Source: Cyanophora paradoxa CCMP329 (taxonomy: Eukaryota; Plantae; Glaucophyta). From it: a stretch of DNA of 64,000 nt. The notes beneath the pieces were generated by a model. The model worked only from the letters and a program-made list of their open reading frames with translations, was not told where the DNA came from and searched no databases. Location: contig QPMI01000627.1 of the NCBI GenBank assembly GCA_004431415.1, forward strand, positions 151,077 to 215,076, written 5' to 3'. A program made the translations under genes and the position numbers. Shown here one piece after another: positions 1 to 64,000 of this stretch; positions within the stretch are counted from its first letter, which is position 1, and each line of letters starts with the position of its first letter.

Positions 1-3000
1 CGTTTTTGGCGCAGTGCGCTGGGGCGTGCGTACGCACCAGGGCGTGCATTTGGCCGAGCCGTACTCGTTGGTGAAGAGGCCGGCGCCGCAGGGCGCGCAC
101 CCCGCCCCCGTGGAGTTGGCGCCCCCGCCCCCGCGGTACGTTCCCTGAATTTAAAGATTGCGGATTAGTACGTAGTTGCAATTGAGCTCAAGGATTGAAG
201 GGTTTCCTGTCGGATTGCGGAATCCGACAGGGAATCCGTTAACTTAAGATCTCGGATTAGTGCAAAGTTAAGGACTAGCGGCTCGCAGAACTAGTCAAGG
301 ATCCTGTCGTGTTGCAGAATGCAGAACTTCGCACCGGGAAGCAGGGGATGCACGACTTGCGGCTCGAGTCGGCGAAGTAACCCTCGGGACACTCCCGGCA
401 GCCGCCGCCGGCGCCCGGGGCGTCCGAGTATGTGTTCGGCTCGCACTGCGGACATTGAAGCTTAAGCTTTCAAGGCGAAGCTAAGATGGAGGATGGAAGC
501 TTGAGCTTAATTATAAGCGACAGGAGGACACAGGTTTGTATTCTATTCTATTCTATAAATCGATAAGAAGCTTGGAGGAAGCTTGGAGGCATGTTTATAT
601 AGAAGCTTGTTATATAGAGGAGGCATGCCTAGGCTTGGAGGAAGCTTGGAGGCATGCCTAGGCTTCAAGCTTGGAAGCTTGGAGGCATGATTTCGCGCAC
701 TGGGACGCAGGCCGCCGTCCCGTTGGGCATGTAGTACCCCGGCTCGCACTTGACGCACGAGGCGGCGTCGTCGGAGGGGTACGAGCCGAGGGGGCAGGCG
801 CCGCACGCGCCGGCGACGCCCCCCGCGCTGTACGTCCCCTGCGCTCAGATCAAATCAGATCAGATATGAGATATCAGATCAGATCAGATCTGAGCGCGGA
901 CGAACGGACCGGGCGGCAGGCGATGCAGGAGGCCTGGCCCGGAAGCTGGTACGTGCCCGGCGGGCACGCCTCGCACCTCTCGCGGTCCCCGCTCGGGATC
1001 GACCCGGCGGGGCTGCCTCTTGTTTGTTAGAGGGAGCGTTAGAGGGAGGGAAGCAGGGCGCTAGTGCACGTAAATAGACTAAAACTGACTGGATAAATAG
1101 ACTAAAATCGACTGGATACTAGTGCTCTAAGAAGACCAAAGCAGGGCGCCAGTGCACGCACCAGGGGATGCACTCGGTCGAGTTGGCCACTGAAGCGAAT
1201 GCAAAGTGAGCAGAATTCGAAGGCCGCTCGAACAGAGAGGAGGGCTTGCAATTGCGAGATGAAACGTGAAATAAAACGCCGCTAGCGCGGAATCGTCGTG
1301 AAATTAAACGCCGCCCTTAAGCGCCTCGCCTTAAAACGTCTTCTTCTTCTAGATCTTCCTCCTCACCGAGTCAGAGAACGCACGGGGGGCGTGGAGGATG
1401 CCGGGGCAGGGGACGCAGGCGGCGTCCCCCGCGCCGCGCGCCGTGCCCTTCGCGCACGGACGGCACTCGTCCTGCGCCTGCGCGATCTCAGCACACCGCT
1501 CTTGAAAGAAAGGAAGGGCGCGCTTAAATTATTAGCTTTTCCAGCCCGCCGCTCTAATTAACTAGCGCTTTTCCAGCCCGCCGCTCTACTTAGCTTTTCC
1601 AGCCCGCCGCCCTTGAATTGAAGGAGGGGCGGGCGATCGCGAACCTTTGTCGCGGCGCTGCCGGCGGGGCACGCGGCGCAGGCGCCGAGGGCGCCCTCGG
1701 CCGAGACCTCGCCGGGGGGGCAGCCCGAGCAGAGGGCGGCGCCGGGGTACGCGAGGAAGGTCCCGGCCCGGCACCTCTGCGATCGATCGCAATCGGTAGA
1801 CCATTCAGAATCGATATAGTTAATTAGAAGCTTAAAAGCATGAAAAAGACATATGGAATGGGGTGCACCTTGCACTCGCCCGTCCACCTCGAGGTCTCCG
1901 TGTACTGCGAAATCAAATTAAATAAATATTGGGGATGGACCGGGGCCTGACCGGGGATGGACCGGGGCCTGGCCCCCGGGGAATAAATAAATTCGCATGG
2001 ATATCGATAAGCAGATGGATTCAAGATGCGGTTCGCAGTTAGGGCCGCGCGCGGGTTCTCAACTCTAGGTTTGGAAGTCCGATCTCCGCCTTCTCAGCGA
2101 CGCACCTCGTTGGGGGCGCACGGGACGCACAGCCCGCCTTCGACGCCCCGCGTGTTCTGAGGGCACTCTGCGCGATCCGCCGCGGATCAAATCTCGGCGA
2201 TCTCGAGGGAGAGCGAGCGGGAGCTGCGAAGTGGGACCCGGCCGCCACAGCTCACCGGTGCACGAGCCGGCCCCGGCCTCCGAGCGCGTGCCGAGGGGGC
2301 AGGGCGTGCACGCCGTGGATCCCGCCTCGGCGAACGTGCCCTGCAATTGCAAGCGACGTTGAATACAATGGCACGCGCACGCGTACCGAGTTTCGAGCGG
2401 CGCCGCACGCACCGCGGGGCACGTCGCCGCCTCGACGACGCCGAGCAGGCCGCCCTGGCTGGAGTAGGTCCCTGAAAAAGCCGGCGAGCGCCGTAAATAA
2501 TAAGCCGGCAAGGTTAAGCAAGGTTAATTATAAGCAATGTTAAGCAATAGTAAGCCGGCAACCAAGCAAGCAGGCACGACCACACAAATCTTCTTCTTAG
2601 ATCCCTCCTTAGATAGGAGCACACGCATGCAAGCTGCAATTGCAAGCAAGCACGACCCTACAAATCTTCTTCTTATAATTAGCTATAGCGCACCGGCGGG
2701 GAGGGGCGCGCAGTCGGTCGCGGAGGGGACGAGGAGCGAGGCGGGGTCGAAGGCCGTCCCCGCGGGGCAGTCGACCCGCACCTTCAGAACCATCGCACTG
2801 CGGAAGGTTCGAAGTTCCATCAGCTATGTCGGCGGCATATATTACATCCGGCTTGTCTCAGCTTATCAACGCGCTATCGCATTATACTGGGCATCATATA
2901 TAATGAGCGTCTCCTTTGGGCGTGGCGCACGGCTGGCGGCTCCAGAAGACGAGGAAGGGGGCTTCCGCGAAGGGGATGGAGGGGTCGTCCTCAAACATGG

Positions 3001-6000
3001 CCCCGCTGCAGCCGGGAGCCCGAGTGAGCGGCACGAACAGCGAACGGTTCAGGAAGGAGTGACGGTCTATGCGCAATGCAATTTACAAGCCCATAGCTTA
3101 TAGATATTACATTTGTAATCTAGATTACAAGTCTAGATCGGTATTCGGCGCACCTGGAGAAGTCTTCGACGACGGACCCGCCGAGGATGCCGCCGGGCAG
3201 CGTCGAGATCACCGCGACGGCCGGGCCCATGCCCGCCGCCTCGTCCGCCCCGCTCACCTGGAGGAGGAATTTACACACTAAAGGAACGCGATAAATCGAA
3301 CAACGGAGAACAACTCTCGGAGGCCCAGGGACGGTATCAGTTAATATCGATTTCGCCCGCACCTTGATGAGCTCGGCCGAGGGCCCGCGGTAGCTCCGGC
3401 GCTTCATGCGAAGGTTGGTGTCGTAGGCGATCGGCGAGGACCCTGCGCGACGTAAACGACATCGCTAATCAGAAGGAGGCGCGAAATATTCCTAGCTAGG
3501 CCCCGCGCACTCCCGAATTCTCTGAAGTACGCGGCTACTAAGGAACTAAGTGGTATAAGGAAAAATCTAATAAGACATTACATGATTCTAACATTGAAAT
3601 CACGCGGACGCACCCCCGAACTCTCTGAAGTACGTGTTCCCCTTCGTGTGGCGCTCCCGCACCACATACAGGACTCCATCCTGCGCGCCCATTTAATTTC
3701 CATCACGTCATAACTTCTTTAGCTTCTTGCATCTAAGATCTTATCGAAATCGACATCACTATGATCGAATATTGGAGACGCGCACGTATCAGCTTCCGCC
3801 TCATCATCTAGCTTCCGTCTTACGACTGTAACTCTCTCTTTTTGATTCTAATCGACATCGAAATCACTATGATCGAATGTTAAAGATGCATGCGCACCTT
3901 GTACACGGCCGCGGGGAGGCTGTACCACTCCTCGGGAGAGGGCCGCCAGCCCGCGGGCAGGAGCCGCAGCCGGCCGGTCTCCGCTCCACCCTAATAAAAA
4001 CGCGTTATATTAACGTTGGTCATTGCCGAAATCCACTCCGATATATAGCGATCGATATCGAGTGCGGGGCCCGGGGATATCTAATCTAAACGCGTTGTTA
4101 TATCTCATCTAACTAGCGATCGCGTTGTTATATCTAATCTAACTAACGATCGATTGCGGGGCCCGGGGACGCCGCACCATCGCGGTTTGCAGGGCGCTCG
4201 GCTTGGCGAACCGAACCACCTCGTCGGCCGTCACGTAGAACCCGTGTCTGCGCCCCTCGACCCACCGCCCCGACAGCGCCTGATCATGAGCAGCATCAGC
4301 AAGCGTTGTGGGCCGGGCGTACAGCGATCGTGAGCGAGACGTAGAGAAATCGCATGCATGTGCGCACCCCAACGTCGGGCGCGGCGATTCCGGGGCGCTC
4401 GTTCTGCACGAGCCACAAGTGCTTCCAATCCACGAAATCGCTGAAGAGGGGTCAGAGGGAGGGCAAGCGTCGAGAGAGCGCGCGCGCACTGGCGGATTAC
4501 GCGCGGCGGCCCGAGGGCCGCGGCCGCGGGGAGGCAGCGCCACTCGGAGGCGGCGGCGTCCCACGCGCAGCCGCGGGTCGGGTCCCTCCCCTCCACGCCT
4601 CCCACGTACATCCTCGAGGTCGAGGTGAAGCCCTTATAATAATTACGGAATCGAAGGCGGCAGTTAGTAAATACTGTAGTACAAAGGCCGTCATGATCAG
4701 GACGGACCATGTCGTTGATGTACGTCATCTCTCCCATGCCTCCGCCGCCGCCGCCGATATCAATGATTTCAATGACCTCGCCCGGGCCGGGAAGGTCGAT
4801 GGGGCCCGGGGCGGGAAGGCCCGGATCGATGGGATTGAGGGCGTCGCCGGCCTCGGCGGGCGAGGTCGCCGCGGGCCGCTCCGTCACGATGCTACCCCCT
4901 TCGCAGTTGTCGCTGTTCCAGCGGCACTCGGGCGACCGGTCGACGCCCCACGGCGCCTCAGCCGTCTGGTTCGGCCCGTCCACCCTCCACGAGTAAATCA
5001 CGGTCGCGAAGGCTGCATGGCGGAGCAGCGGAACGAGTCGGAAATGCGCGGATCTGATGCATGAATTCGAAGCGGCAGAGATCTGATCTTGAACGCACCG
5101 ATGGTTCCCGGGCAGATGAGGCGCGAGCTTTCGACGAATGCCGCCTGCGTGGGAATGCGTCAAGCTCTCGCATCAATTTCGCTTTTTAAATTTGAGAGAC
5201 TACGATGCACGCGGGGCGAATCCCCAATTGCAATCCCTTTAGCTGAAAGAATTGAATAGCTTGAGATAATCATGATTCAATATCGATGAGCCTCGAGCTC
5301 ACCTCGGGACACTGGCCGAAAGAGGTGGTAGCACACTGGTCGAGTTCACTTGAAGCGCTCCTGTTGCCCGAGTGCTCCGGAAAGAGGGGTACGCGGAGGA
5401 TGGCGCGCGCCGTGAGAGTACCCCCCGGCTCCATGATGGGATCAAGCTCGACGGCAACGACGACAGAGGCGGGGGGGTAAGACTCCGCGCTCGGCGTCTG
5501 GACTCTGCACCCTGTCACGCCGGAAGGGAAAATGCGATTCCCGATGGAGTCGGCGCGGTAGATTCCCCTCGCGGAAGCGCTGTACACCGGGAGCCCGAGT
5601 GCAGCCGGCTCGACGGGTACAGGCAGGTCGATGCCGCCCGAGACTCGGCAGAGGCGCAGGCGGGATATGATCTCAAGCTAAGGGGGGTGGTTAACTGTAG
5701 GTGGGGATGAGAGGGCGGGGTACACATTATTACCGATGGATTCCTGAGGAAGGATGCGAACTTAAACATGCCCCGGCCCCAAGTCGCGAAGGTCTAGTCG
5801 AGCAGCTCGAATTAGTCGACGAAGAGAGAAGAAATAATAGGAAATCAATCGCAAAAAGCAAGTTCAAGGGAACTCTGAAAGCAGGGACGCGACTCGCCTG
5901 CGTATCATACAGGAACCAGCTGGCGGGTTCACTCAGCGTTAGGCGCGCACGTGCACAGAGTAATTGGAAGGGGCGCGGAACAAAGCGAAAGCGCAAGGGC

Positions 6001-9000
6001 GCACCTTGTGTCGTCGTTCACTGAGGTAGACTGCATCTGCACCCCCGGATCCAGGTCGACATCGTCGTACGCGTCCTGTTCGCTCCGAACCGGATATCGA
6101 TTGAGCAACTCGAGTCGACGTGACGCGGAGGTCGTGAAATATATATACACACACCGCGAATGCGGGGCAGCCGGCGGGGCCGGTGTCGAGGGGGTACAGG
6201 CTGCGGGCCGCCCGCTCCCCCACGAGGCCTGTCGAAGCGGACCGCGCCACCGTGTACCCCAGCGACTCCGCCTGCGCACGCGCCGCAATCGCGATCGCGG
6301 CGGATCGGGGTGAGAGAGAGTCTCGGGCTCAACTCTCGTAAGTTTGTATCTAAATATTAATCTTATTTTTTTTTGGTGAATTACCGGCCACAGCCTCTAG
6401 TCTACTCCAGCACTGTGGGGGCGTGTACAGGCAAGGTGGGGCATGATCGATCGGAATTATGTGGAACGGGCGGGATTTGAAGGCGTGATTCTCATCGCAG
6501 GGCGATTCGAACACGGAAGGCATGCATCGGAAAGCGTGTATGATAACCACACCGCTATGAGCGGGGGCTAAAGGTTAGCAGCGCTAGCGCTTTCTAGTAG
6601 ATAACTTCAATGTAATGCCATGATGGGGGCGGATCGGGGTGAGAGCTCGATCGCGAGTGCGAAGTTTAAGGCTACAATCCGCGTCTCAGGCTCAACTTTC
6701 GTAATTTCGTATTTAGATCTTAAAGGTCATAATTCGTAGCGCTACTTCTTTCTAGTAGAGAACTTAAATTGTAATGGGGCTCGATCGCGAGTGCAAAGGT
6801 TGCAATAGTCATCCGCGTCTCAGGCTCAACTTTCACAATTATGTAAGTTCGTATCTAGATCTAAAAGGTTAGCAGCGCTAGCGCTTGCTAGTGGGGGGCG
6901 GGGGGCGCGGGGGGGGGGGGGGGGGGGGGATCCGGAGGGGCGGGGTACGGGAGCGCACGTGGAGCATGTGGGCGCGGAGTTGGCCCCCAGTGAACGATTC
7001 GAGAAAAAGCGTCCCGAACAGGCCCAGAAAGCCCAAACTGCCCACCGGAAATTACAGCATTAATCATAGAGCTCCAGAGGAGGCGCGCGAATCGTGGAGG
7101 GGGGTACACGCACTCTTCGCTCGCAACGTCGGCGGCGTACGAGGCACGGACGCGGACCTCCCGCTCGAATCGAGCGCGGTACCTGAGATCCCGCTACATA
7201 TTTAGAGCGCGCAAAGATATATAACTACAAGCTAACAAGTGGAAAATTTAGATAACTACAAGCGATAAAGAAGAGGCACCAGCGGAAATCGTGTGAGAAG
7301 GAGCGGGCCCAGCGGGCAAAGGCGAACGGGTCCGGATCCGCGCACTGGGTCGAGGTCGGCCACTTCGGGACGAAACCGCAAGGGCGTCAGTACAGGGGAG
7401 GGCCGGAGGGGGGGGAGGTGAAGTGGGGGGCGGCTTGATGAAACCGCGTGGGGGGTACAATCAATCTCACCTGGTCCAGGGCGTCGAGGAGAGGGGGTAG
7501 GCTCGGCAGACCCCGAAAGGGATCGGAGGTGGGCCGGGTTCGGCTGCAGCGAAAAGGTCAGCGAAAGCTTCTGTTATTAATAAGAACGTCTATCGCTCTT
7601 GAATTTCTTGAGACAGGGGGGGCTCGATCTCCTAGCGCACGAGCAGTTGGCGAAGGCGTAGGAGGACCACGATTCTCATCAAAGTCTAATGCTTTGATCT
7701 TATTGAAAAACTAGCTTCTGTTATAAACGTCTGATGTTTTGATCTTATTGAAAAGCTAGCTTCTGTTATTGACGTCTAATGCTTTGATCTTATTGAAAAG
7801 CGGGGGGCTGCCAGCGCACGAGCAGTTGGCAAAGGCGTAGGAGGACCACGCTGCTCCCGCGAAGTGGAGGCAGGCCCGCGCCGTGACGCACTGCGCCGCG
7901 CGCGCCGCGCCGGCCGCGGGAGTTAGAAGGAGAGAAGAGCGGACGAAGACGCCCGTGGCGAGCTTGAGGCGGACCTGAATGGCGGGGCTAGGGAGGAAGT
8001 ATGTGTTCGACACGGGCGAGCACTGCGGGAGCTGGTCATGGCCAGTGCACGTGCATGCAAGCCAAGGGCCGCCCTCCGGCCATGGATCGGGGCTGCAGCG
8101 GTCCGTCGCGAACCAGATCGGGGTTGCAGCGGTCGCGATCGAGCCGGCGGCCGGCCTTCGCCTCGTTCCCGATGGGCTGGGCTTCCCCCGCCGACCCCAC
8201 CAGCGCCTCGTCCACGCTTGTGGCCGCGGCGATCCAGTCACGCTGCAGCAGGTCTCAGGAGCGAGCGAGATCGAGCAGAAGGATGGACAGAAGGGTGGGG
8301 GGTGGGGGGGGGGGTGGGGGGGGTAGACCTCGACGCCGTCGCGGTCCCCCGGCCGCCCGTGCCTGTCCAGGTCGTGCGGCTGGGGTACGTGTAAAAGGGC
8401 GCGGTCAGGTCGGAGTGGCAGGGGGTCAAGAGGGGAGGAGGTGGGGGGGGGGGGGGGAACTTGAAGGGGGAAGGGGCGGAGTGGAGCGGGGGAAGGGTGG
8501 AAGGTGGCGGGGCCCGGGTGGTTGGGTTGGAGGAGGGAAGGGGGAGGGGGGGGGGGTAAAGAGGGAGGGGGGGGAGGGCCAGGAGGGCGGGGGGGGAAGA
8601 GGGGGGGGTAGTGGTCTGTGCAAGGAGAGGAGAAGGGTGCGGGAGGCGGGGGATGAGGAAGGGCGAAGAGGGGATGCGGGGTGGGGGAAGAGGGGGGGGG
8701 AAGGGCAGAGGGGATGCAGGGGGGGGGGAGAGGGGGGAAGAGGGACGCTGGGGACCGGAGCTCGAGGTAGGGGGTAAAGGATCCGGAAAAGGAAGGGGAA
8801 GAGCGCGCACCCAGAATGGGGTGAGAGATGAGTAGGCAAACGCGGTAGGCTCGAGCTCTGTACATGTTCTGCATCAGCTGCAGGCACCCGAGCTTAATTA
8901 ATATTCCAGGCACAGAGAAGCTTTCACCGGCTATGCCGTCGGCGGGTCCCATCTGGGAGGGGACGCAGCACACGTCAGATGCGGGGAAGAACGCACGAGC

Positions 9001-9743
9001 GGCGAGCCGCTCCGCACCGTTTCGAGCCGCCGCAGGGTCTGGCACGCCGAGATTGCCAGATCGTAGACGCCTGCGCCGAACGCGCCGCGCCGCAGCTCCG
9101 ATGTCAGCCCCTCCTGAACACACGGGTACAGGCTGCGTCTAGCCGTCTATATCTAGATAGTTTCTCAAAACCAAAGAGGCGGAGGGGGCGTTCAAGGGCG
9201 GGGGGGGGAGTTGAGGGGGCAGGCAGGCGAGGGGTACACGAACAGAGGAGGAGCCCCCCTTCGAGCCCGCGGAGGACCAGCGCGAGCCTCTGCGACGGGG
9301 CGAGGCTCTCGACGCCGTACCCCGGCAGAAGTGCTGCGAAGAGCAGCTCCGAGGCGCCCGCGGCGCTGTTCAGGTAGACGCCTGCGGGGACCGGGGGGTC
9401 CGGTCAAACGCCGGCGCCGGCCCGCCTAGGGCTGAATGGGAGGGGGGCGCGCGGGGGCGCGTGGGGTACCGTTCTGGGCCGCGAGGCCCGTCCCGACTAG
9501 CTGCGACATCGAAAGGGCCAGGATGGCCAGCAGGAGGCCTGCGCCGACCTTGACGCACGGCCGCGCGCCTCGCCCCGCGCCGCGGCCGGCACGGCGCCGG
9601 CCGTCCAAGTCCGCCGCCGCACCGGTACCACGCGCACATTCGCATGTACAGTGCGCGAGGTCGACATTCGCGTCAATTGCACGCGCTGACAGCTGGGTTT
9701 CGGCCTGCCGTCGCCGTCGCACGCGCACGCGCACGCCGAACAT
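1..9743 (-). CDS. Large multi-exon secreted/cell-surface protein with C-terminal Cys-rich (GCC2/GCC3, ephrin-receptor/TNFR-like CxxCPxG) repeats; 3' end runs off the window, may be more than one gene
   Basis: Minus-strand exons between GT(GCG)...CAG introns translate to CEPNTYSDAPGAGGGCRECPEGYFADSSRKSCIPC (~333-447), CGACPLGSYPSDDAASCVKCEPGYY (~700-840), CEACPPGTYQLPGQASCIAC (~910-1018) and GTFAEAGSTACTPCPLGT (~2260-2340). A hydrophobic signal-like segment GLLLAILALSMSQLVGTGLA lies at ~9480-9545. Start codon uncertain. Confidence 0.6.
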
Positions 9744-10004
9744 GTTGCGGCCGCTTTCGCTCTCATGATCATGATCATGATAGATATCCATCTTGGCGCC
9801 GAGCCGCGGCACGCGGCCGCGGTGCACGTGCACGCAGCCGTGGCCATGCATATTGGCGACTAGAGCTATCCGATGATCGATGTCGCTTGCGTTGGTCTTG
9901 CAATCCGTTCTCGGCGCCAGCATATGCATTCGATGTATGCTGCTATAGCTAGCGCTGCGCATCATGGCATACGGTATGCACCGTCGCACCCGCGCCGCCG
10001 CGCC

Positions 10005-10041
<37 letters not shown>

Positions 10042-10137
10042 AAGTTTTAGGCTTTTAGCTGTAGGCTTCGCTGCAGCCTGCGGCTGCCTTCGCACTGTTC
10101 GCAGCACATCGATGGAGCGAATTGAACGACGCTGCTT

Positions 10138-10500
10138 GGCCGTATTTCGCTGTCGCCCACTACGTAGTGAAAATTAACTGCGGGGAAAAAAGTGTGATGC
10201 CATGATGATGTAAGTGTCGCCTCGGTGGCGCTTCCTCCGAGCTCGTAGTGTGTTGATACTTTGCGTACCCGTCCGCTACTGGCTTTCTATTGGCTGTTTT
10301 ACTAGAAATCCTAAGAACGTAGCTTACGATGACGGGCGCTGATCGTAAAGAATTAGCGCCCGCGTTAGCTACGTCGAGACTCCAAATTACTTCGAAATTA
10401 ACCTGACATCATGCAAAACGTGACATCACCGTCATGTTTTAACTACGTAGTGCTTACGTAGCGCGGCTCCCATACAAATCCCCGACAGCGAAATACGGCC
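10138..10500. mobile_element. 363-bp MITE, PIF/Harbinger-like
   Basis: Perfect 18-bp TIR GGCCGTATTTCGCTGTCG (10138-10155) / CGACAGCGAAATACGGCC (10483-10500); 3-bp CTT on both sides; no ORF. Confidence 0.75.
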
Positions 10501-10996
10501 CTTCTTACAAGCTTGCGGACCCTTAACTTGCAGGCGCTGCGAGCTACTAGACGGGTACTAGTATCCGAGTACTACGGTACTGGGGCACAGAGCTACTAGG
10601 CGCTGCGTAATCCATGCATGCAAGTACTAGCATTCGTACGCGTGTTAACTTAATATTTTAATATTTCCTGTATACCAGGCTGTATGATACTATGATACGT
10701 AGGTAGCCACTACCGTAGTACTAGCCGCTGAGCCAGGCTAAGCCAGCTAATAGCCAGCCGACGTCTGGGCCGCAGATGGCAGAGGAAGAATTCATGATCA
10801 TCAAATCCAGAAGGCTGGCAGAAGCCCGAGGCCAAGCAGCCGCCACTGGCCCGGCAGCCGATCGAGCCCATCGCAGCTCCCGCATTCGAACTTCTAATCA
10901 TGGTTTGCATTTCTCGCGCGCTGCGCTCGCGACGGGCGACCCTACCACGAGCTAGCTACCAGGCTACGGCCTCGCCGTACTAGTACTGGGGCAGTG

Positions 10997-13558
10997 CTAC
11001 TCGCTGCCGCCGGCGGCCTCCGAGGCGCCCGCCGCGTTGTCGGGCGGGGCGGGGCGCGCCTCCGAGCGCGACCGGCCGCGGCCGCCGGGTGGCCCGCGCT
11101 GCCGCAGCGCCAGAGCCTCTTTCGACTTCTGCGGGAGGGGGGCGAGGATGTTAGGAAGGGGTCGGCGCGCCCAGCATGCATGCGGGGCGGCCGGGCCGCG
11201 AGCCGTGGGGCGTGCACGTGCCTGAAGCTTCGCGCTCGCGACGGCCAGGTCCTGCTCCCTTCCCATCCGTCTGCGGGACGGGAACGTCAGACAGGGCGCG
11301 CGGCGCGCCGGCGCCGCTTCGCTTCGAGGGGTACGGGCGCACTGGAGCGCGAAGCAGAGCGTGCGGAGGATGCTGGGGGGTACGTCGATCCCGCGGGCGT
11401 CCGCGCGGCGGACGACGGCGAGGGCCTGGCTCAGGCGGACGTGCCTCCGGGCCTCCTGGTCCGCCTCCGAGGAGCCGCCGCTCCGCGCCTCGGGCCCCCA
11501 GCGAGGCCTGAGTACCCCGGCGCTGTGAAGGGGGTCCTCCTGGTCGACGGGTATGGGCGCATCGTCGTCCCACTCGCACAGCGAGCGAACGAAGAGTCCT
11601 AGAGCGAACGAAGGGCCGTGAGTGGGGTACAGGCCTCGAAATTCGGGTGGGGTACCGTATGTGTGGCTGCTAGGGGGGTAGTCGGAGCCGTCCTTCTCCA
11701 TCTCCTTGAGGAGGGTCCACGCGGGGGAGTACCGGCGCGACTGGCCCCGGGCGTGAGCGCAGGGGGGGGGGGGGGGGGGGGGGAGGAGGAGGAGGAGGGC
11801 GGGGGGGCACCTTGAGCATGCCCTCGATGTACGAGGCGAGGTGAACGAAGGTTAGCTCAAAGTCGTCCCGGTTCTGTACCCGGGGAGGGGGGGAGGTAAG
11901 GAGGGTGGAGTGGCGCCCCGGGGGTACGGGAAGCTCGCCCTGAGGGAAGTGAAGAGCTCCGCGAGCTCCTGGTACCGCCCCTGCTTCGCGTAGAGGTTCA
12001 TCACCATGCTGCGGGGGGTACGCCTCAGCCTCGGCTCGGATCGGATCGGATCGAGCCGGATCGGGCTCTGACCTGACGGTGTACCCGTCCACGGGGACGT
12101 CGCGGGTGCGCATGCGGGTCCAGTACTCCTCGGCGCGCTTGAAGCGGCCGTCCCGCAGGCAGATGCGGATCGCCGAGTTGTAGATGGGCGTCGCGGGGCC
12201 CTCGAAATCGTTGCGAGAGAAGGCGAGCTCCACAGCGTCCGACGCCATCTTGTGCCCTGCTCAGACGGGCTCAGGCTCAGGTGAGCCGCCCGCCCGGCTC
12301 CGATCCGATCCGATCCGTGACTCACCGTAGACGGTGTGGATCGCGTCGATGACGGTGCTGTACACGTACGCCGGCGGCCGTTGCCGATCCACGGCGCGCA
12401 TCTCGTCTGCGGCGGGGCTCGCTCTGGGGTACTACTGCTACTGGCGCGCCCGGCGCCCGGCGCGGGGTACGGGCTCACCGAGGATCTTGGGTACCTGCTC
12501 GATCTCGCCCGAGAGGATGAGGGCGCGAGCCCAGGAGGCGTACAGTGCGCCGTCCGGGGAGTACCCCTTCTCCCGCATCGAGGCGAGGACCTCGTGGTAG
12601 CCCTCCCAGTCGCCCTGGGAGAGGCGGGCGGCGGCCGCGGCACGGTACCCCGGGGCGTCCACGGCGCGGTCCTTAGAGTCGATGATGGCGAAGGCAGAGC
12701 GGAGGGCTGGCATCGAGGCCCGCGCGGCCTGCACGAGGAGAGCCTGTAGAAACGCATCCAGATCGACATCGCTCGCCACTGCCGCGCGGAATCGTCCGTC
12801 AGAGCGCTGCGCGCACGTGCTTTGGCGATCGCTTCGCGGGCGCACCGCTGCCGGATTCGATTGCATGCAGCATGGCGCCCACAGCGTCCATGTCCTCCCT
12901 CCGCAGCGCCGAGCGGATCAGGCGGGAGACCTGGTGCTCTCGGATTCCGTTCCACAGTCCCCCTTGCCTCGTTGAGCGCGGCCGCGGCCGCCGCCGCGCG
13001 GACGACTCAGCGGCGCCGCCGCTATCGCCTTCCTCGCCGGACCGCTCGCCTTCCGCCGCCTCCTCGTCCCCCCGAGGGAAGCGCCGCGGATACGGTCTCC
13101 TTCTTGCCGCTTGTCCGCTGCTTGCTTCAGAGCCGCCCGTTTCGACGCGCGGGTCGCCCGCGCCAGCCGACGCGAGCGGGCCCCGGTTCGTCGACTCTTG
13201 CGTCCGGGCCCTCCCGCCTTCCCGAGGCACGTGCTCGATCTCAATCTGCTGGATCTCGACGATATGCATAAACTCCACAGGGGAGCGCCGCAGCGCCGGC
13301 CGTCGCCGGGGGCCGAACAAGGTGCCGGCCGCGCGAGCCACGAGCGAGGGCCCCGACGTGAGCGGCCGCCCTTTCAACGCCGCTCCAAGGCAAGCTGCGC
13401 GGCCGCGAGCACGGCGGCGCGTCAGGCGGCGGGGCGTCGGGTTGGCTGGGGATCGGGCGCTGTGGGGGGGGCACGGCAGCGCCGGTAGACGCACTATTTG
13501 GGGCGCTCCACATTGCCCGCAGCGGCCCGCGCGCTGCAGCCGCCACGCGCCACGCCAT
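10997..13558 (-). CDS. Pentatricopeptide-repeat (PPR) protein, multi-exon, probably organelle-targeted
   Basis: PPR-like units YNSAIRICLRDGRFKRAEEYWTRMRTRDVPVDGYT, SMVMNLYAKQGRYQELAELF and LASMREKGYSPDGALYASWARALILSGEIEQV. Arg/Ala-rich N-terminus MAWRVAAAARGPLRAMWS. Confidence 0.75.
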
Positions 13559-13712
13559 CGCTTTGCACGTTCGTACCCCAAGCGGTTCTGCTCCCCCTTA
13601 GCTCCCCTTAGGCTCCTTGGCTTCGTTCGCCCTTCGCCATCGTGATTGCGGAGTTGAGCAATGGCCATTTTGACGGCGCCGGCCCCATATATGCATATGC
13701 CCCCATTGTGTA

Positions 13713-14194
13713 GTATACGGCGTACAACCGTAGTACTGAGTATACGCTCCGGATCCTTCCAGGACCTTCACTGAGTTCACTCACGCGGACCGTCCCAGCG
13801 CTAGCTAGCGTTGACGATCGTTCTCGCGCGCGTGCAGCGCAACGCGTACGGTCCGACGGTCCAGCAAGTTGGCGCTCTCCTATAGCTAGGCGTTCTGGAA
13901 GCAGGTCGCCGTCCGGTCCTCCTTCTACATCTCGCGCCGGCTAGCTCAACGCCGTATACGGCGTACAACCGTAGTACTGAGTATACGCTCCGGATCCTTC
14001 CAGGACCTTCACTGAGTTCACTCACGCGGACCGTCCCAGCGCTAGCTAGCGTTGACGATCGTTCTCGCGCGCGTGCAGCGCAACGCGTACGGTCCGACGG
14101 TCCAGCAAGTTGGCGCTCTCCTATAGCTAGGCGTTCTGGAAGCAGGTCGCCGTCCGGTCCTCCTTCTACATCTCGCGCCGGCTAGCTCAACGCC
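13713..14194. repeat. Perfect 241-bp tandem duplication (2 copies) in a divergent intergenic region
   Basis: GTATACGGCGTACAACC...GCTCAACGCC starts at 13713 and again at 13954. Confidence 0.9.
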
Positions 14195-14379
14195 GGCGCC
14201 GCCGGCACGCGTCAGTAGCCGCTTGCGCAAGATCGCCGACGTCGCACGTGTCAAGGCAACACCGCATTCTATCATATCTACACCTCACGCGCCCGCGAGG
14301 ATCGCCGGCCGAGTGGAAGCTTCGCGTGCATCTGGGAATCGTCAGCGCTCAGCGGCTCAGGTCCTCAGAGAGCTCTGGA

Positions 14380-15570
14380 ATGTTTGCCCCGGCTCTCCCG
14401 CTCGCCGGCACGGGTTCTCCGAGCGCCAAGCGCGACTCGCTGCCGCGGCGGCCAAGCAGTAGCTGCCTTAGCGAGCCGGCAACCGCGGCGCAAAGCGCGG
14501 AGATTGAGGCGTCCTCATCGATGACGGCCGCGCCAGCGCCGACAACAGCGGCATCGCTGAAGCGGACCTTCGTCCCAGCGAGCGAGCTGGACCTGTGCTC
14601 CACATTCGCGGGGCTCAGCTCCCCGCGGACGCCCTCGAGGCGGCGGAGGAACCTTCTGGGGTCGGAGGGCGCGTGCAGCCCGTCTCCCAGCTCGGCGGGG
14701 CCCCACTTGAGCCCCGCGCGGGCCTCGGGCGAGCCCAGCGCACCGGCCCCGCCCGCGCCGCCTCCGGCGGACGCGCCACTCCAGGCCTGCTCCTCCTCCA
14801 GCCGCTCACCCGAGATCGAGTCTGAAATCGACGCCGCCGCGAGCGGCAGCTGGAAGCGCAAGACCCCTTGGCAGCGCGTCAACGTGCCGGGTGCGGTCGC
14901 GAGCGCACGCTTTCTGTCAATCCGCCTCACGTGCGCGCGGCCGCAGTCTACGCGCTCTCGACGGTCGACGCGTTCGGCAAGAGCAACATGAACATCGCCT
15001 CGTACGTCACGGCAATCAGCGTGGACCCGAAGATGTACGCGGTTTCGATCTTCCACGGCACGAAGACCCTCGAGAACGCGCGCGCGACGGGCCGCATCCT
15101 CCTGCAGGTCCGCGCGCATTCCGCTAGCGCTCCGCGTTCGCCGCCGCTGACCCGGCCCGCAGACTTTGGATGCCGAGGAGCACTACAAGCTCGTGAATCT
15201 GCTCGGGAAGCAGTCCGGGCGCGAGGTCGACAAGATGCGGGACCCGCTGCTCGCCGGAGCCACGGAGCAAATGAACGGTGCGCTCGGGGTGCCGCGCCGC
15301 TTGTCGAATCCGGGCCGGCGCGAATCCGCGGCAGGGATCGCGTACCTTCGCGATGCTCTCTCGGTCGTGGAGCTCAAGGTCCGGCAGTGGGTGGAGGCCG
15401 GTGCGTCCCGATCCGCCCGCGGCCGGACTTGATCCGAGGCCGAATTTGAATAATTTGATCCAGGTGACCACGAGCTCGCCGTCTGCGACGTGGTCGGCTG
15501 GGCGAACCTCAACGACGGGCGCTCGCTCGACATGGACGATCTGAGGAGGCACAAGATCGTCCGCATATGA
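14380..15570 (+). CDS. Flavin reductase-like (FMN-binding split-barrel) protein with a long Ser/Pro/Ala-rich N-terminal extension; 4 short introns in the domain
   Basis: Spliced product PWQRVNVP/VYALST..NMNIASYVTAISVDPKMYAVSIFHGTKTLEN..LLQ/..LLGKQSGREVDK../GIAYLRDALSVVELKV..VEA/GDHELAVCDVV includes the GDH motif of flavin reductases. Start uncertain. Confidence 0.75.
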
Positions 15571-16135
15571 CCGTCGGACCGACCCGCTTGATTTGATTCC
15601 TTGCCGAGCCGCTGCGCCGGCCGCGGGCGTCGGCGCCTGCCCCCGAGGCGCCTCGAAACGTCTCGGAGAGAACTCGCCTGTACCGGGGCTCTTTGGTAGC
15701 CTAGTATACGTAGCCTTCGAGGCTTAGGTTAGGATTTGAAAGCTCCCCGGTACCCCCGGCCGCATCGTCGCATTTGAATTCTATCCAGCCCGCTTGCTGT
15801 GTACCGTAGTCGCTGAGTTTTCATTCTTCTTTGCGAGTATGTGTTCCAATTCGCTTAATTTATAGGACCTTTCCACGTACCGATTTGATCTATTATTTGT
15901 TATAGGCACCAGCTTGAATCACTGATCACGAATGTATTCGACATAATATGTTGATGCTTACACTTAGCTTCCGTAGCCTAGTAGCACCGTACTGCACTCT
16001 GGCTAGACGTCCCTACGAGACCCAGCTGTAGCTATAGCTAGCGCTAGTTTCACGAATCGTAGTATGTCACTGAGTCACGTGTGCAAGTCTATTTACAGAG
16101 CATCCGGTCCGACGGTCCGCGCGAGGGCAGGGCGG

Positions 16136-18775
16136 TCACTCTTCGGCGGCGGCGGCGGCCTGCGCAGCGCCGCCGGGGGGGCCGCCGCCTCCAGCGATGT
16201 ACCGGACCCGCACGCGGGCGCCGGGGAGCCACCGGCGGAGCACGGCCGAGGCGTGCGGCTCCAGGGCCGGAGGGGCCCGAACGTAGAGCTCCAGGCGGGC
16301 CTGCCGGCAGTATACGTAGTGAGATTCGATCTCGGATTTGAATTTGATCTCAAGGATCGAATCTCGCGGCGCACGGCGGGGCAGCGGAGGCGGACGCCCC
16401 GGAGGAGGGCGTACCCCCGCAGGTCCTCCTCCCTCCGCACGACGTTGCCCACCGCCACGTACCTGCGAACGAAGTCAGGGGGTACAGGGAAAGCCCGGGG
16501 TACGGGGGTCACGCGCACTCAAGGTGGGGGCACGAGGCGAGCGCGGCGGCCTCGTCGACCGAGAGGGGCCGCGCGGCGTGCTGCGGTACCCCGTTCAAAG
16601 GGGGGGGGAAGAAAGCGAGGCCGGGGTACAGGGCCCACCTGCACGTAGGACCACCAGCGGAGGGCGCGGGATCCGGCGCGGGCCTGGGCGCGGAAGCTCA
16701 GCTTCGGAAATAGTAGCCAGCAGCGAGCTGGCCTGAAGCTTTCTTTCTCCAAATTAAGATCTCAACGGCTCTAGATCAGATTGAAGGGCGGCGGGATCGC
16801 GCGCACGAGGGTGGCGGCGGCGGGGCCGGAGACGAGCCCCCGCTCGTCCGGGAGGTAGAAGGCGACATGAAGGGAGTTTAGCGCGGGGAGGCGCCCGACG
16901 GCGGCCGCGAGGCCGCGAAGCAGCGCCGCGCCCCGCGTCCGCTCCGCCCCGCCCGCCGCCGCCGCGTCCTCCTCTGTGTCCCAGAGGTGGACGCTGGATC
17001 GAATATGTTAGAGAGGGGGAAAGAACGAAGGGGGGGTACAGCGCGCCTGAGCGCGAGGTCCGTGAGGCTGCCGAGGGCGCCCAGCCGCTCCGCAACGTCC
17101 GCGCTGTCCTCGTCCACCTGCGCTCCGGGTTCGAATCCGGGCGGGAAGGGGTTTCGAGGTTTTTTTGGGGGGGGTACGCGCCTCTATGGAGAGGGAGCGG
17201 AGGCCGTGCATCGCCGAGAGGGCCTCTACCCCGACCGGGCCGCACCTGCACCCGGTCAGCCGGTCAGTCAGTCACGGGGGTACGCGTGCGCTTCGGGGCA
17301 GCGCGGGGGGTACCGCACCAGAGCTCGTGGGCCTCGGCGCCGCGCGCGACGCGGCGGATGGAGCGGCCGGCGGGCCCGGCGGACAGGGCGGCCAGCCCGG
17401 GGCCGAAGTAGAGGTCGGGGGGACCGTGGAGGGTCAGCTCCTCGAGGGCGGCGAGGGGCGCGAGCGGCTCGAGGGCCGAATCGTCGTCCCCGGCCAGGGC
17501 CAGCGAGAGCGAACGGAGGCGGGGTAGGGCCGCAGCCAGCGCCCCGCACTGCTCGGCGTGGAGGGGGAGGAGGGGGGGTAGGGAGAGGGACGCGAGGGAG
17601 GAGGCGAGGGGGGAGAAGAGCGCAGCCCAGCGGCGCCCGGGCGCCGGGGGAAGGTCGCGGTCCGGGCGGGTCGGCGCCTGCGGCGGGCGCGCCGCGGGCG
17701 AGTCGATCTCCAGGCGCTCGAGGGCAGAGGCAGGCGCGAGGGCGCTCAGCGCCCGCAGGAGAAGCCGCTGCGCCGCGGCGGAGGAGGGCAGCGCCGCCGG
17801 CGCCGCGTTCGGGCGGCGCTCGTTAGGCTCGAGCGCCACGCGGACGGCGCGCAGCTGAGGCTGCGGAGCCACCGCAGCCAGAAGATCCACAGCCGACTCC
17901 TGCGCATGCGGGCCGGCGCCGGCGCGCGCGTTCAAAGGCGGCGGCGCAGTCGGCAGACCGGAAGGCGGGCGGACCTGCGCGGCCGGGCTCTCCCACTCGA
18001 CCCGTACGTCCAGAGAGGCCACTCCGCCCAGGAGCCCCGCGGCGCTCCGGTCCGCGAGCCAGCGGACGGCCGGCGGCGGCGGCGCGCGCACGTCGGCGCG
18101 GAGGGCGAGGGGCGCGCTGCAGGAGGAGAGCAGCGCGCGCCAGCGGGAGCAGACGGCGAGGAGGCGCGCGAGGGAGGCCGCGTCGCACGCGGGGTCCAGC
18201 GCGAGGAGCAGGACCGACTCGAGGACGTCGTCGGGGAGCAGCGCGAAAAGGTCGGGGGCGGCGTGCGCGGCCGCTCGGGCGCGGCGCTCGCGTTCGCGTC
18301 CTCCGCTTGCGGCGTGGGAGGCGGCGGCGGCGGAGGCGGAAGCGCCAGGGGCGCCGGATCGCAGTCGGCGAACTGGGCTTGCGCGGCCGCCGGCCGCGCG
18401 GCGCCTCGCGCGCCCTGTAGGTGCACATTCAGCTGCTGGAATCGGGAGCGCGCGCGGCTTCGCGCAGATTCCAAGATTCGCACCTGGGCAGCCGCGCCCG
18501 AGTTCTGGCGGTGGAGCGCGAAGAGAGACAGCATGGCGGCGGCGAACTGCGCGTGCAAGAAGCGAGTCAGCTCGCACCGTTGATCTTTTCAGCAGGAAGG
18601 TGTGCTCGAGGCGCCGGATTGTGGTTTCCGGTCGCAGCGCAGCGCGCACTGCGGGGCGCACCAGTTGGTGGCTCCGACTCCAACGACGCCGCTTGCAAGC
18701 GAATGCGGTGCGCGAATGTCGGCGCGCTTTGCTTTTCAAGTAATGTGCTTTGGGGGGTACGCAGAAGTGAGCCAT
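16136..18775 (-). CDS. F-box / leucine-rich repeat protein, multi-exon
   Basis: F-box LFALLPDDVLESVLL..LARLLAVCSRWRAL followed by LRRs LPRLRSLSLAL, LAALEELTLHG, LRSLSIEA and LGSLTDLALR. Start approximate. Confidence 0.7.
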
Positions 18776-18914
18776 TCGAATTGAGCCGAGCCCCCGTCCG
18801 GCTGCAGCCAGCTAGCGTGCCTGCCTGCACTTGCCGAGTCCAGCTAGCGCGCTGCGAGCGATGAGGCCAGCCGCAGCTCTGCCTCGTGCGTTCGAGCCGC
18901 TCGGAACCGCAAAG

Positions 18915-21900
18915 ATGACGGCTTCCCCGAGCGAGCTCGGGAGCAGCGGTTCCGATAGCGACGAGGGCGCCGAAGAGAGCATTCAGTCCATCCTGGATCG
19001 CGTCCGCGCCCTGCCCGAGTACCGCGAGTATATGCGGAAGATGCGGGAAGAGGAGCGCGCGCGGGGCGAGAGCAGCGGCTCCTCCCCGCCGGCATCGCCA
19101 ACACGGAAGAACGCGCCGCCGACCGTAAGGAGAGACGACGCGCTGCGCTTGAGCGGCCCGTGGGCCTCGGCGGCGCGGCGGCTCTCTCTCCGGCAGAGCA
19201 TGGACTCGATCCGGACGGCGATCGGCGACGAAGCGCACTCGAACTTCCGGTGCCTGCGGCGGGCCCTGCGGGCGTGGCGGCACCGAGCCGCGGCGTGGAA
19301 GCGCAAGCGCGAGTGCATCGTACAGGCGGCGAACCACTGCTTCAGGCGGGCGTGCAGGTCCGGCCCCGCCCCCGCGCTCGCGCGCAGCGCAGAGCCGACG
19401 ACGCGGCGCCTCCGGCAGGAACGCGCTAAGGACCTGGAGGGGCAACGCGCGGTCGCGGCGACTGGCGTGCCTATCCCGCGCCTGGCAGCGATGGGCGGGC
19501 ACGGTCGCAGAGACACGCTGGTGAGCCGCTGAGGCGGGCGGCCCTGCTCGCCCCGGGCCGACTCGATTTGCAGGGAAGCGTACCTCGAATCGCTAGCTAC
19601 GGAGATGGCCCACAGGCGGGCGCGGCGGGCGCACCGACGCGTTTTCCGTGCGTGGCGGGGCTACACAGGCGAGCGCGGCCGGCGGCACGCCGTCGGACGG
19701 GAGATCGAAGCCGCGCGCCGCGGGGCGGCGCTCGCGACGACGTGCGTACCCCCCTCTCGCTCCGCGCATTCCCCGCCTTGGCTTACTTACTGCTTCTTCT
19801 GCCTTCGTTCGCAGATTTCGAGCCTGGCGGGACGGCCTGCCGGCCCTGCGCCGCCTCAACTGGTGCGAGTCGGTCGCGGATCTGTTCCGGAGGCGCCGGC
19901 TGCTCCGGGGCGCCCTCGTGCAGCTCCACCTCCTCCTCCTGCATCGGTACCCCTCCCCCCGGCCCGTCCCCCACCGTACCCCCCAACGAACCGCCGCGCC
20001 GCAGGTGCCGGGGCCTTAGGCGGGCCAAGCTCTTCTCCCGCGTTCGCCTCTGGAGGCGGGTTTTCCTTCCGTGGGCGGCGCTGGCGAGGGCAAAGCAGGC
20101 GGCGCGAGCCGAGGCGGAGGATAGGGGCCGGCTGGCCCTCGCGGGGCGGGCGTGGCGCAGCTGGGCGCAACACACGGCCCGCCGGGTCCGCGCTTTGTCC
20201 CGGCTCTGTCCGTCCGCCTGTCTGTCTGCCGCGCCGACGACGCGGGGCGCAGAGGCGTGAGCGAGTGGCGGCGGGGCGGGCGCTGAATTTCAGGAGGCGC
20301 CGCCTGCTGGCGGCCGGCCTCCAGGGATTCTGCGCCGCGCTCGGCCGGGCGCGGGAGCGGCGGTGGGAGGAGGCCGCCGAGCGCGCGGCGGAGGCCTTCG
20401 CTCAGGGGCGGGGCGCCCGCTTGCGGGCGGGAGCCGCGCTCCGCCGCTGGTGCGTCTTCCATCCTGTCCGCTCATCTTCTTCCGAGCCATTCGATCTAAG
20501 CGGCCGGGCGGCGGGTGGCAGGGGCAACGGGGCGCGGGCGGCGCGGCGGGAGGCGGAGCTCGCGCTGCGGGCCGACGCGGCGGGGGCTCGCCGCGCTGCC
20601 GCCGTCGCCCTCCCGCGGGCCTTCGAGGCACTTCGTTCGCATTCGCGCAGCGCCGCCCGCAAGCGGCTGGGGCGGCAGGTGACCGTTCCTCTCTCCTCTC
20701 CTGTCCTCTCCTTTCGATCCGCCCTGCGCAGCTGGCCGACGCGTTCTACGCGCGGCGCCTCGCGGCGAGGGCGCTGGAACGCTGGCGGGCGGCTTCAAGG
20801 CTCGGCCTCCTGCGGCGGGTGCGCGCCCCCGCCCGGCGCCAACTCCTACGGAGGCTAGAACGAGGCTTTCTGATTGCTACGTCTTCTGAGCCTTTTTATA
20901 TTGCAACAGGCGGGGGAAGACGTCGCATCCCTTTTCTACGAGGCGAACCTCAGGCGGCGCGCCGCGGCGGCGCTCCGCGGCTGGCGCAGCGCGGCGTCCG
21001 AGGCGGCCGCCGGGAGGGACGCGGCGGCCGCCCGCCTGCGCGAGCTGAGTGCGCTGCGAGCTGAGGACTAGTACGCCTGGGCGACCTTCTGACGCCCCTC
21101 GCTCGTTTTCGCTCGCAGCCGTCGCGGCGCGTGCCTTCGCTCGCTCCGGGCGGCCGTGGAGGGTTCTCGGGAGGCGCAGGCGTCCGCGTCGCGTCGGGCG
21201 GAGGGCGCCGCCGCGCGGCGCGCCCTTCGCGGGTGGCGCCGCGAGGCGGCCGAGCGCGCCTCCCGCCGGTCCCTCCTTGACCAGGTCGGCTGCCTTCGCA
21301 CTCCCCTCCCGCCCCGAACGAATTTTAAGCGCGCCCCGCAGGCCCTTTCGCGCCGCCGGGCGGCCGCCCTGTCGCGCTGCTTCGGCGCATGGGCCTCCGA
21401 GGTGCGCTGATCCCCCTCCCTCCGCCGTGTCCCTGTACCCCCCTCCCCGCCCGACGATGCCGCCTGCAGGCCGCCTCCTCGCCCTCTCGATCGCCCGGGG
21501 GTACCGCCCCCCCCGCGCCTCAGCAGTGGTCGTTTCCGTACCCCCCCCGGGCCGTCCCAGGATCGGCTTCAGAATCCTCCGAGTCCGAGCCGGCCGACAT
21601 CGTACCCCGGCCCTGGCGCGCCCCCGTACCCGGACCTCGCACCGCGTACTGGGTACAGCACGCATCCCTGGCCGCCGCCGCTCCGCCCTCCCCGTACCCC
21701 CCTTCCTCCTCTTCTTCCCCCGCCTCGCAATCCCGGCCTCTCTTGCGCCCCGCCCGCCCGGGCCCGGGCCCCGTCAGCACCTCTTCCCCCCCCTCCTCCG
21801 CATCCACGCCAACGCGGAGATTTTTGCGACCGCCGGAATCTCTCTCCGGGGGGTACGACACCGACGAAAACGACCCCGCCGTGGTGCGTCCGTACCCCTG

Positions 21901-22247
21901 CGCCTCGCGGCCCCGTTGACCTCCCCCTTTCCCCGCCCCCCATCCAACGCAGCGCCGGGGTACGCGTGCTGCCGCCGTCTTCCACCAGCGGTCCCTACTG
22001 GTCCGACACTTCCTCACCGTGCGCGTCCCCTGGCCCGGGGGGGGGCTTTGTGTACAAATTCGAATTTGATCCGCTCGGGCGCCGACACTCGACTTCTCCC
22101 GTTCATGCGCAGTGGCGATTCGCAGCCCTGGCCGGCGCCGCGGCATCCGACCCGGGATCCATGATTGCGGACCCCCCGCCCAGGGGAAACGTGTACCCCC
22201 GCCGCCTCTGGTCCCCCGCCTCTTCGGCGTCGTGGTCGACGCCGTGA
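18915..22247 (+). CDS. Sfi1-repeat-like (putative centrin-binding) protein, multi-exon
   Basis: Recurrent Arg/Ala-rich helical repeats ending in Trp: RRALRAWR, RRVFRAWR, RRVFLPWA, GRAWRSWA, ARALERWR, AALRGWR, RALRGWR, SRCFGAWA. Confidence 0.6.
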
Positions 22248-23306
22248 TATCGATCGGATGGTTCGTGCATTTCAGAGCAGCCGAGATCTAGAGCAAAGAC
22301 GCTTTAATCTTTGGTCCCGTGCAAATGCCTGAATGAAACTGAGCCTCGTCTACGTATACGCGTTATAATTAGGGTCCGATGGTCCGATCGCGACATCCGA
22401 TGATGTCTGACGGTCCGATCGCGAGGCTCCGGATCCGGATCCGGATCCGGATCCGGATCATCGAATTCTATGCTTTTTTTTGAGAGACTACGGTGGGGCG
22501 AACGGTCCGCGAACCCCCCGTAGCCTGGGCCGTAGGTAGTGATATTAAGGAGAACAAAGCAATCACAATCCGATATAGGTCATATATATATGCATCATAT
22601 ATGCACTGCGGCATGGCATCAGATATCGATGCATATGATCATGCGAGAGCTCGAGAGGATGCATCATGGGATTCATGGCATATATATGCCGCGCGCTGGC
22701 GCCATGCGTATGCACTGCGGCATACATGTACATGATGACGTCGACTCAGTGAACTTCGAATTCGCGATCGCGCCGCGGCGCCGGCGATCACATGAGCTCT
22801 GCGAGCTGCTTTGGACTTGAACCGAGGCAGCCTGCCTTGGCTGCCCTAGGGGGGTCTGAGGCCCCTAGCTAGGCAGCGGAGGCATTTTGCCTCATTTTTT
22901 TCTGCCTTGCCTAGATTGCACAGTCCAGACTTTCAAGTTACTAGTACTAGCCTAGTAGTAGTAGGCAGGCTAACGCATCTGCCTGCAGTCTGCAGAGGCG
23001 GTCCATGCTGCCTTTTTCAAGTTGGATTTTCGACGCAGTCGTAATCAGCCAATCGCGTAACTTGGAGACCGAGGCAGAGGCACGGTGGATATCGATCACG
23101 CTCCGGCAGGCCCCCGGCCGCGCGCCGCCGCGGCGCCGGCTATACTGTAAAGCAGGAAATATTTGAGACCCCAAAATGTTTAGTACTAGTAATTCCGTGG
23201 TTTGGTCGGTTTAGTAGGCCTAAAATAATTAAGAGTTGGTCGCGGAAGCCTTTAGCAGGGGGTTCCGGGGTGCGCGTGGGCGCGGCGCGTGCGAAACTAA
23301 TTATAT

Positions 23307-23624
23307 AATGCTGAAGAAATGTATGCTGCGAAACTAATATTAATGCTCATGCGTTCTTGAAATCGAAACTTAGCATTCCTACCACAATCATTTGATTGCG
23401 CTCAAGCCCAACACGCAAATGGCCGAGCAAAAAAAAATGCCAAGTTCTACCCTTGCTCGGTACACTTTAATTTGACATGTAGGGTGCGCATAAGAAACTT
23501 GGAATTCGAAAGAACTCGGGATCCGGAGGCTCGAAAAATAGATTACACATAGCTATAGCACGAAACTGCACTGAGGCAAGGAATCGGAAACGAAAGAAGC
23601 ACATGTACAGTCCTGCTTACACTT
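23307..23624. repeat. Diverged direct repeat, copy 1 (copy 2 at ~26755-27046)
   Basis: Shared blocks AAGAAATGTATGCTGCGAAACT, GAAATCGAAAC, AAATAGATTACACATAGCTAT, GAATCGGAAACGAAAGAAGCAC and AGTCCTGCTTACACTT. Confidence 0.75.
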
Positions 23625-23839
23625 ATAAATTAAACGTTGCGGGTTTTATTGCAAGGGGGGAAAAGAAGACCGAAGGTCTTCCCCCCCTTGCTTCCCGTTC
23701 CCTCGCTTCAGCCAAAATTCTTCTATGAGGCCGTTTTCGAGGTCCAGTTTGCAACGCGGGAAAAAAATGGGTGGAAATTCGCTTGCAGCGACACGTGTTT
23801 GTCGCTGCGGCCGTCCATGCAAAAAAAGGTTTTCGAGGG

Positions 23840-24475
23840 CGAAGACCAGTTTTCCTTGACTTGAAGCCTGGAAACCAGCTTCTCTCACATTCCGATCTTC
23901 GAATTCCTTCCGCGGTTCTAGCGAAGACCAGTTTTCCTTGACCTGAAGCCTGGAAAGCAACTTCTCTCTCATTCCGGTCTTCGAATTCGTTCCGCGGTTC
24001 TGCATGGAACCAGTTCTCCCTATAGCTAGCTGTCTCCTGTAGATTTCGGCTTCCTCGCAGTGCGTTGCTTACGCCTTGCTCTTCGTTGCGCGGTTCTGCA
24101 TGGAACCACTTCTCCCTAGCTGTCTTGCTCGATCTCCTCTAGATTTCCACTTTCTCGCACTGCGCCGCGTACGCCGCACGGAATTTCTTAAAAATTATCC
24201 CTTCTGCATGGAACCAGTTCTCCCTATAGCTAGCTGTCTCCTGTAGATTTCGGCTTCCTCGCAGTGCGTTGCTTACGCCTTGCTCTTCGTTGCGCGGTTC
24301 TGCATGGAACCACTTCTCCCTAGCTGTCTTGCTCGATCTCCTCTAGATTTCCACTTTCTCGCACTGCGCCGCGTACGCCGCACGGAATTTCTTAAAAATT
24401 ATCCCTAGCTGTCTTGCTCGATCTCCTCTGGATTTCCACTTCCTCGCAGTGCGCCGCGTACGCCGCACGGTACCC
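23840..24475. repeat. Nested tandem repeats (~82-bp x2, then ~204-bp x2 plus a partial copy)
   Basis: GAAGACCAGTTTTCCTTGAC at ~23841 and ~23923; TTCTGCATGGAACCAGTTCTCCCTATAGC...AAAAATTATCCC repeated at ~23998 and ~24202. Confidence 0.8.
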
Positions 24476-25338
24476 GTGCCGCCTGATCTACTTTTGACTG
24501 CATCAAGCTTGAACCGCAGCACGTGCACCGAAGCACGCGCAGCCCGTGGGCCGCATTGGCCCGTACCGCGTAGCTTTTCCTCGCGGTCCAGCCTCTGGTC
24601 GCAGCCGTATCGCTGCGCCGACCTCGTTGGCGCCCCGGCCGCTGTCCCTTCGCGCCGGGCGGTCTTGCGAGCTGACCAGCTCTTGCGAGCGCACCAGCGG
24701 CAAACCGATCGCGAGCATTCGAGTTGCGAATAACAAAGAGCGGCGCATGTGCAGCTGCAGCGCGTGAACAGTGAGTAAGCGCGATCATTGCGTGCACGAG
24801 AATCCGGGCGTGAACTGAGCTTCGGCACTGAGCTTAAGCAAGAGAAAGCGCCTCAGCAGCCAACAAGAGAAAGTTAACATGCGACGAGGGCGCAAAGTTG
24901 CTGCAGAGCTGCCTGAAGGCATCGTTGAAGGCGAGAGCATACAGTTAGAGCGTTGCGGCACTGGGGCTTGCAACGGCGGGCTTTGCCTGCTTTGCCCAGC
25001 CGCAGGGCGCGATCACACCGCGGCGCCCAGGCTCTCGAGCCAGAGCGCGCTGCACGCGCCGCCGGCTCGATCGATACAGTTCTCGAAGACGAGATGCATG
25101 CATATGACACCCTTCCGTTTCCGACTGGCGCCCGTTTCACGTGCGTGTGCTGCAGCCGCATATGCATTCACGCATTCCTCAGCCTGACGTCGACACCAAG
25201 AGTAGCGAGAGAAGCTGACGCCGGCGCAGTCGCGAGGACCTCGAGCACAAGTGCAACGCGTCGAACCAGGTGCGACCGCCGAGCGGCCTCCGTCTCTGAA
25301 GTCAGCATCATCTGAACCATCCGCAGCTCCCCTTCGCG

Positions 25339-26122
25339 ATGGAGGTGGCCGACAGTGTCTTCCGCTGCTACGTGATGTCGCGGCCGGCTTCGGGACCGCC
25401 TCTGGCTGTTGGGGGGCTCGTCGTTGCCTCCGCCGACGACGCCTCCTGGCTCGGCCTCGCGCTCGGCCGGCTTTCTGCGGGCGCCGTCGCGCTTGTGCTC
25501 CCGCCGGACGGATACCGACACGCCGCATCCACCTGGCCGTCAGAAGCGGCCCCCGACGTCGCCGGTCTCGTGTCCGTGCTCGGAGCGGCTGAGAGGCCCC
25601 TGCTCATCCTCGTCCGCGAGCTCCCCGACCGGCCTGGCTTCCCCCCCATCCGCGAGGAGGCCGTCGCCTTCGCTTTAGCAACCGTCGAAGCACTCGCGGC
25701 TGCGCGGCAGGATCGCTTCGTCGTTCGCTTTGTCGGGTGCGCGAACATTCATTCAACTGCACTGCCCATATCTAGATCTCGCGTCTGTTTCATGATTGCC
25801 ACGGCAGACCTGCAATCGAGGACCTCCACATGGGAGTCCTCACGCGCCTCCGAGACGCCGGCCTCGTCGATATCGAACTTCAAGACCTTGTCTACCAGAT
25901 GCGCGGCGGAAGCGAGCAGCGCGCCAGCCGCGTGGCTCAGATCTGCAGGCGCTCGAGGCGGCGGGCCGCCTCACCATGCTCTCCCAGCAGGGCCCTCTTC
26001 AGGACCGGCGCCGCTGGCTGCCGCTCACCCGCACGGCCGACTTCCGCCCCGACCCCCTCCAGACGGCCTGGATCGCCTATGTTTACGGCGAGCCCTCTGC
26101 AGACAGCACCATCATTTTTTAG
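25339..26122 (+). CDS. Hypothetical host protein (spliced; 5' exons may extend to ~24900)
   Basis: Coding-like GC3-rich frames joined by GTGCG...CAG introns; no recognisable domain. Confidence 0.35.
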
Positions 26123-26754
26123 CCAGCTGTTCAGGAGTAGGGGTAGGACGTGCAAACACAGTTGATGCGCAGAGTTTTTCCGCTCCAGAACAATCTTTCA
26201 TATACAGTGCACTCAATCTCGAAGTTCATTCAGGCTTTTCTTTGTTCGGTTAGATCGCAGCGTCTGCTTATCAGCTCTTTACAGTCATAATCTGTCTCTA
26301 TCTTTACTACTTCAATTGCAACCTGCCGCGCGCGCTGGGCCGGGGTCGATCTACATCTGCCCCGTGCATGTTCGTGCCACTACTACTCTTTCATTAGATC
26401 CAGATTCCCCCCTTGCACCCCCGGCGCGCCAAAACGCGGCCGGGCCACTAGTTATCGACATAGATCTAGACCTAGCCTCCAATTGATGCAAGTCCAAAAG
26501 CCGCGATGAGGAGTCTACCTGACAGTGCACCGACCTGCGACCGCGCCGCTGACGGTGCGCCGCGCGCGGCGGTCCGGTCGCTGGGGCCGCAAGAAGAGAA
26601 GCCGGCCCGGCGGCGACGGCCCGGGGACGGCCCGGCGCCTTGCACATTAAAATATTGGCATGAATTTACAAGGGCACCTAGACCGCGTCAAGGCATAATT
26701 CTAAGCTTCATGCAATTGACAGCATGCGCAGTCTTAAAATCAAACGTATTCTAA

Positions 26755-27046
26755 AGAAATGTATGCTGCGAAACTAATGCTGAAGAAATGTATCAAAGTA
26801 TGCTGCGAAACTGATGCTGGTGCGTCCTTGAAATCGAAACTCTAGCATTCCTACTTGCGCTCAAGCCACTGGGCCAAGCACCCATGCTTGGTACATCTAG
26901 AGCTGCGTATACTATGATACGAGACTTAAAAGAACTTGGAGGCTCGGAAAATAGATTACACATAGCTATCACAGTATAGCACGAAATCGCACACTGCGGC
27001 GAGGAATTGAATCGGAAACGAAAGAAGCACAGTCCTGCTTACACTT
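26755..27046. repeat. Diverged direct repeat, copy 2
   Basis: Same blocks as 23307-23624. Confidence 0.75.
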
Positions 27047-27199
27047 GAACGCTGCGGATGCTATTATCGATATAAATCTAGATCTAGACCTCGCTTCCAA
27101 TTGATATCGATGCAAGTCCAAAAGCCGCAATGAGGAGTCTAGCTATAGATCTACCCGACAGCACAACGGCCTGCCAGTGCGACGCCTGCGACCGTGCGA

Positions 27200-27334
27200 C
27201 CGTGCCCTCCGGTGGGGTCTTAGGCCGCGAGACGAGCTCGAGAAGCCGGTCCGGCAGTGCCGGGGCGGCCCGGCGCCTTCCAAGTTGGCCGCTTTTTAAA
27301 GTCGGCGGGGGGCCAGGATCAGCACACGCGCCCT

Positions 27335-27374
<40 letters not shown>

Positions 27375-27659
27375 TCGGAGAGACGGCGGCGGGCTGCGGG
27401 CGGCCCTGGGGAGGGGTGCGGCGCGGGCCCGGCGGCAGGCGTCGGCGGCGGCGCGCGCCGAGGCGACGCGCGGGTGGTCGGGGGGGAAGATCGCCGGGAA
27501 TTTCGCGTACTCCTGCGGGAACACCGGCGCAGCCGCAGTCAGCAGGCGTTCGGATGGGGATTCTGAGCCTCGGAGCCCGGCTGTGGATATCTAGATGCTA
27601 TATGTGGCTATCGAGCCTCGGAGCCCGGCTATGTCTTTAGACTCTGAGATCTAGAGGCA

Positions 27660-27702
<43 letters not shown>

Positions 27703-30700
27703 CTAGGTTGCAATCTGCCAGAACTAACCTACAGAAGAGAGGGCGGCCCGCAGCTAGCGCGAGCCTCTAGATCTAGATCTGCTAACATGTAAACGTAGAG
27801 GAATTTTAAGCTGATGTGCTCTTGGACTCGAAGTGGAGCTGGCAGCGGTGCACAGAGAATTCGAATTCGAGGCGGGGCGGAGGCGCTGCGGCTCCGGGGC
27901 CCCCGGATCCGGAGCGAACTAGTTCAGAGGGCGCACGGCGAGGGCCTCGGCGAGGGCGGCGAGGGCGCGGGGGGCGTCCCCGAAGCGGAGGAGCAGCCGC
28001 CCCAGCGCGTAGAGGAGGTGCGCCAGCACCGCCGTCGACGTCCCGTTGCTGCTCCCCGGCCCGGCCCGGATCCGGAGCCCGTCAGCGCGTCCGCCTCAAG
28101 CTTAAGGTTTTATTTAAATTTGCAACTAGAGCTTCGGTTGTTTTTGATGGTACGCTCTCAGTTCAGGGCTATAGCTACAGAAGAGAGTATTTCCAGTTTC
28201 GGCAGTTTCGGTTTTCGGCCTTAGATTGGAGCTACGGATCGGCGCTTGCGCTCTAAGCTTTAATTTGATCCGAGGGAGCCGCACCTCCATTCGACGAGGC
28301 GGTGGAGGGCGATTGCCGCGCGGAGGCCGCGTGCCAGCGCCGCCCCGCCCCGCGCCCTGCGCGGGGGCGGCCGGCCGGCCGGCCGGTCAGAGGGGGCGGA
28401 GGGGGGCGGCGCGCCCGGAACCGCGCGCGTCCAAATTTGAATTTCCGAATCGGAAGCGCGGGCATCGACGCACCCCCCGCAGAGGGGCATCCCGCAGCTC
28501 GCGACGAAGTCCGCCTCGGGCCTGCGTGACTCACGGCGTGACTCACGGCGTGACTCACGCGGGCCGCAAGCCGAAGTGCGCGGAGGGCGGGGGCGGGGGC
28601 GCACAGGCGGTTGATCTCGGCGGCGGGGGCGCAGGCGAGCGCCTCCCGGTAGTCCCTCACCACGCGCGAGAAGCGGCCTGCACGCCCGTCAGCGCAGAGC
28701 GGGCGGGGCGGGGCGGGGCGGGAGGGGGCCGCGCGGGGCGGAGCGGGGCGGGGCGGGCGGGGCGGGGCGGGGTCGCGCGGGGCGGAGCGGAGCGGGGCGG
28801 GGCGGGCGGGCGGGGCGGGGCCGCGGGGCGGGGCGGGCGGGGCGGGGCGGGCGGGGCGGGCGGGGCGGGGCGGGCGGGGCGGGCGGGGCGGGGCGGGGCG
28901 GGGCGGGCGGGGCGGGGCGGGGGCCGCGGGGCGGGGCGGGGCGGGGCGGGGCAGGGCGGGCCCGGGGCGGGGGGGCTCCTAGATTGCCGGTGCATGCAAG
29001 AGATCTAGATACCCTACACGATATCTAATCCAGCTGTGATGATCTGATAGGATCCATGTATTATGTATTCCGTTTGACCGCGCACCGAGGTGGAGGTTGG
29101 TGAGGGCGCTGAGGAGGGAGGCGCGGAGGCGGAGGCGGGGCCCCGCGGGGTGCCCCGCCGGCACCCGCGCGAGGACAGCGCCCCAGCGCTCCGAGAGCTC
29201 CGCCGCCTCGCGCCAGTCCCCGCGCCGGCACGCGTACAGCGCTGCGGAGGGAGAATCGAAAGTCCACGCGTGCAGTTGAAGGAGCGTCAAAGGGCGGGGG
29301 CGGGGGCGGGGCGGGGCGGGCCGAGGGTGGCGTGGCAGAGGGCGACGTGCGGCGCCTCCTCCTCGTCCTGGTCGAACCAGTACCTGCCGCCCGCCCCGGC
29401 CCACTCGCTCAGCGGCGCCGGCGGGGGGTCGTCGGGTCGGGTGGCGGATCGGATCTAGAGATCTGCCTGGCGCAAGAGACGGCCGCGGGGCGGGGGGGGG
29501 GGGGGGGGGGGGCGGGGCCGCGGGGGCCTCTCGGAGCTTCGTTTTGGGGGGGGAGGAGGGGGCGGGGCGCACATGCGGGGTACGACGTCGGCGGCCTCCT
29601 CGAGGCGCCCGCGGCACACAAGGAACTCCGCCACCGTCCGCAGGATCCTGGGCGGCGGGGGGGGGGGGGGGGGGGGGGGGGGAAATGGATGAGAGGCAGC
29701 TCGGGATAATCTTGTTAGAGGAGGATCTAGACTAGATCTCTAGGCTCTTGATCTAGAGCGAAGCAAGAAAATGAAAGATCTGGAGCTGAGCTGAGCTAGC
29801 GCCGAGCTCAATCTCTCAATTGATCTCTTTCTCTCCCTAGCAGCTCTGTATAGCTAAATAGAAACCCGAGGCTTAAACTACGCCAAGCCAAGTTTAAGCA
29901 GGCCGACTAGAAAGAAAGCATGATCATGAATGAAAGAAGTCGAATGAAGCTCGAGCTTGGGGAAGGGGAAAAGGGGCGGACCGGGACTCGAGGCGGGAGG
30001 GGACGTGGCCGCCGGCGCAGAGGGCCGCCGCCGCGTCGTAAAGCAGCGCGAGCCCCTCGTCGTCCCGCCCCGCCTGCGTGACGTCACGGCAGGCTCGGCG
30101 AGGGCGCGATCGCGAGAGGCGAAAGGACGGATCTAGGCGGGCGAGGGGCGCGGGAGGCCGGCGACGCGTAAGGCCCTCGCGAGGGGTTTGAGGGGCGGAT
30201 CTAGGCGGCCCCTCTTAGATTTCACTAAGCTAGTGAGCTGGGGCTCGAGCTGCTCGCATGGGCACCTGCATGAGGCGGAGGCCGTAGAGGGAGGCGGCCT
30301 TGCCGTAGAGGAAGGGCGCGCGGGCCCCCTCGCGCAGCGGCCCGCATGCCCGCCACGCCGCCCCCGCCAGCTGCGGCCCTCGGCTCGGCCGACCGCGGGC
30401 GGGGCGGTGCGGGGCGGGGCAGACGGCGGCGAGGTCCTCGGGGCGGCAAAGAGAAGATCGCCCGCGACGCTCGGGCTGCGCGGGGCCGACCCGGGTCGAG
30501 GGGCGAGGGGTCAGGGCGCGCGGGGGCCGTGACGCGGCCAGTGCCGAAAGCGCTAGCGCTCGCTAGGCGGGGCGAGCAGGCGGGCGTGCGGGCGGACGGG
30601 GGGCGGGCGGGGGGCGAGTGGGAGGGCGGAGGGCGGGCGAGTGGGCGGGCGGGTGGGCGGGCGAGTGGGCGGGCGGGGGGCGGGCGAGTGGGCGGGCGGG

Positions 30701-33700
30701 GGGGCGAGTGGGCGGGCGAGTGGGCGGCGGGGGGGGGGGGGGGGGGGGGGGCGAGGGGGCGGGTTGTATCCCGACGGGCCGGGGCAAGCGCGGTTTGCGA
30801 GCTCGAGGGCGGAGAGCGGGGGGTGGGGCACCTGTTGGTGGCGAGGGCGGTGCCCAGGCCCACGAGCGCTCGCACGCCGCGTGCAGCTCCGGTCTGCCCG
30901 AAGGCCGATCAGAATCGAAGGCGAAAAGGGAAAGGGCGTCGCCCAAGGGGGAAGGGGGGGGGGGGGGGGGGAAGGCGCACAGGGAGAGGGAAGGGCGCGG
31001 GAGAGGCCCCGGCGGCCGCGGCGACGAGGCCCGCCGCCGCCGCCCGCTCCTCCGCCGCCCCCGCCGCGCCCCGCACAGCCAGCAGGGCCTGGCGGGCAGT
31101 AAGACGGGAAGAAAGAGAGGGGGGAAGGGGGCGCGCCTGGCGCAGGTCCTCGCGGCCCGCGCGGCTGAGAACGAAGCGCGTGTCCAGGAGGGGCAGGGTT
31201 CCTGCGAGGCAAGAGCTCAGAAGATCTAGAGCCCATATGCGGGAAGAGCCGAGGAGGAGGGAGATTTAGCTGAGGTGGATGCCTAAGAAGGAAGGGATTG
31301 AATGCGATAAGAAACTAGAGCAGAGGGAAGAAGCGGATGCTTAAGAAGGAAGAGATTGAATGCGATAAGAAACTAGAGCAGAGGGAAGGAGCGGAGAGTC
31401 TGGCCCAGTAGATCTCACAACGAGCAGAAACTAGAGCGAAGGGAAGAAGCTGAGAGGAGGGGCGGAAACTAGAGCGAAGGGAAGAAGCTGAGAAATCTGA
31501 GAGATCTAGTCCAGTAGATCTCACAGGGAGCAGAGCGAGCGCACCGAGGAGGGCGGCGAGGGCGGCGGGGGAGGCGGGGTCCCCGGCGCGGGCGGCCCCG
31601 AGCGCCGCCCCAAAGGCGGCCTCGGCCGCCGCGCGCTCCTCGGGGCCCCCGCAGGCCGCCGGCGGCACGCGAGCGCTGCGAGGGCCGAGCTCGAGGGGTC
31701 AGCAGCGAAGTAGAGAAAGGCGAGCATCGTCTTGGGGCCTAGGGCGAGGCACCCCGAGGGAAGGACGAGGAGACCCGCCGGTCCGAAGATGCGCCCGGGC
31801 GGGGGCTGCCGCAGTGCGCGCGCGGGGGATCAGATCGGATCGAATCCGATATATCGATCGCGGCTGCTTCGAGCTCCAGAAGGACGCATGCACCGGGTGA
31901 GGGCCGCCGGCCGGGGCCGGGGCCGGTGCCGCGCTGGTCTCCGCGGGCCCCTCCGAAGACGCCGCCGCAGACCCGTTGATGCGGCTGCGGGGCATGAGGA
32001 AGGAAAAGGAAAGGGGGGGGGGGAGTCGGCGGGGGTTACCGCAGGAGCTGTTCTGCGTCGTCGAAGGCGTCGAGGCTTCTGCGGCGGCGGAGGGGCCGGG
32101 GCGCCCCCTCGGGGTCCCCGGGCGACGCGGAGGCCCGAGCCGCCGAGGCCGAAGCGCTAGCCTGAGCCTGAGCCGAGAGGGCTTTTGACTGTGCGAGAAG
32201 TCAGCAAAGAAACACGAACAAGCACGCGCAAAGAAAAGAAATTGAAGCTCAAGAAACGAAAGGAAGAAAGGAAATTGAAGCCCAGAAAAACGAATGAAAG
32301 CAAGAACGACGGTACATGTACAGGAAGGGCTCGGCCCGGGCCGGGTGCGCGATTGGTGTGATCCCAAACCGAAATCAATCGAAGTCACACTGTGACACGT
32401 TGGAAAAAGACAAGGATTTGAAGATATAATTCACCAAGAATCATCGTGAAAGAAACGGAAGGCTCAGATCTTTGGACCAAAGCATCGGGCGTGCACCTGG
32501 TGGAACACGGCCTCGAGGTGCTCGGCCAGGACGGGGTCCATCCAGCCGCAGCCCGCGCCTGCGGAGCCGGCGGCGGCGTGGCCGGGCGGGCGATCGAATG
32601 TCAGGGTGGCACGGAGGAAAGGGAGGACGGGCTCCAGGGGCGAGCTCGAGGGGGGAAGAAGGGGGGGTTACCGTCCGGCTCGTCGGGTTCGTCGCCCCCC
32701 GCCGACGGATCCGCGACCCCGCTCCGAGTTCGGCTGCTGCGAAAGGGCGGAATGGGCTGCGTGAGAGGCTGATCAAGACCGAAACCGCTTCTTAGGCCTC
32801 GATGTAAACGAGCTAGCTATAGAAAGGCTACCGAAAGGAGTTGAAACCTTATATAGATCGCGATCGATATCGGCACAAACGCGAGCTCGACCTCGGCGCT
32901 CGTGAATCTAGAATCGAATCTAGAGCCGAGCTCCAAACAGATCTAATCTAATCTATTTTTTTTAGATCAGATCCAACGTTAACGCACGCGAGCTCGGCGG
33001 ACTGGGCGCCCAGAGAGAGGAGGGCGAGAAGGTCCAGCAGGGGCGCGTCAGGCTCGGGCTCGGGCTCGGGCGAGCCGGCCTCCTTCGGATCCGGATCCAG
33101 TGGGGGCGAGCTGGAGCCGGGGTAGCCGTAGGCGCATGGGGGCGTGGATGCGGGGGAGGAGTTCGAGTGCTCGGAGGGGAGCCCGGGGCGGCGTACGTGT
33201 ACGGCGGCGGGCCCGCCCGCCTCGACCTCCGCCTCAGCCTCGGCCGCGGCCTTTGCCCGGGGCCGCTTGGGGCCAGCGCCGGCGCCACCACCGGCCGCCG
33301 CCTTCGCCCCGCGGCCGAGCCTGGCCGCCGCCGCTGCTGCCGCTGCTGAAGCCCGTGCGGATGATCGGGATGGACGGGGGACCGCCTGGCGCGCGGGAGA
33401 CCGAGGCCTCCCAATCCCGATCTCGACCGGGCGTGCCGCGGCCGGCGCCGGCGCCGGCGCCGGCGCCCGACGCGGGCGCCGAGCCGCGCAGCATCGCGAT
33501 CGCGGTGTGCGTCGCCCGCCTCCGCGAGCGGGTGAAGACCCTGAGGCGGAACTGGTGCAGAGGCTCTCCGCTGTCCGTGTACGCCGCCCGCAGCTCGAAC
33601 CGCGCCCCCTCGTGGTTGTGGCTAGTGCACGCCACGCCGAACGGCAGCTCGCTCATGCCGCTGGGACCGAGCCTCACTTCCGCCTTCTCGGCGGGCGCCC

Positions 33701-35040
33701 GCGCGCTCCGGCACTGCTCCCCGCCCTGCCGCCCCCAGCGCTCGAACTCGGGGCGGGGGAGAGGGGGAAAGAGAGGAACACGAAGCGGGGTACGGCGCGC
33801 ACGTTGACCAGGGCGGCGGCGTCGTAGAGAAGGATCTGATCCCCCAGATCGCCGGCCCCCTCTGCGTTTGCGTACCCGTTCGTTGCAGGCGCGCGCGCGC
33901 GCGTACATCCCGCGGCCGGAGCCGATCGCAGGCCGGGCCCCTCGCACCGTGCCGATCGAAGTAAGAGAGCGACAGGGTCACAGAGGCGCCGACGCGCAGT
34001 GGCGCCGGCGCCCCGTCCCCGAGCCGGATCCTGCACGATCGCGAACACATGAGCCGAATATTAAGTTGAAATCGCAAGTATGGCCATGTTTATCAGTTGA
34101 TCATGGGCACTCTAAGCCTTTTTAAGACTTCCGAAGCGGCCGCGGTCACCGGTATTGCCTCTGGGCGATGAGCTCGACGTTCATGATCATCGATCCCGAA
34201 TCGGGCGAGGTGAGAGGCTGCCACGCGCCCTCGTTGTCGTGGTCGACGCGCTCCTGCCGGGCAGGGCGCGTCAGCTGCGCCGGGCCCGAAGCGCCGGCGA
34301 TGCTCATGACAGCGCGGCCCGCGCGCGTGCGCCGGCCGCTCACCCACATGCCCTGCGAGAGCGCGTGTCAGGGGCGTATACGTATACGTAGATCGATGGG
34401 CGGAGGGGGAGGATGGGGCGGCCGCGGGGCATGCGCAGGGGACAGGGCGGGGCTGACCCCGCGTTCGTCCACCACGATGAGCGGGGCGGGGTCGGACGGG
34501 GAGAGGGAGTCTTCGTGCCTCGCCAGGCCCTTCTCAACGGCCTCGGAGCTCCCGAGCTCCGCCTTGAGCCTGCGCGCGAGCGCGCGCAGCGACCGAATGG
34601 CGTGACCATGTGACCACGGCCAAGATCTAGACATCGATGGGGCGTGATTATGAGGCGGGTTTTGAAGCGCGTTCGCACCCCGACATCTCGATGCGCGCGA
34701 CTCTGCGGTAGAGAATGAGGCCGCGGCTCCAGGGCCCCTCCACGGCCGCGGCGCTTGAGCCACTCGAGCCCGCAACCGGCGCCGACTGTACATGTGCCGC
34801 GGCCGCGGGGGGCACCGCTCCCGATCGCGCAGGCGCCGGCCCCGGCCCCGGGCTTAAACAGGCGCTGCCGTCCGCCGATGCCGCGCCCCAGGACGACGAC
34901 GCCGCTTCCCACGGATTGTCGTCGCTGTCATCGAAGTCGCTCCAGCTGCCGCCGCTGCAGCTGCCGCTCGGCGAGCCGAGTTGCCCGTCGGATGTGGGCA
35001 GATGCCTAGGCCTAGCACCACCGCGAGGCGCAGTCGGCAT
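27200..35040 (-). CDS. Large multi-exon hypothetical protein with helical/TPR-like C-terminal part
   Basis: Coding-like exons such as MPTAPRGG..., EVRLGPSGMSELPFGVACTSHNHEGARFELRA, RGDWREAAELSERWG, LLLRFGDAPRALAALAEALAVR and EYAKFPAIFPPDHPRVASAR. Introns are C-rich low complexity. Ends approximate. Confidence 0.45.
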
Positions 35041-35719
35041 GGCCGCGGCGCTCGGCGGGAGGAGAGGTCGGGCCAAAAGCAACATGAGTCGAGATATATA
35101 TGCGTCTTCAGCAGTGCGCGGGCACCGAGAAAACTGAACCGCGTCTGTGTGCACGGGCCGGGGACGACGAAGTTAACGTTACCGATACAGATGGGCCCCG
35201 GCCACGTGCACCGGCGCCGCGGCCCGCACGCGCGCGGAGGCTCGATCAGATCTAGAGTGCGCGCACCAATTTGCAATTGGCAACCGTGGAACAGCCTGGC
35301 AGGTTCCAAAGTTCGAGCTTAACGTCAGCTTAGTAAGGCCGACTCGCCGCGCGCTCAGATATATCTACACGATCAGCCCATGGCCAGCCTGGCAGCTGCA
35401 GCTTCAAAAGGCTTCAAGGCTTTGGCCGATCGTCGCCGAGCCTCGGAGTCGGATTATGCTCATGCCATGATGAGCGCGCGCCGCCGCGCGCTGCAGCTGC
35501 CGCAGTGCGCTAATACGAATGTGCCTTCCGAAGTGCCTTGCCAAGTTGGCCCTTGGGCCTTGGGTCTTGCCAGCTGCAGCGAGCTACCGTACCACGCGTA
35601 CGGCGTAGTACTACGGTAGTACTAGAACGGTAGTACCACGGTCTATAGGCTATCTATAGCTACACCTCTGATGACTCAGCCTGGGCTGCCTGGCAGTAGT
35701 GCACTACGTATACGCACTA

Positions 35720-35987
35720 CCGTAAAACAGTTAATTAATGCGCCCGATAATAATGCGTTTTTGGACCGGGACCCCTCGTGTGGGAAATAATATGTTTAAT
35801 GCGGCCCCAATTTGCAAATTAATGCGTTTTGGATCGAGCTTTCTGCCTGCGTTAGGGGGGTACATACCGCAGTTTTCTTAGCATTTCGACATTAATGCGC
35901 CCCCCAATCAATGCGTTTTGCCAAAAGAAAACGCATTAATTAGGGGGCGCATTAATTAAGTGTGCGCATTACTTAAGTGTTGTACGG
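35720..35987. mobile_element. 268-bp Tc1/mariner (pogo-like) MITE, TA target duplication
   Basis: TA|CCGTAAAACAGTTAA...TTAAGTGTTGTACGG|TA; internal TAATGCG repeats; an inverted second copy lies at 37778/37911-38182. Confidence 0.85.
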
Positions 35988-37405
35988 TAGTTGAGCACTG
36001 AGCAGTGAGCAGTGAGCACTGAGCACTGACTGCATGAGAGTCACTGAGTCAGTGACTGCACTCAGTGACGTCGCGTCGAGACTGCGGCAGCGCTGGCCCA
36101 TGGAGGCTCACTGAGTCAGCGGCTGGACGTCGACGCCGCTGGAGCGGCTGGACTCGCGATCGCGGGAGTCGCGGCGCTGCGGCTAGGGTTGCGCTTTACT
36201 TTTAACGGTAATTGCACGTAACGCCGCGGTTACGCCGCGGTATACGTTAGTATAATACGTACTACGGTATACCGTATACGTACTGCGGTGGTAATTCGAT
36301 AGACGATGAAGTAAACGACGAACGCGCCGGCCGGCTCTATCAAAGATTCATAGTCCGGCTACTGGCGCTAGCGTTCTTTTTTGCTTATGCTAGCCGGCCG
36401 GCTAGCGCCTAGCGCTAGCAGTCCGCGGCGCCGGGGACTCCGGTCCGCGCCGATCGATCGACGCTTGCGATCGGCCGGCCCGGCGCCGGCGGGATTCGGT
36501 AAGTCGACGGTAACGACGGTAACTAATGCAACAATCATTGAACAATCACATCACGTGCACACTTCATTATAAAGCTTCATTGTAACAATTTTTCCACAGA
36601 ATATTCTAATTTAAAGCTTTTTGTTTTTTGTGAATTACCGGCCACAGCCTCTAGTGTAAAGCAATGCATGCGCATGCATACGAACATATATATATGCGCG
36701 TACAGAACATAATAATACTGAACATATATACAACAAAAACACGCGATTTCTCAAAGTATATAATAAACGCGTATATAATAAGTTTATATATTGAAATCGA
36801 TCGAAATTGGATTTACCGAATCAGTGCTAGATGTCGGGATCTTCATATGAGTTTGCGTTGCCATCTTGGCTCACGAATACCAATCACCGCACACCGAAAA
36901 TGTTTTTGCGTGACATGATCCGAACGGCCGTTTCGAAGCCGAATCGAAGGCGATCGCTCCGCGAAGCCTGCGCGGCGAAGGACTTGCCAAAGTTGCGAGA
37001 AGTACCGAAGTACGATTCTGTACGAAGTTTCAGTTTTAATAATGACTCACTCAGTGACTACAGTGAGTGGGGGTACGTAGTCTTTTATGCTTATACACGA
37101 CCGAAACTTGAAAACGACCTAAATCTCGCTGAGCTTCCAGCTGCAGGCACTACGTGCACGTGCCTGATCATGAACTGTTCCACGGGCTTTCAAAATGTTA
37201 AGAGCCTAATAAGAGGTCATTTGCAAGTTAAAACTGCAACGCAGGCATTGTCAGAATCGCGGTGCTTCTCGGCGCTGCACATGTACACCCTTCGCGCGCG
37301 CCGCGCCGCGGCGGCCTGGGGCAAGCTTGATCTCGCGACTCGGCGATCACAAGCCTGCCGCAGGCAGTGCATCTGGCAACGTCGCTATAGCTAAGTACCC
37401 CCACG

Positions 37406-37406
<1 letters not shown>

Positions 37407-37487
<81 letters not shown>
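37407..37487. repeat. (TA)n microsatellite (another at ~27662-27699)
   Basis: Direct reading of the sequence. Confidence 0.95.
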
Positions 37488-37490
<3 letters not shown>

Positions 37491-37777
37491 AAATTGCTAG
37501 CTATATATATAGGTGGCGGCTGGCTCTTTAATAAATGTTTGGATAAAAATCGCAATCTACCGGTTAATAAAAATTGAGTTGAGTTTTAAATCAATTAATT
37601 AAAGCTAGTACCGTAGTACGTATATACTCCAACGTTTTTCTAGATATAAAATGTCCCCTTTACCACAAAATTGGCGCCGGATACCGTGTATACCGTACGT
37701 ATTACCGTGTGACACTTAAGTAATGCGCGCAGTTACTAGTTAAGTAATGCGGCCCCAAATAAATGCGTTTTCCCCTA

Positions 37778-38182
37778 CCGTAGAACACTTTTTTTTTTTA
37801 AAGATCTACGGTGGGCGTGCCCACTCGTAGTACACAACGAGGATACAAGTCACGGTATCGGGAATCACAGGGATTCGAAGTACAACGTAGCGGAAACAGC
37901 AGGAACCGTACCGTAGAACACTGAAGTAATGCGCACACTTAATTAATGCGCCCCCTAATTAATGCGCTTTTTGCTGGCAAAACGCATTGATTGGGGGGCG
38001 CATTAATGTCGAAATGCTAAGAAAACTGCGGTATGTACCCCCCCAACGCAGGCAGAAAGCTCGAATTAAAACGCATTTATTTGCAAATTGGGGCCGGCCG
38101 CATTAAAAATATTATTTCCCACACGAGGGGTCCCGGTCCAAAAACGCATTAATATCGGGCGCATTAATTAAGTGTTTTACGG
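37778..38182. mobile_element. Second copy of the CCGTA MITE (inverted), interrupted by a retroposed insert and nested in an older related MITE starting ~37705
   Basis: 37911-38182 is the reverse complement of 35720-35987 with a few differences; it ends TACGG|TA. Confidence 0.8.
37790..37908 (-). mobile_element. ~119-bp poly(A)-tailed retroposed fragment (SINE or 5'-truncated LINE) with 14-bp TSD
   Basis: TACCGTAGAACACT at 37776-37789 and 37909-37922; poly(T) at the left edge followed by the hairpin CTACGGTGGGCGTGCCCACTCGTAG. Confidence 0.7.
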
Positions 38183-38369
38183 TAGGGCCGGCCTGTCAAA
38201 ACGCATTAATTTGGGACCGCATTCATATTAATATCGGGAGCGCGCCGGGAGCGTAGAGTACGACGCGCCGGGTAGCGGCGACCGCTGGGCCCCCGCAGAC
38301 TCCGGCGCAGAGACCTCGGAGCGCATCGGAAACACGCCCCGTCCAGCCGCAGCGCCCCGGAGGGCCGAA

Positions 38370-38800
38370 ATGGCCATCCCACGTATCGGCGCCCCCGCGG
38401 CGGCCCCGAGCCGTCCGCGGGCCCTTAAACTGGCATCTTTTAGCGTTTGCATCAGTCGCAGACCCGCCCGCCTTGCCTGGCTTGCTTCGTTCCTCCGCGA
38501 ATCTGACCCCGATGTCCTGGCAGTCCTCGATCATCGGTGGTACGATCCGCAGACATCGAAACAAGACGGAATCGTCGCTGTTTCGACAGCCTTCGCCGCC
38601 GCTCACCGCCTGATTGCCCGCACTGACGTTGGCCGACCCGTGCGCCGGAGGCTACAATCGCGGAGTGGCTTTCCTCCTCCGCAATCAATTCCATGCTACG
38701 GTGTCGTACGCGTAAGAGTCATCGGCGCCCCGAGCGCGGCAGCAGCGCTCGCGCATGCTGTCATTGCCCTAGACCTTATACGCCCCCCGCGCCCCCTCCT
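38370..38800 (+). pseudogene. Decayed APE/EEP-type endonuclease of a non-LTR retrotransposon, 5' part (interrupted by the PLV)
   Basis: LKLASFSV...LASFLRESDPDVLAVLDHRW resembles the EEP N-terminus (lriatwNv...pDilxLQEt); the frame continues after the TSD at 63594. Confidence 0.55.
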
Positions 38801-39658
38801 GCTCGCAGGGTGGTCACCCCCACCAATTGCGCGACCTTCCCGCGACCATTTTCAATAAGCACATTTTCAGCATCACGAATCTCAGTCACAAAATCACAAA
38901 TTCGCACTGAGCCACATTGTATTTTTCAAACATCTAACCCTTCCTTACTGAAACCAATCACGAAACCCTTTCATTCTTCATTTTTCTAATTCCTTACCAT
39001 TCCCAGTAAGCCCTTTAACTTTCCCCCGATCTCTCAGTAAGGACAGTAAGACCCTCATTTTTACGAAATGTTCCCGATCGTTTCCGGACTGTTTTCAGTT
39101 ACCCAAATTGAAAAATCAAGGTGAGCCCCACCAATTAAACAAGTGATCCCCACTTAAAGACTTCCAGTTAATATACTGTAACAATGGCAAGCAATCAAGT
39201 AAATCTACCTGAGACTAAGCGGTGCAATGTTTGCGATAAGGTAAAACCGGCATCGAGTTATGCATTGCAAAAGCGTAGCTCAGGGAATGTACTTTTGAAT
39301 TGGAGGTGCAAAGTTTGCGACCGAGACTATCACAATTACCTTTATCATTTCGTGTTAAAAACGCGTCCGAAGATCGAAGTACAATCGAAGATATGCTCGC
39401 ACTGCAAGATTGAGAAGCTTGCAAGTGAGTTTAATAAAAGACAAAGAACGAAGGATGGTCTCAACTATCAATGCCGAGAGTGTTATAGCAAAACTCGTAA
39501 GAGTTAAACCGAATTTCATTTTATATTTTTTAAAGCGAGTATGTGCATGAGCAAGCATGCCGAAAATGCCCACCTGCACAAACTCGCGACTTCAATCGAA
39601 ATGTTCCATTTAATGCACTGGAACCACTCGCGCCCCGCCCACTATGCAAGATACATGC
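38801..39658 (+). repeat. Left terminal inverted repeat
   Basis: Starts GCTCGCAGGGTGGTCAC; reverse complement of 62729-63587 except three 1-nt homopolymer differences and one 4-nt indel. Confidence 0.97.
39184..39507 (+). CDS. TIR-encoded double zinc-finger (CxxC...CxxC x2) protein
   Basis: KRCNVCDKVK...WRCKVC and KICSHCKIEK...DGLNYQCREC, a Zn-ribbon repeat typical of viral HNH-associated domains. Confidence 0.75.
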   Translation: MASNQVNLPETKRCNVCDKVKPASSYALQKRSSGNVLLNWRCKVCDRDYHNYLYHFVLKTRPKIEVQSKICSHCKIEKLASEFNKRQRTKDGLNYQCRECYSKTRKS

Positions 39659-39781
39659 CTTTCTTATGCATGATCTATGAAAAATAACAATAAACCCAGT
39701 CGTCAGACAAGCTGCCTTGGCTGCGCCTCTCTCATTCTTCGAATTCTTTACATAGGAGCACTCACAGGAATTTCGCTTGCC

Positions 39782-41114
39782 TTATATTATTTTAACGATT
39801 ACCAAAACCTGTGTGTCAGATAACACCTTGATCACCTTCCCCACAGATATTTTATATTGTTCAAATGAAGGATTCGATACAGCATTTACAGCAATACTGT
39901 CATTCTCACCTTGAACAGGAATAATATAATCACCAGGGTTTGCCCCTGATATATTAACAGGAACCTGACCACAGAATGCAATACGATCTACCTTCTGTCT
40001 CTCAGTTTCCAGTTTCTGTTCATATATTGCTTTGGCTGTTTCGTATTCTTGTTTTTGTGTTTCTGTTGGGTTTTCAGGTAATTCAGGTCTTTCTCCTACA
40101 ATACTTTTGGGTGCCCAATCGTCACCTCCCACGAAAGATGGGTTCGTTGATTTGACCGCAAACATTATAGTGGAATTAAATGAAAGCGTTAACTTTCCAT
40201 TTTGATTAATTCCGCAAACTTGCCCTTTTGCTATGACATCCGTTATGTTTTCTTTTGCCATATATTCAGCATAATCAGTTCCTCCTACATTTACAGTTCC
40301 TGCGGTGTTAATAGATCTTCCAGTTGCGAATTTAGCAACATATAGTATAGCTCCTATTCCGCCCCAACCATTATTTAAATACTGTGTTGTATCAGAATAG
40401 AAGCCACCTAAATCGTTTCCACTCGAGCTGTAACACCACATGACTCCACTGTTAGTCCCTGTCTGTTTCACAATGAGCCCACCAGTCGTCGGTGGAGACG
40501 TATTGATACCAACAGTTCCACTGTTAACCTGGATACCATTTGCTGTGATTGTTGAAATTGTTGTCCCATTGCGTTTTAATGCTAAATCAGAAGCCGCCCC
40601 AGTATCAATCGTCGTTGTTTTTACACCACCAGTAGCTGTGAGAAGCCCAGTAAATCCACCAGTAGATGAAAATGTAGCTGTGGTTCCACTAACACCACCA
40701 TTTGCTGTGAGTAATCCAGTAAATGAGCCTGTCCCACTTACTGTCGCATTCCCATTCACCCCAAGCCAGTCCCAATCCATGCCCCGCCACTGTAAACTTG
40801 GAAAGCCGCCGAATTCCTATCAGCCGGATTAAAAGCCGTTTTGGAATCCTGTTGACCTTCATATAGATTTTCTTTGGTGACCAGCCCGAAGATATTGCGG
40901 GTCGATTCGATACGATCATTTGAGTAGCTTTAACGAGTCCATCAATCTTGTCAGCTCTGAGTTCTTTGACTCTGAGTATGCTTTGGTCATTAAAAGAATC
41001 GGTTTTCGCTGTCTCAGTCGAAGGGTGGCTCGGAGATAAATCATAGACTGTGTGTTGGACATTATGGACAGCACTGGCTGATAAGGAAAACACAGGTGTG
41101 AATACAGTCGACAT
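39782..41114 (-). CDS. Fibre/tailspike protein with C-terminal intramolecular chaperone (Peptidase G2-like); ~444 aa after correcting two frameshifts
   Basis: Gly/Thr-rich beta repeats (TGLLTANGG/TGLLTATGG), then GTDYAEYM..GQVCGI..STNPSFVGGDDW..RIAFCGQVPV..GDYIIP. A bridging frame ESTRNIF...SAAFQVYSGGAWIGTGLG links ORFs 40689-41114 and 39782-40780. Confidence 0.75.
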
Positions 41115-41135
41115 CTTTTGATTGTTCTTTACTTA

Positions 41136-42598
41136 TTATGTGAGAATATTATTGTTTTGGAGAGGTCCAACAGCAATCCAATGGAGTTTAAGGGTGCGAT
41201 TTGCTGCTGTGACATTTGTGAAATTAGTCGATGCGAAAGCTGTGAATCTTACGATCCAGGTAAACTTAGTTTTTAAACCCACACGAGTATTATTAACATA
41301 CTCAGGTCCGATATATACACAGTTGGTCATGTCCCAATTTACAGAGTTGAAGCTATTCTCGATAGATGTAGTAATCACTGCATCACTATAAAATGGGGTA
41401 GAGAATACGACCGTTCCCGATAATTGAAAGGTTTCTCCTGCTATGTATTCTCGATTGTCCAGGACTACATTCGCTGTCCCTGTTGCACATATGCATTTGC
41501 ATTTACATAACTACCGAAATTCGTGAGCAACTCTATGCTGTGATTGTGAGTGGGTGGCGAAGTAGGTGTGTTAATCAGATCATCATAATTTCCACTTGTA
41601 GCCACAGCATGCAAGTTGGGTGTATTAACGAGATCATTATAGTCTCCACTTGTAGCCACAGCATGCAAGGTAGGGGCAACAGGTGTGTTAGTTAGGTCAT
41701 TGTAGTCACCACTTGTGGCAACAGCATGCAAATTCGGCTTAGTAAATAACCTATCCCATGTCCCATTGAAAGGAAGTGTAGATTCTGATATAATTACACC
41801 TTGATCGATCCAACGAGGTATATAGCTTGTGAAATCGGGAGTTCCTACTAAATCATAGTAATTTCCTGTGTATGCTACACCACTCCAAGTCGGCTTCTGA
41901 ATGATATCACTCCACTTCCCACTAAAACCCGCCGGCACATCTGTAAGCTCCTTATAGCTCACCTTTTGCTTTGGTATAGACAGCTCAATTGGTGAGAATG
42001 CACCCGAAAGGCGATTTTCAGAGGTGAAATACATGAGACTTTGACTGTTAGGGAACTCATCCACGAGATTAAAGGTGAAATTCGTGGGCAATTCGAGTCG
42101 ACTAATTGGGGTGTTGTCGCCTAATATAAATTCGGCGCCTGTATGCACGACCGGGTTTCTTTGGATATACATATTGGATGCACCTATTACAGGTGCCACA
42201 ATGGGCACATCTGAACATACAAGGTTGCAAGTGATGGAGAAAATGGTTTTAGGGGCGAATAGATTGCAATCAAAGGTCACAGTAGCTGGATCAATAGTAG
42301 GATCGACATTTGAACAGATCTGAAACATCCACCCTCCCACACAGTTGCAATTTAGATTTCGAAAGGCTGTTCCTGCCATTGCATCCACATAGCCTATCCC
42401 ATTTGCTATGTCATATATGTGACCAAACTCGTAACCAAAAATGTCATTCCACAGGTTAGAAGCCATAGCTCCCATCACATACCCTTTTAGATCTACTATC
42501 AGGTCATTGGATTCACTGGGTATATTGGCATGGGTTATATAAAATTGATTATCCAAGACAGCATTCTTTATTGTCGTTTCTACTATGGGTTCAGTCAT
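41136..42598 (-). CDS. Fibre-like protein with LHAVATSGxYxDL repeats; ~487 aa after correcting one frameshift at ~41486
   Basis: Three LHAVATSG(D/N)Y(N/D)DL phage tail-fibre-type repeats; the alternative frame ATGTANVVLD...FSTPFYSDAVITTS joins ORF 41136-41378, which ends LHWIAVG. Confidence 0.7.
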
Positions 42599-42635
42599 TA
42601 TACTCTATTATGGAATACTACAAAAATTAAGGTTG

Positions 42636-45600
42636 TTACATAACGTTTGGAACATGTTCATATATTCTCCCTTCTCGCTGTGCCATTTCCGCCATAAAGT
42701 CTCTGTCATTATTCATCGTTTGCTCTGCCAATTCTTGTGCTCGTGATTTTTTGGGTGCTGCCCTATTTGCTGGTGGTCGGTCAGTCCTCACTACACTAAG
42801 ACCATGCCCCTCGGCTGATCTCACCTCTAACCCCACATCTCCTTCGGCTGTTTGGGTCACATTAAGCTCTGGTGTTGAGTATTTATTACCTGCTCCTGCA
42901 ATGGTTCTGTCTATGCATGCACAACACAAAGCTCGGAATTTGTATGCAAGCACAAGCCCAAGAGCACCAAGAATAGGCAAGAGAATCATAAGCACTAACG
43001 TTCCTGGATCAGTTCCCGGTGCTCCGACTGGATTAGTAGGATTTGTGGGATTATTAGGTGTCGTGTTTGGATCTGGATCAGTTGTAGGGGGATCTTTTGA
43101 ATCGGGATCTGGGTTAGGCTGGTTCGGATTGGGATCGTTTGGTGGCGGCTCTGTCGACCCTGCTAATGATGTCGGCGCTGTGTATGCATTTGCAAACACG
43201 ATGGGAGCCGTCGCTGGATTTCCTGTGGAGGATCCTGAGATTGCACCATAGGTATCTGCGAGATACTTGTATAATTCCTGTGTCACAGGTGGATTGCTCA
43301 CAGATCGACACACCCAAATATTGCATGTGGTATCATATACTGTATCCCTGATAAAAGGCGGTAGAGCCGTCCCACTGAATGACTCAAAGAGTCCATTTCG
43401 CGAAAGCAACCTATGGGCTGTATCACAATTTCCACCCTCAAAATATTTGGTAGCCGAAATCGCACCTTGCACATAAATATTGCATGTGGAGTGCAATCCA
43501 ATGTTATTTAGGTTAGGAGTGTATCTGTCATCGAGCCTTACAGTGCAAACCCATGGGGAAGCGGTTTTTATATATTTCTTATCGCCTGCTGTGATCACAT
43601 CTGTGTTTGGGTGGCTTTCGATTTGGGTAGCAATAGACTCATATTTGTAAGAGTAATAAACTAAGAGCCCATCTGTGGAGGATGTAAAATAAAAGAAGTC
43701 TCTCATGAAGTCTGTGGATCCAAAGAAGTCAGCATTGGTCGATGTTAGGGTGACTTTGGGATAGCTCATGCTGACAGTCTCAGAAGGATATGGAATATAA
43801 GAGGTGTAATAGCGATTTAACAGATAATAGTAAAATCCATCTGAGACATTCGAATGAGTGGGCAAGGTGACTGTTAAGGTCTTACTGCGATCCTCAAACG
43901 TTTTATGTATGACAATATTGCAAGTATTAATGTATCGAGAATCGAAAAAGTAATTATTCGTTACTCGATTATCGATCAGAGTCGCATTGGTTCCATTAAA
44001 TACGAAATTCTGCCCATTAATTCTCGTAGTATGAATGTCGGTAACATCGAGAGGATACCTTATTTTTAATCGGTCTTCGGGGTCAAATCGCGGAATAGTT
44101 CCTGTTGCCTTCCAACTCACAGTGAAGGGAGGAGAAAGGGAAACTGCTGGGATAACAGAGAGATTAAATTTCGCAAAATACAACCCAATAGGATACCCTG
44201 ATAAAGCATATGTCACTGTTGCATTTCCTACAAGTGTAAAGCCGGTGGTTGTTATGTTAGTTGCAACAAATGGGGAGTAGCCAGCGGGTGCATTTTGAAG
44301 AGAGGTAGATGAGCCATCATTGACCACATACAGATTCGGGTCTGTAATTTCAATGGTAGGAGGGGAGACAAATGGAGACTCAAATGTGAAATTAAAACTC
44401 GCTGGAACCCCTGCAAGATATCTATATGAGACCGATCCTATTTCGGATGCCTGGAATACTTTGCTTCCACTCCGCACTACATTACTTGTGTCTTTCACAT
44501 TGTGGTATGATATGCTGGGAGTCGGGGAGAGCACCAACGAAATAGCATCTGGTAAATCAGACTTTGTTATATACAGCTCTTTAAGATACTCCTTTCTAAA
44601 AGGCGCGGTCAGATCTCCAATAGTAGCCGATGAACCTGCGACTACAATATTACAGGTGTTTGCACTCAAAGAATAAACTGTGTTCCACCTTAAAGAGTTC
44701 GCGCCAAGATCGAAACTCTGTGAGAAGGGCACGATATTGCTACCTTGTAAATCTCGGTAAACCTTTACTCTGGGTTCGCTATCGAATTCAGGGGTGATAT
44801 AATTGATGGTAAGAGTGAAACTAATAGTAGCTTCGGAAGTCAATAAGTTGTTTCGGATGATAAGTAAATTGTATGTCTCGTTAATGACAAACGAAACCTG
44901 AAACCCTGTGGAGGTGACATTTTGAATAAATGCTTTATTCGATTCATTATTGTTAGTGATAGGATTATAATAAGTAGTGTGATCCACCAATGAAACAGTG
45001 GGTATAGTCGTCTCGAAACCTGTGACACCCAACTGATCCCAAGTGAATGTATATGTAGGTTTGCCTACATAAGCGACATAGACCCCATTCGCGATCTGCT
45101 GAGGGTATCCCTCGACAGTGTAGGTCTCAGTTCGCGAAACTGATCGGGAAAGGTTACTATTAAAGTCAGTGTAGCTGATCAGTGCATTATCACTGGTGAG
45201 AATCTGATTGGGTCGGAGTGAGTGATTAAATGGAAGGATTAAATTGGAGGCAAACATGGAAACTCCATGCAACTCTGACCATCTCAGATTCGAGAGACCA
45301 ATTCGGTATGCATTATCAATAGAAGGGTATATGTTCCTTTTCGACAGAATATGGGCTAAGGTAATTGCAAGCGCTCCATCTGCTGCAAACAGAGCATTAA
45401 TTTCTGATTGCAAAGCGGCGATTTCGGTAGTGTGGGTCGTGAGGGTTCCATCCTGGCTGGAATCTTTGGTGTTCTTGCTCCTCTCGAACTCCAAAAACGC
45501 CTTTACGATGTCCTTGCCTAAAAGATCGTTTATATTGTCTCTGGTAATGTGAACATGGTCTGTTCTCAGTGCCTGTTTCTCTGTGGTAAAAGCCGGAATT

Positions 45601-46361
45601 TCCTCCGCAAATGATATAGTCGTTTTATCAAGTGCTAAGGATCTCACATTCGGAGCATTTGCGCCGATAATATCCACAACGTTCCCATTTTCGACAATTT
45701 CTAAGGTCGGTTTCGCGGGGTCTAATGTGAAAACGCCCTCTGTTATCTGGGGAACCGATTCGCTCTTCTGAATCACAAAGGATTCGATGTTTAGGTTACA
45801 GGTTGCGACATTGGTGGCGAAAAACGACTCGGAGTTAAGCGAGTTTACGTTAAGAGTATTTGTAGATATGTTACTTGCTGTAATATTACTCGTCGTTAGA
45901 TTACCTGCTGAGAGATCATGGACGACCTCTACCTTTGTTTTCCGTGTGGATACTCCCGCTATAAGTGTGCTATTATCCACGATTCTCATAGCTGCATTTT
46001 GGAAACCGCTCTCATCTTGAATGAAGAAGTTTAAGCGACCTCTATCGAATGCTTTTGGGATGTTCCTACGATTATATCGCACCGTTTTCGGTAGCTGGCG
46101 GGTTGCCTGAATGCTGGCGACTCTGTTTCGTTCGTTATCATCAAGTAAAAAGTCGATTCCAAGTTTATGATCCCCTTTCTCGACGTTCATTAACTGCAAA
46201 GCTGCGGGTCTGCTCGGTGTTCCACTGACTGGATCTTCGCGGTCTGCATTGAAGTTTATTCTCAGAGACCCGCGAATTTCGGTGTTTACCTGATCAGTGT
46301 CCTCTATCTGAGTGGTCGAATTAATAACTCGTGCGTCTGGTCGCGGATTCAGGAACGACAT
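42636..46361 (-). CDS. ~1241-aa fibre/adhesin-like protein with Pro/Asn/Thr linker, C-terminal TM helix and Cys cluster
   Basis: Likely start MSFLNPRPD at 46361, which avoids overlap with the patatin gene. Fibre motifs NIYPSIDNAYRIGLSNLRW and NIVPFSQSFDLGANSLRW; five TCN(I/L) repeats; TM LVLMILLPILGALGLVLAY followed by KFRALCCAC. Confidence 0.7.
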   Translation of the reverse strand: MSFLNPRPDARVINSTTQIEDTDQVNTEIRGSLRINFNADREDPVSGTPSRPAALQLMNVEKGDHKLGIDFLLDDNERNRVASIQATRQLPKTVRYNRRNIPKAFDRGRLNFFIQDESGFQNAAMRIVDNSTLIAGVSTRKTKVEVVHDLSAGNLTTSNITASNISTNTLNVNSLNSESFFATNVATCNLNIESFVIQKSESVPQITEGVFTLDPAKPTLEIVENGNVVDIIGANAPNVRSLALDKTTISFAEEIPAFTTEKQALRTDHVHITRDNINDLLGKDIVKAFLEFERSKNTKDSSQDGTLTTHTTEIAALQSEINALFAADGALAITLAHILSKRNIYPSIDNAYRIGLSNLRWSELHGVSMFASNLILPFNHSLRPNQILTSDNALISYTDFNSNLSRSVSRTETYTVEGYPQQIANGVYVAYVGKPTYTFTWDQLGVTGFETTIPTVSLVDHTTYYNPITNNNESNKAFIQNVTSTGFQVSFVINETYNLLIIRNNLLTSEATISFTLTINYITPEFDSEPRVKVYRDLQGSNIVPFSQSFDLGANSLRWNTVYSLSANTCNIVVAGSSATIGDLTAPFRKEYLKELYITKSDLPDAISLVLSPTPSISYHNVKDTSNVVRSGSKVFQASEIGSVSYRYLAGVPASFNFTFESPFVSPPTIEITDPNLYVVNDGSSTSLQNAPAGYSPFVATNITTTGFTLVGNATVTYALSGYPIGLYFAKFNLSVIPAVSLSPPFTVSWKATGTIPRFDPEDRLKIRYPLDVTDIHTTRINGQNFVFNGTNATLIDNRVTNNYFFDSRYINTCNIVIHKTFEDRSKTLTVTLPTHSNVSDGFYYYLLNRYYTSYIPYPSETVSMSYPKVTLTSTNADFFGSTDFMRDFFYFTSSTDGLLVYYSYKYESIATQIESHPNTDVITAGDKKYIKTASPWVCTVRLDDRYTPNLNNIGLHSTCNIYVQGAISATKYFEGGNCDTAHRLLSRNGLFESFSGTALPPFIRDTVYDTTCNIWVCRSVSNPPVTQELYKYLADTYGAISGSSTGNPATAPIVFANAYTAPTSLAGSTEPPPNDPNPNQPNPDPDSKDPPTTDPDPNTTPNNPTNPTNPVGAPGTDPGTLVLMILLPILGALGLVLAYKFRALCCACIDRTIAGAGNKYSTPELNVTQTAEGDVGLEVRSAEGHGLSVVRTDRPPANRAAPKKSRAQELAEQTMNNDRDFMAEMAQREGRIYEHVPNVM

Positions 46362-46404
46362 CCTCTTTATAAACAAAGAAGATATATAAGAAGTATATAA
46401 GATA

Positions 46405-47898
46405 ATGAAGACCGTTCTCGCTTTGAGTGGTGGAGGGTCGCGCGGAATAATCGAGGCTGCTATACTGGCACAGATTGAAGCCCAAACCGGTAAACGAATC
46501 CAACAGCTATTCGACTGCTTTGCGGGAACATCCACAGGTGGATTAATCGCGCTCCTATTGAATATCAAGGGAACCGATGGCGCCCCTAAATATACTGCTA
46601 CTGATATTCTGGCGCTCTACAAAGCAAAGCTACCGCTGATTTTCGCGAATCCACGAGTGCTTACATCGATAGTGCAACGCCCAAAGTATGAAGCCACGAA
46701 TTTAGAAGCTGTGGCTCTGGAACTCTGCGGCTCAGCGACCATGGCGGATCTCTATAAACCCACCATCGTGACTGCGTTCGACACGGTTCAAATGTCCCCC
46801 GTTTTTATTTCAAGCAACGACGAAGATATTAATGGGATGCTTGTGCGCGATGCTGCAAGGGCTACCTCGGCTGCTCCGACCTATTTCGAGCCGAAACAAG
46901 TCACAGTCGCCGGAAGAACATACTGTTTAATTGATGGTTGCATGAGTGGAAATAATTCGCCCGGGGTTTGCGGCTACACATTCGCCCGCACTTTATTCGG
47001 AAACTCTTGCGAGGAGGAGCTTATCGTGGTCTCGATTACGGCGGGTCACGTCCAAGACTTAGATAAAGCGACATCTGGATATTCTTATGACACTATGAAA
47101 AATTGGGGGATCGTGCAATGGATGCTAAGCGCCACAGGATCGCCAATTCTCAGCATGTTCTTAGAGTCGAGCGATCTGAACGCCCACGTAAAGCTGCTGG
47201 AACTTTTACCCAGAAACGATGATCAGAATTACGATCGCTACTATAAGCTGAGCGTTCCTTTACCGAAAGATAAAATGACCCTCGATACTATCACAACGAG
47301 TCACCTGCAATATTTGGAAACGGAAGCGCTCGCCTTTGTTTCCGCACAGCAAACGTATTTTAATGCGATGTATTCAGTGCTGACCATGAATATATCAGAG
47401 GGAGACGTTCCCATAATTAATCTGTCGGGTTGCACAGATACAAGTGCACCCCCGGAGTCTAACTGGGTGCCGCTCGATAATAGCGCCTTTATTGCGGAAT
47501 TCGGCACAGCCTCCAATGCCCGCTGGTCGAATGCCACGGGGTGGGTGGGATTCACAAACCCGCCGCAAGGTAGTAGGTCGGGAGGCAATTATTTACGCAT
47601 CGATTTTCCGCGTCTGTTTATGCTTTCCTCAATAAAAATGAAGCCAGCTGCGAATGGCAACTATATTAAAACGTTTGAGATCGATTACCAATTAACTCCG
47701 GGAGTTTCGGCACTTGTCACATACACAGAAGCCGGCGCGACGAGAGTGTTTACAAATGCAAATCAAATAGCCGGAAGTGCTGATCCCGACGAACATTTCT
47801 TAGCGAACCCGAGATCTGTGAGAACCCTCGTAATCTGGGTGCTCACGACGAACGTAGCTTCGGCATGCCGAATTGATTTCGAGGGCTACTATGTGTGA
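46405..47898 (+). CDS. Patatin-like phospholipase fused to a C-terminal F5/8 type C (discoidin) domain
   Basis: GGGSRG oxyanion loop, GTSTG nucleophile, ARATSAAPTYF and DGC. C-terminus YLRIDF..YIKTFEIDY..VFTNAN..FLANPRSVRTLVI..RIDFEG follows the FA58C pattern. Confidence 0.88.
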   Translation: MKTVLALSGGGSRGIIEAAILAQIEAQTGKRIQQLFDCFAGTSTGGLIALLLNIKGTDGAPKYTATDILALYKAKLPLIFANPRVLTSIVQRPKYEATNLEAVALELCGSATMADLYKPTIVTAFDTVQMSPVFISSNDEDINGMLVRDAARATSAAPTYFEPKQVTVAGRTYCLIDGCMSGNNSPGVCGYTFARTLFGNSCEEELIVVSITAGHVQDLDKATSGYSYDTMKNWGIVQWMLSATGSPILSMFLESSDLNAHVKLLELLPRNDDQNYDRYYKLSVPLPKDKMTLDTITTSHLQYLETEALAFVSAQQTYFNAMYSVLTMNISEGDVPIINLSGCTDTSAPPESNWVPLDNSAFIAEFGTASNARWSNATGWVGFTNPPQGSRSGGNYLRIDFPRLFMLSSIKMKPAANGNYIKTFEIDYQLTPGVSALVTYTEAGATRVFTNANQIAGSADPDEHFLANPRSVRTLVIWVLTTNVASACRIDFEGYYV

Positions 47899-47933
47899 CT
47901 TCCTTCGGTCGTTGCGCGCTGACGAGACAGCGC

Positions 47934-48779
47934 TTAGTCGGTGATCACTTCCAGCTGAAACGAGTATGAGAGACCGTTTATATCCGCAACAGAGCCCCGC
48001 CATTTTCGAAGCGAAATTGTGAGACGATCTAAATCGAGTTGCGATGTGACATTTACGAAAGGGATGCTTGCGCTCGGTTCGTGGTAAAAGGAATATCTAC
48101 CAAAGTCCGAGTTCATCTGAATTCGCAATAGATAGGAGTCGTCGACATTGTTCTGTCTACCTGTAACCGCTGCGAATTTGGTAAAAGGGCGGAGCTCTTC
48201 GATATCAAGGTAAATATATGGAATTGCATTAAAGTCGACCATTTTCGGGCATATAATCGCGTAGCGACTCGGGTAATCTCTGAGTGGAACCGGCACTGGT
48301 TCTGGTGTGCTGGCGTAAACAACTCCGGGTTCTATGCCGAGACAATCACAGAACTCCTGGTCTGAGGACTCTAATGTAAACGGGCTATTCGGAGATGAGA
48401 AAACGAAGCGGTTTGTGGACAGAGCGAGAGAATAGGAAACCGGGAAGAGACCGAGTGGATTAAAAGAACCGCCAGAAAACCCGAGTAAAGCATCACTGTT
48501 TAAAGCTCTCTCTTTCGGATATCGTTCGTTATCAGCATCGACGTAATAATAATCGTTTACGCTGGGAATCGGTGCTATCATTTTGGATGCGGGAATTACT
48601 GTGGGCTCTTCGTTTAGAAGCGTTATAGTTATTGTCTGATCGGGCGGAACAACATAAGAGCTATTTGGAATCTCAGCGGATAGCACACGAAATCGTCGTA
48701 CATTATTAAGGCGCGTTTTCAAGTGCAGCACGCCGTTTTCAAGGTCTCTACTGTCGCAATTTATTGTTATTCTTTTCAT
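47934..48779 (-). CDS. Minor capsid protein (single jelly-roll penton) 1
   Basis: CDSRD..LNNV..LSAEIPN..YIYLDIEEL..LDRLTISL..DINGLSYSFQLEV matches the PLV/NCLDV penton pattern. Confidence 0.8.
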   Translation of the reverse strand: MKRITINCDSRDLENGVLHLKTRLNNVRRFRVLSAEIPNSSYVVPPDQTITITLLNEEPTVIPASKMIAPIPSVNDYYYVDADNERYPKERALNSDALLGFSGGSFNPLGLFPVSYSLALSTNRFVFSSPNSPFTLESSDQEFCDCLGIEPGVVYASTPEPVPVPLRDYPSRYAIICPKMVDFNAIPYIYLDIEELRPFTKFAAVTGRQNNVDDSYLLRIQMNSDFGRYSFYHEPSASIPFVNVTSQLDLDRLTISLRKWRGSVADINGLSYSFQLEVITD

Positions 48780-48795
48780 AATCTATTATAGTAAG

Positions 48796-49722
48796 ATGAA
48801 AGAATACCTGAGCTTTTCGAGCGATGATCGCGATGAGGAGTTTACTCAGCCAAACCAGTATGTAGTGACATTACCCCGTCGCTATGACAACGTAAAATCG
48901 GTGCGCCTGGTGCAGGCAACGGTTCCCAATGTTCTTTCGACCGTGACAAACGATATAGACGCCACTGGTGCAACCATCGAGCGCATGGAACTCTATTTCT
49001 CGGTCACAGCTTCGGATTCCGGATTCGTGACCATCACAATCCCCAAAGGATTTTACACCAAAGACGACCTTGCCGCAAAAGTCACAGAAAGACTCGAAGC
49101 AGCTCGCCTTTCAGATTTCGGTGGAAAATATATTAAATGCCGCTATAATACTACTTCAAAGATCTATGAGTTTTTCAGTGATAGCAACTTTTGGTTCAAG
49201 TTCTCCAAAGCTTCCCCTGAAACACTCAGAAAATCCAGTAACCGCAAAGCAATCGCTAAGAAACTCGCAATATTCGGTTTCAAAGATATTCAACTATATG
49301 TTTACGAGACATTTACCCCTCTTGCAAGCGATACATTCCTTGTGTTTAATCCTGGGACGGGAACTGTGACACTCAATCGACGCATTCGTGGCTATACTCG
49401 TGGAGATGAGACCCCGGCGGCGATGATCTGGCTATATATTGACGAGTTTGCGCCGTTTATTCGCTCAGTCAACAAGCACGTCGATGGTTATTTCATGCGC
49501 ATTCCAATCCCACAGGAACTCGAACATGGTGATATCTACCACTTCGACACGTCCACTACGGTGCCTCTCATTCGTGAATTCCGCGAATTAAAATCGTTCG
49601 ACCGCTTGACGATTAAACTCATCGACCATGATGGCGCTCTCTTAGATTTCGGGGTTTGGGCGCATTATTTCACTTTTGAAATCGAAACCTACGACGCACC
49701 GCCCGAAATGAATTTCTACTAA
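48796..49722 (+). CDS. Minor capsid protein (penton) 2
   Basis: SSDDRD..YDNVKSVRLVQATVPN..IPKGFYT..WLYIDEF..FDRLTIKLIDHDGALLDF..FTFEIE. Confidence 0.8.
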   Translation: MKEYLSFSSDDRDEEFTQPNQYVVTLPRRYDNVKSVRLVQATVPNVLSTVTNDIDATGATIERMELYFSVTASDSGFVTITIPKGFYTKDDLAAKVTERLEAARLSDFGGKYIKCRYNTTSKIYEFFSDSNFWFKFSKASPETLRKSSNRKAIAKKLAIFGFKDIQLYVYETFTPLASDTFLVFNPGTGTVTLNRRIRGYTRGDETPAAMIWLYIDEFAPFIRSVNKHVDGYFMRIPIPQELEHGDIYHFDTSTTVPLIREFRELKSFDRLTIKLIDHDGALLDFGVWAHYFTFEIETYDAPPEMNFY

Positions 49723-49769
49723 GCCCTTTAAATTATTTTCTGATCCCAAAGATAAGAGAAGAAACGCTC

Positions 49770-51083
49770 ATGGAGACTAACAGCCAATTCCAGCGCCCAA
49801 CGCTGAAATCTATGCTCACCACCGATGACTACAAGGATTATTTCCTAAACAAGTCGCTGGTCATTGGAACGTCCTCTGGCACTAAGCCACTTCGAGTTCT
49901 GGTCGCCCCCGATACCGAACCAACCAATGCCCTCGGTAACCGAGTAGTTTTCAAAATCCCCCGCTACCATTTCCTGAATGGTCTCGCGCTGCAACTCGAT
50001 CTTAACCCGATCACCCTCACTGATCTCACGAATGGTGTCGCTGGAACTACTGGCTACCTTCGCGTCATTGGATCGCTAATTAAGCGCATTGAAATCTCTC
50101 ACGCTTCATTCCGCTATGTTGTCCCGGAAGATTTCGTCACCCAGTATTTTCTACTGATGACTGAACAGGGCGAACTCGATAAGAAACTTCGCTATGTGGG
50201 TGGTCTTGTCGGAACCGCTGGTAACACTGTCGGTGGAACCTACGAAATCGATTTACCCTCTCCTTTCGAAAAGGCGATGTTCCCACTTTGCGCTCTGAAC
50301 TCTGAGATCACAGTAGAAATCGAATTCAAGGCGCAAGGGGATGGTATCATTGAGGATGTAAACAATGTTGCTAATATTGCGGTAACCAACAATGGCGCTT
50401 CCCTTCAAGTGCTGAAACCCCGCGTTATTTGCAAGGTCGTAAATGCCGATGAGGCGGTTGTATCTGAGACCATTGCCCGTGTTAAATCGACTGGCATCGC
50501 GATCCCCTACAACGAAATCGGTTTCCTACACACAGATTTCCAGCCGACCGCCTCCGGTTCGCGAGTCAATCTCTCGCAACTCACAGGTGCGGGTCTCATT
50601 CACACTCTCGTATTCTCTGTGCGCCAAAACGCGAAGACGAAGGTGAACAACGGAACTCTCTCGGTTCTGGCTCCTCGTGCACTCAGAACCAACGCCGTAA
50701 GCTTCTATGTGGAACTCAACAATAACCGCCTTTACTCAAATACTTCGCTTCCTCTCATGATTGCCGCGACCGAACTTCAAGAGAAATATAATTCGGCGAT
50801 CTTTACCGAGAGCACAAGCTACCCCGCTCTCACTGGCATTTATTTCGGTGCTGGAAACGGAAAGGCGTCGCTTCTCAACCAAGAGAATACGGGCTACATC
50901 GATGCCACAGGCACATCGGCGTTCGATCTGGTCTTCGAATTCAACGGTGTCACAACGGCAGCCGAAGGTTCATCAGAATGGTATGCGGGTGCCGCTTATC
51001 AGAAGATGCAAATTCAGTGCATTGCCCTCGCTCATAACATAATGATAATTTCCGCCGACGGAATCAGGCGTGTAAGTAGCTAA
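49770..51083 (+). CDS. Major capsid protein (double jelly-roll, PLV type)
   Basis: 437 aa, beta-rich; NRVVFKIPR, SLIKRIEI and IDLPSPF..FPLCALNSEITVEIEF motifs; located next to the pentons and ATPase. Confidence 0.8.
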   Translation: METNSQFQRPTLKSMLTTDDYKDYFLNKSLVIGTSSGTKPLRVLVAPDTEPTNALGNRVVFKIPRYHFLNGLALQLDLNPITLTDLTNGVAGTTGYLRVIGSLIKRIEISHASFRYVVPEDFVTQYFLLMTEQGELDKKLRYVGGLVGTAGNTVGGTYEIDLPSPFEKAMFPLCALNSEITVEIEFKAQGDGIIEDVNNVANIAVTNNGASLQVLKPRVICKVVNADEAVVSETIARVKSTGIAIPYNEIGFLHTDFQPTASGSRVNLSQLTGAGLIHTLVFSVRQNAKTKVNNGTLSVLAPRALRTNAVSFYVELNNNRLYSNTSLPLMIAATELQEKYNSAIFTESTSYPALTGIYFGAGNGKASLLNQENTGYIDATGTSAFDLVFEFNGVTTAAEGSSEWYAGAAYQKMQIQCIALAHNIMIISADGIRRVSS

Positions 51084-51155
51084 GGAATTCGTCGGACAAA
51101 AAATGACGTTCTTTTTATCTTTTGCCCATTTAAGGACAAGACAATTTACAGTATT

Positions 51156-51872
51156 ATGGAATACGGCGGACAAATGGAAGGCATTAGGCGAATCGCACTT
51201 AATGGGAAGCATGGAGAAGGCAAATTTGCGCTTGTCGATGAAGCAGACTATGAGCATGTCACTAAAATCAGTAAGTGGTATTTTCATAATGTCAGAGGTT
51301 ACGCATGGGGCTATGTTGGAAAGGGCAAGAATATTGACATGCACAAGTGGATTATGGGAAGCCGCGATGGGCACTTTGTAGATCACATTAGCAGAGATAA
51401 ATTGGATAATAGGCGTTGCAATCTTCGCTTTTTAACCCCGCAAGAGAGCGTCATTAACACTGGCGTGAGACGAACAAATAAGTCAGGTCTCAAAGGAGTG
51501 ATGCAGAGAAAAGACACTGGAAAATGGAGAGCTGAAATTCAAAAGAACGGAATTTCTTATAATCTCGGATGCTTCAACACGAAAGAAGAAGCCGCAGCAG
51601 CATACAATGCAAAAGCAACCGAACTGTTCGGCGATCTTGCGGTTCTTAATGATGTGGATCCTGTAAATCTAACTCGTAGATTGCTGAAATCAACGAATTC
51701 GAGTGGTTATCGTGGTGTCAATCAAACGAGATCTGGAAAGTGGGAAGCGAATTTCATGCATAACAAACAGAGATGGCGCAAAATATGTGACACAAAGGAA
51801 GACGCAGCTCGATTTTACAATGAGAAAGCCGCCGAAATTCTGGGTGATAAAGCGATCCTAAACGAAATCTAA
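51156..51872 (+). CDS. HNH homing endonuclease with two AP2 DNA-binding domains
   Basis: VDHISRDKLDNRRCNLR (HNH); NKSGLKGV..KWRAEI..LGCF..EEAAAAYN and SSGYRGV..KWEA..EDAARFYN (AP2 x2). Confidence 0.92.
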   Translation: MEYGGQMEGIRRIALNGKHGEGKFALVDEADYEHVTKISKWYFHNVRGYAWGYVGKGKNIDMHKWIMGSRDGHFVDHISRDKLDNRRCNLRFLTPQESVINTGVRRTNKSGLKGVMQRKDTGKWRAEIQKNGISYNLGCFNTKEEAAAAYNAKATELFGDLAVLNDVDPVNLTRRLLKSTNSSGYRGVNQTRSGKWEANFMHNKQRWRKICDTKEDAARFYNEKAAEILGDKAILNEI

Positions 51873-51922
51873 ACCAATTACCACATTCAGTCTTATTTTT
51901 CTATTGTTTTTATAGTGAAAGA

Positions 51923-52789
51923 ATGCAAAAAGGGACGACGCCCATAGATCTCGAAGAATGGAACCCGAAACAGAGGGTGAAACTTCCCGCACGATTTCTC
52001 TTATTGGCGAAAACCAATTGTGGTAAATCGGTATTCTTAAAGTGGCTGATCAAAGAACTCGAAGACCAGATCTCGTATGTTCTGGTTTTTTGTCCTACGA
52101 GTTTCAACGGTTTCTGGGGACAAATTACAGATGAAGTGCATGATACCTGGAAACCGGAATATGTGGAGTCGATCATAGAAGCCCGCAAAAAAGCCATCAT
52201 CGCGGGTAAGAAACCAAAGAATATTCTCATTGTGCTCGACGATTGTTTGGAGTCCGGAACTATCGATCTTTCGCGCGATCATTTGCTAAATAAATTGATG
52301 GCGCAAGGTCGTCATACGTTTTGTTCCGTGGCTTTAATATCGCAAAAACTAACAAAGCTTTCAACGATCATTCGCAGCAATGCGGAGTATATCATATTCC
52401 TAAGCTGGTCAAACATGCGAGAGTTTGAAGCATATCACGAAGAGTTCGGGAACATGGATAAAGAGAGTTTTAAGCGCATGTTCCAAGAATTCTGTCATAG
52501 CTACCAAGCGATCATTCACGATAATACCGGGTATTCTGTGCGATGGTGGGTCGAAAAAGCCGATATGATCGATGACCATCCGTTTACTAAATTCCACAAG
52601 CGGGCGGCTTTTGAAGAAAAGAAGCGCAAACAACAAGAAGAGCAAGCATCAAAACCGCCGCCTGTCAAAGATTCGACAACTGTATGCAAAACTTTATCCA
52701 AATTTGAGCGTGAGCTTGAAGGTATCCCCAAACTTTCGCAAATTTCGCCTAAGAAAAAGAAAATGTTAATCAAATGTAAGAGAAGATAA
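51923..52789 (+). CDS. A32-like (FtsK/HerA) genome-packaging ATPase
   Basis: Walker A AKTNCGKS, Walker B LIVLDD, GRH..SQ and IRSN motifs. Confidence 0.92.
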   Translation: MQKGTTPIDLEEWNPKQRVKLPARFLLLAKTNCGKSVFLKWLIKELEDQISYVLVFCPTSFNGFWGQITDEVHDTWKPEYVESIIEARKKAIIAGKKPKNILIVLDDCLESGTIDLSRDHLLNKLMAQGRHTFCSVALISQKLTKLSTIIRSNAEYIIFLSWSNMREFEAYHEEFGNMDKESFKRMFQEFCHSYQAIIHDNTGYSVRWWVEKADMIDDHPFTKFHKRAAFEEKKRKQQEEQASKPPPVKDSTTVCKTLSKFERELEGIPKLSQISPKKKKMLIKCKRR

Positions 52790-52791
52790 TC

Positions 52792-53475
52792 ATGGTCTAC
52801 CGAAAGAAGCCTCAAACCATTCAAACTGTCGCTTCTGGTAATCCTAATCGCGGACTTGAAGAGTCTGGGTTAACGTCGGGTGGCGGTCTCGAAATGCCCG
52901 AATATCTTATAGACACTTCGCCAGAGGAGGTCGCCAAGCAAGAGGCGATTATTGCGAGTGCCACCGCGGACAAGGGAAACCAAGATAGCGGTAAACGCCA
53001 AATGGACGATTTAGCTACTGTAAAACCACAGATTGGAGGCGGCTCTGTTGATGAAGCAACCGACAAAGTAATTAAAGCGCAAGTTGTCGCAAGCCAGCAC
53101 AAAACGCAAGACGTCCCGAAAGCCGCCGAAACCGAGCTTAAAAAGCGCGGATCCTATCAAAAACACACGGTTCCTGTCGACGTTGTCATGAGCTTCGAAG
53201 AGAAAGTGCGAGACCTTGAAATGAAAGTCTCTAACTACGAGAAATGGATGCAAGATTATAACGAACGCAAGAAATTAAAGGGGCTCGTGAAGAAAGAGAT
53301 CTCCAAACTCGGATTAAAGCAAAAAGTCGACGTAGAGGAGATTAAAAAGGAGGAAAAGACAGATGCGCAAGCCGTAACTCGACAGCAATCGGTTGCCCCG
53401 CAATATGCACATATTGTGCCGACCGCACCCGTGAATTATGCCGCAATGCTCGGTGGTAAACGCCATATCCGCTAA
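52792..53475 (+). CDS. Hypothetical charged coiled-coil protein
   Basis: 227-aa ORF starting 2 bp after the ATPase stop; Lys/Glu-rich. Confidence 0.65.
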   Translation: MVYRKKPQTIQTVASGNPNRGLEESGLTSGGGLEMPEYLIDTSPEEVAKQEAIIASATADKGNQDSGKRQMDDLATVKPQIGGGSVDEATDKVIKAQVVASQHKTQDVPKAAETELKKRGSYQKHTVPVDVVMSFEEKVRDLEMKVSNYEKWMQDYNERKKLKGLVKKEISKLGLKQKVDVEEIKKEEKTDAQAVTRQQSVAPQYAHIVPTAPVNYAAMLGGKRHIR

Positions 53476-53679
53476 TGACTGTGAATATCCGCAAGGCAAA
53501 GCTGAACCCGCCCGTATTTAGAGCGGGTCTTTATGTGGACTCCCTTGCAAAACGGGCATGTGGGTTCTGTAAACAGCATTATAAGATCGACCAACTCATA
53601 AGGAAACACACGAGCAAGCAATAGCCTCATTCCCTTTTATTTTCTCACATATTTAATACGTTGCGTCCTTGTAGGATCT

Positions 53680-54114
53680 ATGAATTTCATAACACAATGC
53701 ATTGAAATGTTTCATCTACATTTCATATCTCACTGTAAGTCCGGATGTTGCGACACAACCGTAGAGGTTGATATTACCGATGAAGACCATGGAGGTAGGC
53801 GCCTTTCTGTATATTCTAACCATAGCGACAATCACAACCACCCACGATCTCGATCGCCCTCGCCTGTGACCGCGGCTATGAGTTCCAATATCGAAACCGC
53901 TCAGATAGAGGACGTGCATGTAGAGCATATTAGAAGGCGCTCATGTCCTGAGTTTGTAGAAGGTCATTTGCGCGCTGACTCCCCTTATCCGATGTATAGA
54001 TTGGATCAAATGGCATTAGGCGACGATGAAAATGTAACGAACCCTTATGTTTATCCTCAGCAACCTTATGTATATCCTCAGCAACAAGAAAGAACCGTCT
54101 GGAACGGTTATTGA
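53680..54114 (+). CDS. Hypothetical protein with CKSGCC cluster and PYVYPQQ tandem repeat
   Basis: 144-aa ORF preceded by TATTTTCTC. Confidence 0.55.
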   Translation: MNFITQCIEMFHLHFISHCKSGCCDTTVEVDITDEDHGGRRLSVYSNHSDNHNHPRSRSPSPVTAAMSSNIETAQIEDVHVEHIRRRSCPEFVEGHLRADSPYPMYRLDQMALGDDENVTNPYVYPQQPYVYPQQQERTVWNGY

Positions 54115-54238
54115 GCGGTGAATTTCGGTGGCGCTTGTATCGAGCCAAGGGCAAAAATTGAAGGTTTCGGTAAAAGGTATTTAAGGGCAAGGGAAATAAT
54201 ACAGAGTGACAAAAAACTATTTTCTCCGGTTATAGTAA

Positions 54239-54652
54239 ATGGCGAAACCCAAGATTTCAAACCAAGAGGCGATGGCGGCACAGCAGGAAAAGCGCAGACC
54301 CGGGCGACCGAAAAAGGTGATTTCAGAAGAGGAGAAGGCGGAGAGATTAAGATTAAAACGCGAAAAAGACGCCGAGCGGCAGCGAAACAAGCATCAGAGA
54401 CAGAAACAGGAGCGATTAGCCGCCGGAGAGGCTACGATATTCACCCCGGAACAGCTACAAAAGATTGCAATTCGTAAACAGCAGCGATACCAAGACGATG
54501 AAGAGTATCGGGAGAAAATCCGAGAGAAGGCACGTGAATACCAACGAAGGAAAAGAGCGGAACGCAAGCTGAATCCGCCCGCTAAACCTCAGCCACAAAA
54601 GCCCGCTGGGAGACCCCGAAAGCATGTGGTCGAGAACGCGAAAAATTCGTAG
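54239..54652 (+). CDS. Small basic DNA-binding protein with two AT-hook-like motifs
   Basis: RRPGRPKK and AGRPRK flank an Arg/Lys/Glu helix; preceded by the TATTTTCTCCGGT motif. Confidence 0.7.
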   Translation: MAKPKISNQEAMAAQQEKRRPGRPKKVISEEEKAERLRLKREKDAERQRNKHQRQKQERLAAGEATIFTPEQLQKIAIRKQQRYQDDEEYREKIREKAREYQRRKRAERKLNPPAKPQPQKPAGRPRKHVVENAKNS

Positions 54653-54785
54653 CGGAAAGTATCCGCACGATGCGAAAAATGATTAATTTTTTACCTCCCT
54701 TTTTATTCCCCGTATCCGTCAAAAAGCACTTAAAGAATTAGCGACAAGGGTATGAAAAGGAGAATTTGGTAGATTGCGTCGAAAT

Positions 54786-54798
54786 TATTTTCTCCGGT
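54786..54798 (+). promoter_or_regulatory. Putative viral promoter motif TATTTTCTCCGGT (also 54218-54230 and 60544-60556)
   Basis: Exact 13-mer 8-22 nt upstream of three ATGs. Confidence 0.65.
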
Positions 54799-54820
54799 TA
54801 TTTTAAAAGAACTAATAGAG

Positions 54821-57800
54821 ATGCCGCGCGCAACCAACAGAATCGCTAACAATGTTCGGGATGAAATTATCGGATACATTATGCAGGGATTGAGTCAGGA
54901 TTTGCTAACCGAAGAACAGGCGCATTGGGCGATGCACAACACAATGAATCGGAAGCCCAAGCTCCAAACGCTGATCGACATTCGGGACACTCTGAATGGA
55001 ATCATTAATCCCCGCGTTTTCCGCAGGGCAGAGCGGAAAGAGAAGCGCGCCGCTCGCACCCAAGTTAATATAGAAAAGCAAAAGCAAAAAGAACAAGAGG
55101 CGAAGCGTTTACAGCGCTTCGATCGCAAACGAGAACAGAAACGGGCGAAAGAAGCGAAACTCGAAGCGAAGCAGCAGAGAGGTAAACTAAAAGCGGTAGA
55201 GGATGCGATTAAACGCACTATTCTCGATCCAATCGCCGCATACGATCCGGAAACTCTCGCAACAATTACGTTCAAGCTATGGGGACCTGGATCCGGTGCT
55301 CGGTCGTCGGAGGTAATTGTTATTCCCGGAATTCCCGAATTAAATATACCAGACAGAACCTTTGTCACCTACCAGAATATAAGAGAGACAGTTTCGGTGA
55401 GGGTGTTGCGAAACTTTGCTCTGGCAAAAATCGATAGAGTGTATGGAATTCTCACCGCTCAAAATCGTTATTATTCGGAAGAGAGAGATTCAATCTTCGA
55501 TTTACTCGAAAACTACGATGAATTGAAGATTCGTCTGGGAACTTTCGGACAAGCATACGAGATGTTCTTCTTTAAGACACCACCAACCGAGGAACAGAAA
55601 AAACTACGCAAAGGTTTCGATGATTTTGGCGGCAGTGTCGATGATGCCTTTATAACTGTTCATGAGGTCGTGATCGATGGGACGAAGGTGTCGAAGATGA
55701 CGGAGCCGGTGCTATCCCTGGCAATCGCTATGAGTTCCTGGATGATGAGCTAATGGACAGTATGCGATGCACCGCGATTATGAGCAAATTCACAGACTAC
55801 ACATTAAATCCAAACGCGTCTGAGTTCGAAGATGTTATTGAGCTTCCCAAATCATCTACATCTAACGCTTGCGGATACGATATGATCATCTCCACATGGG
55901 GAGCGTCCATTAAGAAGTGTCAGGACGCGCCAAAACCGCGATATACTGACTTAACTATGTCCTACGACGGTCTCTATAAATTCTTTCACGGTCGCGAACG
56001 CACACCTGGCGACTCTCTGGCTCTCACCCTCCGCCATATCGAGAAATTCTGTAAGAGAATTCAGACAGGCTTCCGCGTCTTTGATGTCGACGGAAAGTTA
56101 ATACACAAATTCGCGGCGGAATCAATTAACAAAAACATCTTTCCCGCAATATTCACTTTATGATTCACAACAAGCACATCTATATATTCAACGATAACAT
56201 CAAGTCGCTCGAAATGCGCATGGCGAAGATGGAGGTCGAAGAGCTCGATAATCATGTTCCTAAGTCGACCTCTTCGTTAGCACTCTATAAAATTCCGACG
56301 TGTCTTACTCACGATATCTTCGCGCACACATCCAAGGATTTGTTAAAGATCACGCAACTTAAACTATCGCCCGACGAGCGCAGTTTCATCCGCATTCTTT
56401 ATACTGGGCGCGAAGGTCTGGAAGGTCTTCTATTTACGTTCCTGAAAATGCGATATGAGCCCGCTGTGAAGCTAACACCATCGAAACAGATCGACAGCAT
56501 CACATTCAAAGCCAATGGCTCGATGTTCTCTATCAAAGATCCACGCACAACAGACCACTTTATTGAGCAAGATTTCGAAACAGAGGAGTATTATAATAAG
56601 GTCTGTGAAATCGGGAAGGGATTCCGGGAGTCGCTTCTAAATGCGACGAATATCTCACATTACAGCCCGAACATGCGCGAAATTCTCACGCACTACAAGC
56701 GATCCGCACTAAGTGGCTTTTTCTATAAGCCGAACCCGAAAGCCACCTACACAGCTGTCGATATGGCGAAGTGCTACCCTTCGATACTGAAAGGCATGCA
56801 ATATCTTCCGAAATACAATGTGTTTGATGACTTCGTTCCCTTTAAAGCGGGAAGCGATATTCTCGAATACGCGATCTACTACGTGCGTGTCGTTGCGTTT
56901 GAGAGAGAGCAAGCGACTTTCGCCGACGATGAGGATGTAGATTATGATGCCGCCATGTCTCGCAAGATTGATGGAATCGAAATTATTCTGGATCGCGCAT
57001 TTTCCGTGAGTGGTCGCTGTTATAATTTCATGACAGGCTACACTCTCTCCATGCATTGGGCGGACGTAAAGGACAAGATAGAGATTATCGCGGTCGCGGA
57101 GCCTTCGCATTTGGTGCCCAATACGTCGATCGCTGAGATGCAAAAAGTGCTGTCAAGCGACATTCAAACCACAGATAAGAAGCATATTTTAGTGAAAGAG
57201 ATCGGAATGCTCGGCAAATTCCAAGACTCGCAAACATCCACGAAAATGTTCTACAACCGTGCCGAGGCTGAGAGGTTCGCCCAAGAATGCGGAGGAACAG
57301 TAGAGGTGTTTACTTTCAATCCTAAGAATTCGAAACGTGTCAAAACTCTTAGCGAATTCGAAGGTCACATCTATTTCGTTAAGATCAGCTCCCACCGCGA
57401 GCTCGTTAACGGATTCCTTCCTATCCACTTTCATATTTACGATCGCAACCGTGCTAATATGTTTGCGCAATACAAGCGCCTGACAGCGCGCGGGCACAAG
57501 GTTGCCGGGATCAGAACGGATTGCCTATATATCGAAGGTTCATGGACAAGTAAGAAAGAGTTCGACCGAAATGCGTTTGAGAACATGGGCAAATTCAGCT
57601 ATATTCCCGGGAAAAGATGCCCTGAGAATGCACTCCGCCCACCACGGGGTGTAACTCTCGAATTTCAGGATCCCGAGACACTCATTAACCGGTTCTCGCT
57701 GAGGGACGAATTTAATCCGGAGTGCTTTAATTGGGTTGCGGAGCTCCATAATCGTATGCTTGTCCTTGCTGACATGCCCGGAAGTGGAAAGTCGACCCTC

Positions 57801-59129
57801 GGTATTAATTGCTTTGCCTCTCAAAAGTCAAATTGCTTAGTCATTTGCCCCTATAACAAACAGTGCGCAGAGCTGAGGGACTCTCTCAAAGTCCGCGGAA
57901 TCGAGAATATTACCGTTCGTACTTTATATAATGTTCTCGGGATCCGTGTCTCAAATGATCAGACCTACGAAGAGGCTATGAGCGAAAAAGACCAGAGGGC
58001 GTTCGTCTCCGAGTTCAGTCACATTATGTTCGACGAGATATTCGCGTATTCCGTAAAAGATCTCGCTAAGATCAAGTCGTTTATCGATCGCTATCCGGAT
58101 ATCAAATATTTGGCTAATGGCGACACCTATCAAAATGAACCAATTAATGACGAGCTCTCGGTTTCTGATCGCAAGGGCTACTATAAGCGCGCGGTGCAGA
58201 GTATGTTCCCTAACGTTCTGAGTCTACGCAATAACAAGCGGCACAAGAAGGAGACAGACCGTGAATTAATTCGGGCGATTAAAGAGGATCTCTTCGAGAA
58301 CGGACTGGAAGCCGCACAGATTATCTCGAAATACGGGTTGCCGACAATTAATGATCTAAGCGCTATTCCCGACGGCTACTTTGGCATCGCTTACAGAAAC
58401 GAAATGACCTTAGCCTACAACAAACTGATGCACGATAGACGCAAAGTAAATATCCCAACCGTAGAGGTCAATGGCATCAAATTCTACAAGGGTTTGGAAG
58501 TCGTTTGCCGCAAGTATCTACGCATTTCGCGGTCTGAGGGCGAGTCTATAAACGCATACACGAATTACACCTATCGAATCACCAAAATCACAAAGCAAAT
58601 GGTCACATTAACGGACGTTTTCGATGGTGTCACGTTTGAGGTTCCGTGCGCGATGTTAGAACATTTTTCTCTCCCTTATGCAGGAACAGGTCATTCAACG
58701 CAAGGTCTCACACTTGATTCGGGCATTGTCATTTGTGAGGCTACGTTCCGCTATACCACTCGCGAATGGTTCTATACCGCGCTCACTCGTAACCGCGATC
58801 TGTCTACTGTGCTGATTTATACACCGATTCACAAGTTCCAAGGAAAGAGTGACTACATCGAGTATCTGAAAGGGAAGATCCGCGGTTACAAATGCCAGGA
58901 TCAGCGTGCCGGGCGCGATTTCGATGAGGCGGATTATATTACGCCGGAGTGGATATTAGAGCGCAAGAAGCAACAGAAGGGCGCCTGTGCGCTCTGTTCC
59001 CTTCCTATTCCGACTGAGCCACAAGATCCGAATTACAAGCTCGTCGTGGATCGCATAAACAACAGGCGCCCACATCTTAAAGACAATTGCCAGCTCGTGC
59101 ATCACGGGTGCAATTGCAGCAAAAAATAA
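54821..59129 (+). CDS. ~1436-aa replication protein: basic N-terminal region + divergent family-B polymerase + SF1 helicase + C-terminal Zn/HNH-like domain (two frameshifts)
   Basis: PolB motifs VDMAKCYPS (A), KHILVKEIGMLGK (B) and GIRTDCL (C). SF1 motifs DMPGSGKS, MFDEI, GDTYQN, GHSTQG and YTALTR. C-terminus CALC..VDRINN..H..NC..H..CN. ORFs 54821-55753, 55753-56163 and 56160-59129 join by +1 nt at ~55680 and ~56145. Confidence 0.85.
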
Positions 59130-59147
59130 ACAGGTTTAATTAGAAGA

Positions 59148-60530
59148 ATGTCACGGATCGTTAGAAGGGTAGCGGGCGAGGAGACAGAGACCACCATACT
59201 ACCTATCGCGGTTCCTGAAACTGAGCAAGTCCCCCAAAAAATCACAAAACGCCAAGCAAAATCAAATTTATTAGGAGATGTTCCTTTTAGCATTGCTAAC
59301 CCGTCCTCGAAGATCGTGCGCCGCATGTATGACCCAAAGACAGGTTTTAAGAACCCATCGGCATTGTACGAAGAGCTGAGAAAAGAGGACAAGAGCCTCA
59401 CATTGAAAGAAGTGCAAGATGTCGCAGCGAAACAAGAATTTATGCAGATTAACAAGAAGCCCCCAGCACCGACCCAAACAGCTTTTATTCCCATCACAGC
59501 CCCGCCGTGGTGCTATCAAGCGGATCTCATCTTTTATCTCTCATATGGCAATTATAATTCCGGCTACATTGCAGTCCTTACTCTCATTGAGATGACAAGC
59601 CGAAAAGCATATGCCAAGAAGTTAAAGAATAAGGAGGGCGCAAGTGTTGCCGCCGCTTTTGCGGAGATGCTCACAGATCTCCCGGCTCCAATGGTTCGAT
59701 TAGAGACAGATAACGGTTCGGAATTCATCGCGAAGGAGTTTCAGGAGATCGTTAAAAATAACGGAATAGAACACCGCTTTAAACAGGTCGGAGATCACAC
59801 TTCGCTGGGAATAATGAATCGCTTTCATTTGACCCTAAAAACGATGATAAACAACTACTGTGTCGCTTATAACACTGTGCGATTTATGGACAAATTGGAC
59901 GACTTCGTTTTCAATTATAACAACACCATTCACAGAACCATAGGAATGAAACCCGCAGATGTTAAGCTTTCTGATATGGAGCGGATCAGAGCGGCTATAA
60001 TTTCAAAGAAGAACACAATCGTAAAGGATATATTCAGCGATTTTAAACCTGGTCTCCACGTCCGCCTGTTATTGCCGAGATCGAAATTCGATAAAGGGGC
60101 GACTCAAAGGTATAGCCGAGAGGTCTACAAAATTGCGGGAAGGAGAGGAAACGCGATAGAGGTGCAAGATGCAGCGGGGAACGTTATGCCGAAGCTGTTT
60201 AAGCCGCACGAATTGCAAATCATTACAGAGGTCGAAGCTGTGGTGGAACCATCAGGCAACGCTATTTTAGCGGCTGATGTAGAGGCAGCTTCGATCCGGC
60301 AGGTGCAAAAAGAAGGTATAGATGTTGCCGCAAGTGTTCCGAAAGGGGCTCTATTGGAAGATCGCGCAGAAAAGACGAAGAGGGCGCTTAGAGAGCTCGC
60401 CAAATTGACAATCGCGGGAACTGAGAAGCTCTCAGAGGTAAACAGTCAGAGGTGGTATAAATCATTCAAGAATCAGAGCGCAAGCTACACAGCCCCTACT
60501 ACGCGCATTCTTCGGTCATCTCGTTCATAA
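59148..60530 (+). CDS. Retroviral-like (rve) integrase, Polinton type, D-D(35)-N variant
   Basis: YQADL, ETDNGSEF, GIMNRFHLTLK, YNNTIHRTIGMKP and FKPGLHVR..FDKG..YSREVYKI; consistent with the 6-bp TSD. Confidence 0.92.
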   Translation: MSRIVRRVAGEETETTILPIAVPETEQVPQKITKRQAKSNLLGDVPFSIANPSSKIVRRMYDPKTGFKNPSALYEELRKEDKSLTLKEVQDVAAKQEFMQINKKPPAPTQTAFIPITAPPWCYQADLIFYLSYGNYNSGYIAVLTLIEMTSRKAYAKKLKNKEGASVAAAFAEMLTDLPAPMVRLETDNGSEFIAKEFQEIVKNNGIEHRFKQVGDHTSLGIMNRFHLTLKTMINNYCVAYNTVRFMDKLDDFVFNYNNTIHRTIGMKPADVKLSDMERIRAAIISKKNTIVKDIFSDFKPGLHVRLLLPRSKFDKGATQRYSREVYKIAGRRGNAIEVQDAAGNVMPKLFKPHELQIITEVEAVVEPSGNAILAADVEAASIRQVQKEGIDVAASVPKGALLEDRAEKTKRALRELAKLTIAGTEKLSEVNSQRWYKSFKNQSASYTAPTTRILRSSRS

Positions 60531-60569
60531 CAAACCCCGAAATTATTTTCTCCGGTAAATATAAAAGCG

Positions 60570-60884
60570 ATGGAGGGTGAAAAGCATTTCGTTGACATTC
60601 CGTATGATAAAAAAGACGTTGCGAAATCCCTCGGTGGAAAGTGGGATCGTGAGAATTCATGCTGGTATGTCACGAAGAAAGATCACCCCCTATGCTCTCA
60701 GTTCAAAACTCTAAGCTATGAGCAAGTGTATCAAAGAAACGTGAAGGTTTACCTCGATATTCCTTATGAATTTAAGGATCAAGCGAAGGCTGAGAGAGCC
60801 CGCTGGGATCCCGTCATGCGATGCTGGTATGTCATGGGTCTCGATCACCCGCTAATGGGCAAGTTTCCGATCAAGGAACATTAA
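60570..60884 (+). CDS. Tandem DUF5710-like domain protein
   Basis: Two repeats (F/Y)xDIPYxxKDxAKxxxxxWDxxxxCWYV. Confidence 0.8.
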   Translation: MEGEKHFVDIPYDKKDVAKSLGGKWDRENSCWYVTKKDHPLCSQFKTLSYEQVYQRNVKVYLDIPYEFKDQAKAERARWDPVMRCWYVMGLDHPLMGKFPIKEH

Positions 60885-60909
60885 ATGTATATGTCGCTTT
60901 TTTCATTTT

Positions 60910-61302
60910 TTATGAAATTGGGAACCTTTGCTCGACCTGTAAGTCCCACTTTCGAACTTTCAGCCTTTCTTGTATGAGTTCGTTAATGTCCCGTGCTATA
61001 CCCATTGTCTTCGCTTCGGCATTTGAGCCGCATGTAAAGATATCGATCGCTAATAGCCCCTGGTCGCTGTAAGAGTGAGCTGTCGCATGCGACTCATCTA
61101 ATAGAAAGCCAATCGCGAAACCGGGAGGGGAAATAGAGCCATCGAAAATGCATGTGTGCTGGTGCACGATGCGCATCTTGCGATCTGTTATATATTGCGA
61201 TAGGTTCGCTGTGATCCACTCGGCGCATGCCTCCGGGGACTCGGTGAACGGGTCGGTTATATAGTCCAGCATTACGTGGTAGCCGCGGTATCGGGAATCC
61301 AT
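60910..61302 (-). CDS. speD: Prokaryotic-type (class 1B) S-adenosylmethionine decarboxylase proenzyme
   Basis: GYHVMLD, PPGF..LLDESHATAHSY..LAIDIFTCG; the E-S autocleavage site, downstream His and FTCG Cys are conserved. Confidence 0.88.
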   Translation of the reverse strand: MDSRYRGYHVMLDYITDPFTESPEACAEWITANLSQYITDRKMRIVHQHTCIFDGSISPPGFAIGFLLDESHATAHSYSDQGLLAIDIFTCGSNAEAKTMGIARDINELIQERLKVRKWDLQVEQRFPIS

Positions 61303-61690
61303 TATTATTTAAGTCGATATTTTTGTGAGCTATGTGGTTTCGTAGCCGCCAAATCGCGCCCTTTGCGAATCAGACCGCGCCGCTTTGTAGTAGCGTAGAA
61401 CTACTCTATACGCGCACGGTTGCAAAGTATGACTAGTGGAGCCTCATGGGAACGCGCGCCGGCTCTCAGAATGTAGCGGACACCTCGATTTTCGGGCACT
61501 TGTGCCTATGGCGAATTTGCACTTCTTGCCACGGTTGAGTTAGCTAGTCAAACTAGCACCAACATGCCCGGAATCAAGTTGTGAGCACGTAGCAATTGAG
61601 AGCGCGCCGAGATCGGCTTCCTGTCCAAAGTTATGCGGGGAAAACGGAAGGGGGGGTCTCCGCGAAGTCGCGATCGCCGGTGTTATCGAG

Positions 61691-61734
61691 TCGGGACTCG
61701 GGACTCGGGACTCGGGGCTCGGGACTCGGGACTC
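61691..61734. repeat. (TCGGGAC)6 heptamer array
   Basis: Direct reading; one unit is TCGGGGC. Confidence 0.9.
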
Positions 61735-62123
61735 CAACTTTGCAACTTAAAATGCAACTGGCAAGTGTCATACTATGATAGTATAGGCTACCGCCGACCG
61801 CCGAGTTGGCTCAGCGGCTCACCGAGTCACTGGGAGTCAGAGGCTTAGAGCCCCGCGATCGCATTTTTAAAAACTATGCATTTTACACATTATTTTTTGA
61901 GCCTATGAAACTTATATGGACGTGCTAGCCTCGTTAAGACGGTCACGGCGCTATTTTCAGTTTTGCAGGGTGATGAGCTGGTGATGAGATACAAGCGTTT
62001 GACGATTTCCATCGAAAATCGGTGTTTTGGTATCCCCCTTTCGCTTTTCCCGTATGCCCCCTTTCGCCGATTGAATTGTGTGCGTTTTTGATTGGACACC
62101 GTAACCTGAGCACGCTTTATTAT

Positions 62124-62428
62124 AGCCAATCCTGATCCTGTCAGCCTGTCCTCAGCCAATCCCGATCCTGTCAGCCTGTCATCAGCCAATCCTGATCCTG
62201 TCAGCCTATACTATCAGCCGATACTATCACCCTGTCAGCCTATACTATCAGCCTGTCAGCCTATACTATCAGCCTGTCAGCCTATACTATCAGCCTGTCA
62301 GCCTATACTATCACCCTGTCAGCCTATACTATCACCCTGTCAGCCTATACTATCACCCTGTCAGCCTACTGTCAGTCTACTGTCAGCCTACTATCAGCCT
62401 ACTCTCAGCCTACTGTCAGCCTACTATC
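62124..62428. repeat. Graded tandem array (30-bp x3, 21-bp x~7, 11-bp x~6) built on a TCAGCC core
   Basis: Units AGCCAATCCTGATCCTGTCAGCCTGTCxTC, TGTCAGCCTATACTATCA(G/C)CC and TGTCAGCCTAC. Confidence 0.9.
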
Positions 62429-62728
62429 GATGATCTCTTATCACATTACGATCAGCCATAACAGCTAATTTATCACATTACGATCAGACAACGTAAAAAT
62501 ACTACGCTATCGCATGCTATATGTTTTCGGAATCGCCGCGATGTGATGACCCCGAATACGTCGGTGACGCCGGTATATATATGTATATGTCGCCATATGA
62601 GAAAAAAAACAAACAAAAAACAAAAAATTCGGTTGTGCGCTGGATCACACACACGGAGGTTCGGACATATATACGAAATATATACATGACTAAATCGTTA
62701 TTGTTTTCATAGAACTCGCATGTAGTTT

Positions 62729-63587
62729 GCATGTATCTTGCATAGTGGGCGGGGCGCGAGTGGTTCCAGTGCATTAAATGGAACATTTCGATTGAAGTCG
62801 CGAGTTTGTGCAGGTGGGCATTTTCGGCATGCTTGCTCATGCACATACTCGCTTTAAAAAATATAAAATGAAATTCGGTTTAACTCTTACGAGTTTTGCT
62901 ATAACACTCTCGGCATTGATAGTTGAGACCATCCTTCGTTCTTTGTCTTTTATTAAACTCACTTGCAAGCTTCTCAATCTTGCAGTGCGAGCATATCTTC
63001 GATTGTACTTCGATCTTCGGACGCGTTTTTAACACGAAATGATAAAGGTAATTGTGATAGTCTCGGTCGCAAACTTTGCACCTCCAATTCAAAAGTACAT
63101 TCCCTGAGCTACCTACGCTTTTGCAATGCATAACTCGATGCCGGTTTTACCTTATCGCAAACATTGCACCGCTTAGTCTCAGGTAGATTTACTTGATTGC
63201 TTGCCATTGTTACAGTATATTAACTGGAAGTCTTTAAGTGGGGATCACTTGTTTAATTGGTGGGCTCACCTTGATTTTTCAATTTGGGTAACTGAAAACA
63301 GTCCGGAAACGATCGGGAACATTTCGTAAAAATGAGGGTCTTACTGTCCTTACTGAGAGATCGGGGAAAGTTAAAGGGCTTACTGGGAATGGTAAGGAAT
63401 TAGAAAAATGAAGAATGAAAGGGTTTCGTGATTGGTTTCAGTAAGGAAGGGTTAGATGTTTGAAAAATACAATGTGGCTCAGTGCGAATTTGTGATTTTG
63501 TGACTGAGATTCGTGATGCTGAAAATGTGCTTATTGAAAATGGTCGCGGGAAGGTCGCGCAATTGGTGGGGTGACCACCCTGCGAGC
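62729..63587 (-). repeat. Right terminal inverted repeat
   Basis: Ends GTGACCACCCTGCGAGC, followed by TSD CCTCCT. Confidence 0.97.
62880..63207 (-). pseudogene. Right-TIR copy of the zinc-finger gene, frameshifted by a 4-nt insertion
   Basis: GCTACCTACG at ~63108-63117 versus GCTACG in the left-TIR complement. Confidence 0.85.
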
Positions 63588-63593
63588 CCTCCT

Positions 63594-63858
63594 CAAGCGC
63601 CGGAGACTACTTGTCAGTAACCGCCTACGTTCCGAACGCGGCCGATAAGCAGGCCGAGCTCGGGAAGCCTCGCAGTTCGGCGACTTCGTCCTCCCCTCCG
63701 CGCCCTCCCGTTTCGATGCGGCGCGTTTAGATTTCTTTTTCACATCGATCGCCCTTGCAGAGCGCCTCGTCGACCGTCGGAAGCGGGAATCGACCTCTAC
63801 GCGCGCGGTCTCCATCGAACTTCATCATGACGCCGCAATCCCCTGCCCGCCGCCTTAA
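63594..63858 (+). pseudogene. Decayed APE/EEP endonuclease, 3' part
   Basis: KRRRLLV / TAYVPN (YaP motif), FGDF and ARLDFFFTS (rIDyif.s motif), with frameshifts. Confidence 0.55.
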
Positions 63859-64000
63859 GCTCGCTTTCGCCTCACTTCGATGATCACTTCCTCCGCTTGC
63901 AGAGCCTCGCGGCGGGCTGGACTCGCGGACTCTGGACTGTGTTCCGTCTCGATTCCATCCTCGCCCAGCGTGGCACACCATCCGGTATGGCGACCCCGCT

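What the first reader, a model, noticed from the sequence alone, without database searches (positions are those of the whole stretch)
38801..63587. Complete, apparently near-intact endogenous Polinton-like virus with an unusual gene set
Seen: ~858-bp TIRs, 6-bp TSD CCTCCT, termini 5'-GCTCGC rather than the AGT-repeat ends of classical Polintons, and about 17 compact intronless genes. Established: MCP + penton + A32 ATPase + rve integrase defines Polinton/PLV elements. No adenain/Ulp1 maturation protease is recognisable, which fits a PLV rather than a classical Maverick. Inference: this may be a new lineage combining an rve integrase, a Pol-helicase-HNH fusion, two pentons, three fibres, a patatin-discoidin fusion and SpeD, and it may be able to reactivate.
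Basis: partly seen in the sequence, partly recalled or inferred. Interest (0 to 1): 0.88.

Follow-up and report, generated by a model that had tools for sequence, protein, structure and literature searches.

The report
Endogenous polinton-like virus of glaucophyte alga
A whole 24.8-kb virus genome sits in the chromosome of what is very likely the alga Cyanophora paradoxa; it is real and its family is still conserved, but published surveys already list this polinton-like virus family and its gene mix, and it would likely need a giant helper virus to multiply.

Summary
Real and correctly bounded: 24,787 bp, ~858-bp TIRs, TSD CCTCCT, 17 genes. The MCP folds as a double jelly-roll; a penton matches PBCV-1 P1; A32 ATPase, rve integrase, patatin, HNH-AP2 and SpeD are confirmed; no Ulp1 protease. 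The replicase is one gene (vOTU, pPolB palm, SF1 helicase, HNH), the architecture Krupovic described in 2016/2024, broken here by two frameshifts. These and three fibre-gene breaks are probably long-read homopolymer errors, since single-copy host DNA beside the element shows the same error. Public DNA runs hold tens of related copies; 60 of 73 coding differences examined are synonymous. It is not a new lineage: an MCP about 97% identical is printed in Bellas 2023 (Cyanophora paradoxa, unnamed 'new' clusters), and Bulzu 2025 tabulates rve (85), phospholipase (89) and SpeD (66) among 156 glaucophyte PLVs, and mentions discoidin-patatin fusions. Not found described: Asn at the integrase's third catalytic position (also in one unrelated metagenomic relative), a 13-nt upstream motif, and an HNH-AP2 gene missing from some copies. 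Helper dependence and present activity are untested. Interest modest.

The parts
38795..38800 (+). Left target-site duplication CCTCCT
   Evidence: sequence
38801..39658 (+). Left TIR, 858 bp, starts GCTCGC
   Evidence: contigs of runs X1, X5, X9 join host flank to the first 28 nt with 0 differences, short of the tool's 31-nt bridging rule
39184..39507 (+). 107-aa Cys-rich zinc-binding protein inside the TIR (right-TIR copy broken by the 4-nt indel)
   Evidence: PHROG 5558 E 5e-14 and endonuclease-VII-type zinc ribbons
39782..41114 (-). Putative fibre 3; two frameshifts in the window (near 40884 and 40760)
   Evidence: PHROG 34132 (unknown function) E 1e-44; length differences in other copies at both places; fibre role inferred
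41136..42598 (-). Putative fibre 2 with short tail-fibre-like repeats and a lectin-like end (by eye); one frameshift near 41477
   Evidence: 54-nt tandem repeat, PHROG 17509 E 2e-17; differences in the second frame mostly synonymous; no Pfam hit
42636..46361 (-). 1241-aa beta-rich protein with Pro-rich linker and a hydrophobic helix at residues ~1120-1140; fibre or membrane-anchored virion protein (inferred)
   Evidence: no Pfam or PHROG hit; hydropathy
46405..47898 (+). Patatin-like phospholipase (GGGxRG, GxSxG, DG motifs intact) with a discoidin-like C-terminal domain (by eye)
   Evidence: PF01734 E 1e-21; motifs; C-terminus unmatched
47934..48779 (-). Penton paralogue A
   Evidence: 29% to penton B, E 1e-7; no PDB sequence hit of its own
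48796..49722 (+). Penton (minor capsid protein) B
   Evidence: PBCV-1 P1, 6ncl_a6, E 4e-4; that P1 is the penton is recalled
49770..51083 (+). [quoted passage not shown]
   Evidence: model pLDDT 68, pTM 0.74; Foldseek to SGIV and PBCV-1 MCPs E 5e-18; near-identical MCP in Bellas 2023 Table S2
51156..51872 (+). HNH-AP2 homing-type endonuclease, absent from some copies
   Evidence: PF13392 and PF00847; joint 51092 to 51877 in X1 and X5, 51146 to 51834 in X9
51923..52789 (+). A32-like packaging ATPase
   Evidence: PF04665 E 2e-10
52792..53475 (+). 227-aa protein, unknown
   Evidence: no hit above cut-off
53680..54114 (+). 144-aa protein, unknown
   Evidence: no hit
54218..54230 (+). 13-nt motif TATTTTCTCCGGT, copy 1 of 3 (others 54786-54798, 60544-60556), starting 21-35 nt upstream of a start codon; putative promoter
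   Evidence: 3 exact copies, 0.05 expected, 0 of 100 shuffles reach 3
54239..54652 (+). 137-aa basic protein with AT-hook-like motifs
   Evidence: PF02178 E 0.005, below cut-off
54821..59129 (+). Replicase: N-terminal region, vOTU protease (Cys and His present), pPolB palm, SF1 helicase, HNH; two frameshifts in the window (near 55678 and 56142)
   Evidence: relative P0002 aligns across the 56145 frame change; motifs; PHROG Dda-like helicase and endonuclease VII
59148..60530 (+). RVE integrase, D126-D188 with Asn224 at the third catalytic position
   Evidence: PF00665 E 4e-13; alignment to retroviral integrases
60570..60884 (+). Double DUF5710 protein
   Evidence: PF18974 E 5e-24
60910..61302 (-). 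Class 1b SpeD/AdoMetDC homologue with the E-S-H self-cleavage site
   Evidence: PF02675 E 2e-11; PDB proenzymes E 2e-4
61303..62728 (.). Non-coding spacer with 7-, 30-, 21- and 11-bp tandem arrays; partly deleted in some copies
   Evidence: joints
62729..63587 (-). Right TIR
   Evidence: contigs of X2, X5, X9 join its last 20 nt to the host flank
63588..63593 (+). Right target-site duplication CCTCCT
   Evidence: sequence

Best explanation
This is one integrated copy of a multicopy polinton-like virus family, very likely of the glaucophyte Cyanophora paradoxa, with a double jelly-roll capsid module, an RVE integrase and a Tlr1-type polymerase-helicase, which likely lies silent in the chromosome and would multiply only with a giant helper virus. 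Shown: the ends, the 6-bp duplication, the gene identities, many related copies and an excess of synonymous differences among them. Inferred steps: (1) the RVE integrase inserted a linear TIR-ended genome and left the 6-bp duplication; (2) the replicase copies the free linear genome by protein priming, the vOTU domain cutting the polyprotein and the SF1 helicase unwinding (from Krupovic 2024, predicted there too); (3) the A32 ATPase fills a capsid of MCP and two penton paralogues, with fibres and the patatin fusion for attachment and membrane entry; (4) the SpeD-like enzyme raises polyamine supply; (5) host CpG methylation keeps copies quiet. The five frameshifts in the window are most likely assembly errors. 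Odds: identity as a catalogued, selected PLV family about 0.9; helper-dependent rather than autonomous or purely transposing about 0.5.
For: Ends and TSD. DJR fold. Penton. Replicase motifs and frame-crossing alignment; same architecture in PMC5499653 and PMC11161782. MCP differs at 8 of the first 239 residues (counted by eye) from C. paradoxa gene_37737 in Bellas Table S2; relative P0008 is a named C. paradoxa protein. Core contigs are 21-52 times deeper than single-copy flank contigs in 4 of 4 DNA runs (a rough proxy). 60 of 73 coding differences synonymous, none a stop, 22% expected. All five breaks sit at runs of 3-4 identical bases, and two single-base gaps of the same kind occur in 433 nt of single-copy host flank in 3 of 3 DNA runs. 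For helper dependence: divergent start codons only 16 and 43 nt apart, TATAR within 25 nt of 8 of 17 starts against 6% by overall frequency; C. paradoxa carries methylated giant-virus insertions (PMC12344493); endogenous Tetraselmis PLVs are woken by a giant virus.
Against: No host gene was used to fix the species; it rests on the MCP match and GC content. No contig spans a junction by 31 nt on both sides (28 and 20 nt) and no empty site was seen. The differences tested are the 80 best-supported rows; 640 and 104 rows were hidden. Contigs drop rare variants, so a true lesion in this one copy cannot be excluded. Asn224 could make this copy's integrase inactive. The TATAR motif was chosen after looking and intergenic DNA is AT-rich; the MCP gene lacks it. 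The element has its own replicase, and a PLV with an S1H-pPolB gene was first isolated as a nuclear lytic virus, so helper dependence is not implied by gene content.
Confidence: 0.8

Rival explanations
1. An autonomous temperate nuclear virus that replicates and forms particles without a helper.
For: Complete replication, integration and morphogenesis modules, entry proteins and a metabolic gene; selection on fibre genes as well as core genes (25 of 30 synonymous).
Against: No transcription factor or RNA polymerase recognised; 16-nt gap between divergent starts leaves little room for host Pol II promoters (inference); most cultured PLVs cited in the papers read depend on giant viruses.
Confidence: 0.25
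2. A self-copying transposon-like element that spreads inside the genome; capsid genes are relics.
For: Tens of copies in one species, none of its capsid found in IMG/VR or JGI scans; copies with internal deletions.
Against: Fibre differences are mostly synonymous (25 of 30) and MCP, pentons and ATPase are open frames; relics would decay. The scans use exact short peptides and are insensitive.
Confidence: 0.15
3. This particular copy is dead or non-autonomous (real frameshifts, inactive D-D-N integrase) and depends on other copies or on the second PLV family in the genome.
For: Five breaks in three genes as written; Asn at the position of the catalytic Glu; 9 of 10 related integrases have Glu or Asp there.
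Against: The same single-base errors occur in unique host DNA next to the element; Asn also occurs in the 29%-identical integrase of L006; 7 of 9 listed integrase differences are synonymous.
Confidence: 0.2

Closest known systems
Cyanophora paradoxa endogenous PLVs (Bellas et al. 2023, PMC10120064, MCP clusters 16 and 24, both marked 'new'; Bulzu et al. 2025, PMC12220804, 156 glaucophyte PLVs)
   Same: MCP about 97% identical to a printed sequence; rve 85, tyrosine recombinase 0, protease 0, lipase/phospholipase 89, PF02675 66, HNH_3 40, helicase 34 of 156; discoidin-patatin fusion and a tail-repeat/H-lectin fibre named in the text.
   Different: Nothing essential. Whether this very locus is among the 156, and which of the two clusters it belongs to, could not be read; the passages seen do not discuss SpeD, the replicase architecture or the integrase triad for this family.
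Tlr1 of Tetrahymena and PLVs with pPolB-S1H replicases (Krupovic 2016 PMC5499653; 2024 PMC11161782)
   Same: MCP, penton, ATPase, RVE, no Ulp1 protease; vOTU-palm-S1H replicase without exonuclease, first Asp of motif C replaced; C-terminal HNH as in PLVs.
   Different: Tlr1 ends in GIY-YIG rather than HNH; the MCP lies in a different cluster from the one labelled Tlr in Bellas Table S4; extra penton, patatin and SpeD.
Classical Polintons/Mavericks (Polintoviricetes)
   Same: TIRs, 6-bp TSD, RVE integrase, DJR MCP, penton, A32 ATPase.
   Different: No full pPolB with exonuclease, no Ulp1/adenain protease, ends GCTCGC (the AG/AGT-type ends are recalled, not from a call), unrelated MCP cluster.
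Tetraselmis PLVs Tsv-S1/S2/S3 (bioRxiv 10.1101/2025.10.09.676808)
   Same: TIR-ended algal PLVs with fibre and FA58C (discoidin) proteins; S1 has the helicase-pPolB fusion; endogenous copies.
   Different: Shown to be reactivated by a giant virus; no such data here; no sequence comparison was run.

Membership tests
Polinton-like viruses | Double jelly-roll MCP | tested here: met
Polinton-like viruses | Single jelly-roll penton | tested here: met
   PBCV-1 P1 E 4e-4, paralogue E 1e-7; sequence only, not folded
Polinton-like viruses | A32-like packaging ATPase | tested here: met
Polinton-like viruses | 15-40 kb linear genome with TIRs | tested here: met
   24,787 bp
Polinton-like viruses | Virions | not testable with these tools
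   no particle or virome data; none found in viral contig scans
Tlr1-type pPolB-S1H PLVs | vOTU-palm-SF1 helicase-homing endonuclease in one gene | tested here: met
   by motifs and alignment, not folded; terminal-protein domain not identified
Tlr1-type pPolB-S1H PLVs | RVE integrase, no Ulp1 protease | tested here: met
   absence means no Pfam hit among the 20 ORFs scanned, four small ORFs stay unassigned
Cyanophora paradoxa PLVs (Bellas clusters 16/24) | MCP within the 25%-identity cluster | tested here: met
   about 97% to gene_37737 by eye; 38% to P0008, a named C. paradoxa protein
Classical Polinton/Maverick | Full pPolB with exonuclease domain | tested here: not met
   palm fused to helicase; vOTU directly upstream as in relatives; no PF03175 hit
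Classical Polinton/Maverick | Ulp1/adenain maturation protease | tested here: not met
Virophages (Virophaviricetes) | Virophage-type MCP and maturation protease | tested here: not met
   437-aa MCP; virophage MCPs rank 36-38; no protease
RVE (DDE) integrases | D-D-E catalytic triad | tested here: not met
   D126, D188, N224; fold family matches (PF00665), activity untested
Nucleocytoviricota-related PLVs (Zora, Zephyr; bioRxiv 10.64898/2026.06.19.733378) | MCP and ATPase phylogeny with NCLDV; Mriya48, HUH or VLTF genes | not tested
   no reference set on hand; no such genes recognised; best PDB fold hits are NCLDV MCPs, but few PLV structures are expected there

The most novel reading that the evidence does not exclude
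A glaucophyte virophage-like virus family of an unnamed capsid lineage that still integrates, with 6-bp duplications, using an RVE integrase whose third catalytic carboxylate is replaced by asparagine (a D-D-N enzyme shared with unrelated PLV replicase-integrase modules), and that supplies its own polyamine enzyme while parasitising an as yet unisolated glaucophyte giant virus.
Probability: 0.2. Interest if true: 0.6.

Novelty: already known. Interest (0 to 1): 0.3.

Why it matters
As a discovery it is small: the family and its gene mix are in the supplements of two surveys. What is added is a resolved anatomy. The replicase is of the Tlr1 type, the apparent decay is likely an assembly artefact, the family is under purifying selection, and the integrase has an unusual triad. 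C. paradoxa is a culturable model that also carries methylated giant-virus insertions (PMC12344493), so it is a tractable place to ask whether endogenous PLVs in the earliest-branching plastid lineages act as anti-giant-virus elements. An active D-D-N integrase would be of interest to integrase enzymology.

Tried and rejected
No whole genome is held for the window, so copies and empty sites could not be counted directly. Single-sequence fold of the MCP failed (pLDDT 33); a 7-sequence alignment worked. Pfam and PDB sequence searches do not see the MCP. Scans for MCP, ATPase and integrase relatives found nothing in viral contigs and for the MCP nothing in metagenome contigs; these use exact short peptides, so they do not show absence. 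None of 8 window proteins is in the cluster collection by exact sequence. The ESM Atlas and the VIA wide fold search gave no answer. No RNA holder listed; the few contigs of guessed-RNA runs X20 and X21 on the element are no evidence on expression. The joint 60567 to 55001, first noted as a rearrangement, is rejected: it comes from the shared upstream motif lying just outside the stretch laid. An endonuclease-like host frame across the insertion site (seen by eye) got no Pfam support. CCTCCT does not occur in Bulzu supplement 1, which does not show the locus is absent from that set. Literature searches for DUF5901 (0 papers), for a published match to the 13-nt motif and for Asn-substituted polinton integrases listed nothing relevant; only listings were seen. 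No tRNA. No earlier findings of this scan. No complex was predicted and no tree built (7 MCP sequences, no reference set).
Full report
Observation. The element runs from 38801 to 63587 (24,787 bp). Its TIRs (38801-39658, 62729-63587) align with no substitution, three single-base indels and one 4-nt indel. Both ends begin GCTCGC and CCTCCT flanks both. GC is 45% against 65% in host DNA. Seventeen compact genes cover 86% of it. Contigs from three DNA runs join the left flank to the first 28 nt of the TIR with no difference, and three join the last 20 nt to the right flank. Both fall short of the tool's 31-nt rule, so the junctions are supported but not proven by reads.

Capsid module. The 437-aa ORF at 49770 has no Pfam or PDB sequence hit and only 5 relatives at E up to 0.001 among 1.84 billion representatives. 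A model from a 7-sequence alignment (pLDDT 68, pTM 0.74) matches iridovirus and chlorovirus MCPs at E 5e-18 and viral MCP models in BFVD, so it is a double jelly-roll. ORF 48796 matches PBCV-1 P1 (E 4e-4; that P1 is the penton is recalled), and the divergent ORF 47934-48779 is its paralogue (E 1e-7). The A32 ATPase is clear. No Ulp1 protease was found among the 20 ORFs scanned. The three 'fibre' genes have no named hit; two match unnamed PHROGs, and the 1241-aa one ends in a hydrophobic helix. The discoidin domain on the patatin is visible only by eye.

Replicase. ORFs 54821, 55753 and 56160 are one gene. The 1297-aa relative P0002 aligns across the frame change at 56145. The vOTU Cys and His, polymerase motifs A-C (first Asp of motif C replaced), helicase Walker motifs and C-terminal HNH line up with the relatives. 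This is the architecture described for PLVs and Tlr1 in PMC5499653 (parts 1-3 of 5 read) and reinterpreted as an active pPolB-S1H in PMC11161782 (passages). The latter names Tlr1 as a PLV with RVE integrase and this replicase. So 'rve plus Pol-helicase-HNH' is a known combination. In 8 of 16 loci fetched with the replicase, an integrase follows it directly.

Are the breaks real? Five frameshifts lie in three genes, each at a run of 3-4 identical bases. At 55678 all contigs laid differ in length from the window; at 56142 all do in X2 and X9 and about three quarters of the depth in X5; the fibre breaks are matched in part of the depth. In 433 nt of single-copy host flank, contigs of 3 of 3 DNA runs show no substitution but two single-base gaps in the window, so the assembly has this error. 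Bellas 2023 reports the same artefact for such elements. Assembly error is the likeliest reading; contigs drop rare variants, so a true lesion is not excluded.

Family. Nineteen of 24 listed runs, all of one coded organism, hold 63-67% of the sampled words. Core contigs are 21-52 times deeper than flank contigs in 4 of 4 DNA runs, which points to tens of copies, though depth is a rough proxy. Of the 80 best-supported differences shown (744 more rows hidden), I dropped 6 non-coding and 1 duplicate; 60 of the remaining 73 are synonymous, none creates a stop, against 22% expected (replicase and integrase 33 of 41, fibres 25 of 30). The family has been under purifying selection, structural genes included. 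Some copies lack the HNH-AP2 gene.

What is already known. Bellas et al. 2023 (PMC10120064; passages, parts 2-3 of 7, search hits and parts 28-29 of supplement 2) print C. paradoxa MCPs in Table S2. Gene_37737 differs from ours at 8 of the first 239 residues, counted by eye. Table S4 gives 366 MCPs in that genome in clusters 16 and 24, both marked 'new' and without a group name. P0008 is a named C. paradoxa protein. The host is therefore very likely C. paradoxa; I did not test this with a host gene. Bulzu et al. 2025 (PMC12220804; passages and search hits in supplement 1) count, among 156 glaucophyte PLVs, rve 85, tyrosine recombinase 0, proteases 0, lipase/phospholipase 89, PF02675 66, HNH_3 40, S74 37 and helicase 34 (columns matched by hand, 67 to 67). 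Their text names discoidin fused to patatin and a tail-repeat/H-lectin fibre in these algae; it has no word on AdoMetDC. Class 1b SpeD genes are known from phages and algal giant viruses, some with changed substrate (PMC9992855, passages). I saw only the abstract of PMC12721341 and passages of PMC8502044 and bioRxiv 10.64898/2026.10.13.758929.

Details not found in print (searches; listings only for most). First, the integrase has Asn224 where retroviral integrases have the catalytic Glu. Among 10 related integrases the position is Glu in 6, Asp in 3 (two of them near-duplicates) and Asn in 1, so Asn is not unique to this copy, but I could not read it in the other copies. Second, a 13-nt motif occurs three times, each just upstream of a non-structural gene, where 0.05 copies are expected.

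How it most likely works. The integrase inserted a linear genome and left the 6-bp duplication (inferred). Copies are probably silenced: C. paradoxa methylates repeats and viral-origin genes and carries giant-virus insertions (PMC12344493, passages). When active, the replicase would copy the genome by protein priming, and the ATPase would fill a capsid bearing two penton types, fibres and a phospholipase for entry. I put helper dependence at about 0.5, from the very tight divergent gene starts (16 and 43 nt) and the Tetraselmis precedent (bioRxiv 10.1101/2025.10.09.676808, passages). Against it, the element has its own replicase and the TATAR signal was chosen after looking. Autonomous replication gets 0.25 and pure transposition 0.15.

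Verdict. A real, well-preserved endogenous PLV of a catalogued family with a tabulated gene set. It works like a Tlr1-type PLV and fails the membership tests for classical Polintons and for virophages proper. Novelty: already known, with undescribed details. Interest 0.3.

Noticed in passing
window 35714-38188: A separate ~2.5-kb element with ~280-bp imperfect terminal inverted repeats (94-96%), a (TA)41 tract and no recognised transposase, 600 bp left of the virus; its ends are very deep in the DNA runs. Probably a non-autonomous DNA transposon.
   Followed up: no
window 51092-51877: The HNH-AP2 gene is skipped by contigs in 3 of 3 DNA runs laid, and its own contig is about a quarter as deep as its neighbours: a mobile endonuclease present in only some copies.
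   Followed up: partly
L002, L003, L006, L007, L009, L010, L012, L015: In 8 of 16 loci found with the replicase, an RVE integrase follows it within about 450 nt, as in the window; none shows a match to the window's capsid genes, and L012 carries a capsid gene that looks polinton-like by eye. The replicase-integrase pair travels as a module.
   Followed up: partly
L006 464-1501: Integrase with Asn at the third catalytic position, 29% identical to the window's.
   Followed up: partly
window 38801 and 63571 (loose ends in runs X20, X21): Contigs carrying a related TIR end joined to other flanking DNA, i.e. further insertion sites; the X21 one also ends in GCGAGC.
   Followed up: no
window 38370-38800 and 63594-63709: The target site lies in what by eye resembles a decayed endonuclease-type reading frame (possibly a retroelement); no Pfam support.
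   Followed up: partly
window 13713-14194 and 23998-24470: Perfect tandem duplications of 241 and 204 nt in host DNA; may be assembly artefacts.
   Followed up: no
protein P0001: A 60-62% identical MCP on an unnamed 3.8-kb Logan contig: a distinct relative of this capsid lineage, source unknown.
   Followed up: no

Follow-up and report, generated by a model that had tools for sequence, protein, structure and literature searches.

The window, by which we mean the whole 64,000-nt stretch of DNA that was analysed, contains an integrated polinton-like virus (PLV) of 24,787 bp (38801–63587), recognized by its terminal inverted repeats (TIRs), its ends, a target-site duplication, a drop in G+C content and its core genes. 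The TIRs were detected at 38818–39658 and 62729–63571 (96–100% identity, approximately 850 nt each), and the ends of the element at 38801 and 63587 were set by reading beyond these limits. The left TIR (38801–39658) holds a zinc-finger-like ORF (39184–39507) and the right TIR (62729–63587) its mirror ORF (62880–63131). The element is bounded by two copies of the 6-bp target-site duplication CCTCCT, read from the sequence at 38795–38800 and 63588–63593. Its G+C content ranges from 0.42 to 0.50, as against 0.60–0.75 in the flanks.

Among the core genes are those for an rve-family integrase (59148–60530, plus strand; PF00665, E = 3.7e-13) and an A32-like DNA-packaging ATPase (Pox_A32; 51923–52789, plus strand; PF04665, E = 1.7e-10). 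A 989-amino acid replication protein (56160–59129, plus strand) has an SF1-helicase-like C-terminal half, as suggested by weak matches to AAA_30, UvrD_C_2 and Viral_helicase1, all of which lie below their cut-offs. Pfam assigned none of the 23 element ORFs scanned to a DNA polymerase family; the lack of a family-B DNA polymerase among them fits a PLV, unlike the polintons which carry a protein-primed polymerase. The major capsid protein is a candidate only (49770–51083, plus strand), a lead provided by ESM Atlas features, which gave a score of 0.98 to viral clusters in which 12–18% of the members possess Capsid_N or Capsid_NCLDV. This ORF product had no Pfam match and no sequence match in the PDB, its AF2 model has a pLDDT of 31, and a single relative (60% identity) was found among 5.8 billion clusters. 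Neither the capsid candidate nor the 989-amino acid helicase had a relative in single-protein scans of IMG/VR.

At the right end of the element a gene for a protein with two DUF5710 repeats (60570–60884, plus strand; PF18974, E = 4.9e-24) is convergent with the gene which is the subject of this work, that of a SpeD-fold, SpeDA-like pyruvoyl decarboxylase proenzyme (60910–61302, minus strand). From the start codon of the latter to the right TIR (61303–62728) the DNA is non-coding and rich in tandem repeats of 7, 11, 21 and 30 nt. The initial annotation had assigned this gene to an integrating virus of about 25 kb, which the TIRs, the CCTCCT duplication, the integrase and the packaging ATPase bear out.

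The decarboxylase gene and its product

The ORF begins with ATG and specifies 130 amino acids which match the PF02675 (AdoMet_dc) profile with an E value of 1.7e-11 and 44.8 bits (cut-off 25). An AF2 model, for which a 41-sequence alignment served as input, has a mean pLDDT of 96.4. The best Foldseek matches of this model in the PDB are the S-adenosylmethionine decarboxylase (AdoMetDC) proenzyme structures 2iii, 1vr7 and 1tlu from Aquifex and Thermotoga (TM 0.70–0.79; E = 6e-8 to 1.5e-7). As modelled, the product is a class-1b AdoMetDC fold, an alpha-beta sandwich as in the proenzymes of T. maritima and A. aeolicus.

The protein contains the motif run LLDE-SH-ATAHSYSDQGLLAIDIFTCGS. Alignment to 1tlu and 2iii equates Ser71 (codon 61090–61092, minus strand), the predicted pyruvoyl precursor, with T. 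maritima S63; His76 (61075–61077, minus strand) with H68; and Cys91 of the FTCG motif (61030–61032, minus strand) with C83, residues whose roles in processing and catalysis are described by Li et al. (JBC 2023, PMC10407285). In an alignment of 233 family rows these columns hold Ser in 231, His in 232 and Cys in 229. Self-cleavage is predicted to occur between Glu70 and Ser71. The presence of an intact SpeD-type pyruvoyl proenzyme, as first proposed for this ORF, is thus supported by profile, fold and catalytic residues alike, and the absence of a spermidine synthase from the element was likewise upheld, none being found by Pfam among the 23 ORFs scanned. Searching the ESM Atlas with the protein returned PF02675 again and nothing further; as a query it gave no match in a word-based protein search, nor in a single-protein scan of IMG/VR.

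Relatives, gene neighbours and fusions

An exhaustive HMMER search with the decarboxylase yielded 288 matches at E ≤ 1e-3, and the best 150 of these have in common the core SPPGF..LDESHxxAHCYSDxGxLAIDVFTCG..RF. A scan of 185,579 species genomes produced 479 candidate stretches, 433 of which were confirmed; the best 80 loci, which were kept, all belong to Marine Group II (MGII), Poseidoniales or Thalassarchaeaceae archaea, with 38–54% identity to the viral protein.

In an IQ-TREE phylogeny of 75 rows the viral protein and the MGII genes fall into one clade of 67 rows (support 98/96); the validated phage AdoMetDCs (S-PM2, phiYS40 and P2559S) lie outside it. The AdoMetDC of phiN3, with a branch length of 10, was unplaceable. 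The assayed SpeDA sequences (AIF02979, DAC51064, XP_005856029 and KAG5182568) are not part of this tree; the MGII genes are linked to SpeDA by taxon, by gene arrangement and by the single PF02675 copy in both of the two MGII genomes searched, and the step from the viral protein to the validated arginine decarboxylases (ADCs) spans about 40–50% identity.

Within the large clade the viral protein belongs to a group of seven rows (97/87) together with three sequences from giant-virus-like contigs, one PQ-loop fusion and two short unlabelled proteins. The contigs of these three nearest kin bear genes for an mRNA capping triphosphatase, an AEP_C962R primase, RNase III and a GH46 chitosanase. Support between the seven-row clade and the MGII rows is below 80. 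A family member lies on an 18-kb viral contig (L094), where there is also an AEP primase together with a weak match to A32; its 451-amino acid ORF showed no similarity to the capsid candidate of the element or to PDB chains. None of the loci L091–L175 matched any core gene of the 24,787-bp element.

In 79 of the 80 MGII loci the gene has a DHS/SpeY homolog within about 4 kb, and 28 of the loci have an arginase-family gene there; an unclassified metagenome contig (L100) has DHS as well. Fusions join the SpeD-like domain to DHS (L016), to an arginase (P0037) or, in two triple fusions, to a methyltransferase and DHS (P0044 and P0050). A PQ-loop domain, from a family which includes basic-amino-acid exporters, is attached to the SpeD-like domain in several close relatives (P0003, E = 7e-8; adjacent ORFs in L099), and one distant relative (P0025) is fused to a SET domain. 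No spermidine synthase partner was found among the relatives examined for fusions and neighbours. SpeY has been described as using agmatine directly (JBC 2026). In the viral element and on the giant-virus-like contigs the gene is a solitary one, linkage to speB or speY being absent there and in loci L091–L099, and agmatinase-family and DHS/SpeY proteins gave no tblastn match in the whole window.

Substrate of the viral enzyme

Li, Liang, Phillips and Michael (JBC 2023, PMC10407285) describe SpeDA as a pyruvoyl-dependent L-arginine decarboxylase neofunctionalised from AdoMetDC homologs, in a clade comprising Marine Group II/Poseidoniales, Gimesia, Solirubrobacter, Nannochloropsis and Tribonema. 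In their account L-arginine is the sole substrate of the Poseidoniales, MGII/III, Nannochloropsis and Tribonema proteins, which have no activity on ornithine or lysine, and the two archaeal SpeDA proteins do not complement an E. coli speD deletion. Judging from sequence comparison, we consider it likely, with moderate confidence, that the viral gene specifies an L-arginine decarboxylase of this type rather than a SAM decarboxylase, as an accessory metabolic gene of the integrated PLV. The initial annotation was titled as a SAM decarboxylase, a label which from the sequence is probably wrong for the product of 60910–61302; its own caveat that some SpeD homologs decarboxylate arginine or ornithine proved the better reading, in that the protein groups with the SpeDA lineage and not with the validated AdoMetDCs.

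Several results bear on this label. Against the NCBIfam equivalog model for AdoMetDC (TIGR03330) the protein scores 47 bits, below the cut-off of 75.65. The proline of the HTWPE motif, an invariant residue of bona fide AdoMetDCs, though not of SpeDA, according to Li et al. (JBC 2023, PMC10407285), is replaced by Ser79 in the viral protein, and is found in none of the 233 family rows. This rule has exceptions, the validated AdoMetDCs of phiYS40 and phiN3 also being devoid of this proline. At the positions of the AdoMetDC Trp and Glu the viral protein has Tyr78, likewise aromatic, and Asp80, likewise acidic, so that SAM may still be bound; 30 of the 233 family rows carry Lys, Thr, Asn, Ser or Ala at the Asp/Glu position.

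A bona fide SAM decarboxylase, which would provide decarboxylated SAM (dcSAM) to a host spermidine synthase as the class-1b enzymes do in Heterosigma akashiwo virus and in Yellowstone Lake phycodnavirus 2, therefore has points in its favour: besides the retention of Tyr78 and Asp80 and the phiYS40 and phiN3 precedents, the fold and the catalytic residues are the same. Spermidine synthase is present in eukaryotic hosts, so that a stand-alone SpeD could work. Functional prokaryote-type AdoMetDCs are, moreover, known in eukaryotic viruses (PNAS 2023, PMC9992855). Against this stand not only the TIGR03330 score and the non-acidic residues in part of the family but also the 98/96 branch between the clade of the viral protein and the three validated phage AdoMetDCs; the assayed members of the related lineage are arginine-only, with failure of the archaeal ones in speD complementation (PMC10407285), and fusions to agmatinase-family domains and to SpeY, which uses agmatine, occur among the relatives, none of which was found with a spermidine synthase. 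We regard SAM as an unlikely substrate.

It is also improbable, in our estimation, that the enzyme acts on another amino acid such as ornithine or lysine, or that this branch of eukaryotes and viruses has acquired a new activity tied to the PQ-loop membrane proteins. SpeD homologs have switched substrate several times (PMC9992855, PMC10407285), PQ-loop fusions recur among close relatives, and the seven-row clade nearest to the viral protein contains no assayed enzyme. The ornithine decarboxylase (ODC; SpeDC) lineage, however, forms one clade apart, with diagnostic residues of its own, according to the description in PMC10407285, in which the assayed MGII and stramenopile relatives have no activity on ornithine or lysine; members fused to DHS lie inside the same 67-row clade as the viral protein.

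Maintenance and possible role of the gene

Variant copies of the element in four DNA runs were used to examine how the gene is maintained. Inside the ORF 16 variant sites were listed, 13 of them synonymous and 3 non-synonymous, the three replacements being conservative and lying away from the catalytic core; the copies show no insertion or deletion within the ORF. The resulting pN/pS is about 0.07 (binomial P = 9e-7). The ratio of 13 to 3 changes and the absence of indels indicate that the decarboxylase is under purifying selection. The copies diverge in sequence beginning 9 nt upstream of the ATG (joint 61311>61891, with a loose end at 61311). The gene has a G+C content of 0.50 (GC3 0.58), like the other genes of the element and unlike the 60–75% GC host. 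Run X20, which is RNA only by guess, furnished a few low-depth contigs of 150–196 nt from several genes and from non-coding parts of the element.

That the gene might be a decaying passenger of no function to the virus is suggested by its location in an accessory region next to the TIR, and by the lack upstream of it of the 12-nt core of a 30-nt motif common to three other element genes; with two mismatches allowed this core has six matches in the window as against 5.5 expected, which is the chance level. An intact ORF with its catalytic residues retained, the variant counts given above and a composition which matches that of the virus make such decay very improbable. Least probable of all is the proposal in the initial annotation of an anti-silencing system, in which SAM would be drained or dcSAM raised so as to weaken methylation of the provirus by the host, on DNA or on histones: it had the family name in its favour, the SET-domain fusion of the distant P0025 being a mere curiosity, but it needs SAM as substrate, which the evidence disfavours, and the Pfam scan of the element ORFs disclosed no methylation-related gene beside the decarboxylase, so that no support for it was found.

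If the protein is an arginine decarboxylase, the proenzyme would cleave itself at Glu70/Ser71 into a beta chain of ca. 70 amino acids and an alpha chain of ca. 60 amino acids beginning with pyruvate, and the mature enzyme would convert arginine to agmatine. Enzymes of the host, or of a co-infecting giant virus, could then carry agmatine to putrescine and on to spermidine or homospermidine, candidates for the downstream steps being agmatinase, or agmatine deiminase together with N-carbamoylputrescine amidohydrolase. The outcome might be more polyamine for viral replication and translation. Because the nearest kin sit on giant-virus-like contigs, the gene may have been exchanged within the virus world. 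A more speculative extension, which we put forward tentatively and consider rather unlikely as it stands, is that a virus-and-protist branch derived from SpeD moves among giant viruses, the polinton-like viruses that accompany them and the genomes of protists, in which it is PQ-loop-fused, and that agmatine or another amine, produced by the small virus, serves to adjust or hijack polyamine supply in giant-virus co-infection. Were this true, it would be a metabolic gene in the interplay of virus, virus and host and not a simple spermidine booster.

Enzymes of polyamine metabolism have been documented in phages and in giant viruses; in full-text literature searches we found no report of one in a PLV or a virophage. 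An arginine decarboxylase here would give a small virus a type of polyamine-pathway gene hitherto reported from phages and giant viruses, and the virus would spend about 1.6% of a 25-kb genome, under purifying selection, on the first step of putrescine synthesis. If so, this would point to polyamine or agmatine supply limiting even eukaryotic viruses of very small size. The view that metabolic genes are unexpected in viruses of this size holds in part: auxiliary metabolic genes are reported in many of 2,355 marine PLVs, but the main text of that survey (2026 preprint) makes no mention of a decarboxylase.

The similarities of the viral protein to SpeDA (PMC10407285) include a length of about 130 amino acids, the Ser, His and Cys processing residues and the absence of the HTWPE proline, in addition to its identity to the MGII genes and their common clade. 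It differs in that the gene of the element is viral and stands alone, whereas the MGII genes have speY, and often speB, as a neighbour or fusion partner, and in that its nearest kin are giant-virus-like contigs and PQ-loop fusions, not archaea. There is a lesson in this for annotation by name, the viral and protist 'SpeD' matches lying largely in a lineage in which SAM is not the substrate of any assayed member. The fusions to PQ-loop, agmatinase, DHS and methyltransferase domains are ready hypotheses for uncharacterised protist polyamine pathways.

Class-1b AdoMetDC/SpeD enzymes are described in S-PM2, phiYS40, P2559S, phiN3, Heterosigma akashiwo virus 01 as well as Yellowstone Lake phycodnavirus 2 (Li et al., PNAS 2023, PMC9992855). 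With these SpeD proteins of phages and Algavirales the element's protein shares carriage by a virus, a prokaryote-type, self-cleaving pyruvoyl fold and a place in polyamine synthesis (the cleavage and the role being predicted in our case). It is set apart by the branch which separates it from the three phage enzymes placed in the tree, by its sub-threshold TIGR03330 score and by its carrier, a 25-kb integrating PLV and not a phage or giant virus. The ADC of pelagiphage HTVC201P and the ODCs of Lake Baikal and uncultured phages (PNAS 2023) offer a parallel as viral SpeD homologs turned from SAM to a basic amino acid, but the HTVC201P/SpeDC lineage is, by the description given in the papers, separate from that of MGII and the stramenopiles. 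Chlorovirus PBCV-1, an algal virus with polyamine synthesis starting at arginine, employs a PLP-dependent ADC derived from ODC, together with AIH, NCPAH and homospermidine synthase (PNAS 2023, PMC9992855). Its enzyme has an unrelated fold (PLP, alanine-racemase fold), and PBCV-1 encodes the whole pathway where the element described here would supply the first step only.

The integrated element

The decarboxylase gene is carried by an element bounded by inverted repeats of ~850 nt (38818–39658 and 62729–63571; 96–100% identity), the ends of which read out to 38801 and 63587. Since these ends are flanked by the hexanucleotide CCTCCT (38795–38800 and 63588–63593, read from the sequence), the element is 24,787 bp long with a 6-bp target-site duplication. 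Its G+C content is 0.42–0.50 versus 0.60–0.75 for the flanking DNA. It specifies an rve integrase (59148–60530), a Pox_A32-type packaging ATPase (51923–52789) and a 989-amino acid protein with weak matches to SF1 helicases. Further accessory genes encode a patatin-like phospholipase (1e-21), a fusion of an HNH endonuclease with an AP2 DNA-binding domain, and a protein made up of two DUF5710 repeats; their coordinates, given jointly and in this order, are 46405–47898, 51156–51872 and 60570–60884. ORF 49770–51083 is a lead to the capsid protein: its ESM Atlas features scored 0.98 to viral clusters, part of which carry capsid families, while the pLDDT of its AlphaFold2 model is 31. The 23 ORFs scanned included none for a family-B polymerase, a spermidine synthase, an agmatinase or DHS (the DHS/SpeY family). 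We class the element as an integrated polinton-like virus (PLV) with a candidate capsid protein. The initial annotation of a ~25-kb integrating virus is borne out by its size, repeats, target duplication, integrase and packaging ATPase; the claim that it carries no spermidine synthase holds for the ORFs scanned.

The near identity of the repeats and the intact target duplication suggest a recent insertion. In a single DNA run (X1), 2,501 contig pieces matched 19.9 kb of the element (44000–63900) at 90–100% identity, which suggests that the organism harbours the virus family as many variant copies or strains; 19 DNA runs from that coded organism contain about 0.6 of the element's words. Each terminal inverted repeat (TIR) contains a Cys-rich ORF (39184–39507, plus strand; 62880–63131, minus strand) with a weak Stc1-domain match (3e-4), and the virus thus has two copies of this gene. 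A 30-nt motif with the core ATTTTCTCCGGT (54212–54241, 54780–54809 and 60538–60567) precedes the ATG of three element genes (54239, 54821 and 60570) by 1–40 nt and is a candidate viral promoter; it was not found upstream of the decarboxylase gene. Directly to the left of the virus is a second element of ~2.5 kb (35714–38188), possibly a non-autonomous DNA transposon, with inverted ends of ~280 nt (35714–35989 and 37909–38188; 94–96% identity), a single 187-amino acid ORF without a Pfam match (36831–37394) and an (AT)n run (37406–37491).

The decarboxylase and its probable substrate

The intact decarboxylase ORF (60910–61302, minus strand) opens with ATG and specifies 130 residues matching PF02675 (AdoMet_dc; 1.7e-11, 44.8 bits against a cut-off of 25). 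Its core, LLDESHATAHSYSDQGLLAIDIFTCG, aligns with the class-1b proenzymes of Aquifex aeolicus (2iii) and Thermotoga maritima (1tlu/1vr7). The AlphaFold2 model, with 41 aligned relatives as input, has a mean pLDDT of 96.4, and Foldseek ranks these three proenzymes highest among its PDB matches (TM 0.70–0.79). In the alignment Ser71, His76 and Cys91 occupy the positions of T. maritima S63, H68 and C83, which are essential for self-processing and catalysis (Li, Liang, Phillips and Michael, JBC 2023, PMC10407285). With ORF, domain, fold and catalytic residues in place, the SpeD-type proenzyme noted initially is confirmed; self-cleavage would fall between Glu70 and Ser71, giving a pyruvoyl enzyme. 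HMMER, run exhaustively against 1.84 billion representatives, returned 288 matches at E ≤ 1e-3, the best 150 of which have in common the core SPPGF..LDESHxxAHCYSDxGxLAIDVFTCG and a C-terminal RF.

To judge from its sequence, the protein is probably not the S-adenosylmethionine decarboxylase (AdoMetDC) that it had been labelled. It scores 47 bits against the AdoMetDC equivalog TIGR03330, for which the cut-off is 75.65. The proline of the HTWPE motif, reported to be invariant among bona fide AdoMetDCs and to have been lost from SpeDA, the homologs that decarboxylate arginine (PMC10407285), occurs in none of 233 non-identical family domain rows (Ser 174, Ala 31, Thr 15, others 13). In a careful IQ-TREE analysis (75 rows, 127 columns; ultrafast bootstrap/SH-aLRT) the window protein belongs to a 67-row clade (98/96) with genes of Marine Group II (MGII) archaea, DHS fusions, PQ-loop fusions and viral sequences; five unlabelled rows fall outside it, as do the AdoMetDCs validated for phages S-PM2, phiYS40 and P2559S. 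Deep branches within the clade are mostly without resolution. This agrees with an earlier, quick tree of 128 rows; phiN3, unplaceable in that tree on a branch of length 10, was omitted from the 75-row one. A true AdoMetDC would have the same fold, and Tyr and Asp stand at the Trp and Glu positions of HTWPE; nor is the proline rule absolute, since the phiYS40 and phiN3 enzymes, validated as AdoMetDCs by the same group, are without it. Given the profile score and the clade, we nevertheless regard this activity as unlikely.

The lineage and gene neighbourhoods of the relatives point to L-arginine. A scan of prokaryotes, one genome per species, confirmed 433 of 479 candidate stretches, and the best 80 loci are all from MGII, Poseidoniales or Thalassarchaeaceae archaea (38–54% identical to the window protein). 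Full searches of two such genomes gave one PF02675 gene in each. Within ~4 kb on either side, 79 of the 80 have a DHS/SpeY homolog and 28 an arginase-family gene. At archaeal locus L016 a decarboxylase-DHS fusion is preceded by an arginase-family gene, and at L009 DHS directly follows the decarboxylase, which is the speB-speDA-speY arrangement described for MGII/III and Poseidoniales genes. For the purified products of the latter, and likewise for the homologs of the stramenopile algae Nannochloropsis gaditana and Tribonema minus, L-arginine is reported as the only active substrate, and the archaeal proteins restored no spermidine in an E. coli speD mutant (PMC10407285). Relatives also occur as fusions: SpeD-like with DHS, with arginase (P0037), or with an NNMT-like methyltransferase and DHS (P0044, P0050). 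Since SpeY is reported to couple two agmatine molecules (2026 paper, same group) and the assayed archaeal enzymes act on arginine, the DHS and arginase fusions join consecutive steps of one pathway. A tandem double decarboxylase of 328 residues (P0001/P0152) and a SET-domain fusion (P0025) were also seen.

Viral and protist relatives

The window protein falls in a 7-row clade (97/87) with L096, L097/L098, the PQ-loop fusion P0009, and two short proteins of unlabelled source (P0004, P0005). L096 is a giant-virus-like contig (mRNA capping triphosphatase, AEP_C962R primase, 2OG oxygenase; GC 0.62), as are L097/L098 of the P0002 cluster (RNase III, GH46 chitosanase, densely packed ORFs). Family members also occur on clear giant-virus contigs of IMG/VR: L091 (Rpb2), L092 (poly(A) polymerase) and L093 (intein-bearing D5 primase). 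A labelled eukaryotic member comes from the chrysophyte Chromulina nebulosa. These clade partners, contigs and the chrysophyte member place the gene in a pool common to protists, giant viruses and the PLV; the tree, unrooted and poorly resolved in its inner part, gives no direction of transfer.

This nearest clade contains no assayed member, and several relatives are PQ-loop fusions; both would suit a different substrate, or an activity new to the virus/protist branch, a reading we consider unlikely. In these relatives the N-terminal portion is a membrane segment, which Pfam recognizes as a PQ-loop domain in P0003 (7e-8); at L099 (260–1321) a PQ-loop ORF adjoins the decarboxylase ORF, and in P0009, P0010, P0012, P0013 and P0015 the segment was read from the sequence alone. 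On L091 (9998–11306) the decarboxylase homolog runs 8 nt into a 2OG-Fe(II) oxygenase gene at the latter's start; L096 has a 2OG oxygenase as well, and decarboxylase and oxygenase may form a functional pair. The 18.3-kb IMG/VR contig L094 encodes a family member together with a collagen-repeat protein and an AEP primase-helicase, and matches A32 weakly; it may be a fragment of a giant virus or another small virus that carries the gene.

SpeD homologs, including ones switched to arginine or ornithine, are reported in phages, and a prokaryote-type AdoMetDC in Algavirales (Li et al., PNAS 2023, PMC9992855); SpeDA is reported in MGII archaea, bacteria and two stramenopile algae (PMC10407285). The literature available to us reports no SpeD-type gene in a PLV or virophage, although the supplements of a bioRxiv PLV survey might list one. 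To these the present analysis adds a SpeD-type gene in a PLV, a corrected likely substrate, and a viral and protist neighbourhood not previously described.

Selection and proposed role

The gene has a G+C content of 0.50 (GC3 0.58), like the element and unlike the host. We aligned contigs from four DNA runs, all of one coded organism, on 60540–61420; each run covered 30 of 30 bins. There are at least 16 variants in the ORF (two further rows exist for the aligned region); of the 16 listed, 13 are synonymous and three (D17E, S93T, R104Q) are conservative replacements outside the catalytic core. These give a pN/pS of ~0.07 (86.7 synonymous and 303.3 non-synonymous sites), the neutral chance of at least 13 synonymous in 16 being 9e-7; being derived from assembled contigs, this partial census may mix paralogous copies and strains. 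No indels lie inside the ORF, the two listed being at 60562 and 61332. The neighbouring DUF5710 gene has 10 synonymous and seven non-synonymous variants. A decaying passenger gene, against which this pattern argues, is very improbable. The initial proposal that draining SAM or raising dcSAM counters host silencing needs the disfavoured substrate, found no support, and is scarcely credible.

We rather favour a self-cleaving pyruvoyl enzyme that most likely converts L-arginine to agmatine and would raise the polyamine pool for the virus. As the virus has no follow-up enzyme, the agmatine would need to be processed onward by the host or a co-infecting giant virus, and the benefit would be a larger pool of putrescine and spermidine (or homospermidine) for replication and translation. 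The arginine-based polyamine pathway reported for chlorovirus PBCV-1 (PMC9992855) offers a parallel. The analysis establishes the fold, the residues, the clade, the selection and the location in the virus, from which the substrate, the onward route and the benefit are inferred.

The 1.4 kb of non-coding DNA that separates the decarboxylase gene from the right TIR is filled with tandem repeats of 7, 30, 21 and 11 nt (61688–61736 and 62124–62445). One DNA contig skips 61311–61891, and other copies diverge starting 9 nt upstream of the decarboxylase ATG.
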